From assembly GCA_964470995.1 (NCBI GenBank), contig CAYYEP010000003.1, positions 16,682-80,681 of the forward strand: a stretch of 64,000 nucleotides of DNA, given 5' to 3'. This DNA is from an uncultured Candidatus Saccharibacteria bacterium (GTDB lineage: Bacteria > Patescibacteriota > Minisyncoccia > Minisyncoccales > UBA5738). Below the pieces are notes generated by a model. The model was not told the DNA's origin. It saw only the letters and a program-made list of their open reading frames with translations, and made no database searches. The position numbers and the translations under genes were made by a program. This document shows, piece after piece, positions 1-64,000 of the stretch (positions are counted from its first letter, which is position 1; every line of letters begins with the position of its first letter).

Positions 1-170
1 TTGGGTGGGTTAAAATACACTATTGCAGTAATTGTTTGGCGGTTGTTAATATCGTTTTAAAGCAGTCCAAACTTAAAAATTACCTCAAAAGGCGATTTAT
101 GGGGCACATAGATCGGATTTTAATTCTGCCCATTTTGTTTTGTTAATAATTCTTTGCAGTTAGTAAACCT

Positions 171-2285
171 ATGGAACACAAAATCACCAAAGTACAAAAG
201 CGTGACGGCCGGATCGTTGATTTCGATTTTGCGCGCATTGCCAACGCGATTTTTAAAGCGATCACTGCTACCGGCCAGGGCGACGAAGTAAAGGCTAAAA
301 AGATCGCCGCCGATGCCGAAAAAATTTTCAACCGCCGCTTTAAGAAGAATGAGATCCCCAGTGTGGAACAGATTCAGGACATCATCGAAGAAGTGTTGAT
401 TATGGATGGGCTGGTGGAAACCGCCAAAGCTTATATTCTTTACCGCGAACAGCGCCGCCGCATTCGTGAAACTGCCGTGGCCACCGACGAAGCGGTAGAT
501 AAAGTTGACCAGTATTTGGAAAAACTTGATTGGGAAGTCCAAGAGAACGCCAATATGGCTTTTTCTCTTCAGGGACTTAACCACTACGGCGTGTCCTATA
601 TTGTCAAAAGATATTGGCTGAATAAGATTTATCCCAAAGAAGTTCGCGAAGCTAATGAGTCGGGCGATTTTCATCTTCATAATCTTGATTCGTTGGCTCC
701 CTATTGTTCCGGTTGGGACTTGTACGACTTTTTAAAGAGGGGATTCGGCGGTGTCGCGGGAAAACTTGAATCCAAACCTCCGAAGCATTTTCGTAGCGTA
801 CTTGGCCAGGCGGTAAACTTTATTTACACTTTGTCGGGCGAAGTAGCCGGCGCGGTATCGTTTTCGAATTTTGATACTCTTGTGGCGCCGTTCATCCGAT
901 ACGATAATTTAAGCTATCCCCAGGTCAAACAGGCTATGCAGGAATTCCTGTTTAATATGGCAACGCCAACGCGCGTCGGTTTCCAATGTCCGTTCTCCAA
1001 TGTGACATTGGATCTCACTCCATCGCCGTCGTTTGCCAAGCAGCCGGTCATTATCGGCGGCGAGCCGCAAAACGAAATTTACGGCGATTTCCAGGAGGAA
1101 ATGAATATGTTTAATAAAGCCTTCTACGAAGTGATGCTGGAAGGCGATAAGAATCAGCGTGTGTTTACTTTTCCAATCCCGACGGTGAGTATTACCAAGA
1201 ATTTTGATTGGAACAATCCCAGCCTTGAACCGATGTGGGAAGCGACCGCCAAATACGGCATTAACTACTTTACCAATTATATCAACTCCGATATGAATCC
1301 CGAAGACGTACGGTCGATGTGTTGCCGTCTGCGGCTTGATATGACCGAACTGCATAATCGTGGTGGCGGTTTGTTCGGCGCCGGGGCTCTAACCGGTTCT
1401 ATCGGGGTGGTGACGATCAATATGCCGCGTCTTGGCTATCTGTCTAAAACCAAAAAAGAGTTTTTTGAGCGCTTAAGCCACCTGATGGATCTTGCCAAAG
1501 AAAGTCTTGAGCTGAAGCGCAAGGTCATTGAAAACTATATCGACAAGGGATTATATCCCTATTCGCGCCACTATCTTTCCAACGTCAAAAAAGCGCGCGG
1601 CCAGTATTATGGCAATCATTTTTCCACTATCGGCCTTAGCGGTATGAACGAAATGCTTATGAATTTTCTAGGCGAAAATATTGCCTCCAAAAAGGGGAGG
1701 GTATTCGCTCTCGAGGTAATGAATTTTATGCGCGAACGCATGGTAGAATTCCAGCGTGAAACCGGCAACATTTACAACCTTGAAGCCACCCCCGCGGAAT
1801 CCACTTCTTACCGTCTATGCTTGAAGGATAAGGCTAAATATCCCGACATAATCGCGGCCGGTACCAAGAAAAGCCCGTATTACACCAACTCATCGCAACT
1901 TCCGGTAAATTTCACCGACGACGTGTTCGAGGCTCTCAAATTGCAAGATGAAATCCAGTGCCGTTATAACGGCGGCACGGTTCAGCATTTGTTCCTGGGC
2001 GAGCGGTTGAATGATACTCAAAGCGTCAAGGCTCTGGTGCGCAAAGTATTCGAGAAATTCCGCCTGCCATATATCACGCTTACGCCGACTTTCTCAATCT
2101 GTCCGACGCATGGCTATATTGAGGGCGAGCACTTTACTTGCCCCAAATGCACCATAGAACAGCCCTGTGAAGTTTATACCCGCGTAGTGGGCTATCTGCG
2201 CCCGGTAGGACAGTTTAATCTGGGCAAACAGCAGGAATACAAAGACCGCAAAGAATACAAAGTCAAAAAAGAATCTCTGGCCTAA
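171..2285 (+). CDS. nrdD: anaerobic ribonucleoside-triphosphate reductase (class III RNR)
   Basis: 704 aa. N-terminal ATP-cone (KVQKRDGRIVDFDFARIANAI). C-terminal 4-Cys cluster (CPTHGY...CPKC) and glycyl-radical-type motif (TRVVGYLRP). Confidence 0.9.
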   Translation: MEHKITKVQKRDGRIVDFDFARIANAIFKAITATGQGDEVKAKKIAADAEKIFNRRFKKNEIPSVEQIQDIIEEVLIMDGLVETAKAYILYREQRRRIRETAVATDEAVDKVDQYLEKLDWEVQENANMAFSLQGLNHYGVSYIVKRYWLNKIYPKEVREANESGDFHLHNLDSLAPYCSGWDLYDFLKRGFGGVAGKLESKPPKHFRSVLGQAVNFIYTLSGEVAGAVSFSNFDTLVAPFIRYDNLSYPQVKQAMQEFLFNMATPTRVGFQCPFSNVTLDLTPSPSFAKQPVIIGGEPQNEIYGDFQEEMNMFNKAFYEVMLEGDKNQRVFTFPIPTVSITKNFDWNNPSLEPMWEATAKYGINYFTNYINSDMNPEDVRSMCCRLRLDMTELHNRGGGLFGAGALTGSIGVVTINMPRLGYLSKTKKEFFERLSHLMDLAKESLELKRKVIENYIDKGLYPYSRHYLSNVKKARGQYYGNHFSTIGLSGMNEMLMNFLGENIASKKGRVFALEVMNFMRERMVEFQRETGNIYNLEATPAESTSYRLCLKDKAKYPDIIAAGTKKSPYYTNSSQLPVNFTDDVFEALKLQDEIQCRYNGGTVQHLFLGERLNDTQSVKALVRKVFEKFRLPYITLTPTFSICPTHGYIEGEHFTCPKCTIEQPCEVYTRVVGYLRPVGQFNLGKQQEYKDRKEYKVKKESLA

Positions 2286-2312
2286 TTTTTAGTGAAACGA
2301 TTTTTCAGTGAA

Positions 2313-2336
2313 CCCCGGTATTTGCCGGGGTTTTTC
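2313..2336 (+). terminator. intrinsic terminator after nrdD
   Basis: Hairpin ccccgg-tatttg-ccgggg followed by TTTTT. Confidence 0.6.
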
Positions 2337-2375
2337 GTTGGGTCAAAATAACTGCTCGCTTGGTTATTTGTGTTT

Positions 2376-2430
2376 TGGGGTCGTTCCTCGATTTAATCGT
2401 TGAGGTGTGACCTCGGCAAATTCGTATTTT
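2376..2430. repeat. REP-like hairpin element (family member)
   Basis: gggtcgttcctcg-atttaatcg-ttgaggtgtgacctcggcaaattcgtatttt. Shares GGTCGTTCC...GGTG(C/T)GACC arms and the caaaYtYgtatttt tail with elements at 3801, 5209 and 53558. Confidence 0.7.
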
Positions 2431-2610
2431 ATCCTTATCTTTTCAGTGCTTGGTTGCGGGTGCAAATTTTATCCGGAAATTGATCCCTGACTTGTTTCTC
2501 GGAGCCAGCATTAAACCTAGCGGGATCAGGGTTCTTGAAGGATGATGAGTCTTCCTTGAAAGAAGGGTTTTTTTGTTCAATAATTAAAAATTATCCTACT
2601 AATCCGTAAA

Positions 2611-3741
2611 ATGGCAGACGATGTAAAAAAGGAAATATTCAGTATTGCGTTGCGCGCCGACATCGTCGCGCTTTTGCCGCGCAAGGTGCGCGCCGTTCTA
2701 AACGCTCTTGCCGGTGAACGCAACCTCCTTATCAAGGGCGGGATTGCCCGCTTGAGCCTGATGGCTCTAATCGAAAAGAAAGGTAAACTGGAAAACCCCA
2801 GCCGCCTTGATATCGAAAAGCGGATCGGAGATGTTGACCTGGCCTTCTGGCAATCCGGTTCGGGTCGCGATTTCCGGAGCGAATTGTGCCAAAAATATGC
2901 CGCCATTGCTCAAAAACTTTACGCGGTGGGCGTGGTTTTTGAGCCCAAGAACATCGATATTATCGATCTGGACGGAGGAAAGCCGCCCGTGGAAAAGATC
3001 TTTGATGCCACTGATCTGACTATCAATGAGGTTGCCCTGGGTTGTGAGGGCAATGTCTGGCGGATATATTACACAAGCCACGCTATCAAGCACATCGCCA
3101 CGGGTTGGGGCGTTTTTGTCCGCCCCAAACCGACCAATATCCGGACCGATGCCGGCCGCGTTTTTCCGTCGCCGCTGGGAATGGTGCGTCTGCTCAAATT
3201 CCTTGTTTCGGGCAAGGTTAAAAAGATTTACCTGCCGGTTCATTGGCGCAAGCTTTATTTTGCCGACTATGAGCGCAAGCTCAAAGAAGGGTTGCGCCAG
3301 CCCAATGCTCCGCTGGGTTTGCACTCGCTGGTCCTGATGAAAAATTACTTTGGTAATGACGACCGTCTGCAAAAAAAAGCGATGTTCGCGCTCTATGACC
3401 TTGGGTTCACTACGCTCCTGGATCCGGATCTTTTTATTCGCCAGCAGGAAGATATCTTTTCCCGGGCCAAGATGCGTTTTGAATTAAAAGACTTGGGATT
3501 TGATGATGTTTTTAATCGCTATCTGGAAGAAAAGAACCGCAAGTATCCGCAACGGCCTGCCGGCGCCGAACAATGCATGCATGTTTACGAACAAACCGCC
3601 TGCAATCTTTGCGGCAGGAGGGTTTGTGCTATCGAAGCTTGTAAGAACTGCGGTAAGGGCAAAAGCCGTCCGCCTATGGCCTGCACGGTCTGGATGCGCG
3701 AATGTCGCCTCGAACCTGAAGCTTTTTACGAAATAAAATAA
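2611..3741 (+). CDS. class II nucleotidyltransferase (CCA-adding/poly(A)-polymerase head domain)-like protein with C-terminal Cys-rich zinc ribbon; paralog 1
   Basis: 376 aa. GGIAR...DVDLAF (GG loop plus DxD). DLTINEVAL matches class II NTase motif B (RRDLTINA). SPLGMVRLLKFLV resembles motif D. C-terminus has about 8 Cys (CNLCGRRVCAIEACKNCG...C). Clear paralogy to 3972-5159. Confidence 0.55.
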   Translation: MADDVKKEIFSIALRADIVALLPRKVRAVLNALAGERNLLIKGGIARLSLMALIEKKGKLENPSRLDIEKRIGDVDLAFWQSGSGRDFRSELCQKYAAIAQKLYAVGVVFEPKNIDIIDLDGGKPPVEKIFDATDLTINEVALGCEGNVWRIYYTSHAIKHIATGWGVFVRPKPTNIRTDAGRVFPSPLGMVRLLKFLVSGKVKKIYLPVHWRKLYFADYERKLKEGLRQPNAPLGLHSLVLMKNYFGNDDRLQKKAMFALYDLGFTTLLDPDLFIRQQEDIFSRAKMRFELKDLGFDDVFNRYLEEKNRKYPQRPAGAEQCMHVYEQTACNLCGRRVCAIEACKNCGKGKSRPPMACTVWMRECRLEPEAFYEIK

Positions 3742-3752
3742 ATTTCATTTCT

Positions 3753-3776
3753 AAACCGGGATGTCCGGTTTTTTTA
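3753..3776 (+). terminator. intrinsic terminator
   Basis: aaccggg-atgt-cccggtt followed by a T-run. Confidence 0.55.
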
Positions 3777-3800
3777 TCTTATTTTCACCTGCCGTACGTT

Positions 3801-3862
3801 TGTATTTTAAGGTCGTTCCTATGCGTACTCGCATAGGTGCGACCTTGCCAAACTTGTATTTT
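3801..3862. repeat. REP-like hairpin element
   Basis: tgtattttAAGGTCGttcctatgcgtactcgcataggTGCGACCTTGccaaacttgtatttt. Nested inverted repeats with direct gtatttt flanks. Confidence 0.75.
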
Positions 3863-3971
3863 GGCCCACCTTCATCTCAACGACTATCCTTGACAAAATA
3901 ATCATAATGTGATATAGTAATGACGTTTTCAGTACCTACTAGAAAAAATACGTTAGGAGGGTTGATATCGA

Positions 3972-5159
3972 ATGGAAATCGTTAGGAATGTTAGGGCGGT
4001 AGAGCTGTCGAACGCAACCATTAAGAGCCTGCCGGAGAATGTCAGACTGATTCTGAAAGCCGTTGAGAATAATGGGCAAAAGGTCGCCCTGGTGAAGGGC
4101 GGCAACGCCAGATTCGTACTGATTCACCTGCTGAAGGAGAAGGGTCTCTTCGCCGATGAGCTTAGATACGGTATCGAAAGCTGTGTCAACGATCTGGACA
4201 TCTGCCTGCTTCGAACCGACAGCTGGGAAAAGCAATCCCAGATGCTCAAGGAAGCCGGTGAAGCGATCCAGAAGGCTTTGGCCGCATTCGAAGTGACTTT
4301 GGAACCCAAGGACACAGAGTTTGTCGCCGCCAATAATCTTCCCGACGCGGTCAGAAAGATATTGACCTCGAGGGACCTGACCATCAATGAGGTGGTCCTG
4401 GTCTATGAGAACGGGGGGTGGTTTGTCCACTACACCGCCGAGTGTGCCGAAGATCTGAGCGCCGGTATTGGATTCCTGAATCCCCGCGCCGGGCTGGTCT
4501 GGTATGTGTGCGGCAAGGTTATCCCGTCGCCACTGGGAATCGCCCGGTTGGCCAAGTACCTGGTCAATGGAAGGGTGAATAAGATAGTCTTCCCCGAGTA
4601 CTACAGGCAACTGTATCTCGAGGAGATTGGCCGCAGAGTCGAGGGCAAAGACCTTCCCACGGGAGCGCACAAACTTCCCGAGGGCGGATCGCTGGGGCTT
4701 TATAGCCTGGTGCTGATGAAGCTCTACTGTCAGGGGAACGACAGCCGGCGGCGGGCAATGAGGATACTCAAGGAGCTGGGTCTTACCGACCTGGATGGCC
4801 CCGCCGCCTACATCCGCGAACAGGAGCTTCTGTTCAAGATGTACGGCAAGGACTTCGAGCTTCTCGACCTGACCTGGGACGAGATCATTGCCAAGCAGAA
4901 GCAGAGCAATGAGATGGTCAACAACGGCCGCAAGATCCGCAAGGACGCGCGAGCCGCCTGCGAACATCAAATGGTTCCGCAAACCTGCCCGGGCTGCGGC
5001 AACCGGTGCCAGATCGAGAAATGCACCAAATGTACCCAGGTGAAGTTCAAAGCGCCCCTGCCTTGTGTCGCGGCCCTGTTCGCCGGCAAGACCATGTGGG
5101 ATGCGGGAATGAAGGGCATTTTCTATGCCCCTAATCTGCCCAAGTTGATGGAAGGCTAA
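3972..5159 (+). CDS. class II nucleotidyltransferase-like protein with C-terminal zinc ribbon; paralog 2
   Basis: 395 aa. GGNAR...DLDICLL, SRDLTINEVVL, SPLGIARLAKYLVNG, LGLYSLVLMK. C-terminal CPGCGNRCQIEKCTKCT...C. Collinear with paralog 1. Confidence 0.55.
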   Translation: MEIVRNVRAVELSNATIKSLPENVRLILKAVENNGQKVALVKGGNARFVLIHLLKEKGLFADELRYGIESCVNDLDICLLRTDSWEKQSQMLKEAGEAIQKALAAFEVTLEPKDTEFVAANNLPDAVRKILTSRDLTINEVVLVYENGGWFVHYTAECAEDLSAGIGFLNPRAGLVWYVCGKVIPSPLGIARLAKYLVNGRVNKIVFPEYYRQLYLEEIGRRVEGKDLPTGAHKLPEGGSLGLYSLVLMKLYCQGNDSRRRAMRILKELGLTDLDGPAAYIREQELLFKMYGKDFELLDLTWDEIIAKQKQSNEMVNNGRKIRKDARAACEHQMVPQTCPGCGNRCQIEKCTKCTQVKFKAPLPCVAALFAGKTMWDAGMKGIFYAPNLPKLMEG

Positions 5160-5208
5160 ATCAGTCTATTTCCATCTCTTTTTTGTTTTAGGCCGTTTTT
5201 AGATTTTT

Positions 5209-5263
5209 TTAAAGGTCGTTCCTATGTGTAATCACATAGGTGCGACCTTGACAACTTGCATTT
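5209..5263. repeat. REP-like hairpin element
   Basis: aaAGGTCGttcctatgtgtaatcacataggTGCGACCTTGacaacttgcattt. Near-identical arms to the 3801 copy with a different internal loop. Confidence 0.75.
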
Positions 5264-5514
5264 CTACCTCTAAGGCATTGCTTGACATTTTTCAAGGGTT
5301 TATCAATAATCTATGCCGAGGGTCCAAAATGGCCATATTGATAGGCAGAGCGGTACCAGCTAAGGGACGTCTCGAAAGAGATGTCTTTTATCGGCTTGGT
5401 GAGGAGGGTCCATTCCAACGAATCGGTACTCTGTATTTTTCCATCCGTTATCATTTGAATGGTAGTTGCGGTTCGCCGCCAAAGTTATATTATGAATTAT
5501 TAAACTCTCTCGCT

Positions 5515-6225
5515 ATGAAAATCTGCGCCTTGCAAAAAACGACTTTAATCGACTATCCCGGCCGTGTGGCGGCCACGGTTTTTACCGCGGGTTGTAATTT
5601 TCGTTGCCCCTGGTGCTATTCCAAGGAGTTGGTTCTGCCCGAATTGATCGCGTCCCAGCCGGTTATTTCCGAAGAAGATATCCTCGAATTTTTTGAAGGT
5701 AAAAAGGGTTTGCTTGAAGGCGTAGTCTTGTGCGGCGGCGAGCCTACCTTGCATCCGGACCTGCCACAATTCATCAAAAAGATCAAAGACCTGGGATTTG
5801 AAGTGAAGCTTGACAGCAACGGTTCCAATCCTAAAATGCTCAAGGATCTTATTAATGCCAAGCTCATTGATTACGTTGCTATGGATATTAAGCTTCCCAA
5901 GGAGCGGTATTCGTCATTGTTTGCTGCTCCGATTTCAACCGGGAATATCGAAGAAAGCATAAAGATATTGAAAAATTCCGGCATTGGTTTTGAATTCCGC
6001 ACCACGGTCGCTCCCGGCGTGCATACCACCGATGATCTTGAGAATATGGCTCGTTGGATAGGGGAAGGCGTGCCCGGCCCAAAACCAAAGTACTTCCTGC
6101 AGAATTTCCGTCCTGGCCGCAACATCGATCTGTCATTTGAAACGCGCCGCCCATTTCCGCCTGAATTTTTCAAAGAGGCCGAAATAAAGATTAAACCTTA
6201 TGTTTCCGAAATTGGTATTAGATAG
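5515..6225 (+). CDS. nrdG: anaerobic ribonucleotide reductase activating protein (radical SAM)
   Basis: CNFRCPWC radical-SAM motif 25 aa after the Met at 5515. LCGGEPT glycine-rich SAM motif. The ORF-track start at 5224 reads through the REP hairpin and is unlikely. 5329 is an alternative start. Confidence 0.8.
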   Translation: MKICALQKTTLIDYPGRVAATVFTAGCNFRCPWCYSKELVLPELIASQPVISEEDILEFFEGKKGLLEGVVLCGGEPTLHPDLPQFIKKIKDLGFEVKLDSNGSNPKMLKDLINAKLIDYVAMDIKLPKERYSSLFAAPISTGNIEESIKILKNSGIGFEFRTTVAPGVHTTDDLENMARWIGEGVPGPKPKYFLQNFRPGRNIDLSFETRRPFPPEFFKEAEIKIKPYVSEIGIR

Positions 6226-6236
6226 ATTCGAATTAT

Positions 6237-7754
6237 TTGGGGAGGCGGGTAATGGTTTTGGCAAAAATTTTTTTGAATAACTGCCTGGCATTCCTGGCCG
6301 GGGTGGGGCTGGCTTCGTTGATTAAAATATCCTCGGTTTTGATTTTGGCCGCGGCATTTCTTGCCGCGTTTTTGTTCGCCGCCGGCCTCTTTGTCCGAAA
6401 ACGCCGGGTTTGCGTTGCCGGAATCCTGCTGGCCGGATTTGTTTCGGGTTTTTTGCATTTTGATTTAGCCTGGTTGCGGACGCTCAATAACGATTTGGCT
6501 CGGCTTTCCGGCCAAACAGTTGTTGTTTCGGGCATTGTTGTCAACGATCCGGTATCCAATGGCAATAGCCTGCAGTTGGTCTTTCTTCCCGATGGCGCCA
6601 GCGGTAAGATTCTGGTTTTAACCCGTCCGTATCCGCAATACCAATACGGCGACCGGTTAAAATTTACCGCCAAACTGGAAACGCCGCAAAGCTTCTCGGG
6701 TTTCGATTACCAAAACTATCTTACCAAAGACGGCATTTATTCTATGGTCCGTTATCCGGAGCTTGAATTGATTTCGCCGGATAACGGCAATCCGGTCTAT
6801 GCCGGATTGCTTTGGTTCAAGCATAAGCTTATGAATGGGATAGGACAGGCCTTGCCCGCGCCCCATAATTCGTTGCTTGTTGCCATTCTTTTTGGCGATC
6901 AAAGCGGTCTTTCCGGCTGTGCTGCCAAAGATACGGAAGCCGATCCTGATTGCGCCAAATTAAAAGAAAAGCTCAATATTTCCGGCCTGCGCCACTTGGC
7001 CGCGGTTTCCGGTACCCATATTACCATCATGGCCGGAATTATCGCGCCATTCTTGGTCTGGCTTGGGTTTTGGCGCCAAAAAGCACTTTTGGCCACGCTG
7101 GTTTTTATTTGGTGCTTTATTTTAATGATCGGCCTGCCCGCATCTGCGGTGCGGGCGGGAGTCATGGGTAGTTTAATTATCCTGGCTCAAATTATCGGCC
7201 GTCCCGCGGATTATCTGCGCCTGGTTGCCATCGCCGCCGCGTTTATGGTTGCCCAAAACCCTTTGATTTTGCGTTTTGATATCGGCTTCCAGCTGTCTTT
7301 TTTAGCGGTATTGGGTATGGCTTGTTTTGCCAAACCCATTGGGTTTAAATTGGGAAAATTCGTTAAAAAACCCGAATTCCTGCGTCAGGGTTTGGCGGTA
7401 ACCTTGGCGGCGCAAATCTTTACCTTGCCAGTTCTGGTTTATAATTTTGGCTATGTTTCTCCCTACGCGCCGATCAGCAATATTTTAGTCGAGCCGTTTG
7501 TGCCGTTTATTACGATTTACGGTTTTATTTTGGCGATTGCCGCCGCGTTCAATTTTATCTTGGGATGGCTGTTATTTTTTCCGATGTGGCTGGCGCTTTC
7601 ATATTTGCTTGTTGTTGCCGGCCTTTTTGCGTCTTTGCCTGGAGCCGCGCTGAATTTTAAGGTCGGATTTTTCTGGCTGGCGGTTTCGTATGTTCTTTTG
7701 GCTTTGGTTGCCCGGAAGATTAAAAGAAAAGAGAGGTTGGAATTTTTAAGATAG
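6237..7754 (+). CDS. comEC: ComEC/Rec2-family DNA internalization channel protein (DUF4131 plus competence domain; ends after the competence domain, no room for a C-terminal beta-lactamase domain)
   Basis: Multi-TM protein. N-terminal OB-like periplasmic region (VVVSGIVVNDP...GDRLKFTAKLETP). Competence-domain motif ISGLRHLAAVSGTHITIMAGI. Confidence 0.6.
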   Translation: MGRRVMVLAKIFLNNCLAFLAGVGLASLIKISSVLILAAAFLAAFLFAAGLFVRKRRVCVAGILLAGFVSGFLHFDLAWLRTLNNDLARLSGQTVVVSGIVVNDPVSNGNSLQLVFLPDGASGKILVLTRPYPQYQYGDRLKFTAKLETPQSFSGFDYQNYLTKDGIYSMVRYPELELISPDNGNPVYAGLLWFKHKLMNGIGQALPAPHNSLLVAILFGDQSGLSGCAAKDTEADPDCAKLKEKLNISGLRHLAAVSGTHITIMAGIIAPFLVWLGFWRQKALLATLVFIWCFILMIGLPASAVRAGVMGSLIILAQIIGRPADYLRLVAIAAAFMVAQNPLILRFDIGFQLSFLAVLGMACFAKPIGFKLGKFVKKPEFLRQGLAVTLAAQIFTLPVLVYNFGYVSPYAPISNILVEPFVPFITIYGFILAIAAAFNFILGWLLFFPMWLALSYLLVVAGLFASLPGAALNFKVGFFWLAVSYVLLALVARKIKRKERLEFLR

Positions 7755-7880
7755 AATAACGATTCGCAGGATGATCTTTTTTTGTTATTATCTAAATAGG
7801 ACTTTCTTGTTTGTTTTTTAAAATGGGCCTACGCGAATTTTTGCACCGCGGGTCTAATATAATTTAGGAAGTTCCAAAGA

Positions 7881-9194
7881 ATGGAAGGTCAGGCTTGGAT
7901 AGTCAGTGTTAATATGGGTTACGGGCATCAGCGGACCGCTTATCCGCTCAAGAGCTTCGCGTACAACGATAAAGTTCTTAACGCCAACGATTACGACGGC
8001 ATTCCGGCCCGCGACCGCCAAATCTGGGAAGGAAGCCGCCGTTTTTACGAGGGGATTTCCAAGTTCAAGCGCACTCCGGTTATCGGCGATGCCGCCTTTG
8101 CTTTATACGACAAACTCTTCCAGAAGATATTTGATTTTTATCCGCGCCGGGATTTGTCGCGGGCAACTTTCCTGACTAACCGCAATTACGATCTGATCCA
8201 CAAAGGTTGGGGTAGGGATATCATCACCAAAATGGCTCGCCATCCGTTGCCGCTGGTAACCACCTTTTTCATTCCGGCCTTTATGGCCGAGGAATTCGAT
8301 TATCCCAACGAAATATACCTTATTGTTTGCGATGCCGACGTCAGCCGCCAGTGGGTTGCGCGCGACCCTTTGCGTAGCCGGATTAACTACTGCGCGCCCA
8401 ATTCCCGCGTTTATGAACGATTAAAGCTTTACGGCGTATCTAAAAAACGCCTGTTTTTGACCGGTTATCCATTGCCGGAAGATAATATTTCCACGGGTAA
8501 GGGCAAGGCCTTCTGGGAAATGAACATTGCCAAGCACGATCTTGCCCGGCGCTTGATCAATTTGGATCCGACGGGCGCCTATCTTTCCAAATACCGCGAA
8601 TTTGTTGAAAAAGTTTTAGGCGAATTGCCCCAGTCCGTAAAAAGGCCCCTAACGGTTATGTTTTCCGCGGGTGGCGCCGGCGCGCAGAGCGAGATCGGCA
8701 TAAACCTCGCGCGCCAATTTGCGGGCAAAATTAAAGATGGCCGCATGAGGTTAGTGCTTTCGGTTGGCATAAATCAGGGGCTAAAAGATAAATTTTCCGT
8801 TTTTGTCAATAGCTTGGGGCTTGGAGACTCTCCTTTTATGGAGATTCTTTATGAGAATGACGTGCAGGAATATTTTGGCCGCTTTAACGAAATACTGCGC
8901 CAGACCGATATCTTATGGACCAAACCCAGTGAATTGTCTTTTTATTCGGCACTTGGTTTGCCCGTTATTATCGCGCCGCCGATCGGCTCCCAGGAAAACT
9001 TTAACAAAGGCTGGTTGCTCCGTTCGGGTTTTGGCCTGGAGCAGGGAAGTATCAATTGTATCGACCAATGGTTGTCCGACTGGCTCAACAGCGGTTATTT
9101 GGCCGAAGCGGCTATGGAAGGTTTTGTCGAGGGGGAAAAGTTGGGAACCTACCATATCAGGCGGCTGGTTTCCAACAAGGGCTGCCTGAACTGA
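7881..9194 (+). CDS. glycosyltransferase, MurG/MGDG-synthase-like (GT28-like)
   Basis: The C-terminal DILWTKPSELSFYSALGLPVIIAPPIGSQENFNKGWLL resembles the GT28 C-terminal domain. N-terminal GYGHQR may be the glycine loop. Confidence 0.45.
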   Translation: MEGQAWIVSVNMGYGHQRTAYPLKSFAYNDKVLNANDYDGIPARDRQIWEGSRRFYEGISKFKRTPVIGDAAFALYDKLFQKIFDFYPRRDLSRATFLTNRNYDLIHKGWGRDIITKMARHPLPLVTTFFIPAFMAEEFDYPNEIYLIVCDADVSRQWVARDPLRSRINYCAPNSRVYERLKLYGVSKKRLFLTGYPLPEDNISTGKGKAFWEMNIAKHDLARRLINLDPTGAYLSKYREFVEKVLGELPQSVKRPLTVMFSAGGAGAQSEIGINLARQFAGKIKDGRMRLVLSVGINQGLKDKFSVFVNSLGLGDSPFMEILYENDVQEYFGRFNEILRQTDILWTKPSELSFYSALGLPVIIAPPIGSQENFNKGWLLRSGFGLEQGSINCIDQWLSDWLNSGYLAEAAMEGFVEGEKLGTYHIRRLVSNKGCLN

Positions 9195-9245
9195 TTATCT
9201 GTATTATTTATAAATCGCGATTCAACGTTTTGCGATTCATTATCT

Positions 9246-10193
9246 ATGATGTGGTTAATGGTGGCAATATGCAGTTACATCCTCCTCGCGGTCACCTCGC
9301 TGATCGATAAAATCCTGCTTTCGGGTTCGCTTTCCGATGCCAAGCTCTATGCTTTCTATGTGGGAATTTTGAGTTCCGCTGCCTTTCTGCTTTTATTTTT
9401 CAATATCTGGGCCGGCCCTTCCGCCATGGTCATTGCACTTGGTATTGCTTCCGGAGCGGCACAGATATATGGCTCCTATTTCTATCTTTCGGCTTTGCGC
9501 CGGATGGAGGCGTCCCGCGCGGTGCCGATCATTGGCAGTTTGGTGCCAATTTTTGCCTTTCTTCTGACTGCCCTGGTCTCCGGAGGCCGGGCGATCCTTA
9601 GCCCCCAGGAGCTTGCCGGTTTTACTCTCCTTATTCTTGGCGGCTGGCTTATTATGGCGCGCGGCGTATCTCTTAAAAATGGGGGGTTATATTTTGTATT
9701 GCCAGCCTCTTTTCTTTTTGCCCTGACGGTCATTTTATCCAAACTGGTTTATCTGCGGCTTTCAGAAGTCGAGGGCAATTTATGGGGGTTTTTGCCGCTT
9801 TCATTTGCCAACGGTTTCCTGCTAATGTCGTTCGGTTCGGTTTTGGCGGCCCTTACGTTCCTTTTGTCGGGTAATGTTCGCCGGATCGTATTCGGCCATC
9901 ACAGCGTCAAAAAAGAATCCAAGCCCAAATCTTTGTTTTTCTTTGGCCAGATATTAGGCGCCGCCGCCTTCTTGTTGCAAAGCTTTTCGGTATCTATCGC
10001 GCCCCAGGCTAGCGTGCCGGTCATTAATGCGATGGCCGGGGTTCAGTACGTATTTCTTTTCTTCTTTTCGCTGGTTATATCATTTTTTGCTCCCGGGCTG
10101 ATCCGGGAAAAAAATGATTCGGTTTCTATCGTCCAAAAAGCCGCCGCCGTTATTCTCATTATGGGCGGTTTGGCGGTTTTTGCCCTAAAATAA
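9246..10193 (+). CDS. polytopic membrane protein (about 10 TM; EamA/DMT-like?)
   Basis: Hydrophobic throughout. No diagnostic motif. Confidence 0.3.
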   Translation: MMWLMVAICSYILLAVTSLIDKILLSGSLSDAKLYAFYVGILSSAAFLLLFFNIWAGPSAMVIALGIASGAAQIYGSYFYLSALRRMEASRAVPIIGSLVPIFAFLLTALVSGGRAILSPQELAGFTLLILGGWLIMARGVSLKNGGLYFVLPASFLFALTVILSKLVYLRLSEVEGNLWGFLPLSFANGFLLMSFGSVLAALTFLLSGNVRRIVFGHHSVKKESKPKSLFFFGQILGAAAFLLQSFSVSIAPQASVPVINAMAGVQYVFLFFFSLVISFFAPGLIREKNDSVSIVQKAAAVILIMGGLAVFALK

Positions 10194-10283
10194 GTTGCCC
10201 GGAGTTGGTTGCTGGGTAGTTCCTGCTCGAACCGACAACCCTTGGGGTATATTCTGGCGGGTGAATAAAAATGAGAAATAAAA

Positions 10284-11270
10284 ATGAGAAAGAAAAACCG
10301 CGTTTTATTGGTAATAATATTATTGGTGCTGGCCGCCGCGATTTTTTATCTTTATGTGCCGCCTATGGCTAAAAACATCACTTATGGCGTAGTTTTCTCC
10401 CAGAAGCACAGTTATAATATGGGGCTTGATTGGCGGCAAAACTACTCCGTTTTGCTCGACGATCTTGGCGTCAAGCAAATAAAATTGGCGGTACATTGGG
10501 ATATTATTGAGCCCAACGATGCCGAATACGATTTTTCCGACCTGGACTGGCAGTTGGAACAGGCGCGCCGGCATAATGCAAAAATAATGTTGGCCGTCGG
10601 TATGAAAACGCCCCGCTGGCCGGAATGCCATCTTCCCGAATGGGCGAAGAGCCTTAACAAGGATGTCCAGCAGGAAAAGATACTTCAAATGCTTGAAACC
10701 GTGGTGCGGCGTTACGGCGGTAATTCCGAGATCGTTTCTTGGCACATCGAAAACGAACCCCTTTTTCGCTTTGGCGAATGCCCTTGGGTGGACGAAGAAT
10801 TCCTGAAAAAAGAAGTAGCGCAGGTCCGCTCTCTTGACGCGCAAAAAAGACCGGTGATAATATCTGATAGCGGGGAAGGTTCGATGTGGTTTCGCGCCGC
10901 TCGCATTGCCGATATTGTCGGCGTAACTATGTATCGCCGGGTTTATTTCCATGAATTTAAAGTTTACGTAACCTATCCCATTCCTCCGGCGTTTTATTGG
11001 ATAAAATCCAAATTGGTGGAAATTATTTTTCACAAACCCGTGATCTGTGTTGAGCTTCAGGCTGAACCATGGGCCGCAAACCAAATTTACGACGGTGGCG
11101 ACGGCGATGCCAAGACAATGGACATCGGCCAATTCCGCCGGAATGTGAAATTTGCCCAAAACACGGGTTTTGGCACCATCTACCTTTGGGGTAATGAATG
11201 GTGGTACTGGATGAAGACCAAGCATAATCAGCCGGAATTTTGGGAAGAAGCCAAAAAAATATTTAAGTAA
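10284..11270 (+). CDS. membrane-anchored glycoside hydrolase (GH5-like TIM barrel)
   Basis: N-terminal TM. WHIENEP (the NEP catalytic-acid motif of clan GH-A). LAVHWDIIEPNDAEYDFSDLDWQLEQARRHNAKIMLAVG. Confidence 0.5.
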   Translation: MRKKNRVLLVIILLVLAAAIFYLYVPPMAKNITYGVVFSQKHSYNMGLDWRQNYSVLLDDLGVKQIKLAVHWDIIEPNDAEYDFSDLDWQLEQARRHNAKIMLAVGMKTPRWPECHLPEWAKSLNKDVQQEKILQMLETVVRRYGGNSEIVSWHIENEPLFRFGECPWVDEEFLKKEVAQVRSLDAQKRPVIISDSGEGSMWFRAARIADIVGVTMYRRVYFHEFKVYVTYPIPPAFYWIKSKLVEIIFHKPVICVELQAEPWAANQIYDGGDGDAKTMDIGQFRRNVKFAQNTGFGTIYLWGNEWWYWMKTKHNQPEFWEEAKKIFK

Positions 11271-11375
11271 ATAACAAATTTCCAATGGCAAATTGCAAAA
11301 TAAGATTGGAAAAAGAACGCGTTGGGTCTTAAACTCGTTTGGCATTTGAAATCGGGAATTTGGATTTAAAATATT

Positions 11376-12701
11376 ATGTCAATGTACGATCTTGATTCCA
11401 ACATAAATAATTCTTCGGCAATTCGGCAACCGGCCTCCGGTAAAAATAAGGCTCCGCTTGCCTGGTTCTTTATCGTCTTGGCGCTTTTCTCGGGTTTCGC
11501 TCTCGGGCTGATTTCCTACGGCCGGGTCGGTTTTCTTGCTGAAAGTATCGGCCTGATTCTGCCGCGGTTTGCGCCCGTTCCAATTCAAACCCAGGAGAGT
11601 TCCGCCTCGCCAGCTTCCGCGGAATACGTGCCGCAAACTACCCAGGAAGACGCCGTGATCAGTGCGGTCAAAGCTTACTCTCCGGCCGTTGTTTCAATCA
11701 TCATCACCAAAGACGTGCCGATCTACGAACAATACTATACCCGTCAGACCGACCCATGGGGATTTTGGGATTTTCAGGTGCCCCAGGTGCGCCAAAAGGG
11801 GACCGAATCGCAGGAAGTTGGCGCCGGTTCGGGTTTTATCGTTTCCGAGGATGGTATGATCATCACCAATAAACACGTAGTTGAAGATAAAGATGCCGAA
11901 TATACGGCGATCACCGTTGACGGTCAAAAATATTCCGTTCGAGTGCTTGCCGCAGATCCGGCGCAGGATATCGCGATTTTAAAGATCGATGGCGCCGAAG
12001 GACTTAAATTCTCGTCCGTTAAAATGGGCGATTCCTCCAACCTCCAGATCGGCCAAACCGTGATCGCCATTGGCAACACTCTGGGAGAGTTTAGCAACAC
12101 CGTCTCAGTTGGCGTGATCTCCGGCCTTCAGCGATCGATCACTGCCGCCGGAGGCGGTTCCAGTGAGACGCTGGAAAACCTGATTCAGACAGACGCGGCC
12201 ATTAACGAAGGCAACTCCGGCGGCCCCCTGTTGAATCTTAAGGGCGAGGTCATTGGCATCAATACTGCCGTGGCCAGCGGCGCCGAGAATGTGGGATTCG
12301 TCTTGCCCATAAATTTAGCCAAGCGTGATTTGGAACAGGTTAATACCTTAGGCAAGATCACTTATCCGTATCTGGGTATCTACTATACTATTGTTGACGA
12401 CCGGATCCGGGAGGACAACGGCCTGCCCGTCAATTACGGCGCCTGGGTTACTACAACCAACAAAGAAAATCCCAAAAGCGATATCACTCCGGTGGTAGCC
12501 GGTTCGCCCGCCCGCCTAGCCGGTATTAAGGATCAGGACATCATTCTTGAGATCAATGGCGTTAAAGTCGATAAGAATAATACTTTATCCCAAATTATTG
12601 CAAAATACGCTCCCGGTGATAAAGTGACCTTAAAGATCCAGCGCGCCGACCGGCAGGTTGACCTCGACGTGGCGCTGGGAGATCGCAGTGATTACGAATA
12701 A
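11376..12701 (+). CDS. htrA: HtrA/DegP-family serine protease with PDZ domain
   Basis: N-terminal TM. GSGFIVSEDGMIITNKHVV (His). DIAILKI (Asp). GNSGGPL (Ser). C-terminal PDZ-like region. Confidence 0.85.
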   Translation: MSMYDLDSNINNSSAIRQPASGKNKAPLAWFFIVLALFSGFALGLISYGRVGFLAESIGLILPRFAPVPIQTQESSASPASAEYVPQTTQEDAVISAVKAYSPAVVSIIITKDVPIYEQYYTRQTDPWGFWDFQVPQVRQKGTESQEVGAGSGFIVSEDGMIITNKHVVEDKDAEYTAITVDGQKYSVRVLAADPAQDIAILKIDGAEGLKFSSVKMGDSSNLQIGQTVIAIGNTLGEFSNTVSVGVISGLQRSITAAGGGSSETLENLIQTDAAINEGNSGGPLLNLKGEVIGINTAVASGAENVGFVLPINLAKRDLEQVNTLGKITYPYLGIYYTIVDDRIREDNGLPVNYGAWVTTTNKENPKSDITPVVAGSPARLAGIKDQDIILEINGVKVDKNNTLSQIIAKYAPGDKVTLKIQRADRQVDLDVALGDRSDYE

Positions 12702-12737
12702 ATAGCTTTAAAGCGTAAGGGAGGTGTATAACAAAGA

Positions 12738-12776
12738 TGCGCGGTTGCATTTTGTTTTGCGCTTTGGACTTTTAGC
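12738..12776 (+). CDS. possible 12-aa upstream ORF/leader peptide (MRGCILFCALDF) with strong SD, upstream of clpB
   Basis: GGGAGGTG Shine-Dalgarno sits 10 nt upstream of the ATG. Too short to assess. Speculative. Confidence 0.15.
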
Positions 12777-12791
12777 TTTAAACTTAAGTAT

Positions 12792-15500
12792 ATGAATTCT
12801 TCCGCTAATTTTACCCACAAGGCTCAAGAGGCGATTATGCTTGCCCAGGATTTGGCTCGTGAAAAGGGTCAGCAGCAGATTGATGCGCTTCATTTATTGG
12901 TATCGTTGTTATCGCAGGAAAAAAGCTTGATTCTTAACTTGTTTGAGCGTCTTGGCGTTGATGCCGAAACCCTGAAACGCAAAGCGTCCGCGGGATTGAA
13001 TCGCCTGCCGGTTATTCCTTCACCCCAGGCGTTCGGCCAGTTCTATTTGACACAGGATATGGCCAAGGTTCTTGAAAAGGCTCGCGAGGAGGCCTCTAAA
13101 ATGGGCGACGAGTTTATCTCGGTAGAACACCTGCTTTTGGCGCTTTTGGGCACCAATACCAAGGCGCGAGAGGTGCTTGACCGTGCCACATTCATTCGTA
13201 TGGAGGGAGGGGTCGCCCAGATGGAAGCTGAGACGCTGGATTACGAAACGGTTTTAAAGGAACTTGTTAAAATCCGCGGCGGCCAGAGGATTACTGATCC
13301 CGAACCCGAATCAAAATACCAGGTCATCGAAAAATACACCCGTAACCTGACCACTATGGCCCGCCAGGGGAAGATGGATCCGGTCATTGGCCGGGAGAAC
13401 GAAATTCGGCGCCTGATGCAGGTTTTAAGCCGCCGCACCAAGAACAATCCGGTGCTTATCGGCGAAGCCGGGGTGGGGAAAACCGCTATCGTTGAAGGCT
13501 TGGTCCAGCGCATTGTTTCGGGCAATGCGCCCGAAAGCTTGCGCGACAAGGAGCTTATTTCTCTTGATCTTGGCGCTCTCATTGCGGGCACTAAGTACCG
13601 CGGCGAGTTTGAGGATCGCGTTAAAGCTCTATTGCGCGAAATGGATCGCGCCGCCGGCCGTTATATATTCTTTATCGATGAACTGCACACCTTGGTGGGC
13701 GCGGGCGCGGCCGACGGCACTATTGACGCTTCCAATCTTTTGAAGCCCGCGCTTGCGCGGGGTGAATTGAAGGCCATTGGCGCTACCACGCTCAAGGAAT
13801 ACCAGAAATACATCGAAAAGGATCCGGCTCTGGAGCGCCGGTTCCAGCCGGTCTTTGTGGCCGAACCTTCCGTCGAAGATGCCAAAACAATTTTGCTGGG
13901 ATTAAAAGAAAAATATGAATTGCACCACGGCGTCAAAATCGACGAAAAGGGGTTGGAGGCCTGCGTTGAGCTTGCGTCGCGTTATATTCCCGACCGGTTC
14001 CTGCCCGACAAGGCGGTCGACCTGATGGATGAAGCTATGAGTTCCTTGCGTTTGGACATCGAATCCGAACCGGTCGAGTTTGAAAAAATGCGCAAGGATA
14101 TCCAGCGTCTGGAAGTGGAGCAGGAGGCAATCAAGAACGACAAAGATGAAGCTACCGAGATCAGATTGAAAGCTATTGCCCGCGAGTTGGCCGATATGAA
14201 GGAAAAAGCCGGTGCGGTTGAAGCTAAATGGCGCTCGGAAAAGGAAACTATCGAAAAAATCAAGAACGTAAAAAAACAGCTTGAAGGGTTTCGTTTCGAG
14301 ATTGAGAAAGAAGAATCCCATGCTAATCTCCAGCGCGTCGCCGAATTGAAATACGGTAAAATCCCGCAACTAATGAAAGAAATGAAAGCCGCCGAAAAAA
14401 AGCTGGCGCGGTTTCAGAAAGATCGCCCGATCTTAAAAGAACGGGTGACCGCCGAAGACGTGGCCAAAGTGGTTTCCCGCTGGACCGGTATTCCGGTGAT
14501 GCGCCTGATGGAAGAAGAGGCTCGCAAGCTCCAAAACCTGGAAGACATTTTGAAACGACGCATAATTGGCCAGGAAGCGGCGATTGTTGCCATTTCCAAT
14601 GCCATTCGCCGGGCGCGCGCGGGGATCGCCGAAGAAAACCGGCCTTTGGGCTCATTTATGTTCCTGGGGCCAACTGGCGTGGGCAAGACCGAAACCGCTA
14701 AGGCCCTCGCGGAGTTTATGTTTAACGACGAAAATGCCCTGATTCGGCTGGATATGTCCGAATATATGGAGAAGCATACCGTTTCACGCATTTTAGGTTC
14801 GCCTCCGGGCTACGTTGGCTACGAAGAAGGCGGCCAGCTGACCGAAAAGATACGCCGCCGCCCGTACTCGGTTATTCTTTTAGACGAGATCGAAAAAGCT
14901 CATCCGGAAGTGTTTAATATTCTTTTGCAGATCCTCGAGGATGGTCGTCTGACCGATGCCAAGGGCCGTGTCGCGTCGTTCAAGAACTCGATCCTTATTA
15001 TGACCTCAAATATTGGCTCCGAGATCATTGCCAAAGAAGCGGCACTGGGGTTCTCGGTCCATGCCGCCGACGAAGGCAGTACGGAAAAGATCCACGATAA
15101 AGTAATGGCGGTTTTAAAAGAATCATTCCGTCCGGAATTCCTGAATCGTATCGATGAGATTGTCATTTTTAACTATCTGGGCAAAGATCAGATCAAAAAG
15201 ATCGTTGACCTTGAATTGCGCAAAATCGATAAGCGGCTCCGCGCTAAAAGTATTGGCATTACCGTGACCGACGTCGCCAAAGAGATTCTGGCCCATCGCG
15301 GTTTTGATGCCAATTTGGGTGCTCGGCCCTTGCGCCGCGTAATTCAAAAGTTAGTTCTTGACGCCCTGGCATTAAAAATCGTTTCCGGGGAAGTGAAAGA
15401 GGGCGACAATGCGCTTGTTGATGCTCAAGACGATCAAGTTGTGATAAAGTTGCCGGTTAAAAACGCAAAACCCCGGAAAACCGCCAAAACCGCGGCATAA
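12792..15500 (+). CDS. clpB: ATP-dependent chaperone ClpB
   Basis: 902 aa. N-terminal Clp repeats. Two AAA+ modules (GEAGVGKT and GPTGVGKT Walker A). Long middle coiled coil. Sensor motifs. Confidence 0.92.
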
Positions 15501-15503
15501 ATT

Positions 15504-16211
15504 ATGAACATCAAACAAACGCTTAAGCTTCTGTTGCTCGTTATTATTGTGCTTGCCGGCGGTTTGTTGGGCGGTCTGGCAACCTTCTATTATCTTGCCG
15601 CTGATCCTGCGGCTTTTGGCGGCGGCACCCAGGGACCGGTGCTTGTGGCGCAAAAACAGGAAACTATTGTGCGCGAAAACGAAGCCATTGTTGGTACTAT
15701 CGCCAAAATTTCGGGTATCGCAATGAATATTAAAGTAACCGGGACCAAAGGTAATGAGGTTGCCGGTTCCGGCGTCATCATCACTTCCGACGGTATGGCG
15801 GCGGTTCCATACGGTCTTTATCCTCCGGGTTCCCAGGCGGTAGTTTCGATAGGTGGTGAAAAAGTTACTTATACGGTCGCAACGCGCGATAAGGCCGCCG
15901 ACGTGGTAATCTTGAAGCTTGGCGGTTCCAATTGGCCTACTGCGGGATTTGCTTCGATTGAAGACATTAAATTGGGCCAGCGCGTATTTATGGTGGGAAC
16001 CATTTCGGAAAGCGGTTATTTCGCCAACGAAGGGATTATAAGGGTCATTGGCCAGGATTTGATTGGCACGACAATTGTGGAAACCGCGGCGGCCGCGGGC
16101 AGCCCCGTACTTGATATCGAGGGTAATATCATCGGCATCGCCTCCGTCGACAGCGGCGGTTTCGTCAGTATCATTCCAATCGCCAAGATCAAAGAGGTCG
16201 CCAACCTCTAA
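15504..16211 (+). CDS. trypsin-fold (S1C/HtrA-like) protein, probably catalytically degenerate
   Basis: N-terminal TM. GSGVIITSDGMAAV aligns to the HtrA His region but lacks His. AAAGSPVLDIEGNIIGI replaces GNSGGPL. Confidence 0.4.
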   Translation: MNIKQTLKLLLLVIIVLAGGLLGGLATFYYLAADPAAFGGGTQGPVLVAQKQETIVRENEAIVGTIAKISGIAMNIKVTGTKGNEVAGSGVIITSDGMAAVPYGLYPPGSQAVVSIGGEKVTYTVATRDKAADVVILKLGGSNWPTAGFASIEDIKLGQRVFMVGTISESGYFANEGIIRVIGQDLIGTTIVETAAAAGSPVLDIEGNIIGIASVDSGGFVSIIPIAKIKEVANL

Positions 16212-16213
16212 TG

Positions 16214-16270
16214 TCTGTATTTCAAGGTCGGTCCTTGGTACTCGTATTTTTGCCAAGGTGCGGCCTTGGT
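16214..16270. repeat. REP-like hairpin element
   Basis: ctgtatttcAAGGTCGgtccttggtactcgtatttttgccaaGGTGCGGCCTTGG. Confidence 0.65.
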
Positions 16271-16292
16271 TTTAACTGTTTTTTTTAATCCA

Positions 16293-16345
16293 AAAAGGTC
16301 GGTCCTTGGCTTTGTAGGGACCGGCCTTTTTAAACTGCGTTTTTA
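16293..16345. repeat. REP-like hairpin element
   Basis: aaAAGGTCGGTCCttggctttgtaGGGACCGGCCTTtttaaactgcgttttt. Shares the aactgYgtttt tail with the 18411 and 53558 copies. Confidence 0.6.
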
Positions 16346-16389
16346 CTTTTTATGTCCCAGTTGTTATAATGTTGAAATAACTTGTCCGT

Positions 16390-17118
16390 ATGGAGCGAAA
16401 ATACCTTATTGCGGCCGCGCTTTTATCGATAGGGTTGATGGGGGGAATTTTTGTGCTTGTCCGCCAAAATGGCGGCATTAAAATAGCTGCCGCCCGGATC
16501 GCCGATAGTTTGGGTGGGCAGGGGAGCGGTTGGGTGCAGATCCAGCCCCGAACCAAAGATGGCGAATCAAACCAGGAAATTTTCCAAGATAATTCGGCCA
16601 TATCGGCTCCGTCCGGTGCCGCCGACAAAGCTAAACCAGCTCCGGTCGTTTGGTGCGACCCTTTGTCGGCCTCTGCTGCGGAGCCGCTCCATGAGGTAAT
16701 CTTTAACGAGATTGCGTGGATGGGCACGGCGGCAAACTATAGCGACGAATGGATCGAATTAAAAAATATTACTGCCGGGCATATCGATCTTTCGGGATGG
16801 CAGATGCAGAATAAAAACAAAAAAATCAAAGTTTTTTTTGCCGCCGCCGATGTCTTGCCCGCCGATGGACTCTATCTTCTTGAGCGTACCGATGACGGCA
16901 CGGTTCCGTCCGTTGCCGCCAACAAAATATATACCGGCGGCATGGCAAATACCGGTGATGCGCTTTATCTTTTTGACAAAGATTGCCGGTTGCAGGACGC
17001 GGTTGCCGCTTCGCCTAAATGGCCGGCGGGAGATAATGCCGCCAAACTTACTATGGCGCGCCTTCCCGGCTTTAATTGGGCCAACAGCGTCTTAACCGGT
17101 GGCACCCCCGGCAAATAG
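16390..17118 (+). CDS. lamin-tail-domain (LTD) secreted/membrane-anchored protein
   Basis: N-terminal TM. VIFNEIAWMGTAANYSDEWIELKNITAGHIDLSGWQM matches the LTD fold signature. Confidence 0.5.
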   Translation: MERKYLIAAALLSIGLMGGIFVLVRQNGGIKIAAARIADSLGGQGSGWVQIQPRTKDGESNQEIFQDNSAISAPSGAADKAKPAPVVWCDPLSASAAEPLHEVIFNEIAWMGTAANYSDEWIELKNITAGHIDLSGWQMQNKNKKIKVFFAAADVLPADGLYLLERTDDGTVPSVAANKIYTGGMANTGDALYLFDKDCRLQDAVAASPKWPAGDNAAKLTMARLPGFNWANSVLTGGTPGK

Positions 17119-17144
17119 TCTTCTGAATTTGTATCCCTGAAGTG

Positions 17145-17205
17145 TGTATTTTTAAGGTTGCACCCGGCGAAGTACGCCGAGGTGCCACTCTTATCGACTG
17201 TATTT
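17145..17205. repeat. REP-like hairpin element (divergent)
   Basis: gtatttttAAGGTTGCACCcggcgaagtacgccgaGGTGCCACtcttatcgactgtattt. Confidence 0.55.
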
Positions 17206-17363
17206 ACCCCGTTTTTTGAAATTGTGTTAAAATTATGTCCTATATTGTACTAATCTCAATGTGAATAGGACAATTATCTGCTATACTGATATAATTAATT
17301 ATTCTTAGAGGGATACATAATGAATTTTCGGGGCGGAGTGCGTCCCGAAAATCAAATTCGAAT

Positions 17364-18194
17364 ATGGATAAAAATAACCTTATACAACTGACAAAAGACG
17401 TCTATCGGCTGTCTTTGTTATTTCCCAATAAGGAACCCTTGCGCTACCGCATAAGGGAAGCGGCCGACGATATTATCGCCGGGTTCATAATGAAGCGCAA
17501 TGATTATCTTCAGGATATTAAATTACAGCTGGAGGCCCTTGATAGTTTCTTTGATATTGCTTCTTGTCAGGATTGGACTTCTCCTTCGCGCGTGATCGCG
17601 ATTCGAGATCGGTACCGCGCCGTGGCTCGCGAATTGGCGCTGGCAAAGCCTTCGCCTGAACCCATCATTTTGCCCGGGTCGGCCTCTAAAGACGTGATTC
17701 AACCTGCCCCGGCCAGCGTTACCGAACCCGAATTCGCGCCTATAACGCCGCTCGAATCACTGGACAAGGACGAAATAATCCTCCCGCCGTCAATCGAAGA
17801 GACCGGGCCCGCCGCGGTTTATCCGATGTTGCGCCCGGAAAGCCGGGTGATTTCGGTCGAAGAACCGGCCGTCCTTCCGGCCATTCCCAAAGACTCTGCC
17901 GCCATCTCCCCGGAACCGGAAAATACCGAAGCAGACATTGATTTGGGCGAAGAAGAAAACGAAGAGGAAAGCGGTACCGGTTTGACTAGCGGCCAGATAC
18001 TGCGCCAAAACCGTATTTTAACCTTTTTAAAGGAAAATGGCGGTGCCCAAGTTTGGGAAATTCAAAAGATTTTTCCTGATGTGAGTAAGCGCACCATTCG
18101 TCGCGATTTTCGTTCAATGCTCCGGCAGGGGCTTATCGAACGCTATGGCGAGCGCAATACCACATCCTACAAGCTCAAAATTAATCTCTCCTAA
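17364..18194 (+). CDS. DNA-binding protein: N-terminal four-helix-bundle (23S rRNA IVS-protein-like?) domain, P/E-rich linker, C-terminal DeoR-type HTH
   Basis: C-terminal QILRQNRILTFLKENGGAQVWEIQKIFPDVSKRTIRRDFRSMLRQGLIER matches a DeoR-type HTH. N-terminal LLFPNKEPLRYRIREAADDIIAGF resembles the four-helix-bundle family. An acidic low-complexity region sits in the middle. Confidence 0.4.
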   Translation: MDKNNLIQLTKDVYRLSLLFPNKEPLRYRIREAADDIIAGFIMKRNDYLQDIKLQLEALDSFFDIASCQDWTSPSRVIAIRDRYRAVARELALAKPSPEPIILPGSASKDVIQPAPASVTEPEFAPITPLESLDKDEIILPPSIEETGPAAVYPMLRPESRVISVEEPAVLPAIPKDSAAISPEPENTEADIDLGEEENEEESGTGLTSGQILRQNRILTFLKENGGAQVWEIQKIFPDVSKRTIRRDFRSMLRQGLIERYGERNTTSYKLKINLS

Positions 18195-18197
18195 GTT

Positions 18198-18266
18198 CTG
18201 TATTCTGTATTTTAAAGGTAGCTCCTCGGCGGGCGTCGAGGAGCTAACTTGATAAGCTGTATTTAG
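18198..18266. repeat. REP-like hairpin element (divergent)
   Basis: ctgtattctgtattttAAAGGTAGCTCCTCGgcgggcgtCGAGGAGCTAacttgataagctgtattt. Confidence 0.5.
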
Positions 18267-18321
18267 ATTTGAGTCCATATTCCAGCGCACATTTTTTAGT
18301 TTTTTGTCAATATTGTTTTGC

Positions 18322-18350
18322 TTGTATTTTCGCTTAAAATGTGCTATAAT
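18322..18350 (+). promoter_or_regulatory. candidate sigma-70-type promoter with extended -10
   Basis: TTGTAT, then 17 nt, then tgcTATAAT (TGn extended -10). Lies upstream of the ECF sigma gene and is separated from it by two REP-like hairpins. Confidence 0.35.
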
Positions 18351-18410
18351 TAAAGTTAGGAGATAGTATCGCCCCACCCATATATTGAGTGGTATTCGGT
18401 GTTGTTTGCT

Positions 18411-18475
18411 GCGTTTTCAAGGTCGTTTCTCGGCACATCGTGTTTTTACCTGGGTGCGGCCTAAATAAACTGCGT
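18411..18475. repeat. REP-like hairpin element
   Basis: gcgttttcAAGGTCGtttctcggcacatcgtgtttttacctgGGTGCGGCCtaaataaactgcgtttc. Confidence 0.55.
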
Positions 18476-18477
18476 TT

Positions 18478-18540
18478 CAAGGTCATTTTTTTGGCAACTT
18501 GATAAAGGGTTGCAAAGCCTGACCTTGGGAAAACTTGAAT
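18478..18540. repeat. REP-like hairpin element (divergent)
   Basis: tcAAGGTCAtttttttggcaacttgataaagggttgcaaagccTGACCTTGGgaaaacttgaat. Confidence 0.45.
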
Positions 18541-18570
18541 TTCCCGATAGAAATAGGCGACTCGAAATCA

Positions 18571-19074
18571 ATGAATAAAGCACAAACGGAATTTGCTAAA
18601 ATATACGACGCCAACATAGACAAGATCTATCGTTTTGTTTTTCTGCGGGTTAATTCCAAAGAATCGGCCCAGGATATTGTCTCCGAAACTTTTACGAAAT
18701 GTTGGAACACTTACAAAGATGCTCCGGATAATATAAAAAATCCTCGGGCGTTTTTGTACCGAGCCGCTAAGAATCTGGTCATCGACCATTACCGCAAGCA
18801 GGGTAGGACACCCGCTGTCGCCGCCAATTTCGCCGATATTGAAATTGCCGATCCCAAAGCCGATTTCGAGCAAAAAGCGATCTTGGCCTCCGATATGGAA
18901 ACGGTGCGCAAAACTATGTTGGCGATGAATGAAGATTACCAGAACGCCATAATCTGGCGTTATCTGGAAGATATGCCTATCAAGGAAGTCTCCCAGCTAT
19001 TGGAACGTTCCGAAGAGGCCACCCGCGTATTGCTCCATCGGGCTATGAAGGATCTTCGCACCCGCCTCTCCTAA
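18571..19074 (+). CDS. RNA polymerase ECF-type sigma factor (sigma-70 regions 2 and 4)
   Basis: Region 2 (IYRFVFLRVNSKESAQDIVSETF). Region 4 HTH (IKEVSQLLERSEEATRVLLHRAMKDLR). The ORF-track start at 18535 is less likely than the Met at 18571. Confidence 0.8.
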   Translation: MNKAQTEFAKIYDANIDKIYRFVFLRVNSKESAQDIVSETFTKCWNTYKDAPDNIKNPRAFLYRAAKNLVIDHYRKQGRTPAVAANFADIEIADPKADFEQKAILASDMETVRKTMLAMNEDYQNAIIWRYLEDMPIKEVSQLLERSEEATRVLLHRAMKDLRTRLS

Positions 19075-19240
19075 CCGCATTAAATTTTGCATTTGTATCA
19101 GTAACGCGGCTCCTGCGTAGCAACATAAGTGCCGCCTTTACGGCTGCAATTCTATGTATGCATAAAATACATACTGTAACAAAATTGACATCCAGGCGTC
19201 ATAACTATATTCGGACCAAATATCGAATACCGCGAATACT

Positions 19241-20002
19241 ATGGAAAGCGATAACGAATTGATCAGCCAAATAAGAAAACTAAGGGAAATTAAGCCTGAT
19301 TCGGCCTGGTCCGCTTCGGTTCGCACCCAAATAGTAGGACAGGATATGGTGGGACAAAAAAAGTCTATTCTCTCCGTATTCGGTGCCGCGCTTTCCCAAT
19401 ATCGGATATCTTTTGCCTCGCTGGCGGTTTTTCTGATGGCGGGGGGCACGGTTGCGATAGCGCAAAACTCCCTTCCGGGTGACTCTCTCTATGCTGTAAA
19501 GCGTGCCACGGAAAGGGGATTGGCGCTCATCGAGGGTAAGGGTAACGTAGCTTCCGCCAATCTGGATCTGGCGGCCAAGCGTCTGGCCGAAATTGACCTG
19601 ATATCGCAAAAAAACTTGGGCCAAAAAATACCGGCCGCGCTGGAAGAATACAAGAATGCAAAATCGGCGGCCAAAAAGGAAGTTGCCGCCCAGATCGCCC
19701 AAAACCCCGAAAATGCCGCCCAAATAGTTAAAAACGCGGTGGTGGCAATGAAAGATATCAACGATAAGGAAAGGCAGATCTACGGAGCGTTGGGAGTGGA
19801 GCAGAATGCTACTTCCACCGGTGACGTTTCCGATTCTGCGTCCGACAAAGCGATAATTGGTTCGCTTATCGACAGCCTGCGAAATAATACCGGCTTATCC
19901 GAAGATCAGCTTAAGGATTTGGAAAAAGTAATGGCCCAGTACAATAATGAAAATTACCGCCAAGCTCTTGATATTTATCTGAACAGTTCCATCAACAAAT
20001 AA
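19241..20002 (+). CDS. putative anti-sigma factor / membrane protein (single TM, extracytoplasmic coiled-coil domain)
   Basis: Immediately downstream of the ECF sigma gene. TM at ISFASLAVFLMAGGTVAIA. Ala/Lys-rich helical C-terminus. Confidence 0.4.
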   Translation: MESDNELISQIRKLREIKPDSAWSASVRTQIVGQDMVGQKKSILSVFGAALSQYRISFASLAVFLMAGGTVAIAQNSLPGDSLYAVKRATERGLALIEGKGNVASANLDLAAKRLAEIDLISQKNLGQKIPAALEEYKNAKSAAKKEVAAQIAQNPENAAQIVKNAVVAMKDINDKERQIYGALGVEQNATSTGDVSDSASDKAIIGSLIDSLRNNTGLSEDQLKDLEKVMAQYNNENYRQALDIYLNSSINK

Positions 20003-20026
20003 AATTTGAATTGCATATTTCTAAAA

Positions 20027-20083
20027 TGGCTCCTCGGTAGCCTGTCCCAAGCTTATTGAAGGATGCTCATCGAGGTGTCAGTA
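20027..20083. repeat. degenerate REP-like hairpin
   Basis: ggctCCTCGgtagcctgtcccaagcttattgaaggatgctcatCGAGGTGTCAGtat. The CCTCG/CGAGG arms and the GGTGTCAG right arm resemble the family. Confidence 0.3.
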
Positions 20084-20381
20084 TGGAAAAATTAATTGCA
20101 TTCCGATTAAAGTATCTTAAAGCTTTCCGGGATTAACGAACCCGGTCAACATCAAGACTTGCTGATAAAGGAGTTTCCCGAACGGTTGGGAATATCCTTC
20201 GTCAGCAAGTCTGGCGTGAACCGAAAGGTTCATAAGTAGTCGTGGTTCTTGCGGCATCAAAGCTTTGGCCGGAAGAATGGGATTGGAAACGGTCCCGTAA
20301 ATGGTCGGCGCGACAATTAACAAAAGGACTATAATTTTAGTCCAGGTAAAAATAGGTCTTATTAGACCAAATAATTAAACA

Positions 20382-22406
20382 ATGTCTAGCAAGAAATTGA
20401 TCGCGGGCATGATTGCCTTTGCGATGGCTGTAGCCGTTGCGCCCAGCGCCAACGCCGCTACTGCCGAAGAACTGGCCGCTCAAATTGCTGCCCTTCAGAG
20501 CCAATTGGCTTCCCTGCAGGGTCAGCTTGGAACGACCACGGGAACGACTACCACAACCACGACCACTACCACGACTGGCACGACTTCGGTCGCCGCTTGC
20601 GCGGGTGTGACCTTTACGAGAAATTTGACTCTCGGTTCCACTGGCACCGATGTCAAATGTTTGCAAGCCCTGTTGAACGGCGATGTCGCGACCGCGGTTG
20701 CGGCCACGGGCGTCGGTTCAGCCGGAAATGAGACCGAGTACTTTGGTGGATTGACCAAGACTGCGGTTATCAAGTTCCAGAACAAGTACGCCGCCGAGGT
20801 TTTGACCCCGGTTGGATTGACTGCCGGCACCGGCTTTGTTGGTGCTTCGACCCGCGCTAAATTGAACGCGATGTTGGCGGGTACAACTACCACCACGACT
20901 GGTGATACTACCACCACGACTGGTGATACTACCACCACCACGACTGGTGATGGTGATGAAGGTGAGTTTACCGTAACCTTGAACTCGACCCCGGCCAACG
21001 GCCAGGATGCCGAGGAAGGCGAAAAAGGTGTTGCCGTAATGGGTCTCAAGATCAAAGCCACTGGCTCTGATATCGAAATCCAGCGCGTAACCTTGGCTTT
21101 CGATGCCAAGCCTTACACCTATTTCGACACGGTGTATTTGTATGATGGATCGACTGTGGTTGCCGAGGCTGACTTGGATTCCGATTCGGTTTCCAAGGTT
21201 GATTCTGACGACTATCGCATCACGATCTCCGGTTTCGAGAATAAATTCACTGTGGCCGAGGGCGCGACCAAGACCATGACGGTCAAGGTTGATGTCAAGG
21301 ATGGCCTCAAGGAATCTTATCTTGACGATACCGTTGCGATCCTTCTGCCGACCGACTCTGCCATTCGCGGTATCGATGAGGCTGGTTTGAATCAGTACGC
21401 CGGTGGTGCCGAGATCACTCGCCGCATCGACATGGCCACTGCCGCGGCCGATGATGCGAACCTGACCGTTAGCGCCAACGATGATACTCCGCTCGACCGC
21501 AACGTGATCGCCGATAACGGCGAGATCGAAGATGCCACTTTGTTGGTCTTCGATGTTGAGGCCGAGGACGACGATATCACGATCACCGACATCAACGATG
21601 TTGTGATCACCAGCGACGCCGCTTCTTCGACGATCGACACGGTTTATTTGTACAACGACAGCAACGAATTGATCGCCGAGTCAAATGTTGACGACGATGG
21701 CGAAGCTAACTTCGAAGATCTCGACGAGACCATTGAGGACGGCGACACCGCTACCTTCACGATCAAATTCGACAAGGATGTTGAGAACGATGATGATTTC
21801 GAGACTGGTATGACCGTGTACGCCACGGTTGACGCCGCCGGTATCGTTGCCGAGAACTCCGACGAGGATGAACTTGATGCCGATCAGTTGAATGGTGATG
21901 CTGCGGGCAACCTGGCTTACCTCTACAACGTTGGTCCTCAATTCACCATTTCGTCCATCACGACTTCCGAGATCCAAGCCACCGATAATACTGCCGCTGG
22001 CATTTCCGCGACCTTCAAGGTTGTGGTTGAAGCGATTGGCGGTGATATCTACCTGGCCAAGAAATCCGATTCCGAGAATTCGTTTGATGTCGAATACTCC
22101 ATTGACGACGCTGCCGGTGTGAATGCGGGTAGCATTACATACACCAAGCCGTCCGGAGCCACCGAAGTTTCCGGCACTGGCGATGTTGCGACCTTCTACG
22201 AGATCGAAGAGGGTGAGAGCCTGACCTTTACGGTCAATGCCACTCAAACCGTTACAACCGATGGTTATTACGATTTGAGAATGGCGGGCATCTCCTGGAC
22301 TGATGCTCTCGACACTGATACTGCCGATATGGTTTCTTCCACCTATATGGATGGCCAGGACGAGTGGATCAGCGACGCCGAGTATCTTCAGGCTGCCGGA
22401 TCCTAG
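20382..22406 (+). CDS. secreted protein: signal peptide, Thr-rich linkers, peptidoglycan-binding-like domain, long Asp/Glu-rich C-terminal region
   Basis: Signal peptide MSSKKLIAGMIAFAMAVAVAPSANA. Poly-T tracts. PG_binding_1-like helix bundle (DVKCLQALLNG...GGLTKTAVIKFQNKYAAEVLTPVGLTAGTGFVGASTRAKLNAML), shared with the C-terminus of 28380-30167. Very acidic repetitive C-terminal half. Confidence 0.6.
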   Translation: MSSKKLIAGMIAFAMAVAVAPSANAATAEELAAQIAALQSQLASLQGQLGTTTGTTTTTTTTTTTGTTSVAACAGVTFTRNLTLGSTGTDVKCLQALLNGDVATAVAATGVGSAGNETEYFGGLTKTAVIKFQNKYAAEVLTPVGLTAGTGFVGASTRAKLNAMLAGTTTTTTGDTTTTTGDTTTTTTGDGDEGEFTVTLNSTPANGQDAEEGEKGVAVMGLKIKATGSDIEIQRVTLAFDAKPYTYFDTVYLYDGSTVVAEADLDSDSVSKVDSDDYRITISGFENKFTVAEGATKTMTVKVDVKDGLKESYLDDTVAILLPTDSAIRGIDEAGLNQYAGGAEITRRIDMATAAADDANLTVSANDDTPLDRNVIADNGEIEDATLLVFDVEAEDDDITITDINDVVITSDAASSTIDTVYLYNDSNELIAESNVDDDGEANFEDLDETIEDGDTATFTIKFDKDVENDDDFETGMTVYATVDAAGIVAENSDEDELDADQLNGDAAGNLAYLYNVGPQFTISSITTSEIQATDNTAAGISATFKVVVEAIGGDIYLAKKSDSENSFDVEYSIDDAAGVNAGSITYTKPSGATEVSGTGDVATFYEIEEGESLTFTVNATQTVTTDGYYDLRMAGISWTDALDTDTADMVSSTYMDGQDEWISDAEYLQAAGS

Positions 22407-22537
22407 TTCTCTCTAAATCGCCTTTCTTGTGGACTGGCGTTACTGGTGGGTTTAACCCTCCGGTATGGCAAAAACCCGCTTAACCGCGGGTTTTTGTTTT
22501 CTTTGTGCGACTGATCCTTCCAACATCGCAAAAAAAG

Positions 22538-22587
22538 TTTGTGCAAGGTCGCACCTTGCACAAATTGTGCAAGGTGCGACCTTGCAA
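22538..22587. repeat. REP doublet (perfect 50-nt palindrome) at the 5' flank of the RAYT gene
   Basis: TTTGTGCAAGGTCGCACCTTGCACAAATTGTGCAAGGTGCGACCTTGCAA. The two arms are exact reverse complements. Confidence 0.85.
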
Positions 22588-22628
22588 TACTTGCCAAAAC
22601 TATTGTCTTTGCTTATTATTGCGATAAT

Positions 22629-23423
22629 ATGCCAAACCTTACTCGTAATTTTGCTATCGGCGATATTTATCATATCTTTAATCGTGGAGTAGAGAAGCGC
22701 GCCGTTTTTATGGATAACTCCGATTACTACCGCTTCGTTTTTTCGCTGTATGAATGTAACGACGAAACTGCGGTTCGGGTTGGCCAGCGTATAATTGAGC
22801 GCCGCCAAAGAAATACCAACAAAGCAAGTTCTGCAAGGTCGCACCTTGCAAGCTTGCAAGGTGCGACCTTGCAGAATTCAGAAGCGCACAAGAGAGAGCT
22901 GTTGGTTGAAGTCGTGGCTTTTACCCTGATGCCTAACCACTATCATCTAATTCTGCGCCAATTGGTTGACGGCGGCATTTCGCTATTTATGAAAAAATTA
23001 GGCAATGCCTATACCGGATATTTTAATGAGCGGCATGAACGTAAAGGGATGGGAGCTCTTTTTCAGGGACGTTTTAAGGCGATACGTATTGCCGATGACC
23101 GGCAATTTTTGCACCTGGCCGAGTATTTGTTTTCAAACCCTGTCGAAATCCTGGAACCGGACTGGAAGCTGGGCGGCGTCCGGGACCCCGCCGCCGCAAT
23201 TGATTTTTTAAATAATTATAAATGGTCAAGCTATTTGGATAGTATCGGTATGAAAAATTTTCCTTCCGTTACCGATCGGGATTTTTTGTGGAAAGTATTC
23301 GCTGGTTCCACGGACGAGCGGAAGGGGAGGTGTCGCGTCAAAGAATTCACCGAAGCCTGGATCAAGAATAAATCAACACTGTTTTCCGGCATTGCTATTG
23401 CTCAAAAAATATCTTTTGATTAG
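22629..23423 (+). CDS. REP-associated tyrosine transposase (RAYT; IS200/IS605-like Y1 HuH transposase, Transposase_17 family)
   Basis: YHIFNRGVEKRAVF N-terminal strand. HuH motif in LMPNHYHLIL. YTGYFNERHERKG and FQGRFKAIRIADD. Catalytic Tyr motif AEYLFSNPVE about 63 aa after HuH. The ORF-track start at 22539 lies inside the REP palindrome, so the Met at 22629 is preferred. Confidence 0.8.
   Translation: MPNLTRNFAIGDIYHIFNRGVEKRAVFMDNSDYYRFVFSLYECNDETAVRVGQRIIERRQRNTNKASSARSHLASLQGATLQNSEAHKRELLVEVVAFTLMPNHYHLILRQLVDGGISLFMKKLGNAYTGYFNERHERKGMGALFQGRFKAIRIADDRQFLHLAEYLFSNPVEILEPDWKLGGVRDPAAAIDFLNNYKWSSYLDSIGMKNFPSVTDRDFLWKVFAGSTDERKGRCRVKEFTEAWIKNKSTLFSGIAIAQKISFD
22831..22874. repeat. REP doublet inserted in-frame inside the RAYT coding sequence
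   Basis: CTGCAAGGTCGCACCTTGCAAGCTTGCAAGGTGCGACCTTGCAG is translated as SSARSHLASLQGATLQNS without breaking the ORF. Confidence 0.8.
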
Positions 23424-23427
23424 TTGA

Positions 23428-23450
23428 ATTGTGCAGGGGTAGGCTTGCAG
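23428..23450. repeat. degenerate REP half-copy at the 3' flank of the RAYT gene
   Basis: ATTGTGCAGGGGTAGGCTTGCAG compared with ATTGTGCAAGGTGCGACCTTGCA. Confidence 0.45.
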
Positions 23451-23529
23451 ATTAACAGAACATTAAAAACAAATCTTGACTCAAAATCGGCATCATGATA
23501 ATTTACCGTATTTTAACAGATACGATCGT

Positions 23530-23721
23530 ATGCCAAAAAAATTTTTGCTGATCGAAATACTGGCCATTGTACTGGTCCTGGCAGTAAATTGGCTTATAAG
23601 CCGTCCCGCTGGCCCGGCTATAACGCAGGCAATGCCCGCGGCAAAAACCAACGCTGGAATGCAAGGGAACGCCAATAACACCGTAACCCTTGAACGGCCG
23701 CCATTTTTAAACGAACAATAA
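23530..23721 (+). CDS. small membrane-anchored hypothetical protein
   Basis: MPKKFLLIEILAIVLVLAVNWLI single TM. Weak call. Confidence 0.25.
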   Translation: MPKKFLLIEILAIVLVLAVNWLISRPAGPAITQAMPAAKTNAGMQGNANNTVTLERPPFLNEQ

Positions 23722-23770
23722 CAAACAAAAAAATTAATAAACCCGGGGAGGAGGGTTTAAATTCTAGATT

Positions 23771-24574
23771 ATGAACAAGAAGATTAAATTGGTTTGCTTT
23801 TTAACCTCGTTGGTTCTTTCTTTTAACGCTCTTCCCCTGGTGGTTCGCGCCGATGAGAATGCAACTTCTACTAATCCGTTTGTAGATATGGGTATGGCCG
23901 CCTACGTAAAGCTTGATTCCATCGATCAAACAATCTTCGATAATGCCACTGACCATTTTTTTGAATCTGCCGAACAATCTGGCACAACCTACATTATCGG
24001 CACCAAAACTTACTATGCCAACGATAATTACCTGGCCAGTAAAACAATCCTGCATTTTTATCTGGCAACCAGCGGTTGGCTGGTAGCTTATCTTGCCGCC
24101 GACCAACCAGCCTCGGCAATGGTTAACTGGAACGATAGCGCTTCGTTGGAAGATAATCTACTTAAACTGGCCATTGATGAAGCGGTGGAGAGTATTGGCG
24201 CGTCCTACGTCGATTCTGAGATTAAATACTACAATTTCCAGTATCCTGACGCCACCAAAATGACCTTAGTGCGCGAAAATATCGCTCCTGGAGAGGAATT
24301 AACCGATGAATTTACAATTTCCGTCCCGGGTACCATTCAAGAAGCTTCTTATGCTATGGTTGCATTCGAGGGAGCTATCAATTCTTGGAGTCAGGCGGCC
24401 GTATTGACGCTGGACGATACCCCTGTTAGGCATATAAATATTGATAATTTTCTTTATGGGGCCTACGATTCATCAATATTTACTGCCGGCAAGGCCCATA
24501 AGATAACTTTAAAAAGCCGCGACGCCGAATGTTCGATTGCCGCAGCCACTCTTGTCTTGTATAGCCTCGACTAA
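23771..24574 (+). CDS. secreted hypothetical protein
   Basis: Signal peptide MNKKIKLVCFLTSLVLSFNALPLVVRA. No recognisable catalytic motif. Confidence 0.45.
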   Translation: MNKKIKLVCFLTSLVLSFNALPLVVRADENATSTNPFVDMGMAAYVKLDSIDQTIFDNATDHFFESAEQSGTTYIIGTKTYYANDNYLASKTILHFYLATSGWLVAYLAADQPASAMVNWNDSASLEDNLLKLAIDEAVESIGASYVDSEIKYYNFQYPDATKMTLVRENIAPGEELTDEFTISVPGTIQEASYAMVAFEGAINSWSQAAVLTLDDTPVRHINIDNFLYGAYDSSIFTAGKAHKITLKSRDAECSIAAATLVLYSLD

Positions 24575-24615
24575 GTTCGTCTTTGAACGGTTTTAAATTA
24601 ACTAATCGATCAAAT

Positions 24616-27600
24616 ATGAACTCAAGTCATAAAACTTGGCTATTCTTCCTGCTCGCGATTCTGGCGGTTTTGCCGGTCCTATCTTTAGGCGAAAGCGAAA
24701 TCGAAATCGACGGCGCTGATGATTTTTGGTCTGCCGGAGTTGAAACTATCCACAGTTCGGCAAACAACCCCTCCGGCGAAACCGGAGATGAGCCTCTCAT
24801 CTGCCACGCCGATGATGTTTGGACTGGAGTTATCGCCGCTCCCGATAATATGCTCCTCGACACCACCTTCGGCGGCGATTTTGACCTACCCGCCGACCTA
24901 CCCCTCATCTGCCACGCTGACGCGATATTGAATTTCGCTTCACTCCAACCTAACTTTAACGAAGAACCCGAAAACCCAATTGAAAAACCCGAGGAACCCA
25001 AAAACATATTTGTCTATGTAGCTTTGGGCGATTCTTATCAATCAGGCGAAGGCGCCGGAAATTCCATTCTAAATACTCAAGAATATTTAACAAGCGCGTA
25101 CGAATCGGGAACTTATACCGACACCTTGATATCAGGGGATAATAGTTGCCACCGGTCTTTGTTTAATTACGCAAAACTGAATCGCGACAAACTGAAACCC
25201 GGCGCCGAGGTAATATTGATCGACAAAACCTGCAGTGGCGCCAAAATAGAAATGGGAGATATGCCATCTATTATTGGCAATATGATCCCTGGACAGATTG
25301 CGCCCGATTCTCAAATATCTCAAGTATTAGGCGAATTAGTTGCGCAGGGTCTTTCTGTGGATGATGTTGACCTTGTTACGGTTGGAATGGGCGGTAACGA
25401 TGCTAAATTTGCGCAAATTGTACAAGCATGCGTAATACCAGGTTTAATTAAAGAAGCTCTTAATCGATATCCTGGCGCTCCAAATGGCATAGAAGAGGAT
25501 GTGGCGCTGTATTTGGGGGATGCCGGAAGCTGCGAACAAGTTGAAGAAAAAATGGGTATAGCCTCAGACCAATTTATAGATTCATTGGTTGAAAAAGAAA
25601 TTTGGGCTCAAAATATCATTTTGTCAACTTTTGCCAACGCTCAAATTATGCAGATCAACTATCCGGATATTCTGCCATTAAAAAATAAAGCGCCGGAATG
25701 GTGCGGAGGCATAAGAAAGAGTGATCTTGATTATGCAAACAAAAAAGTACTGACTATTAATCAAAAAATTTCCGAAGCGCTAAACGCGGTAGCAACGGTT
25801 AACCCGCGGCTTAGGCTTGTGAATATTGAAAGAGCGCTTGGTGATAATGCATTATGTCCGGCCGCGGAAAGTTCCACGTTGGCAAACGGTATAAAGCAAA
25901 AACTCTTTGACAAAGAAGTTGACCGTTTGCTCAATGTCAACGGAAACGGCAATGCCAAAACTAGGGAACTGGCCGACAAAATATTTGTTCGATACAACGA
26001 AATTAAATCGTGCATAAGAAAAAATTTCTTACCATTTCAATCCTGTAATGTTGGCGAATTTAAGAGTCAACTTGTATCGGCGGTTGAAGAATTTAGCAAC
26101 TATTTGCTCGAGCCAGATCAATTTAAGGTTATTATGGCTAGCTTAACAGAATCATCGGACAATGAATCGATAGAAAGCAAATATGATAGATCTCATGGCT
26201 TGTTCCATCCCAATGCAAGGGGATACGAGATAATGGCATGTAACGTTTTGGCCGCATATAATAGGGAATCAGCTAATTTATGTTTAAGCCAGCCGTCAAA
26301 GGCATTTACTTGTACGGCTAATGGGCAGGAAGTTAGTAATAAACCGATACATACCGAAGCAGGGAGTGATATATGGCTGTATCTTGACGGTTTTAAGCCA
26401 AACTCATTAGTTGAAATGACTATGCGTTCAAATACTATTAATTTGGGGACAGCGGTCGCTGATGCTAGTGGCGTGGTCGATGTAATTATTGAGATGCCGG
26501 AAGCGAGCCCGGGCGTACATAGGATTCAATTAAAAGGGGACACTGCGAGCGGAATCGGTATTATTCAGGAGATAAAAGTTAACTATCCCGGTAATCCCGG
26601 CGGCAATGATGAAAGCTACGGAATGTATTTAACCGGATTTGCGCCAAACGATGGTATGCATGAAATCGAGCAAGTAGACATCATTTATGGCGGTACGACA
26701 TTCGGTCCATTTATACCCGATGAAGACGGGGGGATTCTAATAGAAGTTCCATTGTTTAATCAAGTCGGTCAGACTTCGTTACAGGTTAAAAGTCAAACAA
26801 CAAATACGGTTATTGAAAAGATAATCCAGGTCGCGGATATTGAAGCACCCCAAATCGATATTGAGATACCGCTTCCTGCCGAAGAAAAAAAATATTTGAA
26901 TACAGATGGGTTGTTGCCAATAAAATACTTAATTACTGACAACAGTGGCGAAAATATTACCGGGCGAATATTTTTGGATGGCGAAGAGTATAATAACGAC
27001 TATATTAATTTGGGTCGGTTTATTGAATCCGGTTTGCACTCGCTAGTTATTGGAGCCGAAGATTCAAGCGGTAATCAGGCCATCAAAAAAATTATTTTTG
27101 ATGTTGAGCCAAAATCGCTGATGGCATTCTCCGTTAAAAATATGCAGTTAAGGGTTAAAAAATCACTCATAAAAAATAACGCCAAATCAGAAAATGAATC
27201 CGTAGATTTCATTCTGTCCGGTGAGTTTGAATTACCGGAAAAGGTCAAAAAAGAAAACTTAGATTTTGGTGCGTTTTTATCATTTTCGATGGCAGGCAGT
27301 ACTAGTACAGCAAAATTGGAATTCAACAAAAAAAACAATATTTGGATATACAAACAGGATAAAGAACAAAACCAAATATTAAAGATAAACAACGCTATTC
27401 TCTATTGGGATTCGGGGAAAAATTTTTGCACTAAAGATGAAAAATGCTTGAGCCAACTTAAAAACAAGAACTGGTTTTATATTCGAGGAGAATTAATGGC
27501 CGAATCGAAATATATTCCAAACGAAAATATTATAATATCCTTGAATTTGCCGTTAACGCCAAGCGGAGAAACTGGCAGTTTATATGGTGAAGACAAAAAA

Positions 27601-27702
27601 CAATTGAGTAAAAACGGCAATTTATTGAGATTTGATACCAGAGAACAAAACGATAAATGGATGAGCGAATGGTGGAGGGGATGGGAACGCTTTGTGTGGT
27701 AA
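24616..27702 (+). CDS. large secreted protein with SGNH/GDSL-hydrolase-like domain and C-terminal beta-rich (Ig-like) repeats
   Basis: Signal peptide. Duplicated PLICHAD segments. GDSx block (FVYVALGDSYQSGEGAG). GxND block (VGMGGNDAKF). 1029 aa counted from the Met at 24616. Confidence 0.5.
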   Translation: MNSSHKTWLFFLLAILAVLPVLSLGESEIEIDGADDFWSAGVETIHSSANNPSGETGDEPLICHADDVWTGVIAAPDNMLLDTTFGGDFDLPADLPLICHADAILNFASLQPNFNEEPENPIEKPEEPKNIFVYVALGDSYQSGEGAGNSILNTQEYLTSAYESGTYTDTLISGDNSCHRSLFNYAKLNRDKLKPGAEVILIDKTCSGAKIEMGDMPSIIGNMIPGQIAPDSQISQVLGELVAQGLSVDDVDLVTVGMGGNDAKFAQIVQACVIPGLIKEALNRYPGAPNGIEEDVALYLGDAGSCEQVEEKMGIASDQFIDSLVEKEIWAQNIILSTFANAQIMQINYPDILPLKNKAPEWCGGIRKSDLDYANKKVLTINQKISEALNAVATVNPRLRLVNIERALGDNALCPAAESSTLANGIKQKLFDKEVDRLLNVNGNGNAKTRELADKIFVRYNEIKSCIRKNFLPFQSCNVGEFKSQLVSAVEEFSNYLLEPDQFKVIMASLTESSDNESIESKYDRSHGLFHPNARGYEIMACNVLAAYNRESANLCLSQPSKAFTCTANGQEVSNKPIHTEAGSDIWLYLDGFKPNSLVEMTMRSNTINLGTAVADASGVVDVIIEMPEASPGVHRIQLKGDTASGIGIIQEIKVNYPGNPGGNDESYGMYLTGFAPNDGMHEIEQVDIIYGGTTFGPFIPDEDGGILIEVPLFNQVGQTSLQVKSQTTNTVIEKIIQVADIEAPQIDIEIPLPAEEKKYLNTDGLLPIKYLITDNSGENITGRIFLDGEEYNNDYINLGRFIESGLHSLVIGAEDSSGNQAIKKIIFDVEPKSLMAFSVKNMQLRVKKSLIKNNAKSENESVDFILSGEFELPEKVKKENLDFGAFLSFSMAGSTSTAKLEFNKKNNIWIYKQDKEQNQILKINNAILYWDSGKNFCTKDEKCLSQLKNKNWFYIRGELMAESKYIPNENIIISLNLPLTPSGETGSLYGEDKKQLSKNGNLLRFDTREQNDKWMSEWWRGWERFVW

Positions 27703-27714
27703 AATAAAACAAAA

Positions 27715-28218
27715 ATGGGGAAAAAAATAATAGTAATACTTATTCTAATAGGGGTAACTTTCATGTTTGCAATTATAGATATTCTATCAAGCGAAGGTAT
27801 CGTTCCATTCCAAAAGGATAAAATTAATGTCAATAAAGACCTTGGGTTGGAAATAATACCGTGCAATAATGCAACAATAATAGAATTAGGGAATCCCTAT
27901 GTTGGTAAAGAGGTGTCAGAATTTACCACTAACGGTGGCACATTCTATGTTAAATCGCAAAAATTCGATCACGCAGGAATAATGACACCCGAACAATATA
28001 ATGAAACTATTTATATTGGTGAAATTAATAAATTACCAATTTGGGATCATCAAAAAGGAATTGTAGTTAACGCGGCTCAAAAAATTAATTTTAAAGAGGG
28101 AAATTATGGAGAAATAAGAACTTCATCGGGAAGATATTGGTTATGGTCGGGAGGAGGGGATGTTATTTTGGTGAGCTGTGATCCCAATGGCGTGAGCGAT
28201 CCCAAACCGGTCAAATAG
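27715..28218 (+). CDS. small membrane-anchored/secreted hypothetical protein
   Basis: N-terminal TM (IIVILILIGVTFMFAIIDIL). Confidence 0.4.
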   Translation: MGKKIIVILILIGVTFMFAIIDILSSEGIVPFQKDKINVNKDLGLEIIPCNNATIIELGNPYVGKEVSEFTTNGGTFYVKSQKFDHAGIMTPEQYNETIYIGEINKLPIWDHQKGIVVNAAQKINFKEGNYGEIRTSSGRYWLWSGGGDVILVSCDPNGVSDPKPVK

Positions 28219-28379
28219 TTAATCGTGTCCAAAAACCGAAAAATCTGGTTTTTTTGCCGCGAGCAATAAAGGCGCGGCGGTCAAGCCTTCGCATTTTACT
28301 TTCATATTCCAACGGGCAGGGAGGTCCGGTTTTGTATTTTGGCGGGATTTATACTATATATAAAGTATTGGCTTTAACT

Positions 28380-30167
28380 ATGGAACATAGGTTATTTTGC
28401 GGTTTAAGATTTAAAAAAATAGCCCTGATGGCGGGGATTTTTGCTTTAACGCTGGCATTGGCGCCGCTTTTCGCGCGTGCCGATAACTATGGCGCCCAAA
28501 AGACCTTTAATATCGATAAATCCTACGATGCCGCCAGCCGCGCCAAGCTGGCCGCCACTTTGGTTTATTCGGGCAACAAGCTTTATTTTTACGTGGACGA
28601 CTCGTGGTGGAATGGCCTCGGCTCCGGCGAAAAATCGAAATACAACAAATCGTTCGAATCTCTGGATATGGAATTTGCCAAAACCATCTATCCCAGATTA
28701 ACCTCGGTTTATGGCAGTGATGTCAATCCCGACGTAAATCGTGATGGTAAAGTTACAGTGCTGGTGCATCCGATGGTTAAGGATGCCGGCGGGTACATCA
28801 ATACCGGCGATGGCTACAAAAAAGATTTGGTAACCACTTCCAATGAGCGCGAAATGGTCTATATGAACACGCGCTTCATCAATGCATCGCTGGCCAAGGC
28901 CTATCTGGCGCACGAATTCACCCACTTGATCACCTTCAACCAAAAAGACCGTCTGCGCGACGTGACCGAAGATATATGGCTTAACGAAGCGCGCGCCGAA
29001 TATTCGTCTACGCTCTTAGGCTATGATGCCGTTTATTCGGGTAGCAATTTCGAGCAGCGGGTTAAATCATTTTCTGCCGATTCTTCCAAAAGCCTGGTGG
29101 AATGGCTCAATAAGTCATCCAATTATGGCGCGGCGCATCTGTTTGTTCAATATATCGTTGATCAGTACGGAACCGGTATTCTGACCGATTCAATGCAAAC
29201 CGATAAAATCGGCATCGCCGCCATCAATTACGCTTTGGGTAAAAACGGCAAGAATATCGATTTCAAACAGATTTTCCGCAACTGGGTTGTGGCGCTCACC
29301 GCCAACGATTGCGGCCTTGGGCCGCAATATTGCTACAAATACCCGGCTTTGGCCAATTTTAAGGTTGCGCCTAAGATAAATTACCTGCCTACTTCGGAAC
29401 AAGCATCGCTTTCGGTTATGTATAATACTTCCTATTTTGCCGGCAACTGGCAAAAGATCGTGGGCGGGGGAGGCGATTTGACGCTGGATATCACCGCTAA
29501 CTCTTCGTCGAAATTCATTATTCCGTACCTTTTATGCTACGCCGTGGGTGGGGAATGTATCGTTGAGGATTTAAAATTGGATAGCAACGGTAAGGCGACC
29601 TTGAAACTGCCTCAATTTGGCACGCAATACGCCTCGCTGACCCTAATGCCCTTCGCAACGGGGAAAGCCGCGGGTTTCAACAATATGACCGCCAGCTCGG
29701 TTTCCTACAGCTTTAAGATCGCGGTAGCGGCTCCGGCGGCTGGTACTGCCTCCGGCGATGACCCGGAACTTATTCAAAGGCTTGCCGAGCAGATAGAATA
29801 TCTTAAAAGCGAAATCATTCGCTTGCAGACCCTGCTGGCATCCAGATTGAACCAATCCCAGGCGGTCGCGGGCACCGCCAAAGCTGTCGGCGCCTATTCT
29901 TGCTCGGCAATCACTGCCGATTTGTATTACGGCGTCGAAAATTACAACCAAGTTAGATGTCTGCAGGAATTTCTGGCCGCCCAAGAGGGGCAAATCTATC
30001 CGCAGGGAACAGTGACCGGCAGTTTTTCTTCCTACACCCGCACCGCAGTCGCCCGCTTCCAGGAAAAATATGCCTCGCAGATCCTTACGCCGCTCGGCCT
30101 GGCTAATGGTACCGGCTACGTCGGCGCCTCGACCCGCAGGGTCATTAATCAGTTGATTCAGGCTTGA
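28380..30167 (+). CDS. secreted putative zinc metallopeptidase (HEXXH) with C-terminal peptidoglycan-binding-like domain
   Basis: Signal peptide (MEHRLFCGLRFKKIALMAGIFALTLALAPLFA). LAHEFTHLITF HEXXH motif with a downstream NEARAEY. C-terminal domain CLQEFLAAQ...ARFQEKYASQILTPLGLANGTGYVGASTRRVINQLI is homologous to the PG-binding domain of 20382-22406. Confidence 0.45.
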   Translation: MEHRLFCGLRFKKIALMAGIFALTLALAPLFARADNYGAQKTFNIDKSYDAASRAKLAATLVYSGNKLYFYVDDSWWNGLGSGEKSKYNKSFESLDMEFAKTIYPRLTSVYGSDVNPDVNRDGKVTVLVHPMVKDAGGYINTGDGYKKDLVTTSNEREMVYMNTRFINASLAKAYLAHEFTHLITFNQKDRLRDVTEDIWLNEARAEYSSTLLGYDAVYSGSNFEQRVKSFSADSSKSLVEWLNKSSNYGAAHLFVQYIVDQYGTGILTDSMQTDKIGIAAINYALGKNGKNIDFKQIFRNWVVALTANDCGLGPQYCYKYPALANFKVAPKINYLPTSEQASLSVMYNTSYFAGNWQKIVGGGGDLTLDITANSSSKFIIPYLLCYAVGGECIVEDLKLDSNGKATLKLPQFGTQYASLTLMPFATGKAAGFNNMTASSVSYSFKIAVAAPAAGTASGDDPELIQRLAEQIEYLKSEIIRLQTLLASRLNQSQAVAGTAKAVGAYSCSAITADLYYGVENYNQVRCLQEFLAAQEGQIYPQGTVTGSFSSYTRTAVARFQEKYASQILTPLGLANGTGYVGASTRRVINQLIQA

Positions 30168-30215
30168 AATCTGGTGAAAATATTGTAATCTGACTGATTA
30201 ACCAAACATTACATT

Positions 30216-31229
30216 ATGGCAAATAAAAAAGTGCTTGTAACGGGAGGGGCTGGTTATGTTGGAAATGTAGTTGTTAGAGATTTATTATCGCATGGTTACG
30301 ATGTACGAGTTCTCGATAACCTGATTTTCACAGACGCTTCGCTGCGAGATTTGCGCAATCAGATCGATTTACGCTGGGACGACGTGCGCAAGGTTGGACC
30401 GGAGATTATGGATGGCATTTGGGGCGTTATACATCTGGCCGGAATTTCAACTGAACCAACATCCCAATATAACCCGCGGTTTACCGACCTCTTAAATCAC
30501 ATTGCCACTGAAAAGATTGCTGTATTGGCCAAAACCGCAGGCGTTAAACATTTTGTTTTCGCCTCCTCTTGCTCGGTTTATTTTACCTATGACACGACGC
30601 TGGAGCCTAATAATTATACCGAAGCAAATGCAGTCAATCCGATTTCTCCATATTCTTTGTCTAAAAGAGCTGCCGAGCAGGCAATTCTGGAACTGGCTGA
30701 TGAAAATTTTCAACCGGTAATCTTCCGTAAGGGCACAATCTATGGATTGTCGCCGCGTATGCGTTACGACTTGGTAGTAAACTCGTTCACCAAGGATGCG
30801 TTTTCCAAGCGCCGTCTTACGGTTAATTCCGGGGGGCGGCTATGGCGGCCCTTAGCGGATATCCGTGATGTTTCGGCGGCTTATGTTAAGGCATTGGAAC
30901 TGCCGTTGGAATCTATAGGTGGGAAAATCTTCAATATTTGCAATGAAAATTGGAATATCGGAGAATTGGCCAAAAGAATGCAAGCAGTTATTAAAGAAAA
31001 GAAAAATATAGATATCGATATCGATACACAGGAAATTGGTATTACGCGGAACTATAAGGCCGACAATACGTTATTTGTAAAAAAATTCAATTACAAACCG
31101 GTGCGCACTATGGAAGACGCAGTTATGGAAATATGGGATAATTTGGAAAAAAATCCGCAAGACGCGGTAAATCCGCTATTTTACAACGACAAATGGCAAA
31201 TTCATCTGTTGGAGAGGAAGCAGATGTAA
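30216..31229 (+). CDS. NAD-dependent sugar epimerase/dehydratase (extended SDR)
   Basis: VLVTGGAGYVGNVV Rossmann motif. YSLSK catalytic YxxxK. Confidence 0.7.
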   Translation: MANKKVLVTGGAGYVGNVVVRDLLSHGYDVRVLDNLIFTDASLRDLRNQIDLRWDDVRKVGPEIMDGIWGVIHLAGISTEPTSQYNPRFTDLLNHIATEKIAVLAKTAGVKHFVFASSCSVYFTYDTTLEPNNYTEANAVNPISPYSLSKRAAEQAILELADENFQPVIFRKGTIYGLSPRMRYDLVVNSFTKDAFSKRRLTVNSGGRLWRPLADIRDVSAAYVKALELPLESIGGKIFNICNENWNIGELAKRMQAVIKEKKNIDIDIDTQEIGITRNYKADNTLFVKKFNYKPVRTMEDAVMEIWDNLEKNPQDAVNPLFYNDKWQIHLLERKQM

Positions 31230-31237
31230 TAGAAACG

Positions 31238-32593
31238 ATGATAAACAAAAAAATACTTATTGTTGGCGCTGATGGGCAACTTGGTTCAGATCTGGTTAAA
31301 TCATTAATTTGCAGCGAACTCCTGAAACCCTCATTAGAGGAGTTTGATGTCGCGAATTTTAGACAAGTAGCAGATTATATTAAAAACAATAAGCCAGATA
31401 TTGTGATTAATACCGCAGCATTTCACCAAGTTGATGACTGCGAAAAAAACCCTGCCAGAAGTTTTTTGCTTAATACTGATGCGGTTAAAAATTTAGTAAT
31501 TGTATGCAAGGAAACCGGAGTTACTTTGGTGCACATTAGTACCGATTATGTTTTTGGTTTGGATGAAAAAAGAAATAAACCCTACTCCGAGGATGATATT
31601 CCCGAACCGGTGAATGTTTACGGTGTTTCCAAGTTAGCCGGTGAGAATTTTATTCGTTACGGTATGGAGAAATATTTCATTATCCGTCCAGCTGGGCTTT
31701 TTGGGGTCGCGGGAGCCAAAGGCAAGGGGGGGAATTTTGTTGAAACGATGCTAAGGTTAGGCCGTGAGAAAGGCCTGGTCAAAGTTAAGAATGATGAATT
31801 TACTACGCCTACTTCAACCCGGGAGTTGGCCGAAAATATCGCTGCCTTAATAAAAACCGATAAATATGGCTTGTTCCATATGACTTCGCAGGGCCAATGT
31901 TCATGGTTTGATTTTGCAAAAAAGATATTCGAGCTGACAAACGAAAAAGTTGAATGTTTACCGATAAGCTCCTTGGAATTGCCCACATTAGCTCGTCGGC
32001 CAAAATATTCCGTGCTAGAAAACAAGCGCCTAAAGGAAATAGGCTTGGATTTAATGAGCGATTGGGAGACGGCTCTAAAGAAATATCTAGAAGATAAAGG
32101 TTATATAAGTAAAACTAACAATAATAATATGGCAGAAACAAAAAAAACAAAGATTGACGGTTTGGATGTTGCGAGTTTAAATGTTAATTTTGATGATCGC
32201 GGTTATCTTTTTGAAATTGTACATAATTATGATATACCCAAGTTTGGCCAAGTTTACATCGTTGGTGATCCTGTGCGCGGATTGATTCGCGCGTTTCACA
32301 AGCACGATGTATTATGGGATTACTTTTGTATTGTAAAGGGTTCAGCCAAATTCGTATTTTCCGATGACCGCAAGGACAGCAAGACTTACAAACAAATCGA
32401 AACGCTCGTGATTTCCGAAAAAACACCTAAAATGATTATAGTGCCGCCGGGGGTTTATCATGGTTGGATGTCGTTAGAGGATGATACTATTATGGTTTCG
32501 ACCGGGTCGGAAGTATACAACAAAGAAAAACCAGACGAGTACCGGATTTCGCCCGATACATTCGGTGATGTTTGGACTATCAAGGGAAAGTAG
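31238..32593 (+). CDS. fusion protein: dTDP-4-dehydrorhamnose reductase-like (RmlD) N-terminus plus dTDP-sugar 3,5-epimerase-like cupin (RmlC) C-terminus
   Basis: N-terminus KILIVGADGQLGSDLV...NTAAFHQVDDCEKNP...YGVSK (RmlD-like). C-terminus FGQVYIVGDPVRGLIRAFHKHDVLWDYFCIVKGSAKFVF (RmlC-like cupin). Confidence 0.55.
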   Translation: MINKKILIVGADGQLGSDLVKSLICSELLKPSLEEFDVANFRQVADYIKNNKPDIVINTAAFHQVDDCEKNPARSFLLNTDAVKNLVIVCKETGVTLVHISTDYVFGLDEKRNKPYSEDDIPEPVNVYGVSKLAGENFIRYGMEKYFIIRPAGLFGVAGAKGKGGNFVETMLRLGREKGLVKVKNDEFTTPTSTRELAENIAALIKTDKYGLFHMTSQGQCSWFDFAKKIFELTNEKVECLPISSLELPTLARRPKYSVLENKRLKEIGLDLMSDWETALKKYLEDKGYISKTNNNNMAETKKTKIDGLDVASLNVNFDDRGYLFEIVHNYDIPKFGQVYIVGDPVRGLIRAFHKHDVLWDYFCIVKGSAKFVFSDDRKDSKTYKQIETLVISEKTPKMIIVPPGVYHGWMSLEDDTIMVSTGSEVYNKEKPDEYRISPDTFGDVWTIKGK

Positions 32594-32914
32594 TAAAATT
32601 TGTCAAAATCTAAACGGCGAAATTGCTTAGCGTCATCCTTCCGTTTAAACGAATAATCGACCCCAGAAATTAACGCGGCCAAGCTCAAGTCGGGTTGCTT
32701 TCACGGCGGTTATTGCCGCAACAGAATGATAGAATGGTTTTTTGCGTTTGGCGACGCGACGGAAATAGTTTTGAAAGACATAAAAACCAAATAAGGGTGG
32801 GTGATTCTCGTTTCGCCGGAAAAACCCGCAAAGAATAACGATTTATCCCGGCATCGCGGGCACCGTTATTAATGAGTAAGCCCCAAACGAGTACTTGTTT
32901 TCGGGAGTAAATGT

Positions 32915-34246
32915 ATGAAAGCTATTATCAAAAAAGAGCATCTGGCGCCAAAATTTTGGACGGGTATGTTCTTTGGCAGCCCGACAAGGAAAAGGCTTTC
33001 GGGGAATTTTTTTTCACTCTCAATCCTGCAGGCGGCTAATTATATATTGCCGCTGTTAACGTTGCCTTATTTGGTTAGGGTTTTAGGGCCGTCAAATTAC
33101 GGTCTTGTTGCTTTTATTCAGGCATTTATCAATTATTTCCTGATATTCACGGATTATGGGTTCAATCTTTCGGCAACTAGGGCGATTTCAGTGGAAAGAA
33201 ACAATAAAATCAGGGTATCGGAAATTTTTTCATCGGTCATTGTGATTAAATCTTTGTTTTGCCTCATCAGTTTCGCCGTTCTCATTTTATTGTTGTTTTT
33301 AGTGCCAAGGTTCCATGACGACTGGATTGTCTATATCTATGCGTTCGGAACGGTTGTGGGCAGCGTGATGTTTCCGGTTTGGTTTTTCCAGGGGATGGAA
33401 AAAATGAAATATATCACATTGATCAATGTTGTCTCAAAACTGATTTTTACGGTTTGCGTATTTGTTGTTGTCACAAATGCCAATGATTATCCTCTCGTTC
33501 CGCTAATAAACTCGCTAGGCTATCTGGTTGCCGGTATCATTAGCGTAGTGTTAGTATTCCGGAATTTTGGTGTGAAATTCAAGCTGCCAAGCATTAATGC
33601 TCTCAGATATCAAATAAAAGACAGCTGGTATTTTTTCGCGTCTAATGTTTCGATTAGCCTTGTTTCCGGAAGCAATGCTTTTCTTCTGGGTTTGTTCTCT
33701 CCCGATGTGTTTGTCGGTTATTACAGTGCCGCGGAAAAAGTGGTCAAGGGATTGCTGTGTTTTGTCTCTCCGATAAGCGGCACATTGTTCCCTTTTATCA
33801 GTCAATTGGTAAAAAAGTCAAAGAAAGAATCAATAGATCTGTTAAAAAAAATCCTGCGGTTCAATATGGTGCTGGGCGGAGCAATTTCTTTGGCGCTGTT
33901 TGTCTTTTGCCCTCTTATCGTTAATATTGTTTTCGGATCGGAATTTTCCGGGTCGATTATAGTTCTTAAAATATTGTCGGCGATTATTTTTTTGCTGGTT
34001 ACCAACGATATCGCCGGAATGCAGACAATGATACCCTTCGGTTACGAAAAATCCTTTTCAAATATCATCTTAATGGGTAGTATTATAAATATTCTATTGG
34101 TCGTGGCGTTGTCTCCGATTTTTAACCACGTCGGAGCGGCTATAGGCTGGTTGGTAAGTGAAATAGCAATTACCGCTTCCATGTTTGTTTTTTTGAAGAA
34201 AAAGGGTATAGATTACTTGTCTTTTAATTTTACTAAAAAACTATGA
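32915..34246 (+). CDS. polysaccharide flippase (Wzx/MOP superfamily)
   Basis: About 12-14 TM protein with flippase-like spacing. Stop overlaps the next start (ATGA). Confidence 0.55.
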   Translation: MKAIIKKEHLAPKFWTGMFFGSPTRKRLSGNFFSLSILQAANYILPLLTLPYLVRVLGPSNYGLVAFIQAFINYFLIFTDYGFNLSATRAISVERNNKIRVSEIFSSVIVIKSLFCLISFAVLILLLFLVPRFHDDWIVYIYAFGTVVGSVMFPVWFFQGMEKMKYITLINVVSKLIFTVCVFVVVTNANDYPLVPLINSLGYLVAGIISVVLVFRNFGVKFKLPSINALRYQIKDSWYFFASNVSISLVSGSNAFLLGLFSPDVFVGYYSAAEKVVKGLLCFVSPISGTLFPFISQLVKKSKKESIDLLKKILRFNMVLGGAISLALFVFCPLIVNIVFGSEFSGSIIVLKILSAIIFLLVTNDIAGMQTMIPFGYEKSFSNIILMGSIINILLVVALSPIFNHVGAAIGWLVSEIAITASMFVFLKKKGIDYLSFNFTKKL

Positions 34247-35349
34247 GGATCGTTTTTGATCTTGACGGTGTAATTTGTCCGTTAAAGGAGCCGGACCAAA
34301 AGTATGCGGACTTGGCACCGAACCCAGGTGTCGTAAAGATAATAAGGGACCTAAAAGTTGGCGGCCATTACATTATTATCAACACGGCGCGGCATATGAG
34401 GACTTGCGGCGGCGACGTGGAGAAAGTTATTGCAAAGATAGGGGGCGCAACAACAGAATGGCTTAAACGGCACGATGTGCCGTTTGATGAATTGCTTTTT
34501 GGCAAACCTTATGCGGACATATACATTGACGATATGAACGTTGTTTATTCTACGCCGGAAAGATTAAAAAACGATATAAGATCGCTGATGCCTAATTTTG
34601 TGATCCCAATGGCGGGGAAGGGAGAAAGATTTGCGAAGGCTGGATACAAAACCCCGAAATATATGGTTAAAGCCGGGCCGGAAAGCTTGTTTGAATGGGC
34701 GTTAAAAGGCATACCCTTGGACCTTGCGAATAAATTGGTGTTTATATGTCTGCAAGAGCACGAGGCGAAATACGGCGTGTCCAAATTTATAAAAAAAGCG
34801 ATAAGCACCCATTATCATTTCTTAAATGATAAATACGAGATTATTTTCATTAAAAAATTGACTCGGGGACAGGCGGAAACCGTCTTGGCGGCAAAAAAAC
34901 ATATCAACAATTCCACCCCGTTGGTGATTTATAATATAGATAGCTATTTTCGTTCATCGAGATTGAGGCAGCGGTTGATAAGCGCGAGAAATCAGAAAAT
35001 TGACGGGATATGGGGGGGATTTAACGGCAGCGATCCAAAATTGAGTTTTGCGAAAATAAACAAAAAGGGGTTTGTAACCCGTACAGCCGAAAAAAAGCCG
35101 ATCTCCAATATCGCTTCAACCGGACTGTACATTTTTACTGAAGGAAAAGATTTTGTTGGTGCGGCCGAATACGCGATAAAAAATAACATAAAAACTAACG
35201 GCGAATTCTATATTGCGCCTCTTTATAATATCCTTATAAAGCAAAAGAAAAAATATATTATTGATACCGCCGAAGAGTTCTGGTCTTTAGGGACTCCGGA
35301 AGATATGGATTGCTTCGCTAAAAATTATTTGAAAGAGGGCGAAAAATAA
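34243..35349 (+). CDS. bifunctional HAD-like phosphatase / sugar-phosphate nucleotidyltransferase
   Basis: N-terminal HAD motif I (RIVFDLDGVICP). C-terminal FVIPMAGKGERFAKAGYKTPKYMV nucleotidyltransferase glycine loop. Confidence 0.45.
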   Translation: MRIVFDLDGVICPLKEPDQKYADLAPNPGVVKIIRDLKVGGHYIIINTARHMRTCGGDVEKVIAKIGGATTEWLKRHDVPFDELLFGKPYADIYIDDMNVVYSTPERLKNDIRSLMPNFVIPMAGKGERFAKAGYKTPKYMVKAGPESLFEWALKGIPLDLANKLVFICLQEHEAKYGVSKFIKKAISTHYHFLNDKYEIIFIKKLTRGQAETVLAAKKHINNSTPLVIYNIDSYFRSSRLRQRLISARNQKIDGIWGGFNGSDPKLSFAKINKKGFVTRTAEKKPISNIASTGLYIFTEGKDFVGAAEYAIKNNIKTNGEFYIAPLYNILIKQKKKYIIDTAEEFWSLGTPEDMDCFAKNYLKEGEK

Positions 35350-35399
35350 CCGGCCGGCGCCGGTTGCAAATATCGAGCTAACTGGCCGCCGATATCCTT

Positions 35400-37058
35400 A
35401 TGCAAAAAGATACAACAATAATGATTCTGACGGGCAGCAAAATTTCCAGTGAATTGGCTTCCGTCTTTGGCGAATTGCCGTCCGCCCTGGTGCCGGTCAA
35501 TAACCGGCCGGCTATTTTTTGGACTCTTGAAAGATTTATCAACGACGGTTTTGATAAATTCGTTATCTGTGTCGGTTATAAAAAGGAAAAAATAGAATAC
35601 TTTGTTAAGAGTAATTTTGGGAAAAGGGCAACCATCGAATTCGTTGATGTTGACCAAACAAAAAAACCGGGTAATTCATTTATTAAAGGCCTTGAATCTG
35701 TGGATTCGGGGAGGCTATTGGTCACGCTGGGTGATACGCTTATTTACGATAAATTAAATTTAAAATATTGCAATGATTCTATCCTTGTCTCCGGGGATTT
35801 TAAGCGGGAAGAATCTTATCGGTGGGCGCTAGCCCACGAAGAAGGAGGGTTTCTGAAAAATATTTTCGATAAAGTAAAAGTTATTGATCCGAAAATAAAC
35901 GGTAAAAATTTAAGTTTGATTATTGGCGTGTATTTTTTTACCGATACCTTGTTGCTCAAGAAAATTGCCCGGAAAATTTCCGAAAAGAATAATATTGAAA
36001 TCAGCGAGATATTGGATAAATATAATGACAGAAAACCGATAAAATTGATTGATTACAAGCACTGGTTTGATTTCGGCCATTTGGATAAATATTATCCGTC
36101 TGCGAAGAAATTCATCCAGTATCAATCGCGGTATTTCAATTTTTTGGAATACGACGATGTTTTAAACATAATCACTAAAAAAAGTAAGGACAAAACAAAA
36201 TTCAACAACGAAATAAAATGGTATCTTTCTCTTCCGCAAGATCTGCAGGTTTTGGCGCCGCGGGTAATCGATTTCGCGGTGGGCGATAAACCTTTCCTGA
36301 CCCTGGAGTATTACGGCTATCCCACTTTGTCGGAGCTTTATGTTTTTGGAGATTTGCATGATTTTGTTTGGCAAAACATTATCGAACGGGTCATGATTAT
36401 CATGAAACTCTTTCATCGGAAGAAAGGATATGTTTCCCAAGATGAATATTTCGATATTTATTGGGGAAAATTGGAAAGCAGAATCATCGGCTTGGTCGAA
36501 ATGAATCCCAAATTCAAGGAAATTTTCCGATACGAAACGGTAATTATCAATAAAAAAGAATACATAAACTTCGACGGCCTCAAGGAAAAAATAATTTCCA
36601 GGATAAAGGGCCTGTATTCAAAAGATGACAATTGCCTTATCCATGGGGACTTTTGCTTTTCCAATATCCTTTACGATACCAAAAATGGGATTGTAAGAAT
36701 TATCGATCCCCGGGGCGTATGGGGAAATAGCTGCTTTGGCGATATAAAATATGACGTGGCGAAACTAAGGCATTCCATCACTGGCCAATATGATTTCATC
36801 ACCAATAATTTGTTTAATGCCCGATTGGAAGGAAATAGTATAGATTACCAAATTTTTGACCAGGAAAAACACCTTTTTTTGTCCAAATATTTCGATTCAA
36901 AAATCGGCAAGTATTGGGACCCGGAACAGATCAAATTCATAGAGGGTCTGCTTTTTCTCTCTATGCTTCCCATACATAATGATTATTTCGAACGCCAGTT
37001 GGTGATGTATTCGATCGGGATGCAGAGGTTGAACGAGGCAATAAATAAGAGCAGGTGA
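35400..37058 (+). CDS. bifunctional nucleotidyltransferase / APH-fold small-molecule kinase (LicC-LicA-like or MurU-AmgK-like)
   Basis: N-terminal NTP-transferase fold (LPSALVPVNNRPAIFWTLERF...FVICVGY). C-terminal APH/choline-kinase Brenner motif (LIHGDFCFSNILYD...IIDPRG). Confidence 0.5.
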   Translation: MQKDTTIMILTGSKISSELASVFGELPSALVPVNNRPAIFWTLERFINDGFDKFVICVGYKKEKIEYFVKSNFGKRATIEFVDVDQTKKPGNSFIKGLESVDSGRLLVTLGDTLIYDKLNLKYCNDSILVSGDFKREESYRWALAHEEGGFLKNIFDKVKVIDPKINGKNLSLIIGVYFFTDTLLLKKIARKISEKNNIEISEILDKYNDRKPIKLIDYKHWFDFGHLDKYYPSAKKFIQYQSRYFNFLEYDDVLNIITKKSKDKTKFNNEIKWYLSLPQDLQVLAPRVIDFAVGDKPFLTLEYYGYPTLSELYVFGDLHDFVWQNIIERVMIIMKLFHRKKGYVSQDEYFDIYWGKLESRIIGLVEMNPKFKEIFRYETVIINKKEYINFDGLKEKIISRIKGLYSKDDNCLIHGDFCFSNILYDTKNGIVRIIDPRGVWGNSCFGDIKYDVAKLRHSITGQYDFITNNLFNARLEGNSIDYQIFDQEKHLFLSKYFDSKIGKYWDPEQIKFIEGLLFLSMLPIHNDYFERQLVMYSIGMQRLNEAINKSR

Positions 37059-38143
37059 ATATGAGAAACATAGTTCTGACAATTGCCATTCCCAATTATA
37101 ATGGAGCGGAAAACATTATAAGGGCCATTACGTCATGCCAGCACGTTGGTTTAGGGACTGATGAATTCGAGATTCTGGTGGTGGACAATGCGTCCGAAGA
37201 TAAATCGGTAGATATAGTGGAATCTTTAGAAAAGAAATTTAACAATATAAAATTGGTCGTTAATAAGGCGAATATCGGAAGGATAGGCAACTGGAACCGG
37301 TGTTTGGATTTGGCGCGGGGGGAATATATAATGTTCTTGTTTCCCACGGAAGAGATTTTCAAGACGAACAATATTGCCGCGTCTATTGATAAAATGCGGG
37401 AAACGGGGATCATTCTTGCTAAATCGGATGTTGTTTGCCGTGGTGGGTTGGGCTATGCCTGTATTAAGGGAAAAAGGGCAGGCTTCAAGAGGAAAAATTT
37501 TAAACACACATTGAGGAATGCGATGATTTTATCAGGATCTTTGCCGTTCGGGCCATTGCAATCTTTTATTATTAAGCTTGGTTTTATTAAAGAAAATAAT
37601 ATTAGATTCGACAAAAAGTATAATATTGTCGGCGATCAGGACTTCATAATTGGCATAGGCGATAAAAACGCCGCAAACGCGGGAGGAGCCGACTATTTGT
37701 TGACCGAAAACACAAACATTATTTTTGACGATAATTTCGGAAATAGAACGCACAACCGGCTGTCGATATATTCAAGATTAAATGAAAGCCTGGATTTGAT
37801 CGTCGAAAGGGGATACTATCGCTTTATTGGTTTTGGTTTCGACGATATTGTGTGTTTTGTCTTGGCGCAGTTGCGTTTGGTGGACAAAATTTTCGGAAAC
37901 AGGAGAGAGCGTTGCGGAACGGAAATATATGAAAAAGATAAGACAAATTTTTATAAAAAATATCATCACGGCGGAAACAGGGTATTATTGGTGTTCCTTC
38001 TGACAAGCTGGGTTAAAATTCTGATGAAAATCGTTAATGTTGCGAAAAACTTAACGAAATTTGACATCGTATGCATAATGGGGGAATTAGCGGCTGATTT
38101 AAGCGCGCGCCGCAAAACAAAAAAAGATCGTTCTGTCGGATAA
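37055..38143 (+). CDS. glycosyltransferase family 2
   Basis: IPNYNGAENIIRAITSC...VVDNASEDKS. Start overlaps the upstream stop. Confidence 0.6.
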   Translation: MNMRNIVLTIAIPNYNGAENIIRAITSCQHVGLGTDEFEILVVDNASEDKSVDIVESLEKKFNNIKLVVNKANIGRIGNWNRCLDLARGEYIMFLFPTEEIFKTNNIAASIDKMRETGIILAKSDVVCRGGLGYACIKGKRAGFKRKNFKHTLRNAMILSGSLPFGPLQSFIIKLGFIKENNIRFDKKYNIVGDQDFIIGIGDKNAANAGGADYLLTENTNIIFDDNFGNRTHNRLSIYSRLNESLDLIVERGYYRFIGFGFDDIVCFVLAQLRLVDKIFGNRRERCGTEIYEKDKTNFYKKYHHGGNRVLLVFLLTSWVKILMKIVNVAKNLTKFDIVCIMGELAADLSARRKTKKDRSVG

Positions 38144-38259
38144 CGTGTTTGTTCAAGCCGGCCAGCGTGTTTATCCGAATCGGCGCGAAAGACGGGAGTG
38201 GCGCTGGTATTTGACGGTCAGCAGCTATTTGTCGGATAACGAGAGAATTAATTTCTAAA

Positions 38260-39528
38260 ATGTCATTTAAAACAATAAATAATTGCTTAATGTATCTGTT
38301 TGTTATCTCTCTTCCTTTTACCGCCTTTTCGGTATTTTCTTTTTGTGGGAAGAGTATTATTTTATCTTGGTTTCTGATTTTTCTGCTCGGTATCGTAAAT
38401 TTTAAAAAAATCATAAGTTCGTTTTATATGCCCCGCGTCGTTTATGTATGGGTTTTGGCGTTGATTTTTTCGATTGCTGCGGTTTTTTTGTTCAATGGGG
38501 CGGTTTTTGGGAAAAATTTTACTCAAATTTTAAACATTATAATAATGCTCCTCCACTTACCGGTTCTTTGGGTGGTTTTTAAGGAGAAAAAATTTGATGA
38601 TGCCAAAAAATTAATAAGCTTATTGGTCGCCGTATCGTTTATTCTGTCATTGTTTACTTTTTATCAATACATCAGCTACTATTTGACTTTTTTGCCGCCG
38701 CTGGATCTCTTTCGTAACGCCAATATATACAATATTTATCGAGGCACTGGAATTGAAGGTTGGTCCGGCACCCATCGGGTTACGGGTACCGCGCCCGAAC
38801 CGGGTTATTGGGCGGCATTCCTCCTGATACCGATGTCCTTTTTGCTGCCGTATTTTTTTCATCCGACTAAATTTTTTCTCAAAAAGATAACATTTTTGGC
38901 GCTTCTAGCCTCCTTCTTTCTGACATTCGGGCGTACCGGATGGGCCGGATTGGCAGTTATAGTTTTGCTTTGCCCTCTGATTCATCGCATACCCGTCAAA
39001 ATAAAATATGCGTATGTAGCGGCTTTGATGTCGGCGTTTATGGTCGCGCTGGTGATTGTAGAAAACGGTTTTTTGTCGCTGGCGTTTACCGATTTGTCAT
39101 ATTTCGAAAGGCTTTCATCGTTAAAATTGGCCTTCGATATTTTTTCCGGTAACCCGTTTTTTGGCATAGGATTCGGAGCTTTTGATCAGGCTGTTCGGGG
39201 CTATGATAATCTCGCGTTTAATCATTTGGTGGTCCACAATTTTTATATTAGATTGCTTGTTGAAACCGGTATTGTCGGTATCGTTGCGTTTCTTGCCTTC
39301 ATATCTTTCATTTGTTTGAAAATTTTCAATTCCCTGAAACTATCAGTCTTGCTCGGGAATCGAGATGAAATCTATTTTGCCGAATCGCTTGGACTTGCGT
39401 TCGCGTCGATAGTGGTCTTTTGGTTTTTTGTTCCCGGCTATAATTTTTCTTATATTTGGTTTATTATTTCATTGATTGCGGCGCTGCCGATTATTTTTAA
39501 AAAGCAAATTAATTTAACCGGACAATGA
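38260..39528 (+). CDS. O-antigen polymerase/ligase-like (Wzy-type) membrane protein
   Basis: About 10-12 TM with a large loop. O-antigen ligase-like pattern. Confidence 0.45.
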   Translation: MSFKTINNCLMYLFVISLPFTAFSVFSFCGKSIILSWFLIFLLGIVNFKKIISSFYMPRVVYVWVLALIFSIAAVFLFNGAVFGKNFTQILNIIIMLLHLPVLWVVFKEKKFDDAKKLISLLVAVSFILSLFTFYQYISYYLTFLPPLDLFRNANIYNIYRGTGIEGWSGTHRVTGTAPEPGYWAAFLLIPMSFLLPYFFHPTKFFLKKITFLALLASFFLTFGRTGWAGLAVIVLLCPLIHRIPVKIKYAYVAALMSAFMVALVIVENGFLSLAFTDLSYFERLSSLKLAFDIFSGNPFFGIGFGAFDQAVRGYDNLAFNHLVVHNFYIRLLVETGIVGIVAFLAFISFICLKIFNSLKLSVLLGNRDEIYFAESLGLAFASIVVFWFFVPGYNFSYIWFIISLIAALPIIFKKQINLTGQ

Positions 39529-40676
39529 AATACATTTTGAGTTTTTACAACCAGGTCGCCGCTGGACCTCGGAACTTGACGGAAACATTTATTTCGGTTT
39601 TGACCGAAAACAAAACAACGGATAACTTTCTTGTTATTCTGCCCGGATTGGATTTTTATAAAAAACTATCTTTGGGGCTGCCTCCAAGAATAAAAGTGAT
39701 ATTTCTGCCTTATTTCCCCGGGTTTAGCAAGCTGATAGCATTATTTATCTATAATTTTTTCATATTTCCGTTGATCGTTTTTATAAAACGGCCCAATGCG
39801 GTGCTTTGCTTCGGCTCTTTAGCGCCCGTTCCTTTTGGCTCGATTCGGAAAATTGTCCTTGCGCATCATCCTTATTTGGTGGATGACGCTCTTCTTGAGA
39901 AGCTGCCACCAATCCAGAAGATTATTGAGAAAATAAAAAGAAATATTTTTCAAATAACTGCCCGGAAAAGCGATCTTATTGTTGTGGAAGGCGCAAATAT
40001 TCGAGAACAAATATGCAAGAAATATCAAATTCCGGAGGATAGGGTTGTTGTTGTCAAAAATCCAATCAACCAGGGACTGTATTCCGCCTATTTGGAAAAT
40101 AAAAACACCAAAGATAACGGGATCAATAAAAAAGATTTCTTTTTTTATCCCAGTAGATATGCATTACACAAAAACCATAGGTTCATTTTTGATTTGGGCA
40201 AAAAATACCATAACGAATTAACGAAAAGTGGGGTTAAATTTTATGTTACAGTAGATGAGGATCTTAATTCTAATGCCAAGGAATATATAAATGCAATAAA
40301 AAATGCCAAATTGGATGAAATTATTATTAATTTGGGCGAATTACCAAACGCAAAACTTTGCGATTATTACCGCGAAAGCTTGGGGTTGTTTTTCCCGTCA
40401 AATTCTGAAACATTTGGTATACCCCTGATAGAAGCAATGGCATTCAAGCTGCCGATAATTGCTCCGGATTTGGCATATGCCCGCGATGTTTGTGGAGAAG
40501 CTGCTTTGTATTATTCCGCAAACAATATCGACGATGCTTTCTCAAAACTAATTATATTAGTCAGCGATCGTGAAGAATGGGGGAGGTGTTCAAGAAAAAG
40601 CGCAGATCAATTTCAAAAATATCCGTCTCCGAAAGAGTGGGTTAAACAATACATCACATTATTAAAAAATGGTTAA
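39525..40676 (+). CDS. glycosyltransferase family 1 (GT4-like)
   Basis: ETFGIPLIEAMAFKLPIIAPD EX7E-type motif. Confidence 0.6.
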   Translation: MKYILSFYNQVAAGPRNLTETFISVLTENKTTDNFLVILPGLDFYKKLSLGLPPRIKVIFLPYFPGFSKLIALFIYNFFIFPLIVFIKRPNAVLCFGSLAPVPFGSIRKIVLAHHPYLVDDALLEKLPPIQKIIEKIKRNIFQITARKSDLIVVEGANIREQICKKYQIPEDRVVVVKNPINQGLYSAYLENKNTKDNGINKKDFFFYPSRYALHKNHRFIFDLGKKYHNELTKSGVKFYVTVDEDLNSNAKEYINAIKNAKLDEIIINLGELPNAKLCDYYRESLGLFFPSNSETFGIPLIEAMAFKLPIIAPDLAYARDVCGEAALYYSANNIDDAFSKLIILVSDREEWGRCSRKSADQFQKYPSPKEWVKQYITLLKNG

Positions 40677-41586
40677 GCTATCTATTGTCATAGTAAATTA
40701 TAATGGCGGCAATATTATCAGAGAGTGTTTATCTTCGGTTTTTAGCAAGGTTAAAAATATCGATTTTGAAGTTATTGTTTCCGATAACGGATCGACAGAT
40801 GGGAGTGTCGAAACGATAAAAAATGAATTCCCGGGGATAATTATTGTTAAAAATGGTAATAATATCGGTTTTGCCGCCGCGAACAATGAGGCGGTAAAAA
40901 GCGCTCATGGGGAATATGTTTTATTACTGAATCCCGACACGCTCGTTTTGGATAAAAATATTTCCAAATTGGTTGAATTTATGGATAAAAATTCTCAAGC
41001 CGGCGCTTGTGGTCCGCAGATCTTGAATTCTGATATGACTATGCAACGCCAGTGCAAGCGGGGCTGGCCTACATTTCGTAATTCTTTTTTTTATTATTCC
41101 GGCTTATGGAAATTTTTTCCCAATTCGCGGAAATGGAAAAAGATAACCGGCGGCTATTTTTGCCTGGAGAAACCTGACGACCAAATATGTGAAGTCGACC
41201 AGCTAAGCGGCGCGGCGCTGCTGGTGAGGCGCGATATTTGGAAAAAATTAGCCGGAATGGATGAAAAATACATCATGTATTGGGATGATACCGATCTGTG
41301 CTTTCGGATAAAATCTCTTGGATATAAGATTTTTTACGTGCCGCAGTCCAAGATTATGCATTACGGCGGAGTCGGTGGCGCGCAGTTGCATGCTTTGCGG
41401 AATATGTGGTATTTCCATAATGGAGCTTGTATTTTTTATCACCGCTATCTTGCCAAAAAAACATTTTTTGTTTTTAATTGGATGTATTACGGCGGAGTCT
41501 GGGCGGCGTTTTGGGTAAAATTTTTGTCCAATGTATTTCGCAAGGAAAAAATTATCGGATCCAAAAAACCGCATAAAATTTGCTGA
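40669..41586 (+). CDS. glycosyltransferase family 2
   Basis: LSIVIVNYNGGNII...SDNGSTDGS...DTDLCFR. Confidence 0.65.
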   Translation: MVKLSIVIVNYNGGNIIRECLSSVFSKVKNIDFEVIVSDNGSTDGSVETIKNEFPGIIIVKNGNNIGFAAANNEAVKSAHGEYVLLLNPDTLVLDKNISKLVEFMDKNSQAGACGPQILNSDMTMQRQCKRGWPTFRNSFFYYSGLWKFFPNSRKWKKITGGYFCLEKPDDQICEVDQLSGAALLVRRDIWKKLAGMDEKYIMYWDDTDLCFRIKSLGYKIFYVPQSKIMHYGGVGGAQLHALRNMWYFHNGACIFYHRYLAKKTFFVFNWMYYGGVWAAFWVKFLSNVFRKEKIIGSKKPHKIC

Positions 41587-43025
41587 TAATGGTTTTTAAT
41601 TCGGTATTTTTCATATTTTTATTTTTACCGCTTTTTTTGCTTGCATATTTTACCGCCAAAAAGGAATGGAGGAATTTTTTGATTGTTATGGCAAGCATGG
41701 TTTTCTATTTTTGGGATGGGAATAGGTCCGTTATGGTATTGGCTCTGTGTATTATTGCGAACTATATATTTGGCTTGTCTATAGAAAAATACCGTTCCCA
41801 AAAAACAGCCCCCGGAGAAATTATTTCAAGAAATATTTTAATTGCGGCGATCATTTTCAATGTCGCGTTGCTGGCGTTTTTTAAATATTCTAATTTCATA
41901 CTGGCGAGCTTATCTAACCTGTCATTTTTTCATTTTGGTGGGGCGGGCCATACCCCTCTGGGAATATCTTTTTTTATTTTCTCGCTCATATCGTATGTGG
42001 TTGACGTATACAGAAGAAAAGTTGCCGCACAGAAAAATGTCATTGATTTTTCGATGTATGCGGCGCTTTTCCCGAAATTGATCATGGGTCCGATCGTGAG
42101 GTATGCGGATATTGCCGGAACGGTAAAGGATCGGGCAATAACGTGCCGGAATTTTGCCCGCGGGATCGAAAGATTCATAATCGGCCTTTCCAAGAAGGTG
42201 CTTATTGCCGATAACGTAGGAATTATTGCCGACAATTTTTTTAATATGCGGCCGGATGAACTGTCGTTTGGGGTCGCCTGGCTGGGGATGATTTGCTATA
42301 TGATTCAAATTTATTTTGATTTTTCCGGATATTCCGATATGGCAATTGGTCTTGGCAAGATGATGGGGTTTAATTTTTTAGAAAATTTTAATTATCCTTA
42401 TATCTCGCGATCAATAAGGGAGTTTTGGCGCCGATGGCATATCTCGTTGTCGTCTTGGTTTAGGGATTATCTATATATCCCGCTCGGCGGAAATCGGAAG
42501 GGGAGAATTAGAACTTATTTGAATCTCATGGCTGTTTTTCTGCTTTGCGGCTTATGGCACGGGGCAAGCTGGCTGTTTGTCATCTGGGGCGGTTGGCATG
42601 GGATTTTTCTCGTTTTGGAGCGGTCGCCCTTCGGTAAATTTATGGATCGAAGAAACGCGGCATTTCAGCGTTTTTATATGCTCGTTGTTGTGATGATTGG
42701 CTGGGTATTTTTTCGGGCGGATTCTTTTTTCCAGGCGCTGAATATTTTTAAGAACATGTTCGGATTGAGCGGGCTTAGTATTGCGATCACGCCGGGGCTT
42801 ATGAACGCTAAAGGACTGGCTTCTTTACTTTTAGGCATTATTTTCTGCATCCCGATCGGCCAAGTATTAAAGGCGGCCGCCCAAAAAGTCAAAATAGCTG
42901 ACCGGGCGGTTCTTGGCGGCGTTGCGCAAGAGTTTAAAATGTGTCTGCTTCTATTGTTATTTGTTGTATGTTTGATTTTTTTATCCGGGGCCACTTATAG
43001 TCCGTTTATTTACTTCAATTTTTAG
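41580..43025 (+). CDS. MBOAT-family membrane O-acyltransferase (AlgI/DltB/PatA-like)
   Basis: WRRWHISLSSWFRDYLYIPLGG carries the conserved MBOAT His. Multi-TM. Confidence 0.7.
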   Translation: MLIMVFNSVFFIFLFLPLFLLAYFTAKKEWRNFLIVMASMVFYFWDGNRSVMVLALCIIANYIFGLSIEKYRSQKTAPGEIISRNILIAAIIFNVALLAFFKYSNFILASLSNLSFFHFGGAGHTPLGISFFIFSLISYVVDVYRRKVAAQKNVIDFSMYAALFPKLIMGPIVRYADIAGTVKDRAITCRNFARGIERFIIGLSKKVLIADNVGIIADNFFNMRPDELSFGVAWLGMICYMIQIYFDFSGYSDMAIGLGKMMGFNFLENFNYPYISRSIREFWRRWHISLSSWFRDYLYIPLGGNRKGRIRTYLNLMAVFLLCGLWHGASWLFVIWGGWHGIFLVLERSPFGKFMDRRNAAFQRFYMLVVVMIGWVFFRADSFFQALNIFKNMFGLSGLSIAITPGLMNAKGLASLLLGIIFCIPIGQVLKAAAQKVKIADRAVLGGVAQEFKMCLLLLLFVVCLIFLSGATYSPFIYFNF

Positions 43026-43033
43026 GAATTCAA

Positions 43034-44134
43034 ATGTCGAGTATAATCACTAAGATTAAAAATAATAACGCGCGCTTTATTTTTATTTTCGTCGCCATAT
43101 TATTTTTGCCTTTACTTCAAATGATTTTTGGCTGGCTTGAGGAATTAAACTTGAGCGAAGGCAGAAGGCTGGCGGAAATGCCCAGTTTTGCCAGCTTAAA
43201 TGATGTAAGGCATTGGGATGATTATTTAAGGGCGTACGAATTGTTTTTTAATGACCATTATGGTTTTAGGTCGTATATGGTCAAACTCAATTCCGAAATT
43301 AATTTGAAGGTTTTTAACGTAAGCCCAAGGAATGATGTGATTATTGGAAAAGAAGGCTGGCTTTTTTATGATTCGCCTACGGATGGAGCAAGCTTAAAAG
43401 ATTTCTACGGGAAAGCCAATTTTGACCACAATCAATTGGCGTTAATAAGAAATAACCTATTAATATTAGAGAATGAATTTGCGAAAAGAAATATAAATTT
43501 TATTATTGTGATGGCGCCAAATAAGCATACTATTTATTCTGAATTTTTGCCGGATTATATCAGCGGAAATAGAGGATTAACGACAGCCGCGGATCAAATT
43601 GGCAAAATAGCGGATGAAACCGCCATAAATTACATAGACTTGCGGTCGTCGTTATTGCGAGCTAAAAATAACTATTCGTATCCGTTATATTATTTGACCG
43701 ACACTCATTGGAATAATTTAGGAGCCTGGGTCGCCTTCAATGAAATAAGGCCTCATCTTGTTTCCGGCAAAGGTAACGATTATGCGTGCGAATGTATGGA
43801 TACGGTTATTGGCGTGGCCGAGAATAAAGGATTTGGCGATTTGGCAATATATATCAATAATCAGGGAAAAATGAAAGATTATGAGATGAGCTACGCGATT
43901 CCCGGTAGCGGCTGCTCAAATGGCATAGAAGCCAATAAAAATTATCGCAAGCTCGCAATTATTGGCGATTCCTTCGCGGAAAAATTAGTTTATTATTTAT
44001 CGCAATCATTCGGGGAAGTTATCTCTGTGAAGGATGCTAAAATTGATTTTGAAGTTATCGATAAAGAAAAACCAGATATCGTGATCTATGAATTCGTCGA
44101 AAGGTATTATCACAATTTATTGATAAACCCGTAA
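43034..44134 (+). CDS. AlgX/AlgJ/PatB-like SGNH (DHHW) partner of MBOAT
   Basis: N-terminal TM. YLTDTHWNNLGAWVAF (the DxHW motif of DHHW-family acetyltransferases). Follows the MBOAT gene. Confidence 0.55.
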   Translation: MSSIITKIKNNNARFIFIFVAILFLPLLQMIFGWLEELNLSEGRRLAEMPSFASLNDVRHWDDYLRAYELFFNDHYGFRSYMVKLNSEINLKVFNVSPRNDVIIGKEGWLFYDSPTDGASLKDFYGKANFDHNQLALIRNNLLILENEFAKRNINFIIVMAPNKHTIYSEFLPDYISGNRGLTTAADQIGKIADETAINYIDLRSSLLRAKNNYSYPLYYLTDTHWNNLGAWVAFNEIRPHLVSGKGNDYACECMDTVIGVAENKGFGDLAIYINNQGKMKDYEMSYAIPGSGCSNGIEANKNYRKLAIIGDSFAEKLVYYLSQSFGEVISVKDAKIDFEVIDKEKPDIVIYEFVERYYHNLLINP

Positions 44135-44276
44135 AACCCCCAAGCAGGCGGTTATATTTGTAAACTGGCGCCTTGATTCCGGCGATAATCCGAGCTTTGC
44201 GAGACCCAGCTTCATGGGGCAGGTCGTTGAAGGTGGGGGAATCTATGCTATTATCGGTTTAACTCGAACATCAAAA

Positions 44277-45623
44277 ATGAGCCAAAGCGGAATTGTCAAA
44301 CTGATTTTAGCGGTTGTTGATATAGCCTTAATGTATCTGGCGCTGTTTTTGGTATTGGCTTTCCGCTATCATGATTTTTCGGTTTTCCCCGGGCCGCAAA
44401 GCGGAGAATTTTTTTTCCATTTCGCGTTTATTCATTTATTCTGGCTGGTGTTGCTTTACGCGTTCGATCTTTATGATGTTTTTCTAGTTAAAAAATTCCT
44501 GTTTTTTTTAAAAAACCTGTTTCTATTTTCGATCTTTGCGTTCGCGGCCGGAGCGGTGTATTTTTATCTTAATCTTCATTCGTTAATCTCGCCCAAAACG
44601 ATCCTGCTCTTCGATGTGCTGCTGTTTTCGTTTTTCGCGATGTTGCGCGGGTTTATTGCCGCCAAAGTTGCCGGATCAGAGCATTTTGGCAAGAATGTAG
44701 CGGTAGTTGGGTGGTGTTCCCAAATGGAAGAGATTGCGTGCGGCCATTTTGAAAGGTTTAATTATCGGATAGCGGCGGTTTTCCGTCCCAGCGCGCTGGA
44801 AGGATTCAATAATTTAGATATTTTTACCCGGCAAGATGATTTTATCGCCGCCCTGAAAGAAAAACGGGTAAGCTTGGTTGTCTTTGCCATTCCCGCGGGT
44901 ACGCGCCGGGCGCTAGCAGACTTGGTATCAAGGATCGATATCGGCATTAAGGTTACAACCATCGAAAGCGTTTATGAGGAAATGGCTGGCAAAATATCTC
45001 TGGAATTGATCGATAACATCTGGATGTCGGATATCGTTCGGCGTACATCGCGCCAAGGCTATGTTAACAGCAAAAGAATCTTTGACGCGGTATTTGCGGC
45101 TCTCGGTTTGGCGGCAACGGCAGTTATCTTTCCGATTGTGGCTCTGGCGGTAAAATTGGATTCAAAAGGGCCAATATTCTACATCCAAAAAAGGAAAGGG
45201 AAGATGGGTAAGGTTTTCAATCTCTACAAGTTTCGCACGATGACTGCCACCGATGACCAATATTCGGTTTTTCGCGCCGAAGCCGTTAACCAAGTGACGC
45301 GCGTGGGCCGGATCATCAAAAAAATTCACGTTGACGAATTCCCGCAATTTTTTAATATCTTAAGGGGAGATATCAGCTTTGTCGGGCCGCGGCCGGAATG
45401 GGAAAAGCTTGCCGCGGATTACGAAAAGGAAATTCCTTTTTACAAATACCGCTATCTGGTGCGCCCGGGTTTTACCGGCTGGGCACAGATTAATTACAAA
45501 GCATCGGCTACCGCCAAAGAAGCCCGGGAAAAGTTCGAATATGACCTTTATTACATCAAAAACCGTTCGTTCTTGCTGGATATGTCCATCATTACCAAAA
45601 CCATCCAGCTTTTCTTTCGCTAA
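44277..45623 (+). CDS. polyprenyl-phosphate sugar phosphotransferase (WbaP/CpsE-type priming sugar transferase)
   Basis: C-terminal KFRTM...DEFPQFFNILRGDISFVGPRPE hallmark. N-terminal TM bundle. Confidence 0.8.
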   Translation: MSQSGIVKLILAVVDIALMYLALFLVLAFRYHDFSVFPGPQSGEFFFHFAFIHLFWLVLLYAFDLYDVFLVKKFLFFLKNLFLFSIFAFAAGAVYFYLNLHSLISPKTILLFDVLLFSFFAMLRGFIAAKVAGSEHFGKNVAVVGWCSQMEEIACGHFERFNYRIAAVFRPSALEGFNNLDIFTRQDDFIAALKEKRVSLVVFAIPAGTRRALADLVSRIDIGIKVTTIESVYEEMAGKISLELIDNIWMSDIVRRTSRQGYVNSKRIFDAVFAALGLAATAVIFPIVALAVKLDSKGPIFYIQKRKGKMGKVFNLYKFRTMTATDDQYSVFRAEAVNQVTRVGRIIKKIHVDEFPQFFNILRGDISFVGPRPEWEKLAADYEKEIPFYKYRYLVRPGFTGWAQINYKASATAKEAREKFEYDLYYIKNRSFLLDMSIITKTIQLFFR

Positions 45624-45664
45624 ATTAAGAATATTTTTAACCGACAATAAGCTAAAATAAAACT

Positions 45665-46417
45665 ATGGAAAACAAAAAAAATTCGCTAAATAAAGATTAC
45701 GATGAGATTGACTTGCGCGACGTGGCTGATGTGTTAGTCAAACGAAAAAAGATTATTATATTTTGCACCCTCGCGGCATTGGGTGTCGCGCTGGCCGCAA
45801 GCTTAATGATGCCCAAAATATATCGTGTTCAAACGGCCCTGGAAATAGGGACGGTCGATGGGGGTGTTTTGGTGGAAAGTATTGTTCAGATAAAAGACCG
45901 GGTTGATCGGGGATACTACTCGGAATTTCTTAAAAAAGAAGATACCGCGATATATCCGATAAAAACCGCCAATACCGCTGGCAGCGATATTATTACGCTC
46001 GCCGTTGAATCGCCCGACCGGGAGAGCGCGTTAAGTTTTCTTGAAAATATCGGCCAAATGATTATTGCGGAGCATAATAAATTAACTACGGCGCGCCGTC
46101 AATTTATTGACAGCCAAATTGCCGCCGCCGAATTCAACAGCAAAGACATTTCCGCAAGTATTAAAGCTCCCAGCCAGGAATGTTCCGCGGAAAAATATCT
46201 GGCGATTAATAATTTGGAGTCACATATTCTTAATCTTAAATTTGTTAGAACCCAAATCACCGATACCGCGATAGCGGGCGCGTCGGCGGCGCCGGAGACT
46301 CCGGTAAAACCCAATATTAAATTAAATGCGGTTATGGCCGCAATCTTGGGGCTGTTCTTCGGGGTTTTTGCTGTTTTATTTGGCAATTGGTGGCGGGAAA
46401 GCGGGATGACAAAATAG
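45665..46417 (+). CDS. Wzz-like polysaccharide chain-length determinant (PCP family)
   Basis: N-terminal TM (IIIFCTLAALGVALAASLMM). C-terminal TM (AVMAAILGLFFGVFAVLFG). Periplasmic coiled-coil-like middle. Confidence 0.45.
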   Translation: MENKKNSLNKDYDEIDLRDVADVLVKRKKIIIFCTLAALGVALAASLMMPKIYRVQTALEIGTVDGGVLVESIVQIKDRVDRGYYSEFLKKEDTAIYPIKTANTAGSDIITLAVESPDRESALSFLENIGQMIIAEHNKLTTARRQFIDSQIAAAEFNSKDISASIKAPSQECSAEKYLAINNLESHILNLKFVRTQITDTAIAGASAAPETPVKPNIKLNAVMAAILGLFFGVFAVLFGNWWRESGMTK

Positions 46418-46448
46418 GAAAGCATAAAATAGGTTGGGCAAGATGCAG

Positions 46449-46498
46449 TTTGTGCAAGGTCGCACCTTGCAAGCTTGCAAGGTGCGACCTTGCACAAA
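46449..46498. repeat. REP doublet (palindrome) inside the polysaccharide operon
   Basis: TTTGTGCAAGGTCGCACCTTGCAAGCTTGCAAGGTGCGACCTTGCACAAA. Lies between the Wzz-like gene and the ligase-like gene. Confidence 0.85.
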
Positions 46499-46515
46499 AG
46501 CTAAATAGCATAGTT

Positions 46516-48489
46516 ATGGAGAATAAGGGGATAATAAATTTTATAAAACTCGGGATATTTGCCGCGCTATTGACGCCGTTGATCAAGCACGCGGAGTTTT
46601 ATTTTCCTTATGTGGGTCCCAAAAGCATTTATTTTATGGCCTTGGCCGAATTGGTGTTCTTCGCCTGGGTCATTTTGGCCTGGCGCTGGAAGCAATACCG
46701 GCCCGATCTAAAAAACCCGCTTGTTATCGCCATTCTTGCCTCTTTGGCGGTATCGTTTGCCAGCGCGGCCGCCGGCGCCAATTTTTTGGTAAGTTTTTGG
46801 TCGAAGTTCGAGCGCATGGGCGGTATATTGATGTTTTTTCACCTCGTTGCGTTTACGCTCGCAGCCGCTTCAGTGATGGAAAGGACCGATTGGCGCCGCT
46901 TTTTTTACGCCACCGTCGCCATCGCTTCATATGTTGCTCTGGCGGCATTCTTCGATAAAAGCAACGGCGCTAATGAAGGGGGATTGATCGGCAATAATTC
47001 TTTCTGGGGTACTTATATTTTGTTTAATATTTTCTTCGCGCTTTACCTTTTTGTTTCCGCCCCTCGCCATGATTATAAAACAAAAGGCTTTGCCGCCGCC
47101 GCTTTTATGGCAATGGCGGCAAGCCTGATGCTGGTGGGAACTCGGTATTTGGCGTATATGGCCGGATCGGGAGAAGCACCGGCCGCAAGCCTTTTGGCCG
47201 ATATTTTTGGCACCGGCGCCCGGGCCGCCAAATTATCGCTGGTAGGGGGTATGCTATTGTTCTCCCTGCTTTGGTTTTCTTTCTCGAAGAGCCGCGCGGT
47301 TAAGCTTGCCAGCCGTCTTTTATTGGTCGCCGCTACTTCCTGCGGTGTGGTGCTGGTTGCGATGGCGCTTCAGCCCGGTAGTCAAGTTTATCGGTTTGCG
47401 GTCGAAAAGTTCAACCAATCTACGGTTCAGGGCCGCCTCGTCGTTTGGGAAATCGGTTGGAAGGGCTTTGTGGAACGCCCCCTGCTTGGTTGGGGCCCGG
47501 AAAACTTCAATCTGGTGTTCGCGCGCTATTTTAATCCCTGTATCGGATCGCCGGAATGCACCGGCGAAATTTGGTTTGATCGCGCGCACAATGTTGTCGT
47601 CGATACTCTGGTTGAGACCGGTGCCATCGGTTTAGCTGCTTATTTGGCGATCTTTGCGGCCGCGCTCTGGCTTTTATGGCAGCCGGTTTTCAAAAATGGG
47701 CAGGGTCTGGCCGAAGCTTCGGTAATTACGGCGTTGTTTGCGGCTTACTTTGTTCAAAACCTGACAGTTTTTGATATGGTGGTCAGTTATTTAATGTTTT
47801 TTATCTGTTTGGCGTTCATTATTTCGCGCGGCGCCGAAAAGCCGGCCGCTAAATACGCAGCTCCCTTGCCGGTAGTGTCCAAAATGGCGATTGCCGCCGC
47901 CGGTATGTTATGTTTTTATTTTTTTGTGGTTGGGCCGTTCCGAACCGATTATGGCGCGGTGGCCGCGGCTAAAGCCGTTTATGGTAGCGATCAGCGCATC
48001 GAGCTTAGCCGGAAAGCGTTAGCCGCGTCTCCTGTAGGCCGCGACCAGATAAGGAATTTCTTTGCCAAACAGTGGATTGTGGCAATGCAAAATGAAAAAG
48101 TTTTAAAAATCTTAACCGTCGGCGCCGCCGCGAAAAATTTTACTTACCTTGCTCAAGAACTGGAAAAAAGCCGCGCCGAATCGCCACTGAATCTGCAGGT
48201 ACGCCTGCGTCTGGCCGAGCTTTATAACTCATGGGGCTTGATCGACCAAAAAAAACTTATTCTCGCCGAAGAGGTTTTAAGCGAAGCCCATGATTTATCA
48301 CCCCAAAACCAGCAATATTATCTTGAGCTGGCGCAAACACGAATAGAACAGGCTCGCCTGGAAGACGCCCATTCCCTGATAAAACAGGCAAAAGATATTT
48401 ACTCCGCAAACCCGAACGTAAATGCTTCCTTGGAAAAAATCGAAAAGATTATAGACACTGCGTCTGCCGCCAAAACTCCAAAACAATGA
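46516..48489 (+). CDS. O-antigen ligase-like polytopic membrane protein with C-terminal TPR-like domain
   Basis: Multi-TM N-terminal about 440 aa. Soluble helical-repeat C-terminus. The ORF-track start at 46387 reads through the REP, so the Met at 46516 is preferred. Confidence 0.45.
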   Translation: MENKGIINFIKLGIFAALLTPLIKHAEFYFPYVGPKSIYFMALAELVFFAWVILAWRWKQYRPDLKNPLVIAILASLAVSFASAAAGANFLVSFWSKFERMGGILMFFHLVAFTLAAASVMERTDWRRFFYATVAIASYVALAAFFDKSNGANEGGLIGNNSFWGTYILFNIFFALYLFVSAPRHDYKTKGFAAAAFMAMAASLMLVGTRYLAYMAGSGEAPAASLLADIFGTGARAAKLSLVGGMLLFSLLWFSFSKSRAVKLASRLLLVAATSCGVVLVAMALQPGSQVYRFAVEKFNQSTVQGRLVVWEIGWKGFVERPLLGWGPENFNLVFARYFNPCIGSPECTGEIWFDRAHNVVVDTLVETGAIGLAAYLAIFAAALWLLWQPVFKNGQGLAEASVITALFAAYFVQNLTVFDMVVSYLMFFICLAFIISRGAEKPAAKYAAPLPVVSKMAIAAAGMLCFYFFVVGPFRTDYGAVAAAKAVYGSDQRIELSRKALAASPVGRDQIRNFFAKQWIVAMQNEKVLKILTVGAAAKNFTYLAQELEKSRAESPLNLQVRLRLAELYNSWGLIDQKKLILAEEVLSEAHDLSPQNQQYYLELAQTRIEQARLEDAHSLIKQAKDIYSANPNVNASLEKIEKIIDTASAAKTPKQ

Positions 48490-48610
48490 TCGCATTTGAG
48501 TTTTCCAAGGCTTTGTCCTGAAATCTTGCAGAGTGAGGCCATGCGCGGCTTCGCGCAAACGCATTTCATTTCCGCGTTAAAAATGTAGAATTAAGAATTA
48601 CGATCATATT

Positions 48611-49498
48611 ATGGAATCAACTTCTATAAAAACAAACGAAATATTGGCTAATCATTGCACTTACCGCATTGGCGGCCCGGCAAAGTGTTATTTTAGCGCG
48701 GCTGGCGAAGACGAGGTTGCCGCCAGTTTGGAAGTTGCCCGCGAAAACAACCTGCCCTTTTTTATTCTTGGGGGAGGTAGCAATGTTTTGTTTTCCGATG
48801 AAGGATTCCCGGGAATGGTGGTAAAAATGGATAATAATTCCATCGATGCCCGCGACAATGGGGAAAAAACTACTGTTATTGTCGGCGCCGGCACTCCGTT
48901 GGCCGCGCTGGTAAAATTCACCCGTGATAATTCTCTTACCGGAATGGAATGGGCCGCCGGGATTCCGGGGACCGTGGGCGGTGCCATCCGCGGCAACGCC
49001 GGCGCTTTTCATCATGAAGTGGGGGAAAGTGTTTTAAAGGTGCGCGTTCTGCAGGTTGTTGCCGCCGGAATCGAAACCAGACTGTTTCAAAAAAACGATT
49101 GTGCGTTCGCATATCGCAACAGCGCGTTCAAGTGCAACAAAAATCTGGTGATTGTTTCGGCCGCACTGTCGTTTGACAAGGGGGATCCGCGAAAGATCGA
49201 ATCCGAAATTCAAGAGTATCTTGCCAAAAAAAATACCACCCAGCCGCTGGACCATCCATCGGCCGGTTCAGTGTTCGCCAACCCCGAAGGTTTTTTCGCG
49301 GGTAAGATTATTGAGGAATGCGGCTTCAAAGGTAGGGTTGTCGGCGGCGCCAAGGTTTCAGAAAAACACGCCAATTTTATCGTCAATCTGGGCGGTGCGA
49401 CTGCCGCCGATGTTAAAAAGATTATTTCTTTGATTAAAAAATCCGCCCAGGAAAAATTCGGCGTTAACCTGGAAGAAGAAATCGAGATCGTGCGATAA
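48611..49498 (+). CDS. murB: UDP-N-acetylenolpyruvoylglucosamine reductase
   Basis: FAD-binding domain (CTYRIGGPAKCYF...FFILGGGSNVLFSDEGFPGMVV). C-terminal MurB domain. Confidence 0.8.
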   Translation: MESTSIKTNEILANHCTYRIGGPAKCYFSAAGEDEVAASLEVARENNLPFFILGGGSNVLFSDEGFPGMVVKMDNNSIDARDNGEKTTVIVGAGTPLAALVKFTRDNSLTGMEWAAGIPGTVGGAIRGNAGAFHHEVGESVLKVRVLQVVAAGIETRLFQKNDCAFAYRNSAFKCNKNLVIVSAALSFDKGDPRKIESEIQEYLAKKNTTQPLDHPSAGSVFANPEGFFAGKIIEECGFKGRVVGGAKVSEKHANFIVNLGGATAADVKKIISLIKKSAQEKFGVNLEEEIEIVR

Positions 49499-49520
49499 GT
49501 GCAATAAATCGGAAAAAAAG

Positions 49521-49542
49521 GAACCGCTGTTGCGGTTTTTTG
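49521..49542 (+). terminator. intrinsic terminator after murB
   Basis: aaccgc-tgtt-gcggtt followed by TTTTT. Confidence 0.6.
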
Positions 49543-49560
49543 GTTATTAAAGCCGAAATT

Positions 49561-49607
49561 TTACTTAAGTATATACTTAGTATATACTAAGTATATACTT
49601 AACTTAA
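49561..49607. repeat. three tandem copies of the 12-nt palindrome AAGTATATACTT
   Basis: ttacttAAGTATATACTTagtatatactAAGTATATACTTaacttaa. Candidate operator array. Confidence 0.7.
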
Positions 49608-49778
49608 AAAAATATTTCCCAGTTATTTTTTTTTAGTTTTCCACACTTGACAAACTTGTATGAAGTGAAAAAATAATATTAGGATACTGTAAAATTTTTT
49701 TAAAAAATTTTTCAAGTATCCAACGGTCGAAAATTTTTTTAAAAAAATAACGGACCGCAAAATGGTCCGGCAAAAAAA

Positions 49779-49847
49779 ATGGCAACAAAAAAACCTGTGA
49801 AGAAGGCTGCCAAGAAGAAGCCTGCCGCCAAGAAAAAGAGGAAGTAG
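49779..49847 (+). CDS. tiny lysine/alanine-rich ORF (22 aa, MATKKPVKKAAKKKPAAKKKRK)
   Basis: Immediately follows a cggacc/ggtccg hairpin. Composition resembles a histone H1/Hc1-like tail. Speculative. Confidence 0.25.
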   Translation: MATKKPVKKAAKKKPAAKKKRK

Positions 49848-49911
49848 TTTTCGCAAAACATTTTTTGTGAAACCGCAGTTAAAGCCAGCTTTAATAAACG
49901 ATCATAAAATT

Positions 49912-50004
49912 ATGGTGGTAGTACCGAAAAAAAAGAAGGCTCGTCCTTCAAAAGAAAATAAATTGAAAGCCCGCAAGAGCAAGAAAAGAGTTTCCAACCG
50001 GTAA
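49912..50004 (+). CDS. tiny lysine-rich ORF (30 aa, MVVVPKKKKARPSKENKLKARKSKKRVSNR)
   Basis: A second basic micro-ORF 65 nt downstream of the first. Followed by a 13-bp-stem hairpin at 50052-50093. Confidence 0.25.
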   Translation: MVVVPKKKKARPSKENKLKARKSKKRVSNR

Positions 50005-50051
50005 TTTCTCGCACTGGCAAACTTTTTTCCCGGATAGGGAAGTAAAAATTA

Positions 50052-50093
50052 AAGCAGCTTTAACAACAAAAGGAATATTCTAAACAAATATCC
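50052..50093 (+). other. 13-bp perfect stem hairpin (terminator or regulatory hairpin)
   Basis: AACAACAAAAGGA-(16 nt loop)-TCCTTTTGTTGTT. Confidence 0.35.
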
Positions 50094-50461
50094 TTTTGTT
50101 GTTGCGTTTATATTGCAATCTCAACCGTGCCGCCGGTTTTTTTATTTACCTGCCAGAATACCTCGGAGCTTTGCCGCGGGGATGAATGGCGGCCGCAGCG
50201 TCGCGGAGGCTAAAAACTTACTCTTCCTAACGCGCAGCGTAAGCGGAGCGGAAGGAATACCTCTGAGCTTTGCCGCGGGGTAGTTTATTTGTATTGGCGG
50301 TAGCTCCCATAGGCGTCGCCAATTGGAGCTTGTGTATTTCGGATTTTTTAAACTTTGATATAATAACTGTACTTCGAGGTATTTTAATTGACCGGCCGCG
50401 CCGATTTATCCGATACAATACATATATGTTTCGGAAAGATTTTCGCGGCGGTTCGTCAAAG

Positions 50462-50809
50462 ATGAATATTATAATCCGGACAAAAAATATCGAAATGACC
50501 CCGACGTTGCGCGAATTCATCGAGACGAAGATAGGTTCCATAGAAAAATACTGCCGTGATTGCCAGGTTGACGACCAGCCGGGGCTGACGGCGGCCGCCG
50601 AAGCCATTGTGGAGGCGGGCAAGGACACTTTGCATCACAAAAAAGGCGACGTCTATACGGCACAGTGTCAGTTTACTTTTAACGGCAATAAAGTTTTGGC
50701 CCGCACCGAAGCCGATGACCTGGAAAAAGCAGTCACCGCGGTTCGCGATGATCTGCAGGACCAATTGACCCGCCTAAAAGGCAAACGCCTTGATAAAAAT
50801 AGAAAATAA
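50462..50809 (+). CDS. hpf: ribosome hibernation promoting factor (HPF/RaiA/YfiA family)
   Basis: MNIIIRTKNIEMTPTLREFIETKIGSIEKY is a typical HPF N-terminus. About 115 aa. The upstream part of the track ORF (50270-) is unlikely to be coding. Confidence 0.7.
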   Translation: MNIIIRTKNIEMTPTLREFIETKIGSIEKYCRDCQVDDQPGLTAAAEAIVEAGKDTLHHKKGDVYTAQCQFTFNGNKVLARTEADDLEKAVTAVRDDLQDQLTRLKGKRLDKNRK

Positions 50810-51105
50810 TGAAAATGTTCCATCGAGGTGGTTGGTAGTGAAAAGGTATTTTGTAATAAATGCCATCGGGAAGTATTTAATCCTGGTTGGTATGAGAAAT
50901 GCCCCCATTGCGAAGGAAAGGTGAAAGCAATTTAAAAAGGGGTGCGCCAGAAGCGCAACCCCTTTCTTTTTTTTGTAATTCCACTACAATATAAAATTCG
51001 GCGATTTATGAACCGCGATTTGTGATTTAAAAATTATAACGCGGTATTTTATATTTATTCATAAAACATAATTCATAAATCATAAATCAAGCATTTAGAT
51101 TAGAT

Positions 51106-53538
51106 ATGTCTTTTTTAACCAAAATTTTCGGCGACGAAAATAAAAATTACTTTAAGAAACTCCAGCCCGACGTGGACGCGATCAATGCCCTGGAACCGGA
51201 GTTCAAGGCGCTTGACGACGTCGGTTTGCTTGCCAAAACCGCCGAGTTCAAGGAGCGGCGGGCGAAAGGGGAGGCGCTCGACAGCCTGATGCGCGAAGCT
51301 TTTGCCTTAGTGCGCGAAGCGGCTCGGCGTAATTTGGGCCAGCGGCATTTTGACGTCCAGTTGATGGGTGGCATTGTCCTGCACCAGGGCAAAATCGCGG
51401 AGATGCGCACCGGCGAAGGCAAGACTTTGACCGCGACCTTGTCCGTATATTTAAACGCCTTATCAGGATTAGGCGTGCATTTGGTGACGGTCAACGATTA
51501 TCTGGCCCGCCGCGACGCGGTTTGGATGGGCCAGGTTTACCACGCACTGGGTCTTTCGACCGGTTGTATTAACCACGACCAGTCATTTGTCTATGATCCG
51601 GAATATAAAAAAGCCCAGGAAAGCGAAGATACCATGCGCGATAACTTAGGTTCGTTCCATGTGTCGCAGGATTTTTTGCGTCCCTGCAGCCGCCGCCAGG
51701 CTTACGCGGCCGATATTACTTATGGCACCAACAATGAGTTTGGTTTCGACTATTTGCGCGACAATATGGTTTATCGCATCGAGGATCGCGTTCAGCGCGA
51801 ACCAAATTACGCAATTGTCGACGAGGTTGATTCCATTTTGATCGATGAAGCCCGCACTCCTCTCATAATTTCGGCACCCGACGAGGAAAGCTCCAAATGG
51901 TACCAGGATTTCGCGCGTATCATTCCGCAGTTGAAGGAAAAGGAAGATTACGAAGTTGACGAAAAAGACCGCGCCTCCACGCTAAGCGAGAATGGCATCG
52001 TCAAAGTGGAAAAGATAATGGGGGTGGATAACATATATGAAGAGAAGGGCGTTAAATACCTGCACCATCTGGAACAGGCCCTGCGCGCCCAGGCGCTTTA
52101 CCGTGCGGACCGCGATTATGTGGTCAAAGACGGCCAGGTCATCATTATTGACGAATTCACGGGTCGTTTAATGCCCGGGCGGCGGTGGTCGGGCGGCCTG
52201 CATCAGGCCATTGAAGCTAAAGAGGGCGTCCAGGTAAAACCCGAATCGCTGACGCTGGCGTCCATTACTTTCCAAAACCTTTTTAGAATGTACAAAAAAC
52301 TGGCGGGAATGACCGGTACGGCCATTACGTCGGCCGAAGAATTTGATAAAGTTTACAGCCTCGACTCGATTCCTATCCCGACCAACAAATCCATTAGCCG
52401 CGTCGATCTGCCCGACCGGGTTTACAAAACCGAAACCGCCAAATATAACGCCGTGGTGGCCGAGATCAAAGATCGTTCTAGTAAGGGCCAGCCGGTGCTG
52501 GTCGGCACCCGCTCGGTGGAAAAAAATGAATATTTAACCAAACTTCTTGAGCGGGAGGGCATTAAACACGAGGTTTTGAACGCCAAGAACCACGAACGCG
52601 AAGGCGAGATCATTGCCCAAGCGGGAAGCCTTGGCGCGGTGACGATCGCTACCAATATGGCCGGCCGCGGCGTCGATATTCTTTTGGGCGGCAATCCTCC
52701 CGAACCGCAGAGCGTCCAAAAGGTGCGCGATGCCGGCGGTTTGTTTATTATTGGCACCGAGCGCCACGAAGCCCGCCGCATCGACAACCAGCTGCGGGGC
52801 CGCGGCGGCCGCCAGGGCGATCCGGGTACAACCCAGTTCTTCATCTCTCTCGAGGACGACCTCCTGCGCATTTTTGGCGGCGAACAGATGAAAAAACTTA
52901 TGGATATGCTCAAGGTTCCCGAGGACCAGCCGATCGAATCGGGAATGCTTTCCAAGCGCATCGAAGAAGCCCAAACCAAGATCGAGGGTATGCATTTTGA
53001 CACCCGCAAGCACCTGCTGGACTATGATAGCGTGATGAATAAACAGCGCGAGGTAATCTATAAAAAACGCGTCGATATTCTGAATATGGCCGATGAACAG
53101 GTTCGCGGGTATATTACAGAATTAGCCGCCAAGGGCGAGGCGGCCGAAAAATATTTGGAACGGGAAAAGGAAAACGGTGTCGAAGCCATGGTTCGCGCGG
53201 CGCGCTTCATCGCTCTCAAAACAATCGATTTTTTCTGGCAGGAGCATTTGGAATTGATGGACAATGTGCGCGATTCGGTGCGTCTGCGCGCCTACGGTCA
53301 GCAGGATCCTTTGGTTGAATATAAAAATGAAGCCAATAAGCAGTTTCGCATCCTTTTGGATACCGTGGAAGCCAACATTCTGCAGAATATTTTAAACGTT
53401 ACGATTAATAAGAATGTAACTGCTTCTGCTCCCGTGGCCGCCAGTTCCGGACCCACTGCCGATTACGGTAAGGTTGACCGCAATGCCCCTTGTCCGTGCG
53501 GCAGCGGCAAAAAATATAAGAAATGCTGCGGCAAATAA
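51106..53538 (+). CDS. secA: preprotein translocase ATPase SecA
   Basis: 810 aa. Walker A (MRTGEGKTL). [17 protein letters not shown] motif. C-terminal zinc motif [14 protein letters not shown]. Confidence 0.93.
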
Positions 53539-53557
53539 AAAATATTCACCCCGTAAC

Positions 53558-53617
53558 CGTATTTTGAGATCGTACCTCGGCGTAATCGCCGAGGTGCGAT
53601 CTCGGCAAACTCGCATT
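53558..53617. repeat. REP-like hairpin element
   Basis: cgtattttgaGATCGTACCTCGGCGtaatCGCCGAGGTGCGATCtcggcaaactcgcattt, followed by aactgtttttttt. Confidence 0.7.
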
Positions 53618-53644
53618 TAACTGTTTTTTTTGCCCCGACACGCC

Positions 53645-54088
53645 ATGCAATCCGAAAGATTTAAATTGATTCCCGCGGTTTATCTTTTCCTCATAAAAGA
53701 CGGGAAAATTTTGCTTTCGCGCCGGTTTCAGACCGGGTATCGGGACGGCAGCTACAGTCTGCCCGCCGGCCATTTGAACGGCAACGAATCGATGCGGGCC
53801 GCGCTTATTCGCGAGGCCAAGGAAGAGGCGGGGATCGATATCGATCCTCGCGAGCTTGAATTCGCGTTATTGATGCACCGTTCGGCCGAAACCAACGATC
53901 ACGAACGGATGGATATTTTTTTCACCGCCGCGAAGTGGCAAGGCAACATAAGTAATACCGAACCCGACAAATGCGACGATCTGTCATGGTTCGACCTGGA
54001 CCGTTTGCCCGAAAATACGGTTGACTACGTTAAAGTGGCTATCGGCTGCCATTTGAAAGGTGATAAGTATTGCGAATTCGGCTGGTAA
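53645..54088 (+). CDS. NUDIX hydrolase
   Basis: Nudix box GHLNGNESMRAALIREAKEEAGI. Confidence 0.7.
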   Translation: MQSERFKLIPAVYLFLIKDGKILLSRRFQTGYRDGSYSLPAGHLNGNESMRAALIREAKEEAGIDIDPRELEFALLMHRSAETNDHERMDIFFTAAKWQGNISNTEPDKCDDLSWFDLDRLPENTVDYVKVAIGCHLKGDKYCEFGW

Positions 54089-54434
54089 AATCAATATAGC
54101 TTAAAAAATGATCCAATGAACGCCGATTTTCATAAATATCTGATCGGCCCGTGGCACGAACTTTCGCTGGCCTAACCACTTGGCAATACTGGCCGCGAAG
54201 TCAGCTGGACACGCCAAAATCAAGGCAAAGACAAAAAATTCTGGGGTATGTTGCGCGCGGCCAAGAATTATTTTTTAAAACGCTATTCGACGGGTGCCGG
54301 TCAAAATGGAAGGAAAAAAATAAGCTGTGCGTATGAAATTTTTTGCGGCTCGGTTCTGGAGGTAGGGCCTATGGCGGCGATCTGGAATCGCCGGATAAAT
54401 GTTTTAATTATTTTGCGATACTGGCAGTTTCAAA

Positions 54435-54800
54435 ATGAAAAATAATTCCAAGTCATTGGGCACCGCCAAGCAATTTCTGGGCAAGAAAGTTGAAGTTGTC
54501 GTTGACCGCAAATTTGGGAGCAAGCATCCCAAGTTTGGTTTTGTTTACGAAGTAAATTACGGTTATGTTTCGGGCGTAAAAATGCCCGATGGAGAAGACC
54601 TTGATTGCTATTGTTTGGGATGGGATACACCTCAAGAAAAAATCAGGGGCAGGGCAGTGGCGGTGGTTCATCGTCTTGATGACGATGATGATAAACTAGT
54701 TGTGGCGGCCCCCGGATTATCTTTGGAGCCAGCCGATATTGGAAGGGCGGTCGCCTTTCAAGAAAAATATTTCCGCCACGACTTGTTATTAGCCGATTGA
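54435..54800 (+). CDS. short inorganic-pyrophosphatase-like protein (family I PPase core, about 121 aa)
   Basis: EVNYGYVSG...DGEDLDCYCLG...RAVAVVHRLDDDDDKLVVAAPG aligns to the PPase NYGxI...DGDPLDVLV...DE.G.D.K core. Shorter than canonical PPases. Confidence 0.45.
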   Translation: MKNNSKSLGTAKQFLGKKVEVVVDRKFGSKHPKFGFVYEVNYGYVSGVKMPDGEDLDCYCLGWDTPQEKIRGRAVAVVHRLDDDDDKLVVAAPGLSLEPADIGRAVAFQEKYFRHDLLLAD

Positions 54801-54897
54801 ATTCCTTTGCGATCGGAAGTTGGACTTTTACCGTTTTTTATGGTATTTTGGGTTCGAATAAATTGGACTGGCCGGTTTTGCCGGTTTTGAATATATT

Positions 54898-56334
54898 ATG
54901 AAAAAGAACAATCTGTGGTCGCTAATATTTATTTTTGTTTTGGCGGCGGTTTCGGCGGTATTTTGTTTTCCGCAATATGTGAATCCGTATATCGATAAGG
55001 TTAATTCCCGGTTGAAATGGGCTGTCCCGCATGTTTCCGAAAAACCATTCACGCTTGGTTTGGACGTTAAAGGCGGAGTGCATCTGGAATATCAAGCCGA
55101 TCTTTCTTCGGTAGCCGAAGACCAGCGCGCCAGCATGATGGAGGGCGTTAAGGATCTCATCGACCGGCGCATCAACAGCTACGGAGTGGCCGAACCCCAG
55201 ATTCAGATTTCCGGAGAGGACCGCTTGATCGTGGAGCTTCCCGGCATCGACAGCATCCAGGACGCCATTGACTGGATCGGCGCGACTCCCTGGTTGAGTT
55301 TCTCCGAGCTTCGCGCCCAGGAAGAAACCGATGCGATTCTTGCCAAGATCAAGGAGTTCGAAGGTAAATCCACCGAAGAGATTATACAGATACCGGATTA
55401 CCAGCTGGCTCTGCAAAACCCTTATTATAAAGAAACCGAATTAAGCGGCAAATATTTGGAAAGAGCCACTTTAAGCTTTGATCAGAACACCGGCGCGCCG
55501 TTGGTTTTGCTCAAATTCAATGATGAGGGCGCCAAAGTTTTTGAAACCGTAACCGAGCGCAATATAGGAAAGAGTATGGCTATTTATCTGGACGGTCTTT
55601 CGATCATTGATACCAACGGCGATAACGCGATTGACGGTGGCGATCTCTACGCTCCCCGGGTTAACGAAAAAATCACGGGCGGTTCGGCGCAAATCACCGG
55701 TATTTCCAGTATCGCGGAAGCCAAGACGCTGGTCAAACGCCTCAATGAAGGCGCTCTGCCCGTACCATTGGGGAATCCGATAACCCAGCAAAAAATCGGT
55801 CCGACTTTGGGCGCGGTGTCGCTGGAACAAGCCGTGAAAGCCGGTATTTACGGCTTTCTGATCGTAATCGTCTTTATGGTGCTTTATTACCGCATTCCCG
55901 GTCTGCTGGCCTCGCTGGCTTTGGCGCTTTACGGGGTGGTCCTGCTGGCGATATTCAAGTTCATGGGCGTGACGATGAGTCTGGCTGGTATCGGCGGCTT
56001 CATCCTGTCGGTAGGTATGGCCGTTGACGCCAACGTGCTGATATTCTCCCGAATGAAAGAGGAATTAGGCAACGGCAAAAGCTTGGTTGCCAGCATCGAG
56101 GAAGGCTTTAAACGCGCTTGGCCGGCCATCCGCGACGGAAATTTTACCACGATCGTGGTCGCGCTGATTCTTTTTTTCCTGGGAACCAGTTTCGTTAAAG
56201 GCTTTGCCGCAACCCTGATTTGGGGTATCTTCCTTTCGATGTATTCGGCGATCGTCGTGACCCGGACATTCCTGCGACTTGTTGCCGGAACCAAACTGGG
56301 TAAGACAGCCGGGTTATGGAAGCCTCTCGCCTGA
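54898..56334 (+). CDS. secD: protein-export membrane protein SecD
   Basis: N-terminal TM. GLDVKGGVHLEYQ periplasmic P1 domain. C-terminal six TM. Confidence 0.8.
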   Translation: MKKNNLWSLIFIFVLAAVSAVFCFPQYVNPYIDKVNSRLKWAVPHVSEKPFTLGLDVKGGVHLEYQADLSSVAEDQRASMMEGVKDLIDRRINSYGVAEPQIQISGEDRLIVELPGIDSIQDAIDWIGATPWLSFSELRAQEETDAILAKIKEFEGKSTEEIIQIPDYQLALQNPYYKETELSGKYLERATLSFDQNTGAPLVLLKFNDEGAKVFETVTERNIGKSMAIYLDGLSIIDTNGDNAIDGGDLYAPRVNEKITGGSAQITGISSIAEAKTLVKRLNEGALPVPLGNPITQQKIGPTLGAVSLEQAVKAGIYGFLIVIVFMVLYYRIPGLLASLALALYGVVLLAIFKFMGVTMSLAGIGGFILSVGMAVDANVLIFSRMKEELGNGKSLVASIEEGFKRAWPAIRDGNFTTIVVALILFFLGTSFVKGFAATLIWGIFLSMYSAIVVTRTFLRLVAGTKLGKTAGLWKPLA

Positions 56335-56444
56335 TCCAGAAGCTAATAGGAACTTGTTGAAATCGGTCGAAACTTATCGCATAATGCACAATAAATTTCT
56401 ATTAATTTCACGAAGCTAGTTTCAATAAATTTCAGAATTAAACC

Positions 56445-57350
56445 ATGATTCCATTCATCAAATACAAGAAGTTCTTCATCGTTTTGACCATGGTGGCAAT
56501 GGCTGTCAGTGTCGCCGCAATCGCTGTTTACAAGCTTAAGCCCGGCATTGAATTTACCGGCGGCAGCGTGATCAACCTTGAGTATAGCAATACCCGTCCG
56601 GATAACGCGGCGGTTTTGGCTAAGATTTCCGAATTAAACCTTGGCGATGTTCCTACGATTTACGCCGAAGGCGAAAAGGGGCTGATAATTCGCACGATTA
56701 CTTTGGAAGAATCCCGGCACGCCGCGATTCTTGAAAAACTGAAGGAAACCGGCGATTTCCAGGAAAAAAGCTTTGAATCCATCGGCCCGGTGGTGGGACA
56801 GGAGTTAACCTCAAAAATGTCGGTTTTAATCACGATATCCCTGCTGGCGATGCTGGTCTATATTGCCGTTGCCTTCAGGAATGTTCCCGGACCGGTTTCG
56901 GCATGGCAGTACGGCGCAGCCTCGTTTTTGATCCTGGCGCACGACGTTTTGGTGCCGCTGGGGATATTCGCGGTTCTGGGCGCCCAATACGGAGTGCAGA
57001 TCACCATCCCGGTTATCACGGCCCTGCTGACCGTGGTCGGCTATGCCATCAACAATGTAATTGTGGTTTACGATCGCATCCGTGAAAATCTGTTGCGCGA
57101 TCATCGGGCACCGTTTAATCAGATTGCCGACCGCGCCGTCAACCAGACCTTAAGCCGCCAGATAAACACTTCGGTAGCAACGCTCATTCCGGTTTTTGCC
57201 ATTTATTTTTGGGCGGGAGCCAGCCTTAAATATTTTGCGCTGGCGCTTATTTTAGGCATCATTACCGGCACTTATTCATCGGTATTTTTGGCCAGTCAGA
57301 TTTTGGCGGTATGGATGGATTTTGACAGGAAAAAAAGCGCGCGGCACTAG
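56445..57350 (+). CDS. secF: protein-export membrane protein SecF
   Basis: N-terminal TM. IEFTGGSVINLEY motif. C-terminal TM bundle. Confidence 0.8.
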   Translation: MIPFIKYKKFFIVLTMVAMAVSVAAIAVYKLKPGIEFTGGSVINLEYSNTRPDNAAVLAKISELNLGDVPTIYAEGEKGLIIRTITLEESRHAAILEKLKETGDFQEKSFESIGPVVGQELTSKMSVLITISLLAMLVYIAVAFRNVPGPVSAWQYGAASFLILAHDVLVPLGIFAVLGAQYGVQITIPVITALLTVVGYAINNVIVVYDRIRENLLRDHRAPFNQIADRAVNQTLSRQINTSVATLIPVFAIYFWAGASLKYFALALILGIITGTYSSVFLASQILAVWMDFDRKKSARH

Positions 57351-57430
57351 CGCGGTTTCGCGCCAAATATGCGGAATCATCCCGGTAGCGCACCAGAGAC
57401 AATAAACCGCCAACCCGTTTTTAGCTTCAA

Positions 57431-57451
57431 AACAGGCCTTTAAGGCCTGTT
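57431..57451 (+). terminator. intrinsic terminator after secF
   Basis: aacaggcct-tta-aggcctgtt (9-bp stem) followed by a T-run. Confidence 0.55.
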
Positions 57452-57479
57452 TGACAAATATTTGAAAATACTATATAAT
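57451..57479 (+). promoter_or_regulatory. consensus sigma-70 promoter (TTGACA-17-TATAAT)
   Basis: ttgaca at 57451-57456. 17-nt spacer aatatttgaaaatacta. tataat at 57474-57479. Exact match to the consensus. Confidence 0.6.
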
Positions 57480-57521
57480 AATTAAAGACCAAAAAAAGGG
57501 TTTATTGAACAAATCTTAATA

Positions 57522-57680
57522 CCCCGCGCGTTTTCCGCCGCGACTGCGGCGGGGCGCCTCCCGTAATCGGGAGGAAGCGGGGGGGATGAAGATTTTTCCC
57601 CGCAGTATGCGGGGGACGCCTGGAGCAAGGCGGAAGGCGGTTCAACCAAGATCACGTAGCGTTTGTCCCGGGGAGATTCA
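57522..57680 (+). ncRNA. candidate structured RNA / structured 5' leader (unidentified)
   Basis: A GC-rich island in an AT-rich spacer, about 45 nt downstream of the consensus promoter. Three consecutive perfect hairpins: ccgccgc-gact-gcggcgg, cctccc-gtaatc-gggagg, ccccgca-gta-tgcgggg. Confidence 0.35.
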
Positions 57681-57731
57681 TTGTAGTTTTCAATAATTTC
57701 ATAATGAAAATAAATTAAAAGTCGTAAAAGC

Positions 57732-58718
57732 ATGATAAACGTTAATTATCAGGAAATTGTCCAGGAGCTCTTAACCCAGCTTCCCGCCAAACAGCGCGAG
57801 GTTATCGAACGCCGTTTTGGTTTAAAAGGAGGGGAGCGCGAAACCTTGGAATCGATTGGCAAGAGCCATAGTATCTGCCGCGAGCGCGTCCGGCAAATTG
57901 AAAAGGTTAGCCTGGCTAAAATGAAGAAGAAAGCTTCGGGTTACAAGGAAGCCGCCAGGTTGTTCGCCAAGTATTTGAAGAATATCGGCGGCGTACGCGA
58001 GGAAAATGCCTTTTTAGAAGAATTGGGCGGCGGCGATTACAAAGCGCATGCGTATTTCTTGCTGGCTCTTTCGGGTGATTTTGTCCGTGCCAGCGAAACT
58101 GAAGACTTCAATAGCCTTTGGGCGCTAAACAAAGAATCTCTTGAGACCGCCAAGAGCTTCATTAAAATTTGCCAGGACTTGCTCGAAGGCAAAAAGCAGC
58201 TTTTAGCGGTGCGCGAACTGGCTTTGGCTGGCGGATTAAAAAAGAACATCGCCGAATCCTACTTGGGAATTTCCCGCCGTGTGCAAAAAAACAAAGAGGG
58301 TTTATATGGATTGCGCGAATGGCCCGAAGTTAGTCCTAAGGGAATCAAGGACAAGATCTATTTATTGTTCAAAAAAAACCGCAAGCCACTTCATTTTACG
58401 GATGTGGCGGGTAAGATTGAGGGAAGCCTGGTGCAAACCGTGCACAACGAACTTATTCGCGATAAGCGTTTTGTATTGATCGGTCGCGGCATTTATGCTT
58501 TGCGCGAGTGGGGATATGTTGAAGGCGACGTTAAGGATGTGATTCTCAATATTTTCGCGACCGAAAACAAGCCCTTGACCAAAGATGAGATTCTTAGCCG
58601 CGTAATGAAGCAGCGCCTGATCAAGGAAAACACCGTGCTCATGAATTTGAGCAACAAAAAATATTTCACGCGCGACAATGAAGGCAAATATTGGCGCGGG
58701 AACGTGCAGGAAGCATAA
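57732..58718 (+). CDS. DNA-binding protein with N-terminal sigma-70 region-4-type HTH
   Basis: LPAKQREVIERRFGLKGGERETLESIGKSHSICRERVRQIEKVSLAKMKK matches sigma region 4. Remainder uncharacterised. Confidence 0.45.
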   Translation: MINVNYQEIVQELLTQLPAKQREVIERRFGLKGGERETLESIGKSHSICRERVRQIEKVSLAKMKKKASGYKEAARLFAKYLKNIGGVREENAFLEELGGGDYKAHAYFLLALSGDFVRASETEDFNSLWALNKESLETAKSFIKICQDLLEGKKQLLAVRELALAGGLKKNIAESYLGISRRVQKNKEGLYGLREWPEVSPKGIKDKIYLLFKKNRKPLHFTDVAGKIEGSLVQTVHNELIRDKRFVLIGRGIYALREWGYVEGDVKDVILNIFATENKPLTKDEILSRVMKQRLIKENTVLMNLSNKKYFTRDNEGKYWRGNVQEA

Positions 58719-58794
58719 TCTTTTAATTCTGGGTGGCTCAAGCTATAATCAAAGCGTATCTGCGACGCTTATTTTGCGTTTATATTAATCAATC

Positions 58795-60111
58795 GTGTTT
58801 CAAGAAATAGGAGAGGGTATCGCATTTTTATGGAAGCTTTTCTGTTACTGGTGGTGGATACCGGGGTTTTTCTATTTTCAAAAAAAATTTGAACATTATT
58901 GGACTTGGTGGCGCCGGGAAATGTGGTATGGCACGCTTTATAAACCTACTTTGCTTGAAATTCGCATACCCAAGGAAATTTTTAAACCGATCCGTGCCAT
59001 GGAAATGGTTTTTACGGCTTTGCACGGCGCAATCTATAACGATCCCGATTGGTGGGAAAAATACATTACCGGCGAGCCGCAAACAAGCTATTCGTTCGAA
59101 ATGGCGTCTATCGACGGCCAGATCCATTTTTATATCCGTGTTCATGGCGATTACCGCGATCAAGTGGAGGCGGCGATCTATTCGCAATTTCCCGGCGCCG
59201 AAATCGAAGCGGTACCCGATTATACCAAGCAAATTCCAATGGATATCCCAAATCAAGGATGGGATCTTCATGGCTGGGACTGGAAGATGGTAAGGCCGGC
59301 GAATTATCCAATCCCGACCTACAAATCGTTTGAGGAAGAAAACAAGAATGCCGAAGAAGAAGAAAAAATCGATTTTATGACGTCCCTGATGGAGGGTATG
59401 GCGAAATTGAAACCCGGCGAACAAATGTGGATCCAAATTCGCGCCAAACCGATTTATTATGCCTTGCCTAACGGCGAAAAATTTGTTAAAGACGGCGAGC
59501 ACTTGCGCGACGTGCTGGCCAAGCGCATTGACGAAAAGGAAATTAAACTGCCGCCGCTCTGGAAAGAGTTGCTTGACTTTGTCGTGCACGGCGCAACCGC
59601 TCCGGAAGAAAAACCCCAGGAACTTTTCCCGGCTGAAATGCGCCTGACCACCGGCGAAAGAAAAGCCATTGACGAAGTGGAGCGAAAATCCTCCAAGCCG
59701 ATTTTTTCCTGCACGATTCGCAATATCTATTTAGGCAAACGGGATGTTTGGTTCAAGCCCAACCACCGCCTTTTTTATAATTATTTCAACCATTTTACTG
59801 ATCCCGATATCAATTCGCTTTGGATTTGGACTAAAACCTTGACGCGCGTTAAAAAATCCCCGTTCTGGTTTATAAACTACATCGCGCCGCGCCGCGCCTA
59901 TGTAAAGTGCCGCCATCTTTTGCGCAGTTACCGGGACCGGGTAGAGTATTACAGCCCATGGGAAAAAGGAGATGAAGGCGCCAAGATCAGGCTTAACGTT
60001 GAGGAGATGGCCACGCTTTATCACTTCCCGTCGTACGGCGTTTCTCCCACGCCCGGTATCCATCGTACCGAAGCCCGGGAAACCGCCGCGCCTCATAATC
60101 TGCCAATCTAA
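58795..60111 (+). CDS. hypothetical protein (Trp/Tyr-rich N-terminal membrane segment)
   Basis: No recognisable motif. Immediately upstream of the VirD4/TraG-like ATPase. Confidence 0.4.
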   Translation: MFQEIGEGIAFLWKLFCYWWWIPGFFYFQKKFEHYWTWWRREMWYGTLYKPTLLEIRIPKEIFKPIRAMEMVFTALHGAIYNDPDWWEKYITGEPQTSYSFEMASIDGQIHFYIRVHGDYRDQVEAAIYSQFPGAEIEAVPDYTKQIPMDIPNQGWDLHGWDWKMVRPANYPIPTYKSFEEENKNAEEEEKIDFMTSLMEGMAKLKPGEQMWIQIRAKPIYYALPNGEKFVKDGEHLRDVLAKRIDEKEIKLPPLWKELLDFVVHGATAPEEKPQELFPAEMRLTTGERKAIDEVERKSSKPIFSCTIRNIYLGKRDVWFKPNHRLFYNYFNHFTDPDINSLWIWTKTLTRVKKSPFWFINYIAPRRAYVKCRHLLRSYRDRVEYYSPWEKGDEGAKIRLNVEEMATLYHFPSYGVSPTPGIHRTEARETAAPHNLPI

Positions 60112-60141
60112 AAACGGCCTTCCGAAAGGGCCGTTTTTTTG
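60112..60141 (+). terminator. intrinsic terminator
   Basis: aaacggcc-ttccgaaag-ggccgttt followed by TTTTT. Confidence 0.55.
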
Positions 60142-60323
60142 GTTACGAGAAATTTCAGATTCCAAACAAATTCCAATGATCAAAATCGTAATGGCCAAAA
60201 GAATTGTTTTAAATGCCGGGATTTTGATATGGTTTGTGATTTGGCGCTGGTAATTGGGAATTCAAACCGGTTGGTCAAAGCCTTCGAAAAAGGGTAAAAT
60301 GAAAAAATACGAAAAAAAATCCA

Positions 60324-62204
60324 ATGGAAAGGGAAAAAAACAATCTGATTTATATTGGCGAAGTAACCTGGCGCGGCAAGAATACCAAATTCGGCATCAA
60401 GCCTGATGACCGCCGCCGCCACATGTATCTGGTTGGGAAGACCGGGATGGGCAAATCAAATCTGCTGGAAAATATGGCTATCCAGGACATTCAGGCTGGC
60501 CGGGGAGTGGCCTTTATCGATCCGCACGGCGAAGCTGCGGAAAAGATTTTGGATTACGTTCCTTCTTGGCGCGTCAACGACGTTATCTACTTTAATCCGG
60601 GTGACGTAGGCTATCCCACAGCTTTTAATGTAATGGAGATCTCCAATCCTGAACAGCGCAACCTGATTACCGCGGGCTTGATGGCGGTTTTTAAAAAGAT
60701 ATGGCCCGACGTGTGGTCGGCCCGCATGGAATACATTTTAAATAACACCATTTTAGCACTCCTGGAATATCCCAACGCCACGCTTTTGGCGATCAATCGC
60801 ATGTTCTCCGACCCGGGTTTCCGCGCCAAGGTGGTGGAAAGGGTAACCGATCCTATCATTAAGTCTTTCTGGCTGACCGAGTACGCCAACTATGATCCCA
60901 AATACGAGCGCGAATCCACTGCCGCTATCCAGAACAAGATCGGCCAGTTTATCGCCAATCCTCTGATGCGCAATATCCTGGGCCAGGTAAAATCCAGCGT
61001 CGATATGCGCAAGATTATGGACGAAAAAAAGATATTGATCGTCAATATTTCCAAAGGTATGGTGGGCGAGGACAGTTCCCGGCTTTTTGGCGCGATGCTG
61101 ATTACCAAACTGCAGCTTGCCGCTATGTCGCGCCAGGATATATCCGAACAGGAGCGCGAAGATTTCTACCTTTATGTTGATGAGTTTCAAAATTTTGCTA
61201 CCGAGTCTTTTGCCAACATTTTGTCCGAGGCGCGCAAATACCGCTTAAACCTCGTATTGGCCAACCAGTACCTGGGACAACTTGAGGAGATGGGTGCCGC
61301 CGGTAAAAGCACCAAAGTCAAAGATGCGGTTTTCGGCAATGTGGGCACTATGATCGTTTTTCGCGTCGGCGCTGAAGATGCAGAGTTCTTGGAACCGGAA
61401 TTCGCTCCCGATATTTTAATCGAAGACTTTGTGAATCTGGGTAAATACCACGTTTATTTGAAGCTGATGATTGATGGCATCACCAGCGCGCCTTTTTCGG
61501 CAAAGACGCTGCCGCCCATTGAAAAACTGGCGGTTTCTGAACGGGAAAAAATCATCAATGTTTCCCGCGAGCGTTACAGCGTGCCGCGCGCGATAATTGA
61601 AGAAAAGATCGCCAAATGGACCGGCGAAATGAGCGAATCGACCGCTAAGAACCCGCCCGCCAATAACGGACAGAACGCATCCAAAATGCACGAGATAACC
61701 TGCTCGATGTGCGGCAAAAAGACCAAAGTGATCTTCGAACCCGAACCGGGCCGCAAGGTTTATTGCAAGCCGTGCTTAAAGAAGCTTCAGGAAGCCAATA
61801 GTTCGCGCTCGGAAAACAGAGCGCCGGATAGCGGCGCGGCTTCCGGCGTTTCGGGGCCGGCGACATCCGGCTTACCGGCAAGCAACGGCGCGGGGAATAA
61901 CTCATCCACCCGTCCGCCCGCGGCTTCCCGCTACAATTTACGGCCGGAATCAGCGGCGCCGTCGGCGGTAAATCCGATGCCGCGACCTTCGGTGCCGTCC
62001 GTCAAGACTCCTTCTGCAGCACCTTCGCGGCCGCAATTTTCTCTCAATGACTTGGCGCGCGCCCAGCCGCAAAAATTTGACGTGCCGCGGCGGTCCGAAC
62101 CTCTTCGGGCCAAAAAGGAAGTCCATATGGATGAGCTTAAAAAAGCGTTGAGCGACGCCCTGGGGATCTCCGGACAAGCCGGCGGCAAAAAAAACGACAA
62201 ATAA
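60324..62204 (+). CDS. VirD4/TraG/TraD-like (type IV coupling protein family) P-loop ATPase with C-terminal zinc ribbon and low-complexity tail
   Basis: Walker A (LVGKTGMGKSNLLENM). Walker B region (FYLYVDEFQNF) followed by RKYRLNLVLANQYLGQL, typical of TrwB/TraD-type ATPases. CSMCGKK...CKPC zinc ribbon. Pro/Ser/Ala-rich tail. Confidence 0.5.
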   Translation: MEREKNNLIYIGEVTWRGKNTKFGIKPDDRRRHMYLVGKTGMGKSNLLENMAIQDIQAGRGVAFIDPHGEAAEKILDYVPSWRVNDVIYFNPGDVGYPTAFNVMEISNPEQRNLITAGLMAVFKKIWPDVWSARMEYILNNTILALLEYPNATLLAINRMFSDPGFRAKVVERVTDPIIKSFWLTEYANYDPKYERESTAAIQNKIGQFIANPLMRNILGQVKSSVDMRKIMDEKKILIVNISKGMVGEDSSRLFGAMLITKLQLAAMSRQDISEQEREDFYLYVDEFQNFATESFANILSEARKYRLNLVLANQYLGQLEEMGAAGKSTKVKDAVFGNVGTMIVFRVGAEDAEFLEPEFAPDILIEDFVNLGKYHVYLKLMIDGITSAPFSAKTLPPIEKLAVSEREKIINVSRERYSVPRAIIEEKIAKWTGEMSESTAKNPPANNGQNASKMHEITCSMCGKKTKVIFEPEPGRKVYCKPCLKKLQEANSSRSENRAPDSGAASGVSGPATSGLPASNGAGNNSSTRPPAASRYNLRPESAAPSAVNPMPRPSVPSVKTPSAAPSRPQFSLNDLARAQPQKFDVPRRSEPLRAKKEVHMDELKKALSDALGISGQAGGKKNDK

Positions 62205-62213
62205 TTTCTTCAT

Positions 62214-63440
62214 ATGAAACTTCTAAAAGACGGTATTTTTACCAATAAACGGGTGTTGGTGCGCTGCGATTTCAATGTGGCGATCGACGATAACGGCAAG
62301 ATTGTCGATGACTTCCGCATTATCAAAGCCTTGCCCACGATCAAGTACCTGATTAAAAGCGGGGCGATTGTCGTTTTGATAAGCCACCTGGAGAAGAAAG
62401 GTAAAATTTTAAGCCTCGAAGAGGTTGCTTACCACCTGGGAAGACTATTGTCGGAAAACATTACTTTTTTGGATGACTGTGTTGGCGATCACGTCAAGGA
62501 TACCATTCGCAAAGGAAAGCCCGGCGATATTTTTTTACTTGAGAATTTGCGCTTCCATAAAGAAGAGAAAATGAATGAGGATGATTTTGCGCAAAAGCTC
62601 GCTAAACTTGGGGATTTTTACGTTAACGAAGCGTTTTCGTGCTCGCACCGGGCGCATGCCTCAATCGCCTCGCTTCCCAAATATCTGCCGTCCTATGCCG
62701 GCCTTCTGCTCGAAGAAGAGACGGCCAATCTTAGCCGTATAATCAAGAATCCGGCTCATCCATTCGTGGTAATTATTGGCGGCTCGAAAGTGGAAACGAA
62801 AAGCAAGATGATAGTTAATATTTCCAAGATCGCCGACCACGTCCTCATTGGTTCAAAGATTGGTGAAGATATTTTGATACAAAAACAGCAGTTAATGGGC
62901 CGCCGGGAAGTTAAGCGCGACCCGGCCGTTGACGCGATCGATCTGACCAGTCCCCGGATTCATATGCCTATTGATGGCGTTCTGGCCCTGCGCGACCTTT
63001 CCGAAGGCTATTCGCGCCGCGCCGCAATCGGCAAGATGCGCGGCGAAGAGGATATCTATGATATCGGGCCGGAAACCGTTAAATTCTTTGCCGACATTAT
63101 CAAGGATGCCCGAACGATTTTTTTCAACGGTCCGGTCGGATTATTCGAGCGGCAGGAATTTTCTATCGGCACCAAATCCTTGCTGGAAGCGATCTCGCGC
63201 GCCCATAACGCTTACCGCGTTGCAGGCGGCGGGGAAACTATTGAGGCCATTCACAAGTTTAGTGCCGAAAAGATATTTAATTTCATTTCCACCGGCGGCG
63301 GAGCGATGCTGGATTATCTTTCGGGCAACGTTTTGCCCGGTATTTCCGCTTTGGAGCGCAGCGTTCGCGCCGCCGCTCCGGTTAAGGCGGCCGCCGTGCC
63401 TTCCCCGATTCCATTGCCGGATCATAATCTTAAAAAATGA
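62214..63440 (+). CDS. pgk: phosphoglycerate kinase
   Basis: VRCDFNVAIDDNGKIVDDFRIIKALPTIKYLIKSGAIVVLISHL N-terminal signature. C-terminal nucleotide-binding domain. Confidence 0.85.
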   Translation: MKLLKDGIFTNKRVLVRCDFNVAIDDNGKIVDDFRIIKALPTIKYLIKSGAIVVLISHLEKKGKILSLEEVAYHLGRLLSENITFLDDCVGDHVKDTIRKGKPGDIFLLENLRFHKEEKMNEDDFAQKLAKLGDFYVNEAFSCSHRAHASIASLPKYLPSYAGLLLEEETANLSRIIKNPAHPFVVIIGGSKVETKSKMIVNISKIADHVLIGSKIGEDILIQKQQLMGRREVKRDPAVDAIDLTSPRIHMPIDGVLALRDLSEGYSRRAAIGKMRGEEDIYDIGPETVKFFADIIKDARTIFFNGPVGLFERQEFSIGTKSLLEAISRAHNAYRVAGGGETIEAIHKFSAEKIFNFISTGGGAMLDYLSGNVLPGISALERSVRAAAPVKAAAVPSPIPLPDHNLKK

Positions 63441-63494
63441 AACGCTTCCAATAGCTTAAAATTAGTTCGGGTGAATAACCTCATCTACCAAGAA

Positions 63495-64000
63495 AAATGA
63501 CCGAAGGAAAAATAAAAAACATGGATGTAGTGGCGGAGCGCGTCCGCCGGGCGGTTAAAAATGGAGAAAAGATTATTATCTACGGCGACTCTGATCTTGA
63601 CGGCGTGTCGGCTTCAATTATGGCCGGTGAAATCGTCAAAAATCTGGGCGGACGCGTCGAGGTTTATTACTTTCCGAACCGCGAAACGGAAGGTTACGGC
63701 ATCAACCGGATTGCGTTAGGAAGACTAAAAATCCACGCTCCGGCGCTTTTGATTGCCGTTGATCTTGGCATCGGCAATTTCAGCGAGGTCAAGCTGGCTC
63801 GCGAGCTTGGTTTTTCCACGGTTATTATCGATCACCACGAAATATTGGACGGCGTACCCGAAGCCGATATTATCGTTGACCCAAAACAGCCTGGCGATAA
63901 TTATCCTTTCAAATTATTTTGCGCCGCCGGTTTGGTTTTTAAACTGGCCGAAGAAGTGTTTGGAAATGATTTTCATGGCAGTCTCCGCCAAAGTTTCGCG
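63495..64000 (+). CDS. recJ: single-stranded-DNA-specific exonuclease RecJ-like (DHH family), 5' partial (runs off window end)
   Basis: DHH motifs (IIIYGDSDLDGVSAS, VIIDHHE). The ORF continues to the window edge. Confidence 0.6.

Follow-up and report, generated by a model that had tools for sequence, protein, structure and literature searches.

The ten hairpin copies found in the window, the 64,000-nt stretch of Patescibacteria DNA that was analysed, probably belong to a REP/REPIN-like family: DNA hairpins that are non-autonomous and linked to a transposase of the RAYT type (Y1 HUH). Constraint on the hairpin is single-strand-specific, and the family spans several lineages of the Patescibacteria (CPR) and is not specific to the source genome. 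We infer that the repeats are mobile and that this depends on the RAYT.

Hairpin copies in the window

All ten copies listed in a first-pass annotation are present, on the + strand and in intergenic positions, either exactly where it placed them or a few bases away. The covariance model R1, whose training set consists partly of window copies including 18478-18540, scores them at 36.5-79 bits on the + strand, the lowest value being that of 18478-18540 searched alone. With filters off and the whole 64 kb searched, only three long palindromes score beyond these ten. The R2 model, independent of the window, draws solely on 28 metagenome copies, all from other organisms; it recovers 9 of the 10, likewise on the + strand, with E between 5e-17 and 3e-3, and misses only 18478-18540. 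AAGGTCG occurs 21 times in the window (7.0±2.8 expected) and TGTATTT 27 times (11.4±3.3 expected), with nine of the latter flanking repeat copies.

The element is laid out as AAGGTCGTTCC–variable stem-loop–GGTGCGACCTT–GGCAAACTT–GYATTTT, the order of the unit being GYATTT(T), a hairpin of roughly 17 bp, GGCAAACTT and GYATTTT. Within the hairpin, the base (AAGGTCG/CGACCTT) and an internal mismatch (T·G plus T/T) are conserved, and the apex is free but base-paired. The proposal of a structured family in which the arms are conserved and the variable apex covaries is borne out by compensatory changes: 13 of 17 pairs include double changes, and the paired fraction of cells is 87 %, compared with 43-45 % in slid controls. 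The single-strand-specific constraint is shown by the top strand, which gives the more stable fold in all 61 full hairpins and in 50 of 61 apical stems; in the apical (variable) stems there are 40 G·T and 8 A·C oppositions. The copies had been described as REP singlets with an internal insertion, and are better described as asymmetric derivatives of a doublet (REPIN-like) palindrome. Each arm is one of the doublet's two inverted half-sites, and the left half-site has a conserved TT instead of CA, which creates the T·G plus T/T mismatch. The gtatttt flanks hold up as a conserved motif on both sides but are not target-site duplications, as the 5' and 3' variants are not concordant in 23 informative copies.

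Scores are given below as R1 then R2 bits, and all copies are on the + strand. The copy at 2365-2438 (core 2377-2414, GGGGTCGTTCC...GGTGTGACCTC, 3' tail GGCAAATTCGTATTTT; 65.5 and 53.6) lies behind a canonical terminator, 92 nt past the NrdD stop. A canonical terminator (3753-3771) also precedes the copy at 3797-3870 (core 3809-3846; 71.6 and 71.4), which has a perfect TTGTATTTT as a direct repeat on both sides. One compensatory pair, ATGCG/CGCAT to ATGTG/CACAT, separates this from the copy at 5200-5273 (core 5212-5249; 78.7 and 71.1), and the genes preceding the two are paralogues (34 % identity). A tandem pair is formed by 16212-16293 (core 16224-16267, with a longer apical loop; 53.9 and 37.8), 13 nt past the stop of a trypsin-like gene, and 16294-16352 (core 16295-16328; 42.0 and 23.0, E 0.0016). 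The latter folds at -22.8 kcal/mol and is the most terminator-like copy, because TTTTT directly follows its stem. The copy at 17142-17215 (core 17154-17191, AAGGTTGCACC...GGTGCCACTCTT; 43.0 and 22.5) has TGTATTT on both sides, and the related genome L244 has an intact copy in the same intergenic gap. The copy at 18203-18274 (core 18215-18250, AAGGTAGCTCC...GGAGCTAACTT; 58.5 and 45.3), with CTGTATTT on both sides, lies 21 nt past the stop of a DeoR-like gene and has an orthologous copy in L244 (3141-3214).

A second tandem pair lies upstream of a sigma-factor gene. Its first member, 18407-18487 (core 18419-18462; 48.7 and 22.1, E 0.0028), has CTGCGTTT on both sides. The second is the diverged copy annotated as 18478-18540 (here 18467-18552, core 18479-18526; 36.5 with R1 searched alone, none with R2), and its 5' boundary motif is common with the preceding copy; tandem pairs have one boundary motif in common. 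The last copy, 53554-53627 (core 53566-53603, GAGATCGTACC...GGTGCGATCTC; 73.2 and 67.7), has two compensatory changes in its basal stem and lies 28 nt past the SecA stop. At 53573, the wobble position of this copy, the near-identical contig L001 carries T>C. The sequence at 20027-20083, listed as a degenerate copy, is not significant alone (7.9 bits); its position is, however, orthologous to that of an intact copy in L244 (7364-7437), and the stretch at 20011-20107 (+) is probably the relic of a decayed copy. The earlier observation that all copies lie 3' of co-directional genes is true yet uninformative, since all real genes of the window lie on the + strand.

The RAYT-like gene and its palindromes

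The window includes a gene for a RAYT-like Y1 HUH transposase of 264 aa (22629-23423, +; Pfam Y1_Tnp, E 6.7e-6), with the HUH motif NHYHL and the tyrosine motif YLFSNP. Its match to NCBIfam REP_Tyr_transpos is weak (40 bits, under the cut-off of 80), and its top Foldseek match in the PDB is 4ER8, the TnpA-REP of Escherichia coli (E 2e-4). The gene is syntenic in three related genomes, L244, L246 and L003.

Three perfect palindromes in the window match the basal arms of the repeats, and two of them belong to this gene. The doublet at 22542-22586 (TGCAAGGTCGCACCTTGCACAA/TTGTGCAAGGTGCGACCTTGCA; inverted repeat I4, 100 % complementary) is 43 nt upstream of the start codon, and a hairpin is found at the same position in L244, L246 and L003. 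The doublet at 22829-22876 (inverted repeat I2) lies in frame within the coding sequence, where it encodes the peptide ARSHLASLQGATLQ; residues 67-85, coded by this palindrome, are a low-confidence coil. An identical 36 nt is present in L003, and the in-CDS hairpin is family-wide. Just past the stop codon, a degenerate single REP-like half-site, TTGTGCAGGGGTAGGCTTGCAGA, can be read at 23427-23452 (+), where L244, L246 and L003 have intact hairpins. The third palindrome (46449-46498; inverted repeat I1, 25+25 nt, 100 % complementary) is a solo doublet of the RAYT-flanking type. It has a Wzz-like gene (45665-46417) on one side and, on the other, the Wzy_C domain (residues 268-420) of the mechanical ORF 46387-48489. 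As it falls within the TTG-start call of this ORF, it would be intergenic only with a true start further downstream, one candidate being an ATG at about 46526.

That the repeat arms match the RAYT-attached palindromes, as first proposed, was confirmed: the hairpin base is the same as their inverted half-sites, with the common core AAGGTCG[CA/TT]CCT ... AGGTGCGACCTT. Hairpins are found upstream of, inside and downstream of the RAYT gene in the window, L244, L246, L003, L121 and L203, and each genome has one stem sequence, common to its three sites, that differs from genome to genome. An intermediate form, with a palindrome-type core within repeat-type flanks, occurs in L244. However, the RAYT-attached hairpins of L244 have the loop TTC/GAA at three of three sites, whereas CG../GCG is kept in its dispersed copies. 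The two sets thus do not co-vary, and the RAYT link is based on common sequence and neighbourhood, not on proven co-evolution. Two further observations count against the tie. L246 and L121 have an intact RAYT and flanking hairpins and no dispersed copies in 20 kb, and in L203 a dispersed copy of the AAGGTCG type lies 3.3 kb away from a distant RAYT with quite different hairpins of its own.

Related genomes and distribution

The gene order ClpB, trypsin-like, LTD, DeoR, sigma, DUF5667, a ~700-aa protein and RAYT is the same in the window, L244 and L246. In L244, copies occupy the same intergenic gaps as those of the window, and the orthologous copies have diverged with the hairpin kept. The locus of L246, a more distant relative, has no copies, and a plain terminator follows its trypsin-like gene. 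L244 also has a hairpin-less footprint, and arrays of the heptamer YTGYATT around its copies; one contig (L130) has two identical 47-nt units at different loci.

The first-pass annotation had made the family depend on further copies being found, and many lie outside the window. The element is common in both genomes and metagenomes of Patescibacteria. A metagenome pattern scan found at least 120 loci with it, and the real matches in a genome scan are all to Patescibacteria MAGs, except one MAG labelled only 'bacterium'. A GAGGAGGAG variant lies in frame within real genes (such as LeuRS, HsdM, UvrC and AlaRS) at other CPR loci. We found no published description of a REP/RAYT-like repeat system in candidate-phyla-radiation bacteria.

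Several findings count against the REP/RAYT-type reading. The canonical REP 5' GTAG is absent from the repeat units, the window copies are mutually diverged (mean column identity 49-60 %), and the 64 kb holds no 'master sequence' with many identical copies. In the sequences compared, no transposition event and no empty donor or target site was seen.

Alternative explanations and known systems

The strongest alternative, which we consider unlikely though worth weighing, is that the hairpins are primarily RNA elements (3'-end terminators, attenuators or exonuclease-blocking stabilisers) conserved by selection for that role, the RAYT likeness reflecting origin only. The strand-specific fold, whose G·U pairs fall on the sense strand, is in keeping with this, as are the seven window copies that begin 13-92 nt past a stop codon, the T-run straight after the stem of 16294-16352 and the hairpins kept in diverged orthologous copies of the window and L244. 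Within 70 nt of a stop, metagenome loci have 24 sense and 8 antisense copies, and at L132 and L199 convergent genes each have their own sense copy behind them. However, the copies are not canonical terminators, and the earlier terminator or attenuator idea is weak: a simple terminator scan flags none of them, the T-rich motif starts about 9 nt past the stem, and the copies with cores at 2377 and 3809 already sit behind canonical terminators. With genes called crudely, many of the metagenome copies lie antisense to adjoining genes or between divergent ones, and L246 does without any. A terminator or stabiliser would not need the fixed 11-nt arm with its conserved mismatch, which suggests recognition by a protein.

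Integron attC-type recombination sites, which fold from a single strand into hairpins, have conserved bases and extrahelical residues and lie 3' of co-oriented gene cassettes, are a very improbable identity for the copies. The likeness is in form only (conserved basal stem, asymmetric mismatch, variable apex, single-strand specificity and 3'-of-gene position). The flanks are direct GYATTT repeats and not the inverse core sites RYYYAAC/GTTRRRY, the neighbours are housekeeping genes (NrdD, ClpB, SecA) in cross-genome synteny and not cassettes, a Pfam scan of roughly 20 ORFs adjoining copies or palindromes found no tyrosine recombinase, and the associated enzyme is a Y1 HUH transposase. Least probable of all are DNA uptake signals for natural competence, which often form inverted pairs after genes: a dependence on DNA uptake has been suggested for CPR bacteria and the post-gene position is similar, but uptake sequences are 9-12 nt long, occur roughly once per kb in both orientations and also inside genes, whereas the AAGGTCG excess is almost wholly due to 13 long, nearly all intergenic hairpins in which constraint falls on pairing and one strand.

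The REP/REPIN–RAYT systems of Proteobacteria (E. coli REP/BIME with TnpA-REP, and Pseudomonas REPINs with Group 2/3 RAYTs) were compared using published hallmarks (PMC5581495; bioRxiv 10.1101/2021.07.10.451892). Shared features are hairpin repeats that are short, extragenic and spaced at about one per 5-6 kb, a palindrome-flanked and vertically inherited Y1 HUH gene that occupies the same extragenic space across relatives and is single-copy in the sequence seen, doublet palindromes made of two inverted half-sites, copies that persist at orthologous sites, and TnpA-REP as the top fold match. In contrast, the host is a CPR bacterium, and its protein is distantly related, as the sub-threshold REP_Tyr_transpos score indicates, with a C-terminal extension of roughly 90 residues and a hairpin copy in frame within its gene. 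GYATTT motifs on both sides replace the 5' GTAG, the abundant form is asymmetric, with the conserved mismatch and a replaced apex, and not a perfect doublet, and the arm sequence is common to several CPR lineages, unlike species-specific REPs.

IS200/IS605 elements and their derived MITEs (PATEs) also have a Y1 HUH transposase with subterminal hairpins on both sides, top-strand-specific single-strand hairpins with mismatches, a short conserved motif adjoining the hairpin that could be a cleavage or target site, and no target-site duplication. However, the CPR gene is at a fixed syntenic locus and is not multi-copy, no adjoining TnpB was seen, and the dispersed units are single hairpins without distinct left and right ends. 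Rickettsia palindromic elements resemble the palindromes that lie in frame in coding genes (the window RAYT and the variant above), but their sequences are unrelated and longer (about 100-150 bp), and the ten window copies are all intergenic. To our knowledge, they have no associated transposase.

Under the REP/RAYT-type explanation, the top strand would fold in its single-stranded state, for instance while serving as lagging-strand template; the + strand of the window is G-rich and bears all the genes. By analogy with TnpA-REP and IS200/IS605 TnpA, the RAYT would bind the folded hairpin, and would cut and rejoin at the flanking GYATTT motifs, slowly duplicating units, at times in tandem. Copies would survive chiefly in short gaps past stop codons, where they are tolerated. 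The sense over antisense bias and the convergent-gene loci fit a role at the RNA level no less well than a replication-strand bias, and a secondary RNA 3'-end role is possible because sense copies past stops are about three times as frequent as antisense ones; some copies may have been co-opted as RNA 3'-end hairpins.

Hairpin copies in the window

The ten dispersed hairpin elements listed in the first-pass annotation are real. When the individual stretches were read, all were found to share a single architecture, consisting, from 5′ to 3′, of a T-rich GYATTT motif, a hairpin base formed by AAGGTCG and CGACCTT, an inner block of CC/GG pairs, a variable stem-loop and a tail of the form GNCAAACT-YGYATTT. 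AAGGTCG is found 21 times in the window (7.0±2.8 in shuffles) and TGTATTT 27 times (11.4±3.3 expected), nine of these occurrences flanking the copies. A covariance model, R1, was built on an alignment (A2) of the ten window copies and ten foreign copies, and a scan of the whole window with filters off returned these ten copies only, all on the + strand, plus the three long palindromes (22542-22586, 22829-22876 and 46449-46498). As R1 had been trained on window copies, a second model, R2, was built on 28 metagenome copies without those of the window (alignment A4). R2 recovered nine of the ten, again on the + strand, with E values of 5e-17 to 3e-3. It missed 18478-18540, which scores 36.5 bits with R1, whose training set included it. 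The degenerate copy proposed at 20027-20083 is not significant alone (7.9 bits), but an intact copy is found at the syntenic position in the related genome L244, and we list it as a probable relic. Ten copies and one relic in 64 kb, all intergenic, correspond to the numerous and extragenic occurrence that defines REP sequences.

The copies with cores starting at 3809 and 5212 each follow a paralogous gene. These paralogues are just 34% identical, and the two hairpins differ by little beyond one compensatory pair. The genes (2611-3741 and 3972-5159) are adjacent and have no known function and no Pfam match. Both have a cysteine-rich motif at the C-terminus, and both are followed by a near-identical hairpin copy. 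A 7.9-kb contig, L001 (Logan SRR8925805), is near-identical to the window, with two differing positions besides a contig-end artefact. One of them, 53573, falls on the T·G wobble in the copy behind SecA and is T in the window and C in L001.

Covariation was measured on a 20-sequence alignment, and the compensatory changes that the first-pass annotation had proposed to look for were present, with 13 of the 17 pairs showing changes on both sides. In this alignment, 87% of cells are paired, versus 79% in column shuffles and 43-45% with slid partners. A T·G wobble (14/20 sequences) followed by an unpaired T/T (15/20) makes the element asymmetric, with GTTCC in the 5′ arm and GGTGC in the 3′ arm. 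Strand preference was assessed using the 61 metagenome copies with a standard 38-nt core among the matches listed. The full hairpin is more stable in the given strand than in its complement in 61/61 copies and, for the variable apex alone, 50 copies favour the given strand, 8 favour the complement and 3 show no difference. Mismatches in the apical stems of these copies are G·T in 40 cases and A·C in 8. The hairpin is under selection on one strand. Such strand-biased folding means that the structure matters in the single-stranded top strand, either as ssDNA or as sense RNA.

The RAYT-like gene and its own hairpins

A mechanically called ORF at 22539-23423 conceals a gene at 22629-23423 (+ strand) that encodes 264 aa. 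The predicted protein includes the HUH motif NHYHL and the tyrosine motif YLFSNP. It matches Pfam Y1_Tnp weakly (E 6.7e-6), and its sole NCBIfam match, REP_Tyr_transpos, is at 40 bits, below the cut-off of 80. The sole match among PDB sequences was 4ER8, the TnpA-REP of E. coli, and this was also the best Foldseek PDB match for the AlphaFold model (pLDDT 81; E 2e-4, TM 0.63 on target), ranking above the TnpA of IS608 and the TnpA of ISDra2. These motifs and matches, to sequences and to a predicted fold, are evidence for a putative TnpA-REP-type RAYT gene. The gene is present in one copy in the 64 kb, and it behaves like a RAYT rather than an insertion sequence. Its closest named relatives are in Paceibacterota, Nealsonbacteria and other Patescibacteria.

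The three perfect palindromes of the window have the hairpin arms TGCAAGGTCGCACCTTGCA ... TGCAAGGTGCGACCTTGCA in common. The first (22542-22586) is found 43 nt 5′ of the RAYT gene, the second (22829-22876) is within it, in frame and coding for ARSHLASLQGATLQ, and the third, at 46449-46498, is solo. A decayed half-site directly follows the RAYT stop codon. In all genomes examined at the DNA level (L003, L244, L246, L121 and L203), hairpins are found before, within and after the RAYT gene, the decayed half-site occupying the downstream position in the window. The stem is identical at the three sites of a genome and different between genomes. It is GCAAGGT-CGC-ACCTTGC in the window, L003 and L246; L244 has the same stem with the loop TTC/GAA at 3/3 sites; and the stems are ATACACGG/CCGTGTAT in L121 (Nealsonbacteria) and TTGCGTGGGT/ACCCACGCAA in L203, which encodes a 30%-identical homologue.

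The in-frame hairpin can also be followed at the protein level, where 105 of 120 RAYT homologues have an x-x-G-x-T-x-x motif in the protein loop that the hairpin encodes. In 99 of these 105, the codons on either side of G-x-T are reverse-complementary, versus 29±4 in shuffles. The peptide encoded by the hairpin (residues 67-85) is a low-confidence coil in the model and is predicted to form a disordered loop. No mention of a hairpin within a RAYT gene was found in the RAYT/REPIN literature searched. On contig L197, the same long hairpin, GTTGAAATCAAATATCAACA...TGTTGATATTTGATTTCAAC, is present on both sides of a distant RAYT homologue (~480-560 and ~1280-1350), a further variation on the pattern of flanking hairpins.

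The first-pass annotation had described the dispersed elements as REP singlets with an internal insertion. Their arms are indeed common to the RAYT palindromes, though just 11-13 nt of arm are shared, and the best-supported reading of the abundant copies is instead that they are an asymmetric derivative of the doublet palindrome.

Relatives in other genomes

The hairpin is not confined to the window. The pattern used for the genome-collection scan, AAGGTCGN{16,36}GGTGCGACCTT, was too loose, and the 119 loci retrieved were mostly chance matches in high-GC coding DNA. However, the real matches came from Patescibacteria MAGs (several Saccharibacteria, Paceibacterota, Minisyncoccales, Parcubacteria and unclassified Patescibacteria), save one MAG labelled 'bacterium'. 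A tighter pattern applied to metagenomes gave at least 120 loci, with 114 distinct copies among the matches listed. These were sorted by a simple pattern rule, which misplaces a small number of long-apex or chance coding matches, into 82 window-type copies and 32 copies of a longer variant. Window-type copies have a typical inner stem of TCGNNG-TAAT-CNNCGA and the 3′ tail GGCAAACTTGYATTTT, with GYATT 6-8 nt 5′ of the stem; the apex of the longer variant contains GAGGAGGAG. One related contig has up to four exact-pattern copies in 13 kb, and at least six by model.

The longer variant is also found in frame within real genes (L109 1974-2020, L141 2588-2634, L173, L182, L198, L220, L225, L231, L228, L217 and L166), in the form AAGGTCGTTCCTYGAGGAGGAG...CGACGGRARAGGTGCGACCTT flanked by cgggaa/GAGGAG and with an outer stem that varies. 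Its hosts are the genes for LeuRS (twice), the HsdM type I restriction-modification methylase (several), UvrC, AlaRS, a reverse transcriptase and an intein-bearing protein. In lying in frame inside genes, the variant at these other loci resembles the Rickettsia palindromic elements. Outer inverted repeats, approximately ACTCACTGGGG ... CCCCAGTGAGT, surround the whole unit at L154, L159, L165, L140, L131, L234 and others, and exact outer inverted repeats of at least 8 nt were counted at 10 of 82 metagenome copies among the matches listed (3.6 expected). Some lineages may therefore carry a larger, composite element of ~130 nt; no such repeats were found around the window copies.

RAYT homologues in L244 (72% identity) and L246 (62%) have the same flanking gene order as the window, namely genes for ClpB, a trypsin-like protein, an LTD protein, a DeoR-like protein, a sigma factor, a DUF5667 protein and a ~700-aa protein, then the RAYT. 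L003 (70% identity) has the end of the upstream gene in common with the window. Copies in L244 and in the window lie in matching gaps, behind the trypsin-like, LTD, DeoR-like and DUF5667 genes and ahead of the sigma factor gene, and same-gap copies are heavily diverged with the hairpin kept. The L244 copy after the trypsin-like gene has repeat-type flanks around a palindrome-type core, and this intermediate ties the dispersed form to the palindrome form. In the 20 kb examined in each case, no dispersed copies were found in L246 or in L121, both of which have a RAYT; L246 has a plain terminator after its trypsin-like gene. The changed loop of the L244 RAYT hairpins is not mirrored in the dispersed copies of that genome, and in L203 a dispersed copy lies close to a RAYT that has different hairpins of its own. 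Together with the absence of dispersed copies from the stretches of L246 and L121, these mismatches point against a simple cognate pairing of RAYT and copies.

Other sites in these loci were recorded. In L244, runs of YTGYAT(T) heptamers surround hairpin copies (3380-3440, 6270-6440 and 7430-7470), and a hairpin-less 'footprint', TGTATTTAAGGACTGCCAACTTGTATTTT, is present. A ~230-nt non-coding stretch at ~20150-20380, upstream of a 674-aa gene (20382-22406), is conserved in the window, L244 (~7440-7690) and L246 (~7470-7710), where intergenic DNA otherwise differs widely. It includes a long hairpin (inverted repeat 20155-20212), has no Rfam match at gathering thresholds, and is possibly a structured leader or else an undescribed RNA. 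At 18290-18400 (L244 ~3270-3370), between copies and upstream of the sigma factor gene, a promoter-like TTGTCA-17-TATAAT is followed by ~70 conserved bases including AGGAG...CCACCCATATATTGAGTGG; this could specify a small transcript, or a leader ending at or running into the hairpin copies. An A+T-rich palindrome cluster at 49559-49760, between MurB (48611-49498) and a ribosome hibernation factor gene, includes TTTTACTTAAGTATATACTTAGTAT/ATACTAAGTATATACTTAACTTAAA and overlapping T7A6-type repeats and is unrelated to the hairpin family.

Interpretation of the system

Placement of the copies is not random. Among the matches listed, with ORFs of at least 150 aa considered, 24 metagenome copies lie in sense and 8 in antisense orientation within 70 nt after a stop codon, and at L132 and L199 each of two convergent genes has its own sense copy behind it. 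With cruder gene calls, copies are also antisense or between divergent genes. Orientation is split 27-29 versus 16 by GC skew and by majority gene strand alike, so that replication and transcription are indistinguishable here as its cause. The transcript-end role suggested in the first-pass annotation does not hold for intrinsic termination, as the copies lack the combination of a G+C-rich stem and a direct T-run. The T-rich motif begins ~9 nt 3′ of the stem, and 16294-16352 is the only copy with TTTTT directly 3′ of it. A scan for intrinsic terminators over 1-20 kb of the window included no copy among the terminator-like sites, and the copies starting at 2377 and 3809 lie behind canonical terminators.

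The data best support a REP/REPIN–RAYT-type system in a bacterium of the candidate phyla radiation (CPR). As in canonical REPs, the palindrome is imperfect, but the 5′ GTAG is absent and the 5′ flank is a T-rich GYATTT(T/A). By analogy with the IS200/IS605 and TnpA-REP mechanisms, the unit would be mobile and cleavage would be at GYATTT. There are indirect signs that the copies are mobilized by a RAYT, namely two identical 47-nt units at separate loci of one contig (L130), with identity running exactly from AAGG to ...CAACTG, tandem copy pairs that have a boundary motif in common, presence or absence between syntenic genomes, and the in-frame insertions in genes.

Integron attC sites would also be strand-biased hairpins between genes. 

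That alternative is countered by the flanks, which are direct GYATTT repeats and not the inverse core sites RYYYAAC ... GTTRRRY, and by the neighbours, which are syntenic housekeeping genes and not cassettes; no tyrosine recombinase was found among the ~20 window ORFs scanned against Pfam. DNA uptake sequences were rejected, as the AAGGTCG excess is due almost entirely to 13 long, mostly intergenic hairpins and the constraint is on pairing in one strand. The GYATTT flanks are not target-site duplications because the T/C variants of GYATT are not concordant between the two sides. A known RNA family was rejected for both hairpin types, as Rfam 15 gave no match to the window at gathering thresholds and none at E<=1 to four variant-carrying loci.

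No account of a REP/RAYT system in CPR bacteria turned up in the literature that we searched. In the RAYT/REPIN literature searched, REPIN-associated RAYTs are described only from proteobacterial genera, with no mention of CPR bacteria. Beyond the REP/REPIN–RAYT-type reading, we tentatively offer a wider one that we consider rather improbable as a whole. It proposes a REPIN–RAYT partnership of ancient origin, passed on mostly by vertical inheritance and spread across Patescibacteria. In it, the RAYT gene would harbour an in-frame copy of its recognition hairpin, perhaps for self-regulation or homogenization with the flanks, relatives of the hairpin would insert in frame into essential genes, and the abundant asymmetric form would have been co-opted as a strand-specific gene-end module.

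A REP/RAYT relative in CPR bacteria, whose genomes are tiny and gene-dense, would extend the range of hosts known for such systems. It would also add a second, independent lineage for asking whether such repeats are tolerated parasites or useful parts, and a compact substrate for biochemistry made up of a single hairpin, a conserved mismatch and a pair of GYATTT motifs. The in-frame RAYT hairpin is an unusual case of nucleic-acid structure shaping protein sequence family-wide.

What the first reader, a model, noticed from the sequence alone, without database searches (positions are those of the whole stretch)
2611..5159. Two tandem divergent class-II nucleotidyltransferase (CCA/poly(A)-polymerase head)-like paralogs with Cys-rich zinc-ribbon tails, between nrdD and nrdG
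Proteins of 376 and 395 aa are collinear paralogs. Shared blocks are L(I/V)KGG(I/N)AR, D(V/L)DLAF/DICLL, (T/R)DLTINEV, SPLG(M/I)(V/A)RL(L/A)K(F/Y)LV(S/N)G(K/R)V(K/N)KI, LGL(H/Y)SLVLMK, and a C-terminal cluster of 7-8 Cys. DLTINE is a near match to motif B (RRDLTINA) of class II tRNA nucleotidyltransferases and poly(A) polymerases. The GG...DxD arrangement fits the Pol-beta-superfamily catalytic core, although the GG-to-DxD spacing is about 18 aa longer than canonical. They are wedged between the normally adjacent nrdD and nrdG, and each is followed by a REP-like hairpin. Hypotheses: a split CC-adding plus A-adding tRNA nucleotidyltransferase pair, as known for some bacteria; or a novel paired NTase system of unknown substrate; or cargo carried by REP-mediated rearrangement.
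Basis: partly seen in the sequence, partly recalled or inferred. Interest (0 to 1): 0.7.

Follow-up and report, generated by a model that had tools for sequence, protein, structure and literature searches.

The report
Divergent CCA-enzyme-like nucleotidyltransferases with zinc tails
Two neighbouring genes in an uncultured, small-genome (Patescibacteria) bacterium encode members of a rare, unnamed enzyme family that is a distant relative of the enzymes that add CCA or poly(A) to RNA ends, but the parts that choose the nucleotide have changed, so they are almost certainly not ordinary tRNA-finishing enzymes.

Summary
ORFs 2611-3741 (376 aa, pA) and 3972-5159 (395 aa, pB) are collinear paralogs (34% identity, E 5e-61) between nrdD and nrdG, and a hairpin repeat follows nrdD, pA and pB.

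The split CC-/A-adding reading is not supported. Most relatives have one copy, and the family is rare (63 clusters in 1.84 billion proteins, all named sources Patescibacteria). Gene "types" are swapped between close genomes (NrdG 88% identical, X 31-38%). The interval also holds toxin-antitoxin modules and a transposase in relatives.

Best reading: a new, fast-diversifying class-II-like nucleotidyltransferase branch of unknown substrate, probably RNA 3' ends, sitting in a variable cassette site.

The parts
171..2285 (+). nrdD, anaerobic (class III) ribonucleoside-triphosphate reductase with an ATP-cone; conserved left flank of the cassette site
   Evidence: NF006126 1051 bits; PF13597 E 2e-191; PF03477. 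It is 83-93% identical in all relatives.
2312..2336 (+). intrinsic-terminator-like hairpin (ACCCCGG..CCGGGGT plus a T run) after nrdD
   Evidence: Read directly from the sequence. The weak Rfam PsrR1 match there consists only of this terminator stem.
2366..2432 (+). REP-like hairpin repeat, copy 1
   Evidence: Covariance model R1, 81.7 bits. 6 of 17 pairs show compensatory changes among four copies.
2556..2584 (+). sigma-70-like promoter candidate for pA (TTGAAA-17-AATAAT), overlapping a hairpin plus T run that is conserved in L028
   Evidence: Consensus scan; comparison with the L028 upstream region. Function not shown.
2611..3741 (+). pA, 376 aa: class-II-like nucleotidyltransferase head and neck (about residues 1-200), helical region (200-310) and C-terminal Cys/His metal cluster (322-358). 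Motifs: KGGIAR 2734-2751, DVD 2830-2838, third-carboxylate strand 2944-2958, DLTINE 3013-3030, PSPLGMVRLLKF 3166-3201, metal cluster 3574-3684
3753..3778 (+). intrinsic-terminator-like hairpin after pA
   Evidence: Terminator scan; sequence
3798..3864 (+). REP-like hairpin repeat, copy 2
   Evidence: R1, 88.4 bits
3890..3918 (+). strong sigma-70-like promoter for pB (TTGACA-17-TATAGT with an extended -10 TG). An AGGAGG Shine-Dalgarno sequence lies at 3955-3960
3972..5159 (+). pB, 395 aa: paralog of pA with the same architecture. It keeps the motif-B arginine (SRDLTINE) and is compositionally atypical (GC3 0.73). Motifs: KGGNAR 4095-4112, DLD 4191-4199, DLTINE 4374-4391, PSPLGIARLAKY 4524-4559, metal cluster 4959-5066
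5201..5266 (+). REP-like hairpin repeat, copy 3
   Evidence: R1, 81.6 bits
5282..5310 (+). sigma-70-like promoter for nrdG (TTGACA-17-AATAAT)
5515..6225 (+). nrdG, the class III RNR activase (radical SAM); right flank of the cassette site. The ORF is open from 5224, but homology starts at 5515
   Evidence: TIGR02495 E 1e-59, match from residue 101 of the long ORF. It is 61-79% identical in relatives.

Best explanation
pA and pB are two divergent 'types' of one rare, unannotated protein family that I call X here. Every source that carries a plausible organism name places it in Patescibacteria (CPR); two MAG entries are labelled Pacearchaeota, probably wrongly. X is a remote branch of the class-II nucleotidyltransferases, the family that holds CCA-adding enzymes and bacterial poly(A) polymerase.

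Shown:
- The N-terminal ~200 residues have the class-II head and neck fold and align motif by motif with class-II enzymes.
- The metal-binding carboxylates (D74, D76, D/E116), the GGxA[R/K] helix cap, the D-T-N core of motif B, and the R-L-x-[KR]-F helix are conserved across the family. Both window genes look intact, and for pA dN/dS is about 0.07.
- The base-templating EDxxR of motif D is replaced (PSPLG, with Gly in place of the Arg). pA has also lost the motif-B arginine.
- The C-terminal half is a helical region plus a conserved C-x-H...C6 cluster, enough ligands for two metal ions, with no detectable structural relative.

Inferred:
- X is an active Mg2+-dependent enzyme that transfers an NMP from an NTP to a hydroxyl group, most likely the 3' end of an RNA, as all characterised class-II enzymes do.
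- Its nucleotide choice differs from C/A templating. The metal-binding tail provides substrate or partner binding.
- It is not the housekeeping CCA enzyme and not a split CC/A pair.
- Biologically it behaves like a variable cassette gene. It always lies in the nrdD-nrdG interval of one Patescibacteria lineage. That interval also collects toxin-antitoxin modules and a transposase, and distinct X types replace each other between closely related genomes.
- The window genome holds two types. pB, the GC3 outlier, was probably acquired laterally next to the resident pA.
- I therefore favour a role in conflict or stress RNA metabolism, such as RNA or tRNA 3'-end modification as a toxin-like or defence-like activity, over a role in ribonucleotide reduction.
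For: - Sequence homology: hhalign of A1 against class II gives E 7.6e-4 and is collinear. The 47-sequence profile A7 gives probability 94.1%, E 1.2e-7, 155 columns; the reversed control gives P 0.27.
- Active-site conservation in 47 diverse members: G43 47/47, D74 43/47, D76 45/47, E/D116 39/47, D135 46/47, T137 42/47, N139 41/47, R193 44/47.
- Motif D Arg is replaced by G190 in 39/47 members. In E. coli PAP, R215A abolishes A-specificity (PMC2532741).
- Metal cluster: C344 and C347 47/47, C322 45/47, H324 44/47.
- Family size and naming: 63 clusters at E<=1e-3 among 1.84 billion representatives. No Pfam hit in any of 53 members. The 4 species-level genomes found are all Patescibacteria.
- Synteny nrdD-...-X-...-nrdG(-comEC) holds in L001, L005, L011, L012, L014, L019, L026 and L031-L034; L023 has X-nrdG-comEC, with nrdD off the contig end.
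- The variable companions are AbiEi/AbiEii, DUF433+DUF5615 and an rve transposase, together with duplicated nrdD and nrdG gene ends.
- Type swapping: NrdG of L028 and L023 are 88% identical while their X proteins are 31-38% identical. Orthologous pA/pA' and pB/pB' are 73% and 71% identical at 79% NrdG identity.
- pB GC3 is 0.732, the highest of 45 genes, z 2.6.
- Each gene has its own promoter, and terminators follow nrdD and pA.
Against: - No biochemical evidence exists. The substrate (RNA, protein, small molecule) is not determined by any result here.
- No antitoxin, effector or other partner is consistently adjacent, and PADLOC finds nothing, so the conflict role rests on context and evolutionary pattern only.
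- Persistence next to nrdD and nrdG down to 31% identity could instead reflect a functional link with the reductase.
- Distant members lie next to recX or hrcA-grpE-dnaK, which supports neither reading.
- dS is saturated, so selection cannot be quantified properly.
Confidence: 0.55

Rival explanations
1. Housekeeping tRNA nucleotidyltransferase: pA and pB together (CC-adding plus A-adding), or X alone, make or repair the tRNA CCA end in these reduced genomes.
For: The closest structural and profile relatives are CCA-adding, CC-adding and A-adding enzymes. No canonical class-II motif set is found in the 64 kb window or in 275 kb of related loci, although this covers only a small part of any genome.
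Against: - CC- and A-adding enzymes retain all five core motifs, including EDxxR (PMC7014341, PMC2532741). Here EDxxR is replaced, and RRD is reduced to RD in pB or xD in pA.
- Most relatives have one copy.
- The family is very rare, even though the searches covered billions of proteins.
- X types at 31-38% identity replace each other between genomes whose NrdG is 88% identical, which is unlike an essential tRNA-maturation enzyme.
- The C-terminal half does not resemble class-II body and tail domains.
Confidence: 0.1
2. Accessory factor of the class III ribonucleotide reductase: X nucleotidylylates NrdD or NrdG, or senses nucleotides for them, using the Cys/His cluster as a metal or redox module. 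This would explain its fixed place between the two genes.
For: X lies between nrdD and nrdG, or directly upstream of nrdG, in every locus of this lineage down to 31% identity. Enzyme-modifying Pol-beta NTases exist, for example GlnE (established knowledge).
Against: - X has its own promoter, with a terminator between it and nrdD, so it is not obviously co-transcribed with its neighbours.
- NrdD is 83-93% conserved while X drops to 31-44%, and X types are swapped. A specific partner of a very conserved enzyme would be expected to co-evolve slowly.
- More distant members are not near nrd genes.
- Unrelated mobile modules share the same interval.
- All genomes compared belong to one narrow lineage, so the synteny may be inherited rather than selected.
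Confidence: 0.15
3. Catalytically dead or decaying remnant: an NTase-like scaffold kept for binding only, or genes drifting towards loss.
For: Sequence divergence is very fast, canonical motifs B and D are lost, and there are no hits in curated libraries.
Against: The three carboxylates, the GG motif, the D-T-N core and R193 are near-invariant over 47 diverse members. Both ORFs are intact, and dN/dS is about 0.07 for pA against its ortholog. Promoters, and a strong Shine-Dalgarno sequence for pB, are present.
Confidence: 0.05

Closest known systems
Class-II tRNA nucleotidyltransferases and bacterial poly(A) polymerase I (Pfam PF01743 PolyA_pol; e.g. T. maritima 3H37, B. stearothermophilus 1MIV, A. 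aeolicus 4WBY/3WFO, E. coli PcnB 3AQL)
   Different: - Below every curated HMM threshold.
- A 17-residue insertion between GG and DxD.
- RRD reduced to RD or xD.
- EDxxR template replaced by PSPLG, or by D180 plus a 7-residue insertion in the alternative alignment.
- No recognisable body and tail domains; instead a unique helical region plus a C-H-C6 metal cluster.
- Rare, lineage-restricted and hypervariable.
Stand-alone 'CCA-adding enzyme head domain' protein NP_344798.1 of Streptococcus pneumoniae (PDB 2LA3)
   Different: It is 191 residues with no metal-binding tail. There is no detectable sequence similarity. Its genomic context was not examined.
Nucleotidyltransferase toxins MenT/AbiEii (DUF1814), which extend or block tRNA acceptor ends (PMC7450476, PMC10435456)
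   Same: They are Pol-beta-type NTases acting on tRNA 3' ends in a conflict or stress setting. An AbiEi-AbiEii pair lies in the same nrdD-nrdG interval in several relatives.
REP/BIME-type dispersed intergenic palindromes (for the hairpins)
   Same: About 65 nt imperfect palindromes in many copies, all intergenic and mostly just after stop codons. The stem is maintained by compensatory changes.
   Different: The sequence is unrelated to enterobacterial REPs, no RAYT transposase was looked for, and there is no Rfam match. They are not specific to this locus and are not needed for the gene pair (L028).

Membership tests
Class-II nucleotidyltransferase (CCA-adding / PAP; PF01743) | Scores above the curated Pfam or NCBIfam threshold for the family | tested here: not met
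   pA and pB have no PolyA_pol hit even at E<=1, and none of 53 family members has one. PDB sequence searches find no class-II chain.
Class-II nucleotidyltransferase (CCA-adding / PAP; PF01743) | Pol-beta-type head fold with a class-II neck | tested here: met
Class-II nucleotidyltransferase (CCA-adding / PAP; PF01743) | Statistically supported profile-profile homology over the catalytic core | tested here: met
   hhalign of A7 against the five-sequence class-II alignment gives probability 94.1%, E 1.2e-7, 155 columns. The reversed control gives P 0.27. The smaller profile A1 gives only 25% probability, E 7.6e-4.
Class-II nucleotidyltransferase (CCA-adding / PAP; PF01743) | Motif A: GGxVRD...DxD catalytic carboxylates plus a third acidic residue | tested here: met
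   G43 47/47, G44 41/47, R/K47 41/47, D74 43/47, D76 45/47, E/D116 39/47. The spacing is 17 residues longer than canonical, and the Asp of VRD is Leu.
Class-II nucleotidyltransferase (CCA-adding / PAP; PF01743) | Motif B: RRDxTxNA | tested here: inconclusive
   D135, T137 and N139 are conserved (46, 42 and 41 of 47). The first Arg is absent. The second Arg is present in 32/47 members, including pB, but is Thr in pA and absent from the whole pA clade.
Class-II nucleotidyltransferase (CCA-adding / PAP; PF01743) | Motif D: EDxxR amino-acid template that selects CTP or ATP (PMC2532741) | tested here: not met
   The aligned segment is P186-S187-P188-L-G190. The Arg position is Gly in 39/47 members, and Glu and Asp are not conserved there. 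Only the following helix (R193-L-x-[KR]196-F) is kept.
Class-II nucleotidyltransferase (CCA-adding / PAP; PF01743) | Helical body and tail domains that hold the tRNA | tested here: not met
Class-II nucleotidyltransferase (CCA-adding / PAP; PF01743) | Template-independent NMP addition to RNA 3' ends | not testable with these tools
   This needs enzyme assays.
Split CC-adding + A-adding enzyme pair | Both partners present together wherever the system occurs | tested here: not met
   A tandem pair is seen only in the window and in L028/L029. The other distinct loci have one copy.
Split CC-adding + A-adding enzyme pair | Both partners keep the five class-II core motifs (PMC7014341) | tested here: not met
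   Motif D is lacking in both proteins, and motif B arginines are lacking in pA.
Split CC-adding + A-adding enzyme pair | No other cca gene in the genome; tRNA genes lack an encoded CCA | not testable with these tools
   Only 64 kb of the genome is available. The window and the nine related loci scanned contain no tRNA genes, and no canonical class-II motif set is found in the window or in the 275 kb of fetched loci.
Known anti-phage defence or toxin-antitoxin NTases (CD-NTase/CBASS, MNT-HEPN, AbiEii/MenT) | Match to a defence-system protein model, or a conserved partner gene | tested here: not met
   PADLOC gives 0 hits for 5 members and PHROGs gives nothing significant. No partner is constant. 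A 239-aa upstream neighbour in some relatives has only a faint HEPN_LA2681 hit (E 0.065) and is absent from the window.
REP-like dispersed palindromes (hairpins) | Many intergenic copies of an imperfect palindrome with a conserved stem | tested here: met
   At least 11 copies in the window, plus copies in relatives. 6 of 17 pairs are compensatory among 4 copies. All lie between ORFs.

The most novel reading that the evidence does not exclude
X is a previously unrecognised kind of RNA 3'-end nucleotidyltransferase, derived from the CCA/PAP lineage, that has replaced the protein-based C/A template and acquired a two-metal Cys/His domain. Patescibacteria use it as a diversifying, cassette-like conflict factor, for example tagging or blocking tRNA or foreign RNA ends. 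Co-resident types such as pA and pB would have different nucleotide or target specificities, consistent with the motif-B arginine being kept in pB and lost in pA.
Probability: 0.2. Interest if true: 0.75.

Novelty: new variant of a known kind. Interest (0 to 1): 0.5.

Why it matters
Class-II nucleotidyltransferases are a textbook case of template-free, protein-templated polymerisation. All characterised members (CCA-, CC- and A-adding enzymes, PAP I) share the EDxxR template.

This natural branch keeps the catalytic core but has discarded that template and the tRNA-holding domains, replacing the latter with a new metal-binding module. It would show how nucleotide and substrate choice can be rebuilt on this scaffold.

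It would also give a first functional handle on a fast-evolving 'hypothetical' gene of Patescibacteria, organisms whose conflict and RNA biology is almost unknown.

The locus also documents a recombination hot spot between two highly conserved genes (nrdD and nrdG). That hot spot could be used to find other variable genes in these genomes.

Tried and rejected
- **Curated libraries.** Pfam, NCBIfam, PADLOC, PHROGs and PDB sequence searches with single sequences and with the family profile gave nothing significant. The weak AZUL, RING and L32 zinc-finger matches to the Cys cluster have E 0.5-2.6 and were not used.
- **Rfam on 1-9000.** The only result is a below-threshold PsrR1 match that is simply the nrdD terminator.
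- **Hairpin as an nrd-specific regulator.** I first thought the hairpin upstream of pA, pB and nrdG might be an nrd-specific operator or leader, perhaps NrdR-box-like. I rejected this because the covariance model finds the same element after many unrelated genes.
- **REP-mediated mobilisation of the pair.** Rejected, because L028 has the pair without hairpins between the genes.
- **Unavailable or failed searches.** The afdb50 fold library was unavailable. The search for related loci with the diverse alignments A7 and A8 failed because no block was conserved enough. The third homolog search with A7 added almost nothing because of the candidate cap.
- **Remnants of relatives' cassette genes.** No remnants of the 239-aa protein, AbiEi/AbiEii, DUF433/DUF5615, SWIM or rve genes were found in the window.
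- **Canonical cca genes.** Motif scans of the window and the fetched loci found none, and tRNA scans of the window and nine related loci found no tRNA genes. The sequence covered is far too small to conclude anything.
- **dN/dS against the L028 orthologs.** dS is saturated (2.9 for pA; not computable for pB). Only 'purifying, not decaying' can be said for pA.
- **Literature.** No paper describes this family or a nucleotidyltransferase between nrdD and nrdG in Patescibacteria.
Full report
**1. The observation**

- The ORF list confirms two + strand ORFs, 2611-3741 (376 aa, 'pA') and 3972-5159 (395 aa, 'pB').
- They align end to end with 34% identity (E 5e-61).
- The left neighbour is a class III ribonucleotide reductase, NrdD (171-2285; NF006126 1051 bits). 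The right neighbour is its activase, NrdG (TIGR02495, E 1e-59), followed by ComEC.
- The nrdG ORF is open from 5224. The model match and the tblastn alignments to relatives begin at the Met encoded at 5515.
- The 'REP-like hairpins' are real. The pattern AGGTCGTTCCT-N14-AGGTGYGACCT occurs four times against 0.00 expected, after nrdD, after pA, after pB and at 53567.

**2. What the hairpins are**

- The four strong copies fold into a 17-bp interrupted stem. Six pairs show compensatory changes.
- A covariance model built from them finds at least 11 copies in the window. All lie between ORFs, and most begin within about 120 nt of a stop codon.
- Copies also lie directly after nrdD in relatives.
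- They are therefore a genome-wide REP-like repeat. They are not an nrd-specific regulator and not evidence that the two genes are cargo.
- A close relative, L028, has the same pA-pB-nrdG order without hairpins between the genes.
- Consensus scans give each gene its own promoter: 2556-2584, 3890-3918 and 5282-5310. Terminator-like hairpins follow nrdD and pA.

**3. What the proteins are**

*Curated resources do not recognise them.*
- Pfam, NCBIfam, PADLOC and PHROGs give nothing significant, and phmmer against PDB sequences gives nothing.
- Homologs are few. There are 19 and 4 clusters among 5.8 billion proteins, and 63 clusters at E<=1e-3 among 1.84 billion representatives.
- None of 53 members has a Pfam domain.
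- Source names are 'hypothetical protein', mostly from Pacebacteria/Paceibacterota, Saccharibacteria, Minisyncoccia or 'Patescibacteria group' MAGs. Two are labelled Pacearchaeota, probably mislabelled, because the locus carries ftsA, ftsZ and comEC.

*Structure.*
- An AlphaFold2 model of pA built on a 21-sequence alignment is confident (pLDDT 82.6, pTM 0.74).
- Other nucleotidyltransferase families come lower: TENT5 4.9, MNT about 4, ANT(2'') 4.0, the MenT-like TglT 3.6.
- Foldseek's top eleven hits are also all class II, but with non-significant E-values (0.08 or worse).

*Sequence-level test.*
- I assembled a five-sequence class-II alignment: E. coli Cca and PcnB from the K-12 genome, plus the aligned parts of 1MIV, 4WBZ and 6IBP.
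- The 21-sequence profile matches it weakly but collinearly (E 7.6e-4, probability 25%).
- The 47-sequence profile A7, which includes the distant members, matches with probability 94.1%, E 1.2e-7 over 155 columns. The same comparison against reversed sequences gives P 0.27.
- The alignment pairs these elements:

| X family | Class II |
|---|---|
| N-terminal helix and the strand ending in KGG | the same elements |
| GGxA[R/K] | GGxVRD |
| D74-x-D76 | DxD |
| [DN]114-[IV]-[ED]116 | the strand carrying the invariant Glu |
| (R)D135-L-T-I-N-E | RRDFTINA |
| P-L-G-M-I-R193-L-L-K196-F | P-L-R-M-L-R-A-V-R-F |

*Column counts over 47 members.*
- G43 47/47, D74 43/47, D76 45/47, acidic residue at 116 39/47.
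- D135 46/47, T137 42/47, N139 41/47, R193 44/47.

*Differences from canonical class II.*
- There is a 17-residue insertion between GG and DxD.
- The first motif-B Arg is absent. The second is kept in 32/47 members, including pB, but lost in the whole pA clade.
- The motif-D template EDxxR is not conserved. The Arg position is Gly in 39/47 members. This template makes Watson-Crick-like contacts with CTP and ATP, and mutating its Arg randomises nucleotide choice in E. coli PAP (PMC2532741).

*C-terminal half.*
- It consists of five helices followed by a small beta-rich module.
- That module carries C322-x-H324-x6-C331-x2-C334-x4-C339-x4-C344-x2-C347-x10-C358.
- C344 and C347 are invariant, C322 and H324 nearly so, and the other four are lost together in the most distant members. 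This is consistent with two metal sites, one of them core.

**4. Genomic and evolutionary behaviour**

*Conserved position.*
- Across metagenomic and MAG loci of one lineage, the order is ftsA-ftsZ-nrdD-[variable]-X-[variable]-nrdG-(SWIM)-comEC.
- The variable slots hold an unknown 239-265 aa gene, a DUF433+DUF5615 pair, an rve transposase and an AbiEi-AbiEii toxin-antitoxin pair.
- Several loci carry duplicated ends of nrdD (residues 659-702) or nrdG (residues 1-26) beside the insertions. These are the scars expected from cassette insertion by recombination.
- X is the only constant occupant.
- More distant members are elsewhere: next to recX, and between AsnC-type regulators and hrcA-grpE-dnaK.

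*Divergence.*
- NrdD is 83-93% identical to the window's, NrdG 61-79% and ComEC 59-74%, but X is only 31-47% identical.
- This is not simply a fast clock. At 79% NrdG identity, L028 has orthologs of pA (73%) and pB (71%). L023's NrdG is 88% identical to L028's, yet it carries a single X that is only 31-38% identical to either.
- Distinct X types are therefore exchanged at a conserved site.

*The pair in the window.*
- The tandem pair occurs only in the window and in L028/L029. Elsewhere there is one copy.
- pB has the highest GC3 of the 45 window genes (0.732, z 2.6), which suggests lateral arrival.
- Both genes look functional. The ORFs are intact, and dN/dS for pA is about 0.07 against its ortholog, although dS is saturated.

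**5. Interpretation**

*Shown.* X is a remote, previously unannotated branch of the class-II nucleotidyltransferase superfamily. It has an intact metal-binding catalytic core, a remodelled nucleotide-selection region and a novel metal-binding C-terminal half.

*Inferred.*
- X is an active NMP transferase, most likely acting on an RNA 3'-OH as all characterised class-II enzymes do.
- Its nucleotide specificity is not set by the C/A template.
- The tail supplies substrate or partner recognition.

- The CC-adding plus A-adding idea fails on copy number, on motif D (both partners of known split systems keep all five motifs, PMC7014341), on rarity and on evolutionary behaviour.
- A dedicated role with NrdD and NrdG remains possible because of the persistent position.
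- Several points weaken it: separate promoters, a terminator between nrdD and X, the contrast between a very conserved NrdD and a swapped, hypervariable X, the company of mobile and TA modules, and distant homologs in unrelated contexts.

*My preferred reading.* I favour a diversifying, conflict- or stress-related RNA-end-modifying enzyme. The known analogy is with the MenT/AbiEii toxins that extend tRNA acceptor ends (PMC7450476, PMC10435456). This is analogy only. X is not a member of that family, no antitoxin or effector partner is evident, and PADLOC finds nothing.

**6. Novelty and score**

- The fold class is known. The family is not described in the libraries or the literature I searched.
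- I rate it a new variant of a known kind.
- It is moderately interesting to specialists. It is a natural class-II enzyme without EDxxR and with a new metal-binding domain, in a recombination hot spot of a poorly understood phylum. No functional evidence is available, hence 0.5.

Noticed in passing
window 16213-16286, 17142-17208, 18203-18267, 18468-18545, 22526-22594(-), 22817-22878(-), 46438-46502(-), 53555-53621, plus 2366-2432, 3798-3864, 5201-5266: A dispersed family of ~65-nt REP-like hairpins with the form GTATTTT..AGGTCGyyCCT-[variable stem-loop]-AGGTGCGACCT..CAAAyTyGTATTT. All copies are intergenic, and most start just after a stop codon. The stem is kept by compensatory changes, and there was no Rfam match in the part of the window searched (1-9000). 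Related copies follow nrdD in other Patescibacteria contigs. They may act as terminators or mRNA-stabilising elements.
   Followed up: partly
L019:6211-6387, L034:3145-3321, L032:6139-6216: Relatives carry a second, diverged copy of the NrdD C-terminus (residues 659-702, 59% identity) after a DUF433+DUF5615 insertion. One also carries a copy of the NrdG N-terminus (residues 1-26, 85% identity) ahead of the full gene. These are scars showing that cassettes enter the nrdD-nrdG interval by recombination that rebuilds the gene ends.
   Followed up: partly
window 3972-5159: pB has the highest third-position GC of the 45 ORFs taken as genes in the window (0.732 against a mean of 0.518, z 2.6). pA (0.578), nrdD and nrdG are typical. 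This suggests recent lateral acquisition of pB.
   Followed up: yes
window 2537-2600 and L028:115-165: About 10-60 nt upstream of the pA start codon (2611) there is a GC-rich hairpin, a T run and GTTCmATAATTAAAAATTATC. The same arrangement is conserved in the relative, with compensatory changes in the stem (CTTCC/GGAAG against CGCC/GGCG). It overlaps the predicted promoter. It could be a terminator or attenuator, or the end of an upstream small transcript. pA has no obvious Shine-Dalgarno sequence, whereas pB has AGGAGG.
   Followed up: no
window 5224-5514: The nrdG reading frame is open for 97 codons upstream of the conserved start (5515). A good promoter at 5282-5310 would give a leader of about 200 nt, or an N-terminal extension from the ATG at 5329. 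There is no Rfam match. Which start is used is unknown.
   Followed up: no
L005:7171-7890, L001:7146-7895: In several relatives a 239-265 aa protein of unknown function lies directly upstream of X. It has only a faint, non-significant hit to HEPN_LA2681 (E 0.065). If it is a real HEPN protein, a HEPN plus NTase pairing would be worth testing. The gene is absent from the window.
   Followed up: partly
window 53630-54088: A Nudix-like ORF follows secA, with one of the strongest REP-like copies between them (53555-53621). I judged 'Nudix' by eye from the translation and ran no family search. I first took this as a hint of a nucleotide-metabolism regulon, but the repeat is not regulon-specific.
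   Followed up: partly
protein clusters P0098, P0099: Some public MAG entries carrying this family are labelled 'Candidatus Pacearchaeota archaeon', although the locus has bacterial ftsA, ftsZ and comEC neighbours. This is probably a taxonomic mislabel or mis-binning in the source records.
   Followed up: no

What the first reader, a model, noticed from the sequence alone, without database searches (positions are those of the whole stretch)
22538..23450. REP-associated tyrosine transposase (RAYT) flanked by its own palindromic REP doublets (REPIN-like unit)
The ORF at 22629-23423 carries the full Y1 HuH transposase signature: NHYHLIL, GRFKA, and the C-terminal Tyr motif AEYLFSNPVE. Directly upstream is a perfect 50-nt palindrome TTTGTGCAAGGTCGCACCTTGCACAAATTGTGCAAGGTGCGACCTTGCAA. 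Downstream is a decayed half-copy ATTGTGCAGGGGTAGGCTTGCAG. The same 17-mer core GCAAGGTCGCACCTTGC recurs as doublets at 22831-22874 and 46449-46498. This is the RAYT-plus-inverted-REP architecture that is well characterised in Proteobacteria. Here it sits in a genome whose gene content looks CPR-like, where I am not aware of it being described. It offers a mechanistic explanation for the dispersed hairpin family reported separately.
Basis: partly seen in the sequence, partly recalled or inferred. Interest (0 to 1): 0.75.

Follow-up and report, generated by a model that had tools for sequence, protein, structure and literature searches.

The report
CPR RAYT gene carrying its own hairpins
A single-copy, RAYT-like DNA-cutting enzyme gene in a candidate-phyla-radiation bacterium has the same palindromic hairpin upstream, inside its own reading frame and (decayed) downstream, and relatives keep this three-site layout while the hairpin sequence changes in step at all sites.

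Summary

It is in frame and encodes S67-N83 of a disordered loop.

This layout is family-wide. Of 63 metagenomic loci with both flanks held (41-74% identity), 41 carry one hairpin upstream, inside the pre-HuH linker and downstream. The hairpin differs between loci but matches within a locus (arm identity 0.83 against 0.43). Seven loci, the window included, share gene order, so the gene is vertically inherited and its hairpins evolve in concert.

The hairpins are atypical REPs: perfect stems, 3-nt loop, conserved RGT/ACY apex, no GT[AG]G foot. Copy number is low, about one dispersed site per 60 kb. A related MAG carries them in frame in UvrC-like and ThiI-like genes.

In-frame REPs inside tnpAREP are already known for subclass 2.4, at another position. 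Verdict: a new variant of a known kind, and I found no paper describing it in CPR. The homogenising mechanism is inferred.

The parts
22538..22587 (.). Upstream (U) REP doublet. It holds two inverted hairpins: 22538-22564 (12-bp stem, loop CGC) and 22568-22586 (8-bp stem, loop GCG). Together they form a 45-nt perfect palindrome at 22542-22586. The doublet lies between the terminator-like hairpin after the upstream gene (22467-22498) and the promoter-like site of the RAYT gene.
   Evidence: (-29.3 kcal/mol, z -10.5)
22591..22619 (+). Promoter-like site TTGCCA-17-TATTAT, a 10/12 consensus match, placed between the U doublet and the ATG. This is weak evidence only.
   Evidence: the number of such sites in the region is not above shuffles
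22629..23423 (+). RAYT-like Y1 HuH gene of 264 aa. It has a core with the TnpAREP fold and a C-terminal extension of about 90 aa carrying an invariant W199-S200 motif.
22829..22876 (.). Intragenic (I) REP doublet. It is a 48-nt perfect palindrome (TGCAAGGT-CGC-ACCTTGCA AGCT TGCAAGGT-GCG-ACCTTGCA with 3-bp extensions). It is in frame and encodes S67-N83 of the low-confidence loop between helix 51-64 and strand 93-100.
   Evidence: (pLDDT below 50 for residues 62-85)
22935..22946 (+). HuH motif N103-H104-Y105-H106.
   Evidence: invariant in 25 sequences; aligns to PEHMH of 4ER8
23124..23141 (+). Catalytic-Tyr motif Y166-L-F-S-N170-P171, the class-2 'Y---NP' signature.
   Evidence: PMC6006769 Table 1
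23428..23450 (.). Downstream (D) site, starting 4 nt after the stop codon. It is a decayed half-copy of the REP and no longer folds stably.
   Evidence: z 0.34; score 11, reached by 0.2% of random windows; orthologues have intact D doublets at this position
46449..46498 (.). Dispersed REP doublet. It is a 50-nt perfect palindrome with the same AGCT-spacer form as the intragenic copy. It lies between the gene ending at 46417 and the probable start MENKG of the next gene.
   Evidence: (-31.7 kcal/mol, z -11)

Best explanation
The locus is a REPtron-like unit of a Patescibacteria (CPR) lineage. It combines a resident, vertically inherited, single-copy RAYT-type Y1 HuH nuclease/transferase gene with copies of its cognate hairpin.

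Hairpin sites. The hairpin sits at three fixed sites: just upstream of the gene, in frame inside the linker that precedes the HuH motif, and just after the stop codon. A few further copies are dispersed in the genome. In the window's clade each site holds an inverted doublet, that is, a REPIN-like long palindrome.

What is shown:
- the fold and the catalytic motifs;
- the three-site layout across the family;
- the fixed chromosomal position of the gene;
- that the hairpin sequence differs between orthologous loci but is the same at the sites within a locus;
- that the intragenic copy encodes a disordered surface loop;
- that the same hairpin occurs in frame in other genes of a related genome.

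What is inferred:
- The enzyme binds the conserved apex (RGT-NNN-ACY) of the hairpin extruded in single-stranded DNA, as TnpAREP and IS200/IS605 TnpA do.
- Its cleavage and rejoining, or short-patch conversion between copies less than 1 kb apart, keeps the copies alike and generates the doublets and the dispersed copies.
- The intragenic copy persists because it lies in a tolerant loop. Possibly it also persists because a long hairpin in the gene or its mRNA limits RAYT expression.
For: Protein:
- Pfam Y1_Tnp is above its cutoff.
- A profile search of PDB sequences gives 4ER8 TnpAREP as best hit, with HuH and Y..NP aligned.
- The AF2 model has pTM 0.75.
- H104, H106, Y166, N170 and P171 are invariant in 25 homologues.

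Three-site layout:
- 41 of 63 distinct loci with both flanks available carry the same hairpin at U, I and D (sequences).
- Arm identity outside the apex is 0.83 within a locus and 0.43 between loci. Arms are 7/7 identical in 53% of within-locus pairs and 2.7% of between-locus pairs.

Fixed position of the I site:
- Linker length is the same with and without a perfect hairpin (50.9 against 50.7 aa).
- The loop sits 60 nt before the HuH codons in many loci that have different stems (CACGGGT, CCGGGGT, CAGGGGT, CACAGGT).
- The reading frame of the loop is clade-specific.

Vertical inheritance:
- W, L001, L014, L015/L049, L017, L018 and L019 share the gene order around the RAYT gene.
- Their hairpins nevertheless differ: GCAAGGT-cgc, GCAAGGT-ttc, TCTAGGT, CATAGGT.

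Doublet-level compensation: L015 and L017 keep a perfect long palindrome while each single hairpin acquires a mismatch.

Mobility and dispersal:
- The window has an identical doublet at 46449-46498.
- The related MAG JBAYLX01 carries the 19-mer on four contigs. It lies in frame in a UvrC-like and a ThiI-like gene.
- In 369 kb of flanks more than 300 nt from the gene there are 10 copies at six sites. My own estimate of the chance expectation is about 0.1.

Paralogues: two paralogues on one Nealsonbacteria contig carry related but distinct hairpins, ACACCGGT and ACACGGGT.

Disordered loop: residues 62-85 have pLDDT below 50 and no secondary structure.
Against: - No activity data exist. Binding, cleavage and homogenisation by the enzyme are inferred from the fold and from the E. 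coli and IS608 precedents.
- The canonical GT[AG]G guide is absent, so the recognition rules of TnpAREP may not transfer.
- Copy number is low, about one dispersed site per 60 kb. In most loci no copy is seen beyond the gene. The 'REP family' character is therefore weak.
- The NCBIfam equivalog threshold is not met.
- The source genome itself could not be scanned. It is not in the GTDB representative set and its protein is not on record in the contig index.
- The window's own D site is decayed.
- About a third of loci lack a perfect hairpin at one or more sites.
- Concerted evolution could be ordinary short-tract gene conversion with no role for the enzyme.
Confidence: 0.72

Rival explanations
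1. The intragenic hairpin is a functional cis-element rather than a passenger. By forming a long hairpin in the gene's single-stranded DNA or in its mRNA, it would give the enzyme a binding or cleavage site inside its own gene, or give RNase/ribosome-level attenuation. Either way RAYT output would be self-limited. Selection for recognition at all three sites would then explain why they change together.
For: - The position is kept across relatives of 41-74% identity, with no 'empty' state. Linker length is the same with and without a perfect hairpin.
- The hairpin stays a perfect palindrome in most loci although it is coding.
- At frame-0 I sites the loop is never a stop codon. TGA/TAA loops seen at U and D are replaced there by TCA/TTA or another loop, yet the stem is retained.
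- U-site loops are orientation-biased (22 against 3), which suggests strand-specific function at least at U.
- From general knowledge: IS200 tnpA is known to be held down by a terminator hairpin and an mRNA stem-loop.
Against: - The same REP sits in frame in unrelated genes (UvrC-like, ThiI-like) of a relative. Orthologues of the UvrC-like gene show filled and empty slots. In-frame residence therefore does not need a RAYT-specific function.
- About 20 of the roughly 60 loci examined have only degenerate I-site hairpins.
- The encoded peptide is disordered.
- No expression data exist.
Confidence: 0.3
2. It is an ordinary autonomous IS200/IS605-type insertion sequence. The upstream and downstream hairpins would be its left and right subterminal ends, and the gene would move together with them.
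For: - Hairpins lie within 0-90 nt of both ends of the ORF in most loci.
- The fold is shared with IS608 and ISDra2 TnpA.
- Public records label the protein 'transposase'.
Against: - The Tyr motif is Y---NP (class 2), not Y---Q as in IS200 subclass 1.1 (PMC6006769 Table 1).
- There is one copy in 64 kb.
- Gene order around the gene is conserved in seven loci, the window included, at 58-72% RAYT identity. Neighbouring proteins are 35-65% identical, which means long vertical residence at one site.
- The two paralogues on one contig differ in length (245 and 240 aa) and in hairpin variant, so they are not identical copies.
- No relatives occur on IMG/VR viral contigs.
- No second ORF lies between the flanking hairpins of the window locus, so there is no tnpB partner.
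Confidence: 0.05
3. The palindromes are simply intrinsic transcription terminators or insulators of a compact genome, and they only happen to resemble each other. The Y1 protein would be unrelated to them.
For: - D-site hairpins are often flanked by A-runs and T-runs, for example AAAAATACACAGGT-tca-ACCTGTGTATTTTT.
- The consensus scan scores the doublets as terminator-like on the minus strand.
- The dispersed copy in the window lies between two co-directional genes.
Against: - Identical sequence, including the loop or its reverse complement, occurs at U, I and D of one locus and differs between loci.
- One copy is inside a reading frame, where termination would be harmful.
- In-frame copies occur in other genes.
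- The upstream gene has its own different terminator-like hairpin at 22467-22498.
- The association with this gene family holds in 41 of 63 loci.
Confidence: 0.05

Closest known systems
E. coli TnpAREP / RAYT with its REPtron (PDB 4ER8; Nunvar 2010, Ton-Hoang 2012 and Messing 2012 as summarised in PMC6006769 and PMC5581495)
   Same: - It is a single-copy resident gene bracketed by its cognate palindromes.
- Palindromes are also arranged as inverted doublets (REPINs).
- A few to many copies occur elsewhere in the genome.
   Different: - There is no GT[AG]G foot.
- Stems are perfect with a 3-nt loop, not imperfect bulged stems.
- Copy number is very low.
- The protein carries a C-terminal extension of about 90 aa and scores below the NCBIfam equivalog cutoff.
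- A cognate hairpin lies inside the coding sequence.
- The host is a CPR/Patescibacteria lineage.
TnpAY1 subclass 2.4 (Bertels group 4; Cyanobacteria and Bacteroidetes) with in-frame REP insertions inside tnpAREP (Quentin et al. 2018, PMC6006769)
   Same: The cognate REP is present inside the RAYT gene without breaking the frame, in a peripheral variable region, in addition to the flanking REPs.
   Different: - There the inserts lie between the HuH and Tyr motifs. Here the site is N-terminal of HuH, between helix 51-64 and strand 93-100.
- There the REPs are GT[AG]G-type long or double-foot REPs. Here the hairpins are untagged.
- The motifs differ: NH[IFV]H/WQ/YIxNNP there against NHYH/FQ/Y(L/V/I)FSNP here.
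- Here the site is kept across the whole family, and it co-varies with the flanking copies at a syntenic locus.
TnpAY1 subclass 2.1 / TIRYT (Bertels group 1; De Nocera 2013, PMC3733652)
   Same: - The motif pattern in Table 1 of PMC6006769 (NH[YF]H, FQ, Y..NP) matches.
- The length of about 240 aa matches.
- Both have a C-terminal extension with a Ser motif (here W199-S200-S201).
- Both have flanking repeats that are not GTAG REPs, some of them self-complementary, with low-copy repeat families.
   Different: - Subclass 2.1 is reported without REP-like hairpins. Its TIRs carry GGGGWSAS, which these hairpins do not match.
- Its C-terminal domain is HTH/DnaA_C-like, and no such Pfam hit appears here.
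- Placement was judged from published motifs only, not from a tree.
IS200/IS605 TnpA (IS608, ISDra2)
   Same: It shares the Y1 HuH fold and subterminal hairpins on both sides of the gene. Single-stranded-DNA hairpin recognition is the likely mode of action.
   Different: - IS200/IS605 has a Y---Q motif and is multi-copy and mobile.
- It has imperfect hairpins with separate guide and cleavage sequences.
- It often has a tnpB partner.
- None of these is seen here.
Rickettsia palindromic elements and intragenic REPs in repair genes (Ogata et al. as cited in PMC3733652; De Nocera 2013)
   Same: Short palindromic repeats sit in frame inside protein-coding genes, often DNA-repair genes. Here they are in a UvrC-like gene of a related MAG. 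They encode extra loop peptides.
   Different: Those cases were not reported as being tied to a resident Y1 gene that carries the same element inside itself.

Membership tests
RAYT / TnpAREP (class 2 TnpAY1) | Y1 HuH (RNase-H-unrelated, ferredoxin-like) transposase fold | tested here: met
   [not shown]
RAYT / TnpAREP (class 2 TnpAY1) | HuH motif plus a single catalytic Tyr in a Y---NP motif | tested here: met
   NHYH is at 103-106 and Y166-LFS-N170-P171 follows. Both are invariant in 25 homologues. They align to PEHMH and YIYINP of 4ER8. The class-2 signature is given in PMC6006769.
RAYT / TnpAREP (class 2 TnpAY1) | Score above the curated NCBIfam equivalog model REP_Tyr_transpos (NF047646) | tested here: not met
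   The score is 40.1 bits against a cutoff of 80. It is a relative, not the proteobacterial equivalog.
RAYT / TnpAREP (class 2 TnpAY1) | Gene flanked by its cognate palindromic repeats (REPtron) | tested here: met
   The window has an upstream doublet at 22538-22587 and a decayed downstream copy at 23428-23450. Of 63 related loci, 41 have the same hairpin upstream, inside and downstream.
RAYT / TnpAREP (class 2 TnpAY1) | Single or low copy number, vertical inheritance | tested here: met
   There is one copy in 64 kb. Gene order is conserved in seven loci, the window included. One genome has two paralogues that are not identical in length or hairpin variant. No relatives occur on viral contigs. 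Whole-genome copy number of the source organism could not be tested.
RAYT / TnpAREP (class 2 TnpAY1) | The flanking palindrome is dispersed and over-represented in the genome | tested here: inconclusive
   It is dispersed but at low copy number. The window has one extra doublet. The related MAG has at least four extra sites. There are 10 copies at six sites in 369 kb of flanks. No complete genome was available.
RAYT / TnpAREP (class 2 TnpAY1) | Canonical REP anatomy: GT[AG]G tetranucleotide at the 5' foot of the hairpin | tested here: not met
   Only 9 of 121 flanking hairpins have GT[AG]G or CYAC near a foot. The apex RGT/ACY is conserved instead. PMC6006769 notes that subclasses 2.6 and 3 also lack it, so this feature defines canonical REPs rather than all class-2 systems.
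RAYT / TnpAREP (class 2 TnpAY1) | Sequence-specific binding and cleavage of the single-stranded REP hairpin | not testable with these tools
   This needs biochemistry.
IS200/IS605 TnpA (subclass 1.1) | Y---Q catalytic motif | tested here: not met
   The motif is Y166-LFS-N-P. The subclass signature is in PMC6006769 Table 1.
IS200/IS605 TnpA (subclass 1.1) | Multiple near-identical copies at varying sites | tested here: not met
   The window has a single copy. The locus is syntenic across the clade.
TnpAY1 subclass 2.4 (in-frame REP in tnpAREP) | REP inside the gene, reading frame kept | tested here: met
   The 48-nt doublet spans 16 codons and the frame stays open. The same holds at the I site of the related loci.
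TnpAY1 subclass 2.4 (in-frame REP in tnpAREP) | Insert between the HuH and Tyr motifs; WQ motif; GT[AG]G long or double-foot REP | tested here: not met
   The insert is at residues 67-83, before HuH at 103-106. The motif is FQ, not WQ. There is no GT[AG]G foot.
TnpAY1 subclass 2.1 / TIRYT | NH[YF]H / FQ / Y..NP motifs, about 238 aa, C-terminal domain with Ser motif | tested here: inconclusive
   The motifs and length agree with Table 1 of PMC6006769. No HTH/DnaA_C Pfam hit was found.
TnpAY1 subclass 2.1 / TIRYT | No REP hairpins; flanking TIRs with GGGGWSAS | tested here: not met
   The flanks are self-complementary hairpins with a mean perfect stem of 12 bp.

The most novel reading that the evidence does not exclude
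Across a large CPR-wide family, the RAYT gene carries its own substrate hairpin as a permanent in-frame 'slot'. An active templated replacement process, catalysed by the enzyme, would rewrite that slot, the two flanking sites and further slots in other genes (for example UvrC-like) in step whenever hairpin specificity shifts. That would be in-situ hairpin exchange rather than insertion and excision. It would make this a natural record of enzyme-substrate co-evolution, and possibly a self-regulating circuit.
Probability: 0.3. Interest if true: 0.75.

Novelty: new variant of a known kind. Interest (0 to 1): 0.6.

Why it matters
RAYT-REPIN systems are studied as long-lived, vertically inherited replicators, almost entirely in Proteobacteria and Cyanobacteria.

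- Reach. This family extends them to the ultra-small, intergenic-poor genomes of the candidate phyla radiation. It comprises 186 clusters at 50% identity with E up to 1e-30.
- Simplicity. The form is stripped down: three gene-associated sites plus a handful of dispersed ones.
- A readable record. The gene stays at one chromosomal site while its hairpins change in concert. Orthologous loci therefore give a direct readout of how enzyme specificity and substrate co-evolve, and of how singlets become doublets.
- A warning for annotators. Part of the 'protein' sequence of these genes (G-x-T flanked by Q..L, I..Y, T..R, K..F or R..P) is dictated by DNA palindromy, not by protein function.
- An experimental handle. 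The in-frame copy allows the arms to be recoded synonymously, to ask whether such hairpins regulate their own enzyme.

Tried and rejected
Searches that found nothing:
- Rfam over the whole window at gathering thresholds, and ARAGORN.
- An exact look-up of the window's protein in the contig index: not on record.
- IMG/VR viral contigs: no relatives.
- The afdb50 fold library was unavailable.

Source genome. The genome-contig scan with the 19-mer did not recover the source genome. It found a related Paceibacterota MAG. The nine single hits in MAGs and genomes of other lineages (for example Erythrobacter, Lampropedia, Anaerolineales, Curtobacterium) I treat as chance, with one hit per genome.

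Literature. Searches for RAYT together with CPR names gave only false word matches or nothing relevant.

Readings rejected:
- Insertion sequence, because of the motif, the synteny and the copy number.
- Plain terminators, because one copy is in frame and the sequence is locus-specific.
- That the other palindromes in the window (18210-18255, 49559-49608, 53566-53603) belong to the same family. A scan for GT-NNN-AC-apex hairpins found the six known REP hairpins plus one unrelated hit (22445-22461), seven in all against a shuffle mean of 3.1.
- That loci lacking a perfect I-site hairpin lack the insert. Linker length is the same, and several hold degenerate copies.

Not attempted:
- A consistent U/I/D loop orientation rule does not exist. 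U and D are the same in 8 loci and inverted in 10. U singlets alone are biased, and that count is not corrected for relatedness.
- I did not run a formal covariation test on the I-site stems. Selecting perfect hairpins would make it circular, so I report within-locus against between-locus identity instead.
Full report
**1. What is in the window**

The ORF at 22629-23423 (+) encodes 264 aa.

The 17-mer GCAAGGTCGCACCTTGC is a 7-bp stem with a CGC loop. Read on both strands it occurs six times, against 0.01 expected. The six hits form three inverted doublets:
- 22538-22587, ending 42 nt upstream of the ATG;
- 22829-22876;
- 46449-46498.

Each doublet folds as single-stranded DNA at -29 to -32 kcal/mol, z about -10.5 to -11.

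Two details of the finding need correcting. First, the upstream element is a 45-nt perfect palindrome (22542-22586), not a 50-nt one. Its left hairpin has a longer, 12-bp stem. Second, the 22829-22876 doublet lies inside the ORF. It is 48 nt, or 16 codons, in frame, and encodes S67-N83, SSARSHLASLQGATLQN.

The string after the stop codon (23428-23450) resembles the right half-REP. Its alignment score of 11 is reached by 0.2% of random windows. It no longer folds (z 0.34).

The window holds one copy of the gene and no further hairpins of this family. It has no tRNA gene and no Rfam match. Of 48 ORFs of at least 80 aa, 46 are on the + strand.

**2. The protein**

Sequence evidence:
- Pfam Y1_Tnp scores above its cutoff, 27 against 23 bits.
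- NCBIfam REP_Tyr_transpos scores 40 bits, below its equivalog cutoff of 80.
- A profile of 25 homologues finds 4ER8, E. coli TnpAREP bound to a REP hairpin, as the best PDB sequence (E 0.008). NHYH aligns to HMH and YLFSNPV to YIYINPV.

Structure evidence:
- The AlphaFold model has pLDDT 74 and pTM 0.75.

H104, H106, Y166, N170 and P171 are invariant. Y---NP is the class-2 (TnpAREP) signature, whereas IS200 has Y---Q (PMC6006769 Table 1). Residues 62-85, which include the REP-encoded peptide, are modelled as coil with pLDDT below 50.

**3. The family and its three-site layout**

The protein has more than 1000 homologues at E up to 1e-3 in the 90% clusters. The named ones are 'transposase' of Paceibacterota, Nealsonbacteria, the Patescibacteria group and one Omnitrophica MAG. 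In the 50% cluster library there are 186 clusters at E up to 1e-30 and 3538 at E up to 1e-10.

The protein alignment gave the first clue. Homologues keep a G-x-T motif at the place of the window's REP peptide. It is flanked by residue pairs Q..L, I..Y, T..R, K..F and R..P. Those are codons that are reverse complements of each other, which points to a DNA hairpin.

I fetched 80 related loci from metagenomes, at 41-74% identity, and confirmed this at the DNA level.
- Most loci have a perfect hairpin in the linker before HuH. It has a 3-nt loop and a stem of 6-17 bp, and starts 150-230 nt after the ATG.
- The same hairpin recurs 3-111 nt (typically 10-60 nt) before the ATG and 0-30 nt after the stop.
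- Of 63 distinct loci with both flanks held, 41 have all three sites, 5 have upstream plus inside, and 5 have upstream plus downstream.
- The hairpin differs from locus to locus: CATAGGT, ACACAGGT, CACGGGT, CAGGGGT, GCCGGGGT, TACGAAGT, TCTGAAGT, TCGGAGGT and others.
- Outside the three apex bases, arm identity is 0.83 within a locus and 0.43 between loci. Arms are fully identical in 53% of within-locus pairs and 2.7% of between-locus pairs.
- The apex is conserved. Of 121 flanking hairpins, 93 end in GGT or AGT. The mean perfect stem is 12 bp. GT[AG]G feet are essentially absent, at 9 of 121.
- U and D loops are always identical or reverse complements of each other, 8 against 10 loci. They are therefore copies of one element in either orientation.

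**4. A resident gene with hairpins that change in concert**

Seven loci share the same gene order: W, L001, L014, L015/L049, L017, L018 and L019. The order is four or five upstream genes, then the 674-aa protein, then the RAYT gene, then the 267-aa protein. Neighbouring proteins are 35-65% identical and the RAYT proteins 58-72%. The gene has therefore sat at one site through long divergence. That argues against an insertion sequence.

Yet the hairpins at this one site differ between loci: GCAAGGT-cgc (W, L001, L015, L017), GCAAGGT-ttc (L014, at all three sites, all doublets), TCTAGGT (L018) and CATAGGT (L019).

Several observations show the I site is an old, fixed feature whose sequence is overwritten, not a set of recent insertions.
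- Linker length is the same whether or not a perfect hairpin is present, 50.9 against 50.7 aa.
- In many loci the loop is exactly 60 nt before the HuH codons although the stems differ.
- The loop is in frame 0 (G-x-T) in the clade of at least 48% identity, and mostly in frame 2 (E-V-x-L/P-R) in the 43-47% clade.
- Where the flanking loop is TGA or TAA, a frame-0 I site uses TCA, TTA or another loop. It never uses a stop codon.
- In L015 and L017, an A-to-G change in the outer left arm of the doublet is matched by T-to-C in the outer right arm. The long palindrome stays perfect while each single hairpin gains a mismatch. What is kept is the doublet-level (REPIN-like) pairing.
- Two paralogues on one Nealsonbacteria contig carry related but distinct hairpins, ACACCGGT and ACACGGGT.

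**5. Dispersal**

The source genome is not among the GTDB representatives. A related Paceibacterota MAG (JBAYLX01) carries the 19-mer on four contigs.
- One contig holds the RAYT orthologue, with a singlet upstream, a doublet inside and a singlet downstream.
- The other contigs hold copies without a RAYT gene.
- A doublet and a singlet lie in frame in a UvrC-like GIY-YIG gene (..CARSHLASLQGATLHS.. and ..FVQGRTLHN..).
- A singlet lies in frame in a ThiI-like gene.

In an alignment of 15 UvrC-like orthologues, the same two positions are empty in some and filled with different hairpin-type peptides in others.

Across 49 loci, 369 kb of flank more than 300 nt from the gene holds 10 copies at six sites. 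By my own calculation about 0.1 would be expected by chance. The element is therefore dispersed, but at roughly one site per 60 kb. That is far below classical REPs.

**6. How it most likely works**

Shown: a TnpAREP-fold enzyme with intact catalytic motifs; a cognate hairpin at three fixed gene-associated sites and a few dispersed ones; vertical inheritance; concerted change; in-frame tolerance in a disordered loop.

Inferred, from the E. coli TnpAREP and IS608 precedents:
- The enzyme recognises the conserved apex of the hairpin when it is extruded in single-stranded DNA.
- Its cleavage and rejoining, or short-tract conversion between copies less than 1 kb apart, homogenises the copies, makes doublets from singlets and seeds new sites.

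The intragenic copy may be only a tolerated passenger. In-frame REPs in tnpAREP subclass 2.4, in repair genes and in Rickettsia are prior art (PMC6006769, PMC3733652). Alternatively it may be a cis-regulatory hairpin. Its fixed position and its maintenance as a perfect palindrome leave that open.

A promoter-like TTGCCA-17-TATTAT lies between the U doublet and the ATG. If it is real, the I copy is transcribed and U is not. The D remnant also lies downstream of it. U-site singlet loops are orientation-biased: TGA 14 against TCA 2, TGC 5 against GCA 1, TAA 3 against TTA 0. D-site loops are not. This count is uncorrected for relatedness.

**7. Comparison with known families, and novelty**

It works like a RAYT/REPtron and passes the fold, motif, flanking-repeat and low-copy tests. 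It fails the GT[AG]G and NCBIfam-equivalog tests, and its dispersal is weak.

It is not subclass 2.4, because the insert position, the WQ motif and the REP type all differ. Its motifs (NHYH, FQ, Y..SNP, W-S-S, about 240-265 aa) most resemble subclass 2.1/TIRYT, which is described as lacking REP hairpins. I could not build the tree.

I found no paper in the held library that treats RAYTs in CPR.

My verdict is a new variant of a known kind.

Noticed in passing
L011 3981-5141 (+) and L003 2102-3061 (-), related MAG JBAYLX01; protein alignment A3: The same REP is inserted in frame in a UvrC-like GIY-YIG nuclease gene (a doublet and a singlet) and in a ThiI-like gene. In 15 UvrC-like orthologues, two fixed 'slots' are either empty or filled with different hairpin-type peptides (QG.TL, RGSTP, GDTY, GPTP, EVKPP).
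   Followed up: partly
U and D sites of loci L014-L095: Upstream singlet hairpins have a loop-orientation bias on the sense strand: TGA 14 against TCA 2, TGC 5 against GCA 1, TAA 3 against TTA 0. Downstream ones do not (TGA 11 against TCA 8). The counts are not corrected for relatedness of the loci.
   Followed up: partly
L019 6001-6747 and flanks: The upstream and intragenic hairpins are the CATAGGT type, but the downstream site holds a doublet of the CAAGGT-ttc type seen in L014. Two hairpin types therefore occur at one locus.
   Followed up: no
window 49559-49757 and 49780-50010: A 770-nt intergenic region holds an AT-rich inverted doublet (TTAAGTATATACTTAGT ATAT ACTAAGTATATACTTAA) and several A/T palindromes. 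It also holds at least one tiny Lys-rich ORF, for example MATKKPVKKAAKKKPAAKKKRK at about 49780-49848. The only Rfam hit is sub-threshold (Hrs13, 24 bits against 52).
   Followed up: partly
window 53566-53603 and 18210-18255: Two other palindromes lie just after genes. GAGATCGTACCTCGGCG TAAT CGCCGAGGTGCGATCTC has halves that share the GGT-GCG-A apex and loop with the REP but have different stems. AAAGGTAGCTCCTCGGCG..CGTCGAGGAGCTAACTT is the second. Neither matches the 17-mer within 2 mismatches.
   Followed up: partly
window about 50158-50182 and 50257-50281: A direct repeat AATACCTC(G/T)GAGCTTTGCCGCGGGG occurs about 100 nt apart, upstream of the gene at 50270-50809.
   Followed up: no
window 1-64000: Of 48 ORFs of at least 80 aa, 46 are on the + strand. 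No tRNA gene was found and nothing reached an Rfam gathering score in 64 kb.
   Followed up: no
window 20382-22406: The 674-aa upstream neighbour has long Thr-rich low-complexity runs. It is the conserved syntenic partner of the RAYT gene in seven loci, the window included, and L014 has a second paralogous copy upstream.
   Followed up: no
L015/L049 6001-6858: In this orthologue the ORF reads through the downstream REP doublet (285 aa instead of about 255). The D-site doublet is therefore translated at the C-terminus.
   Followed up: no
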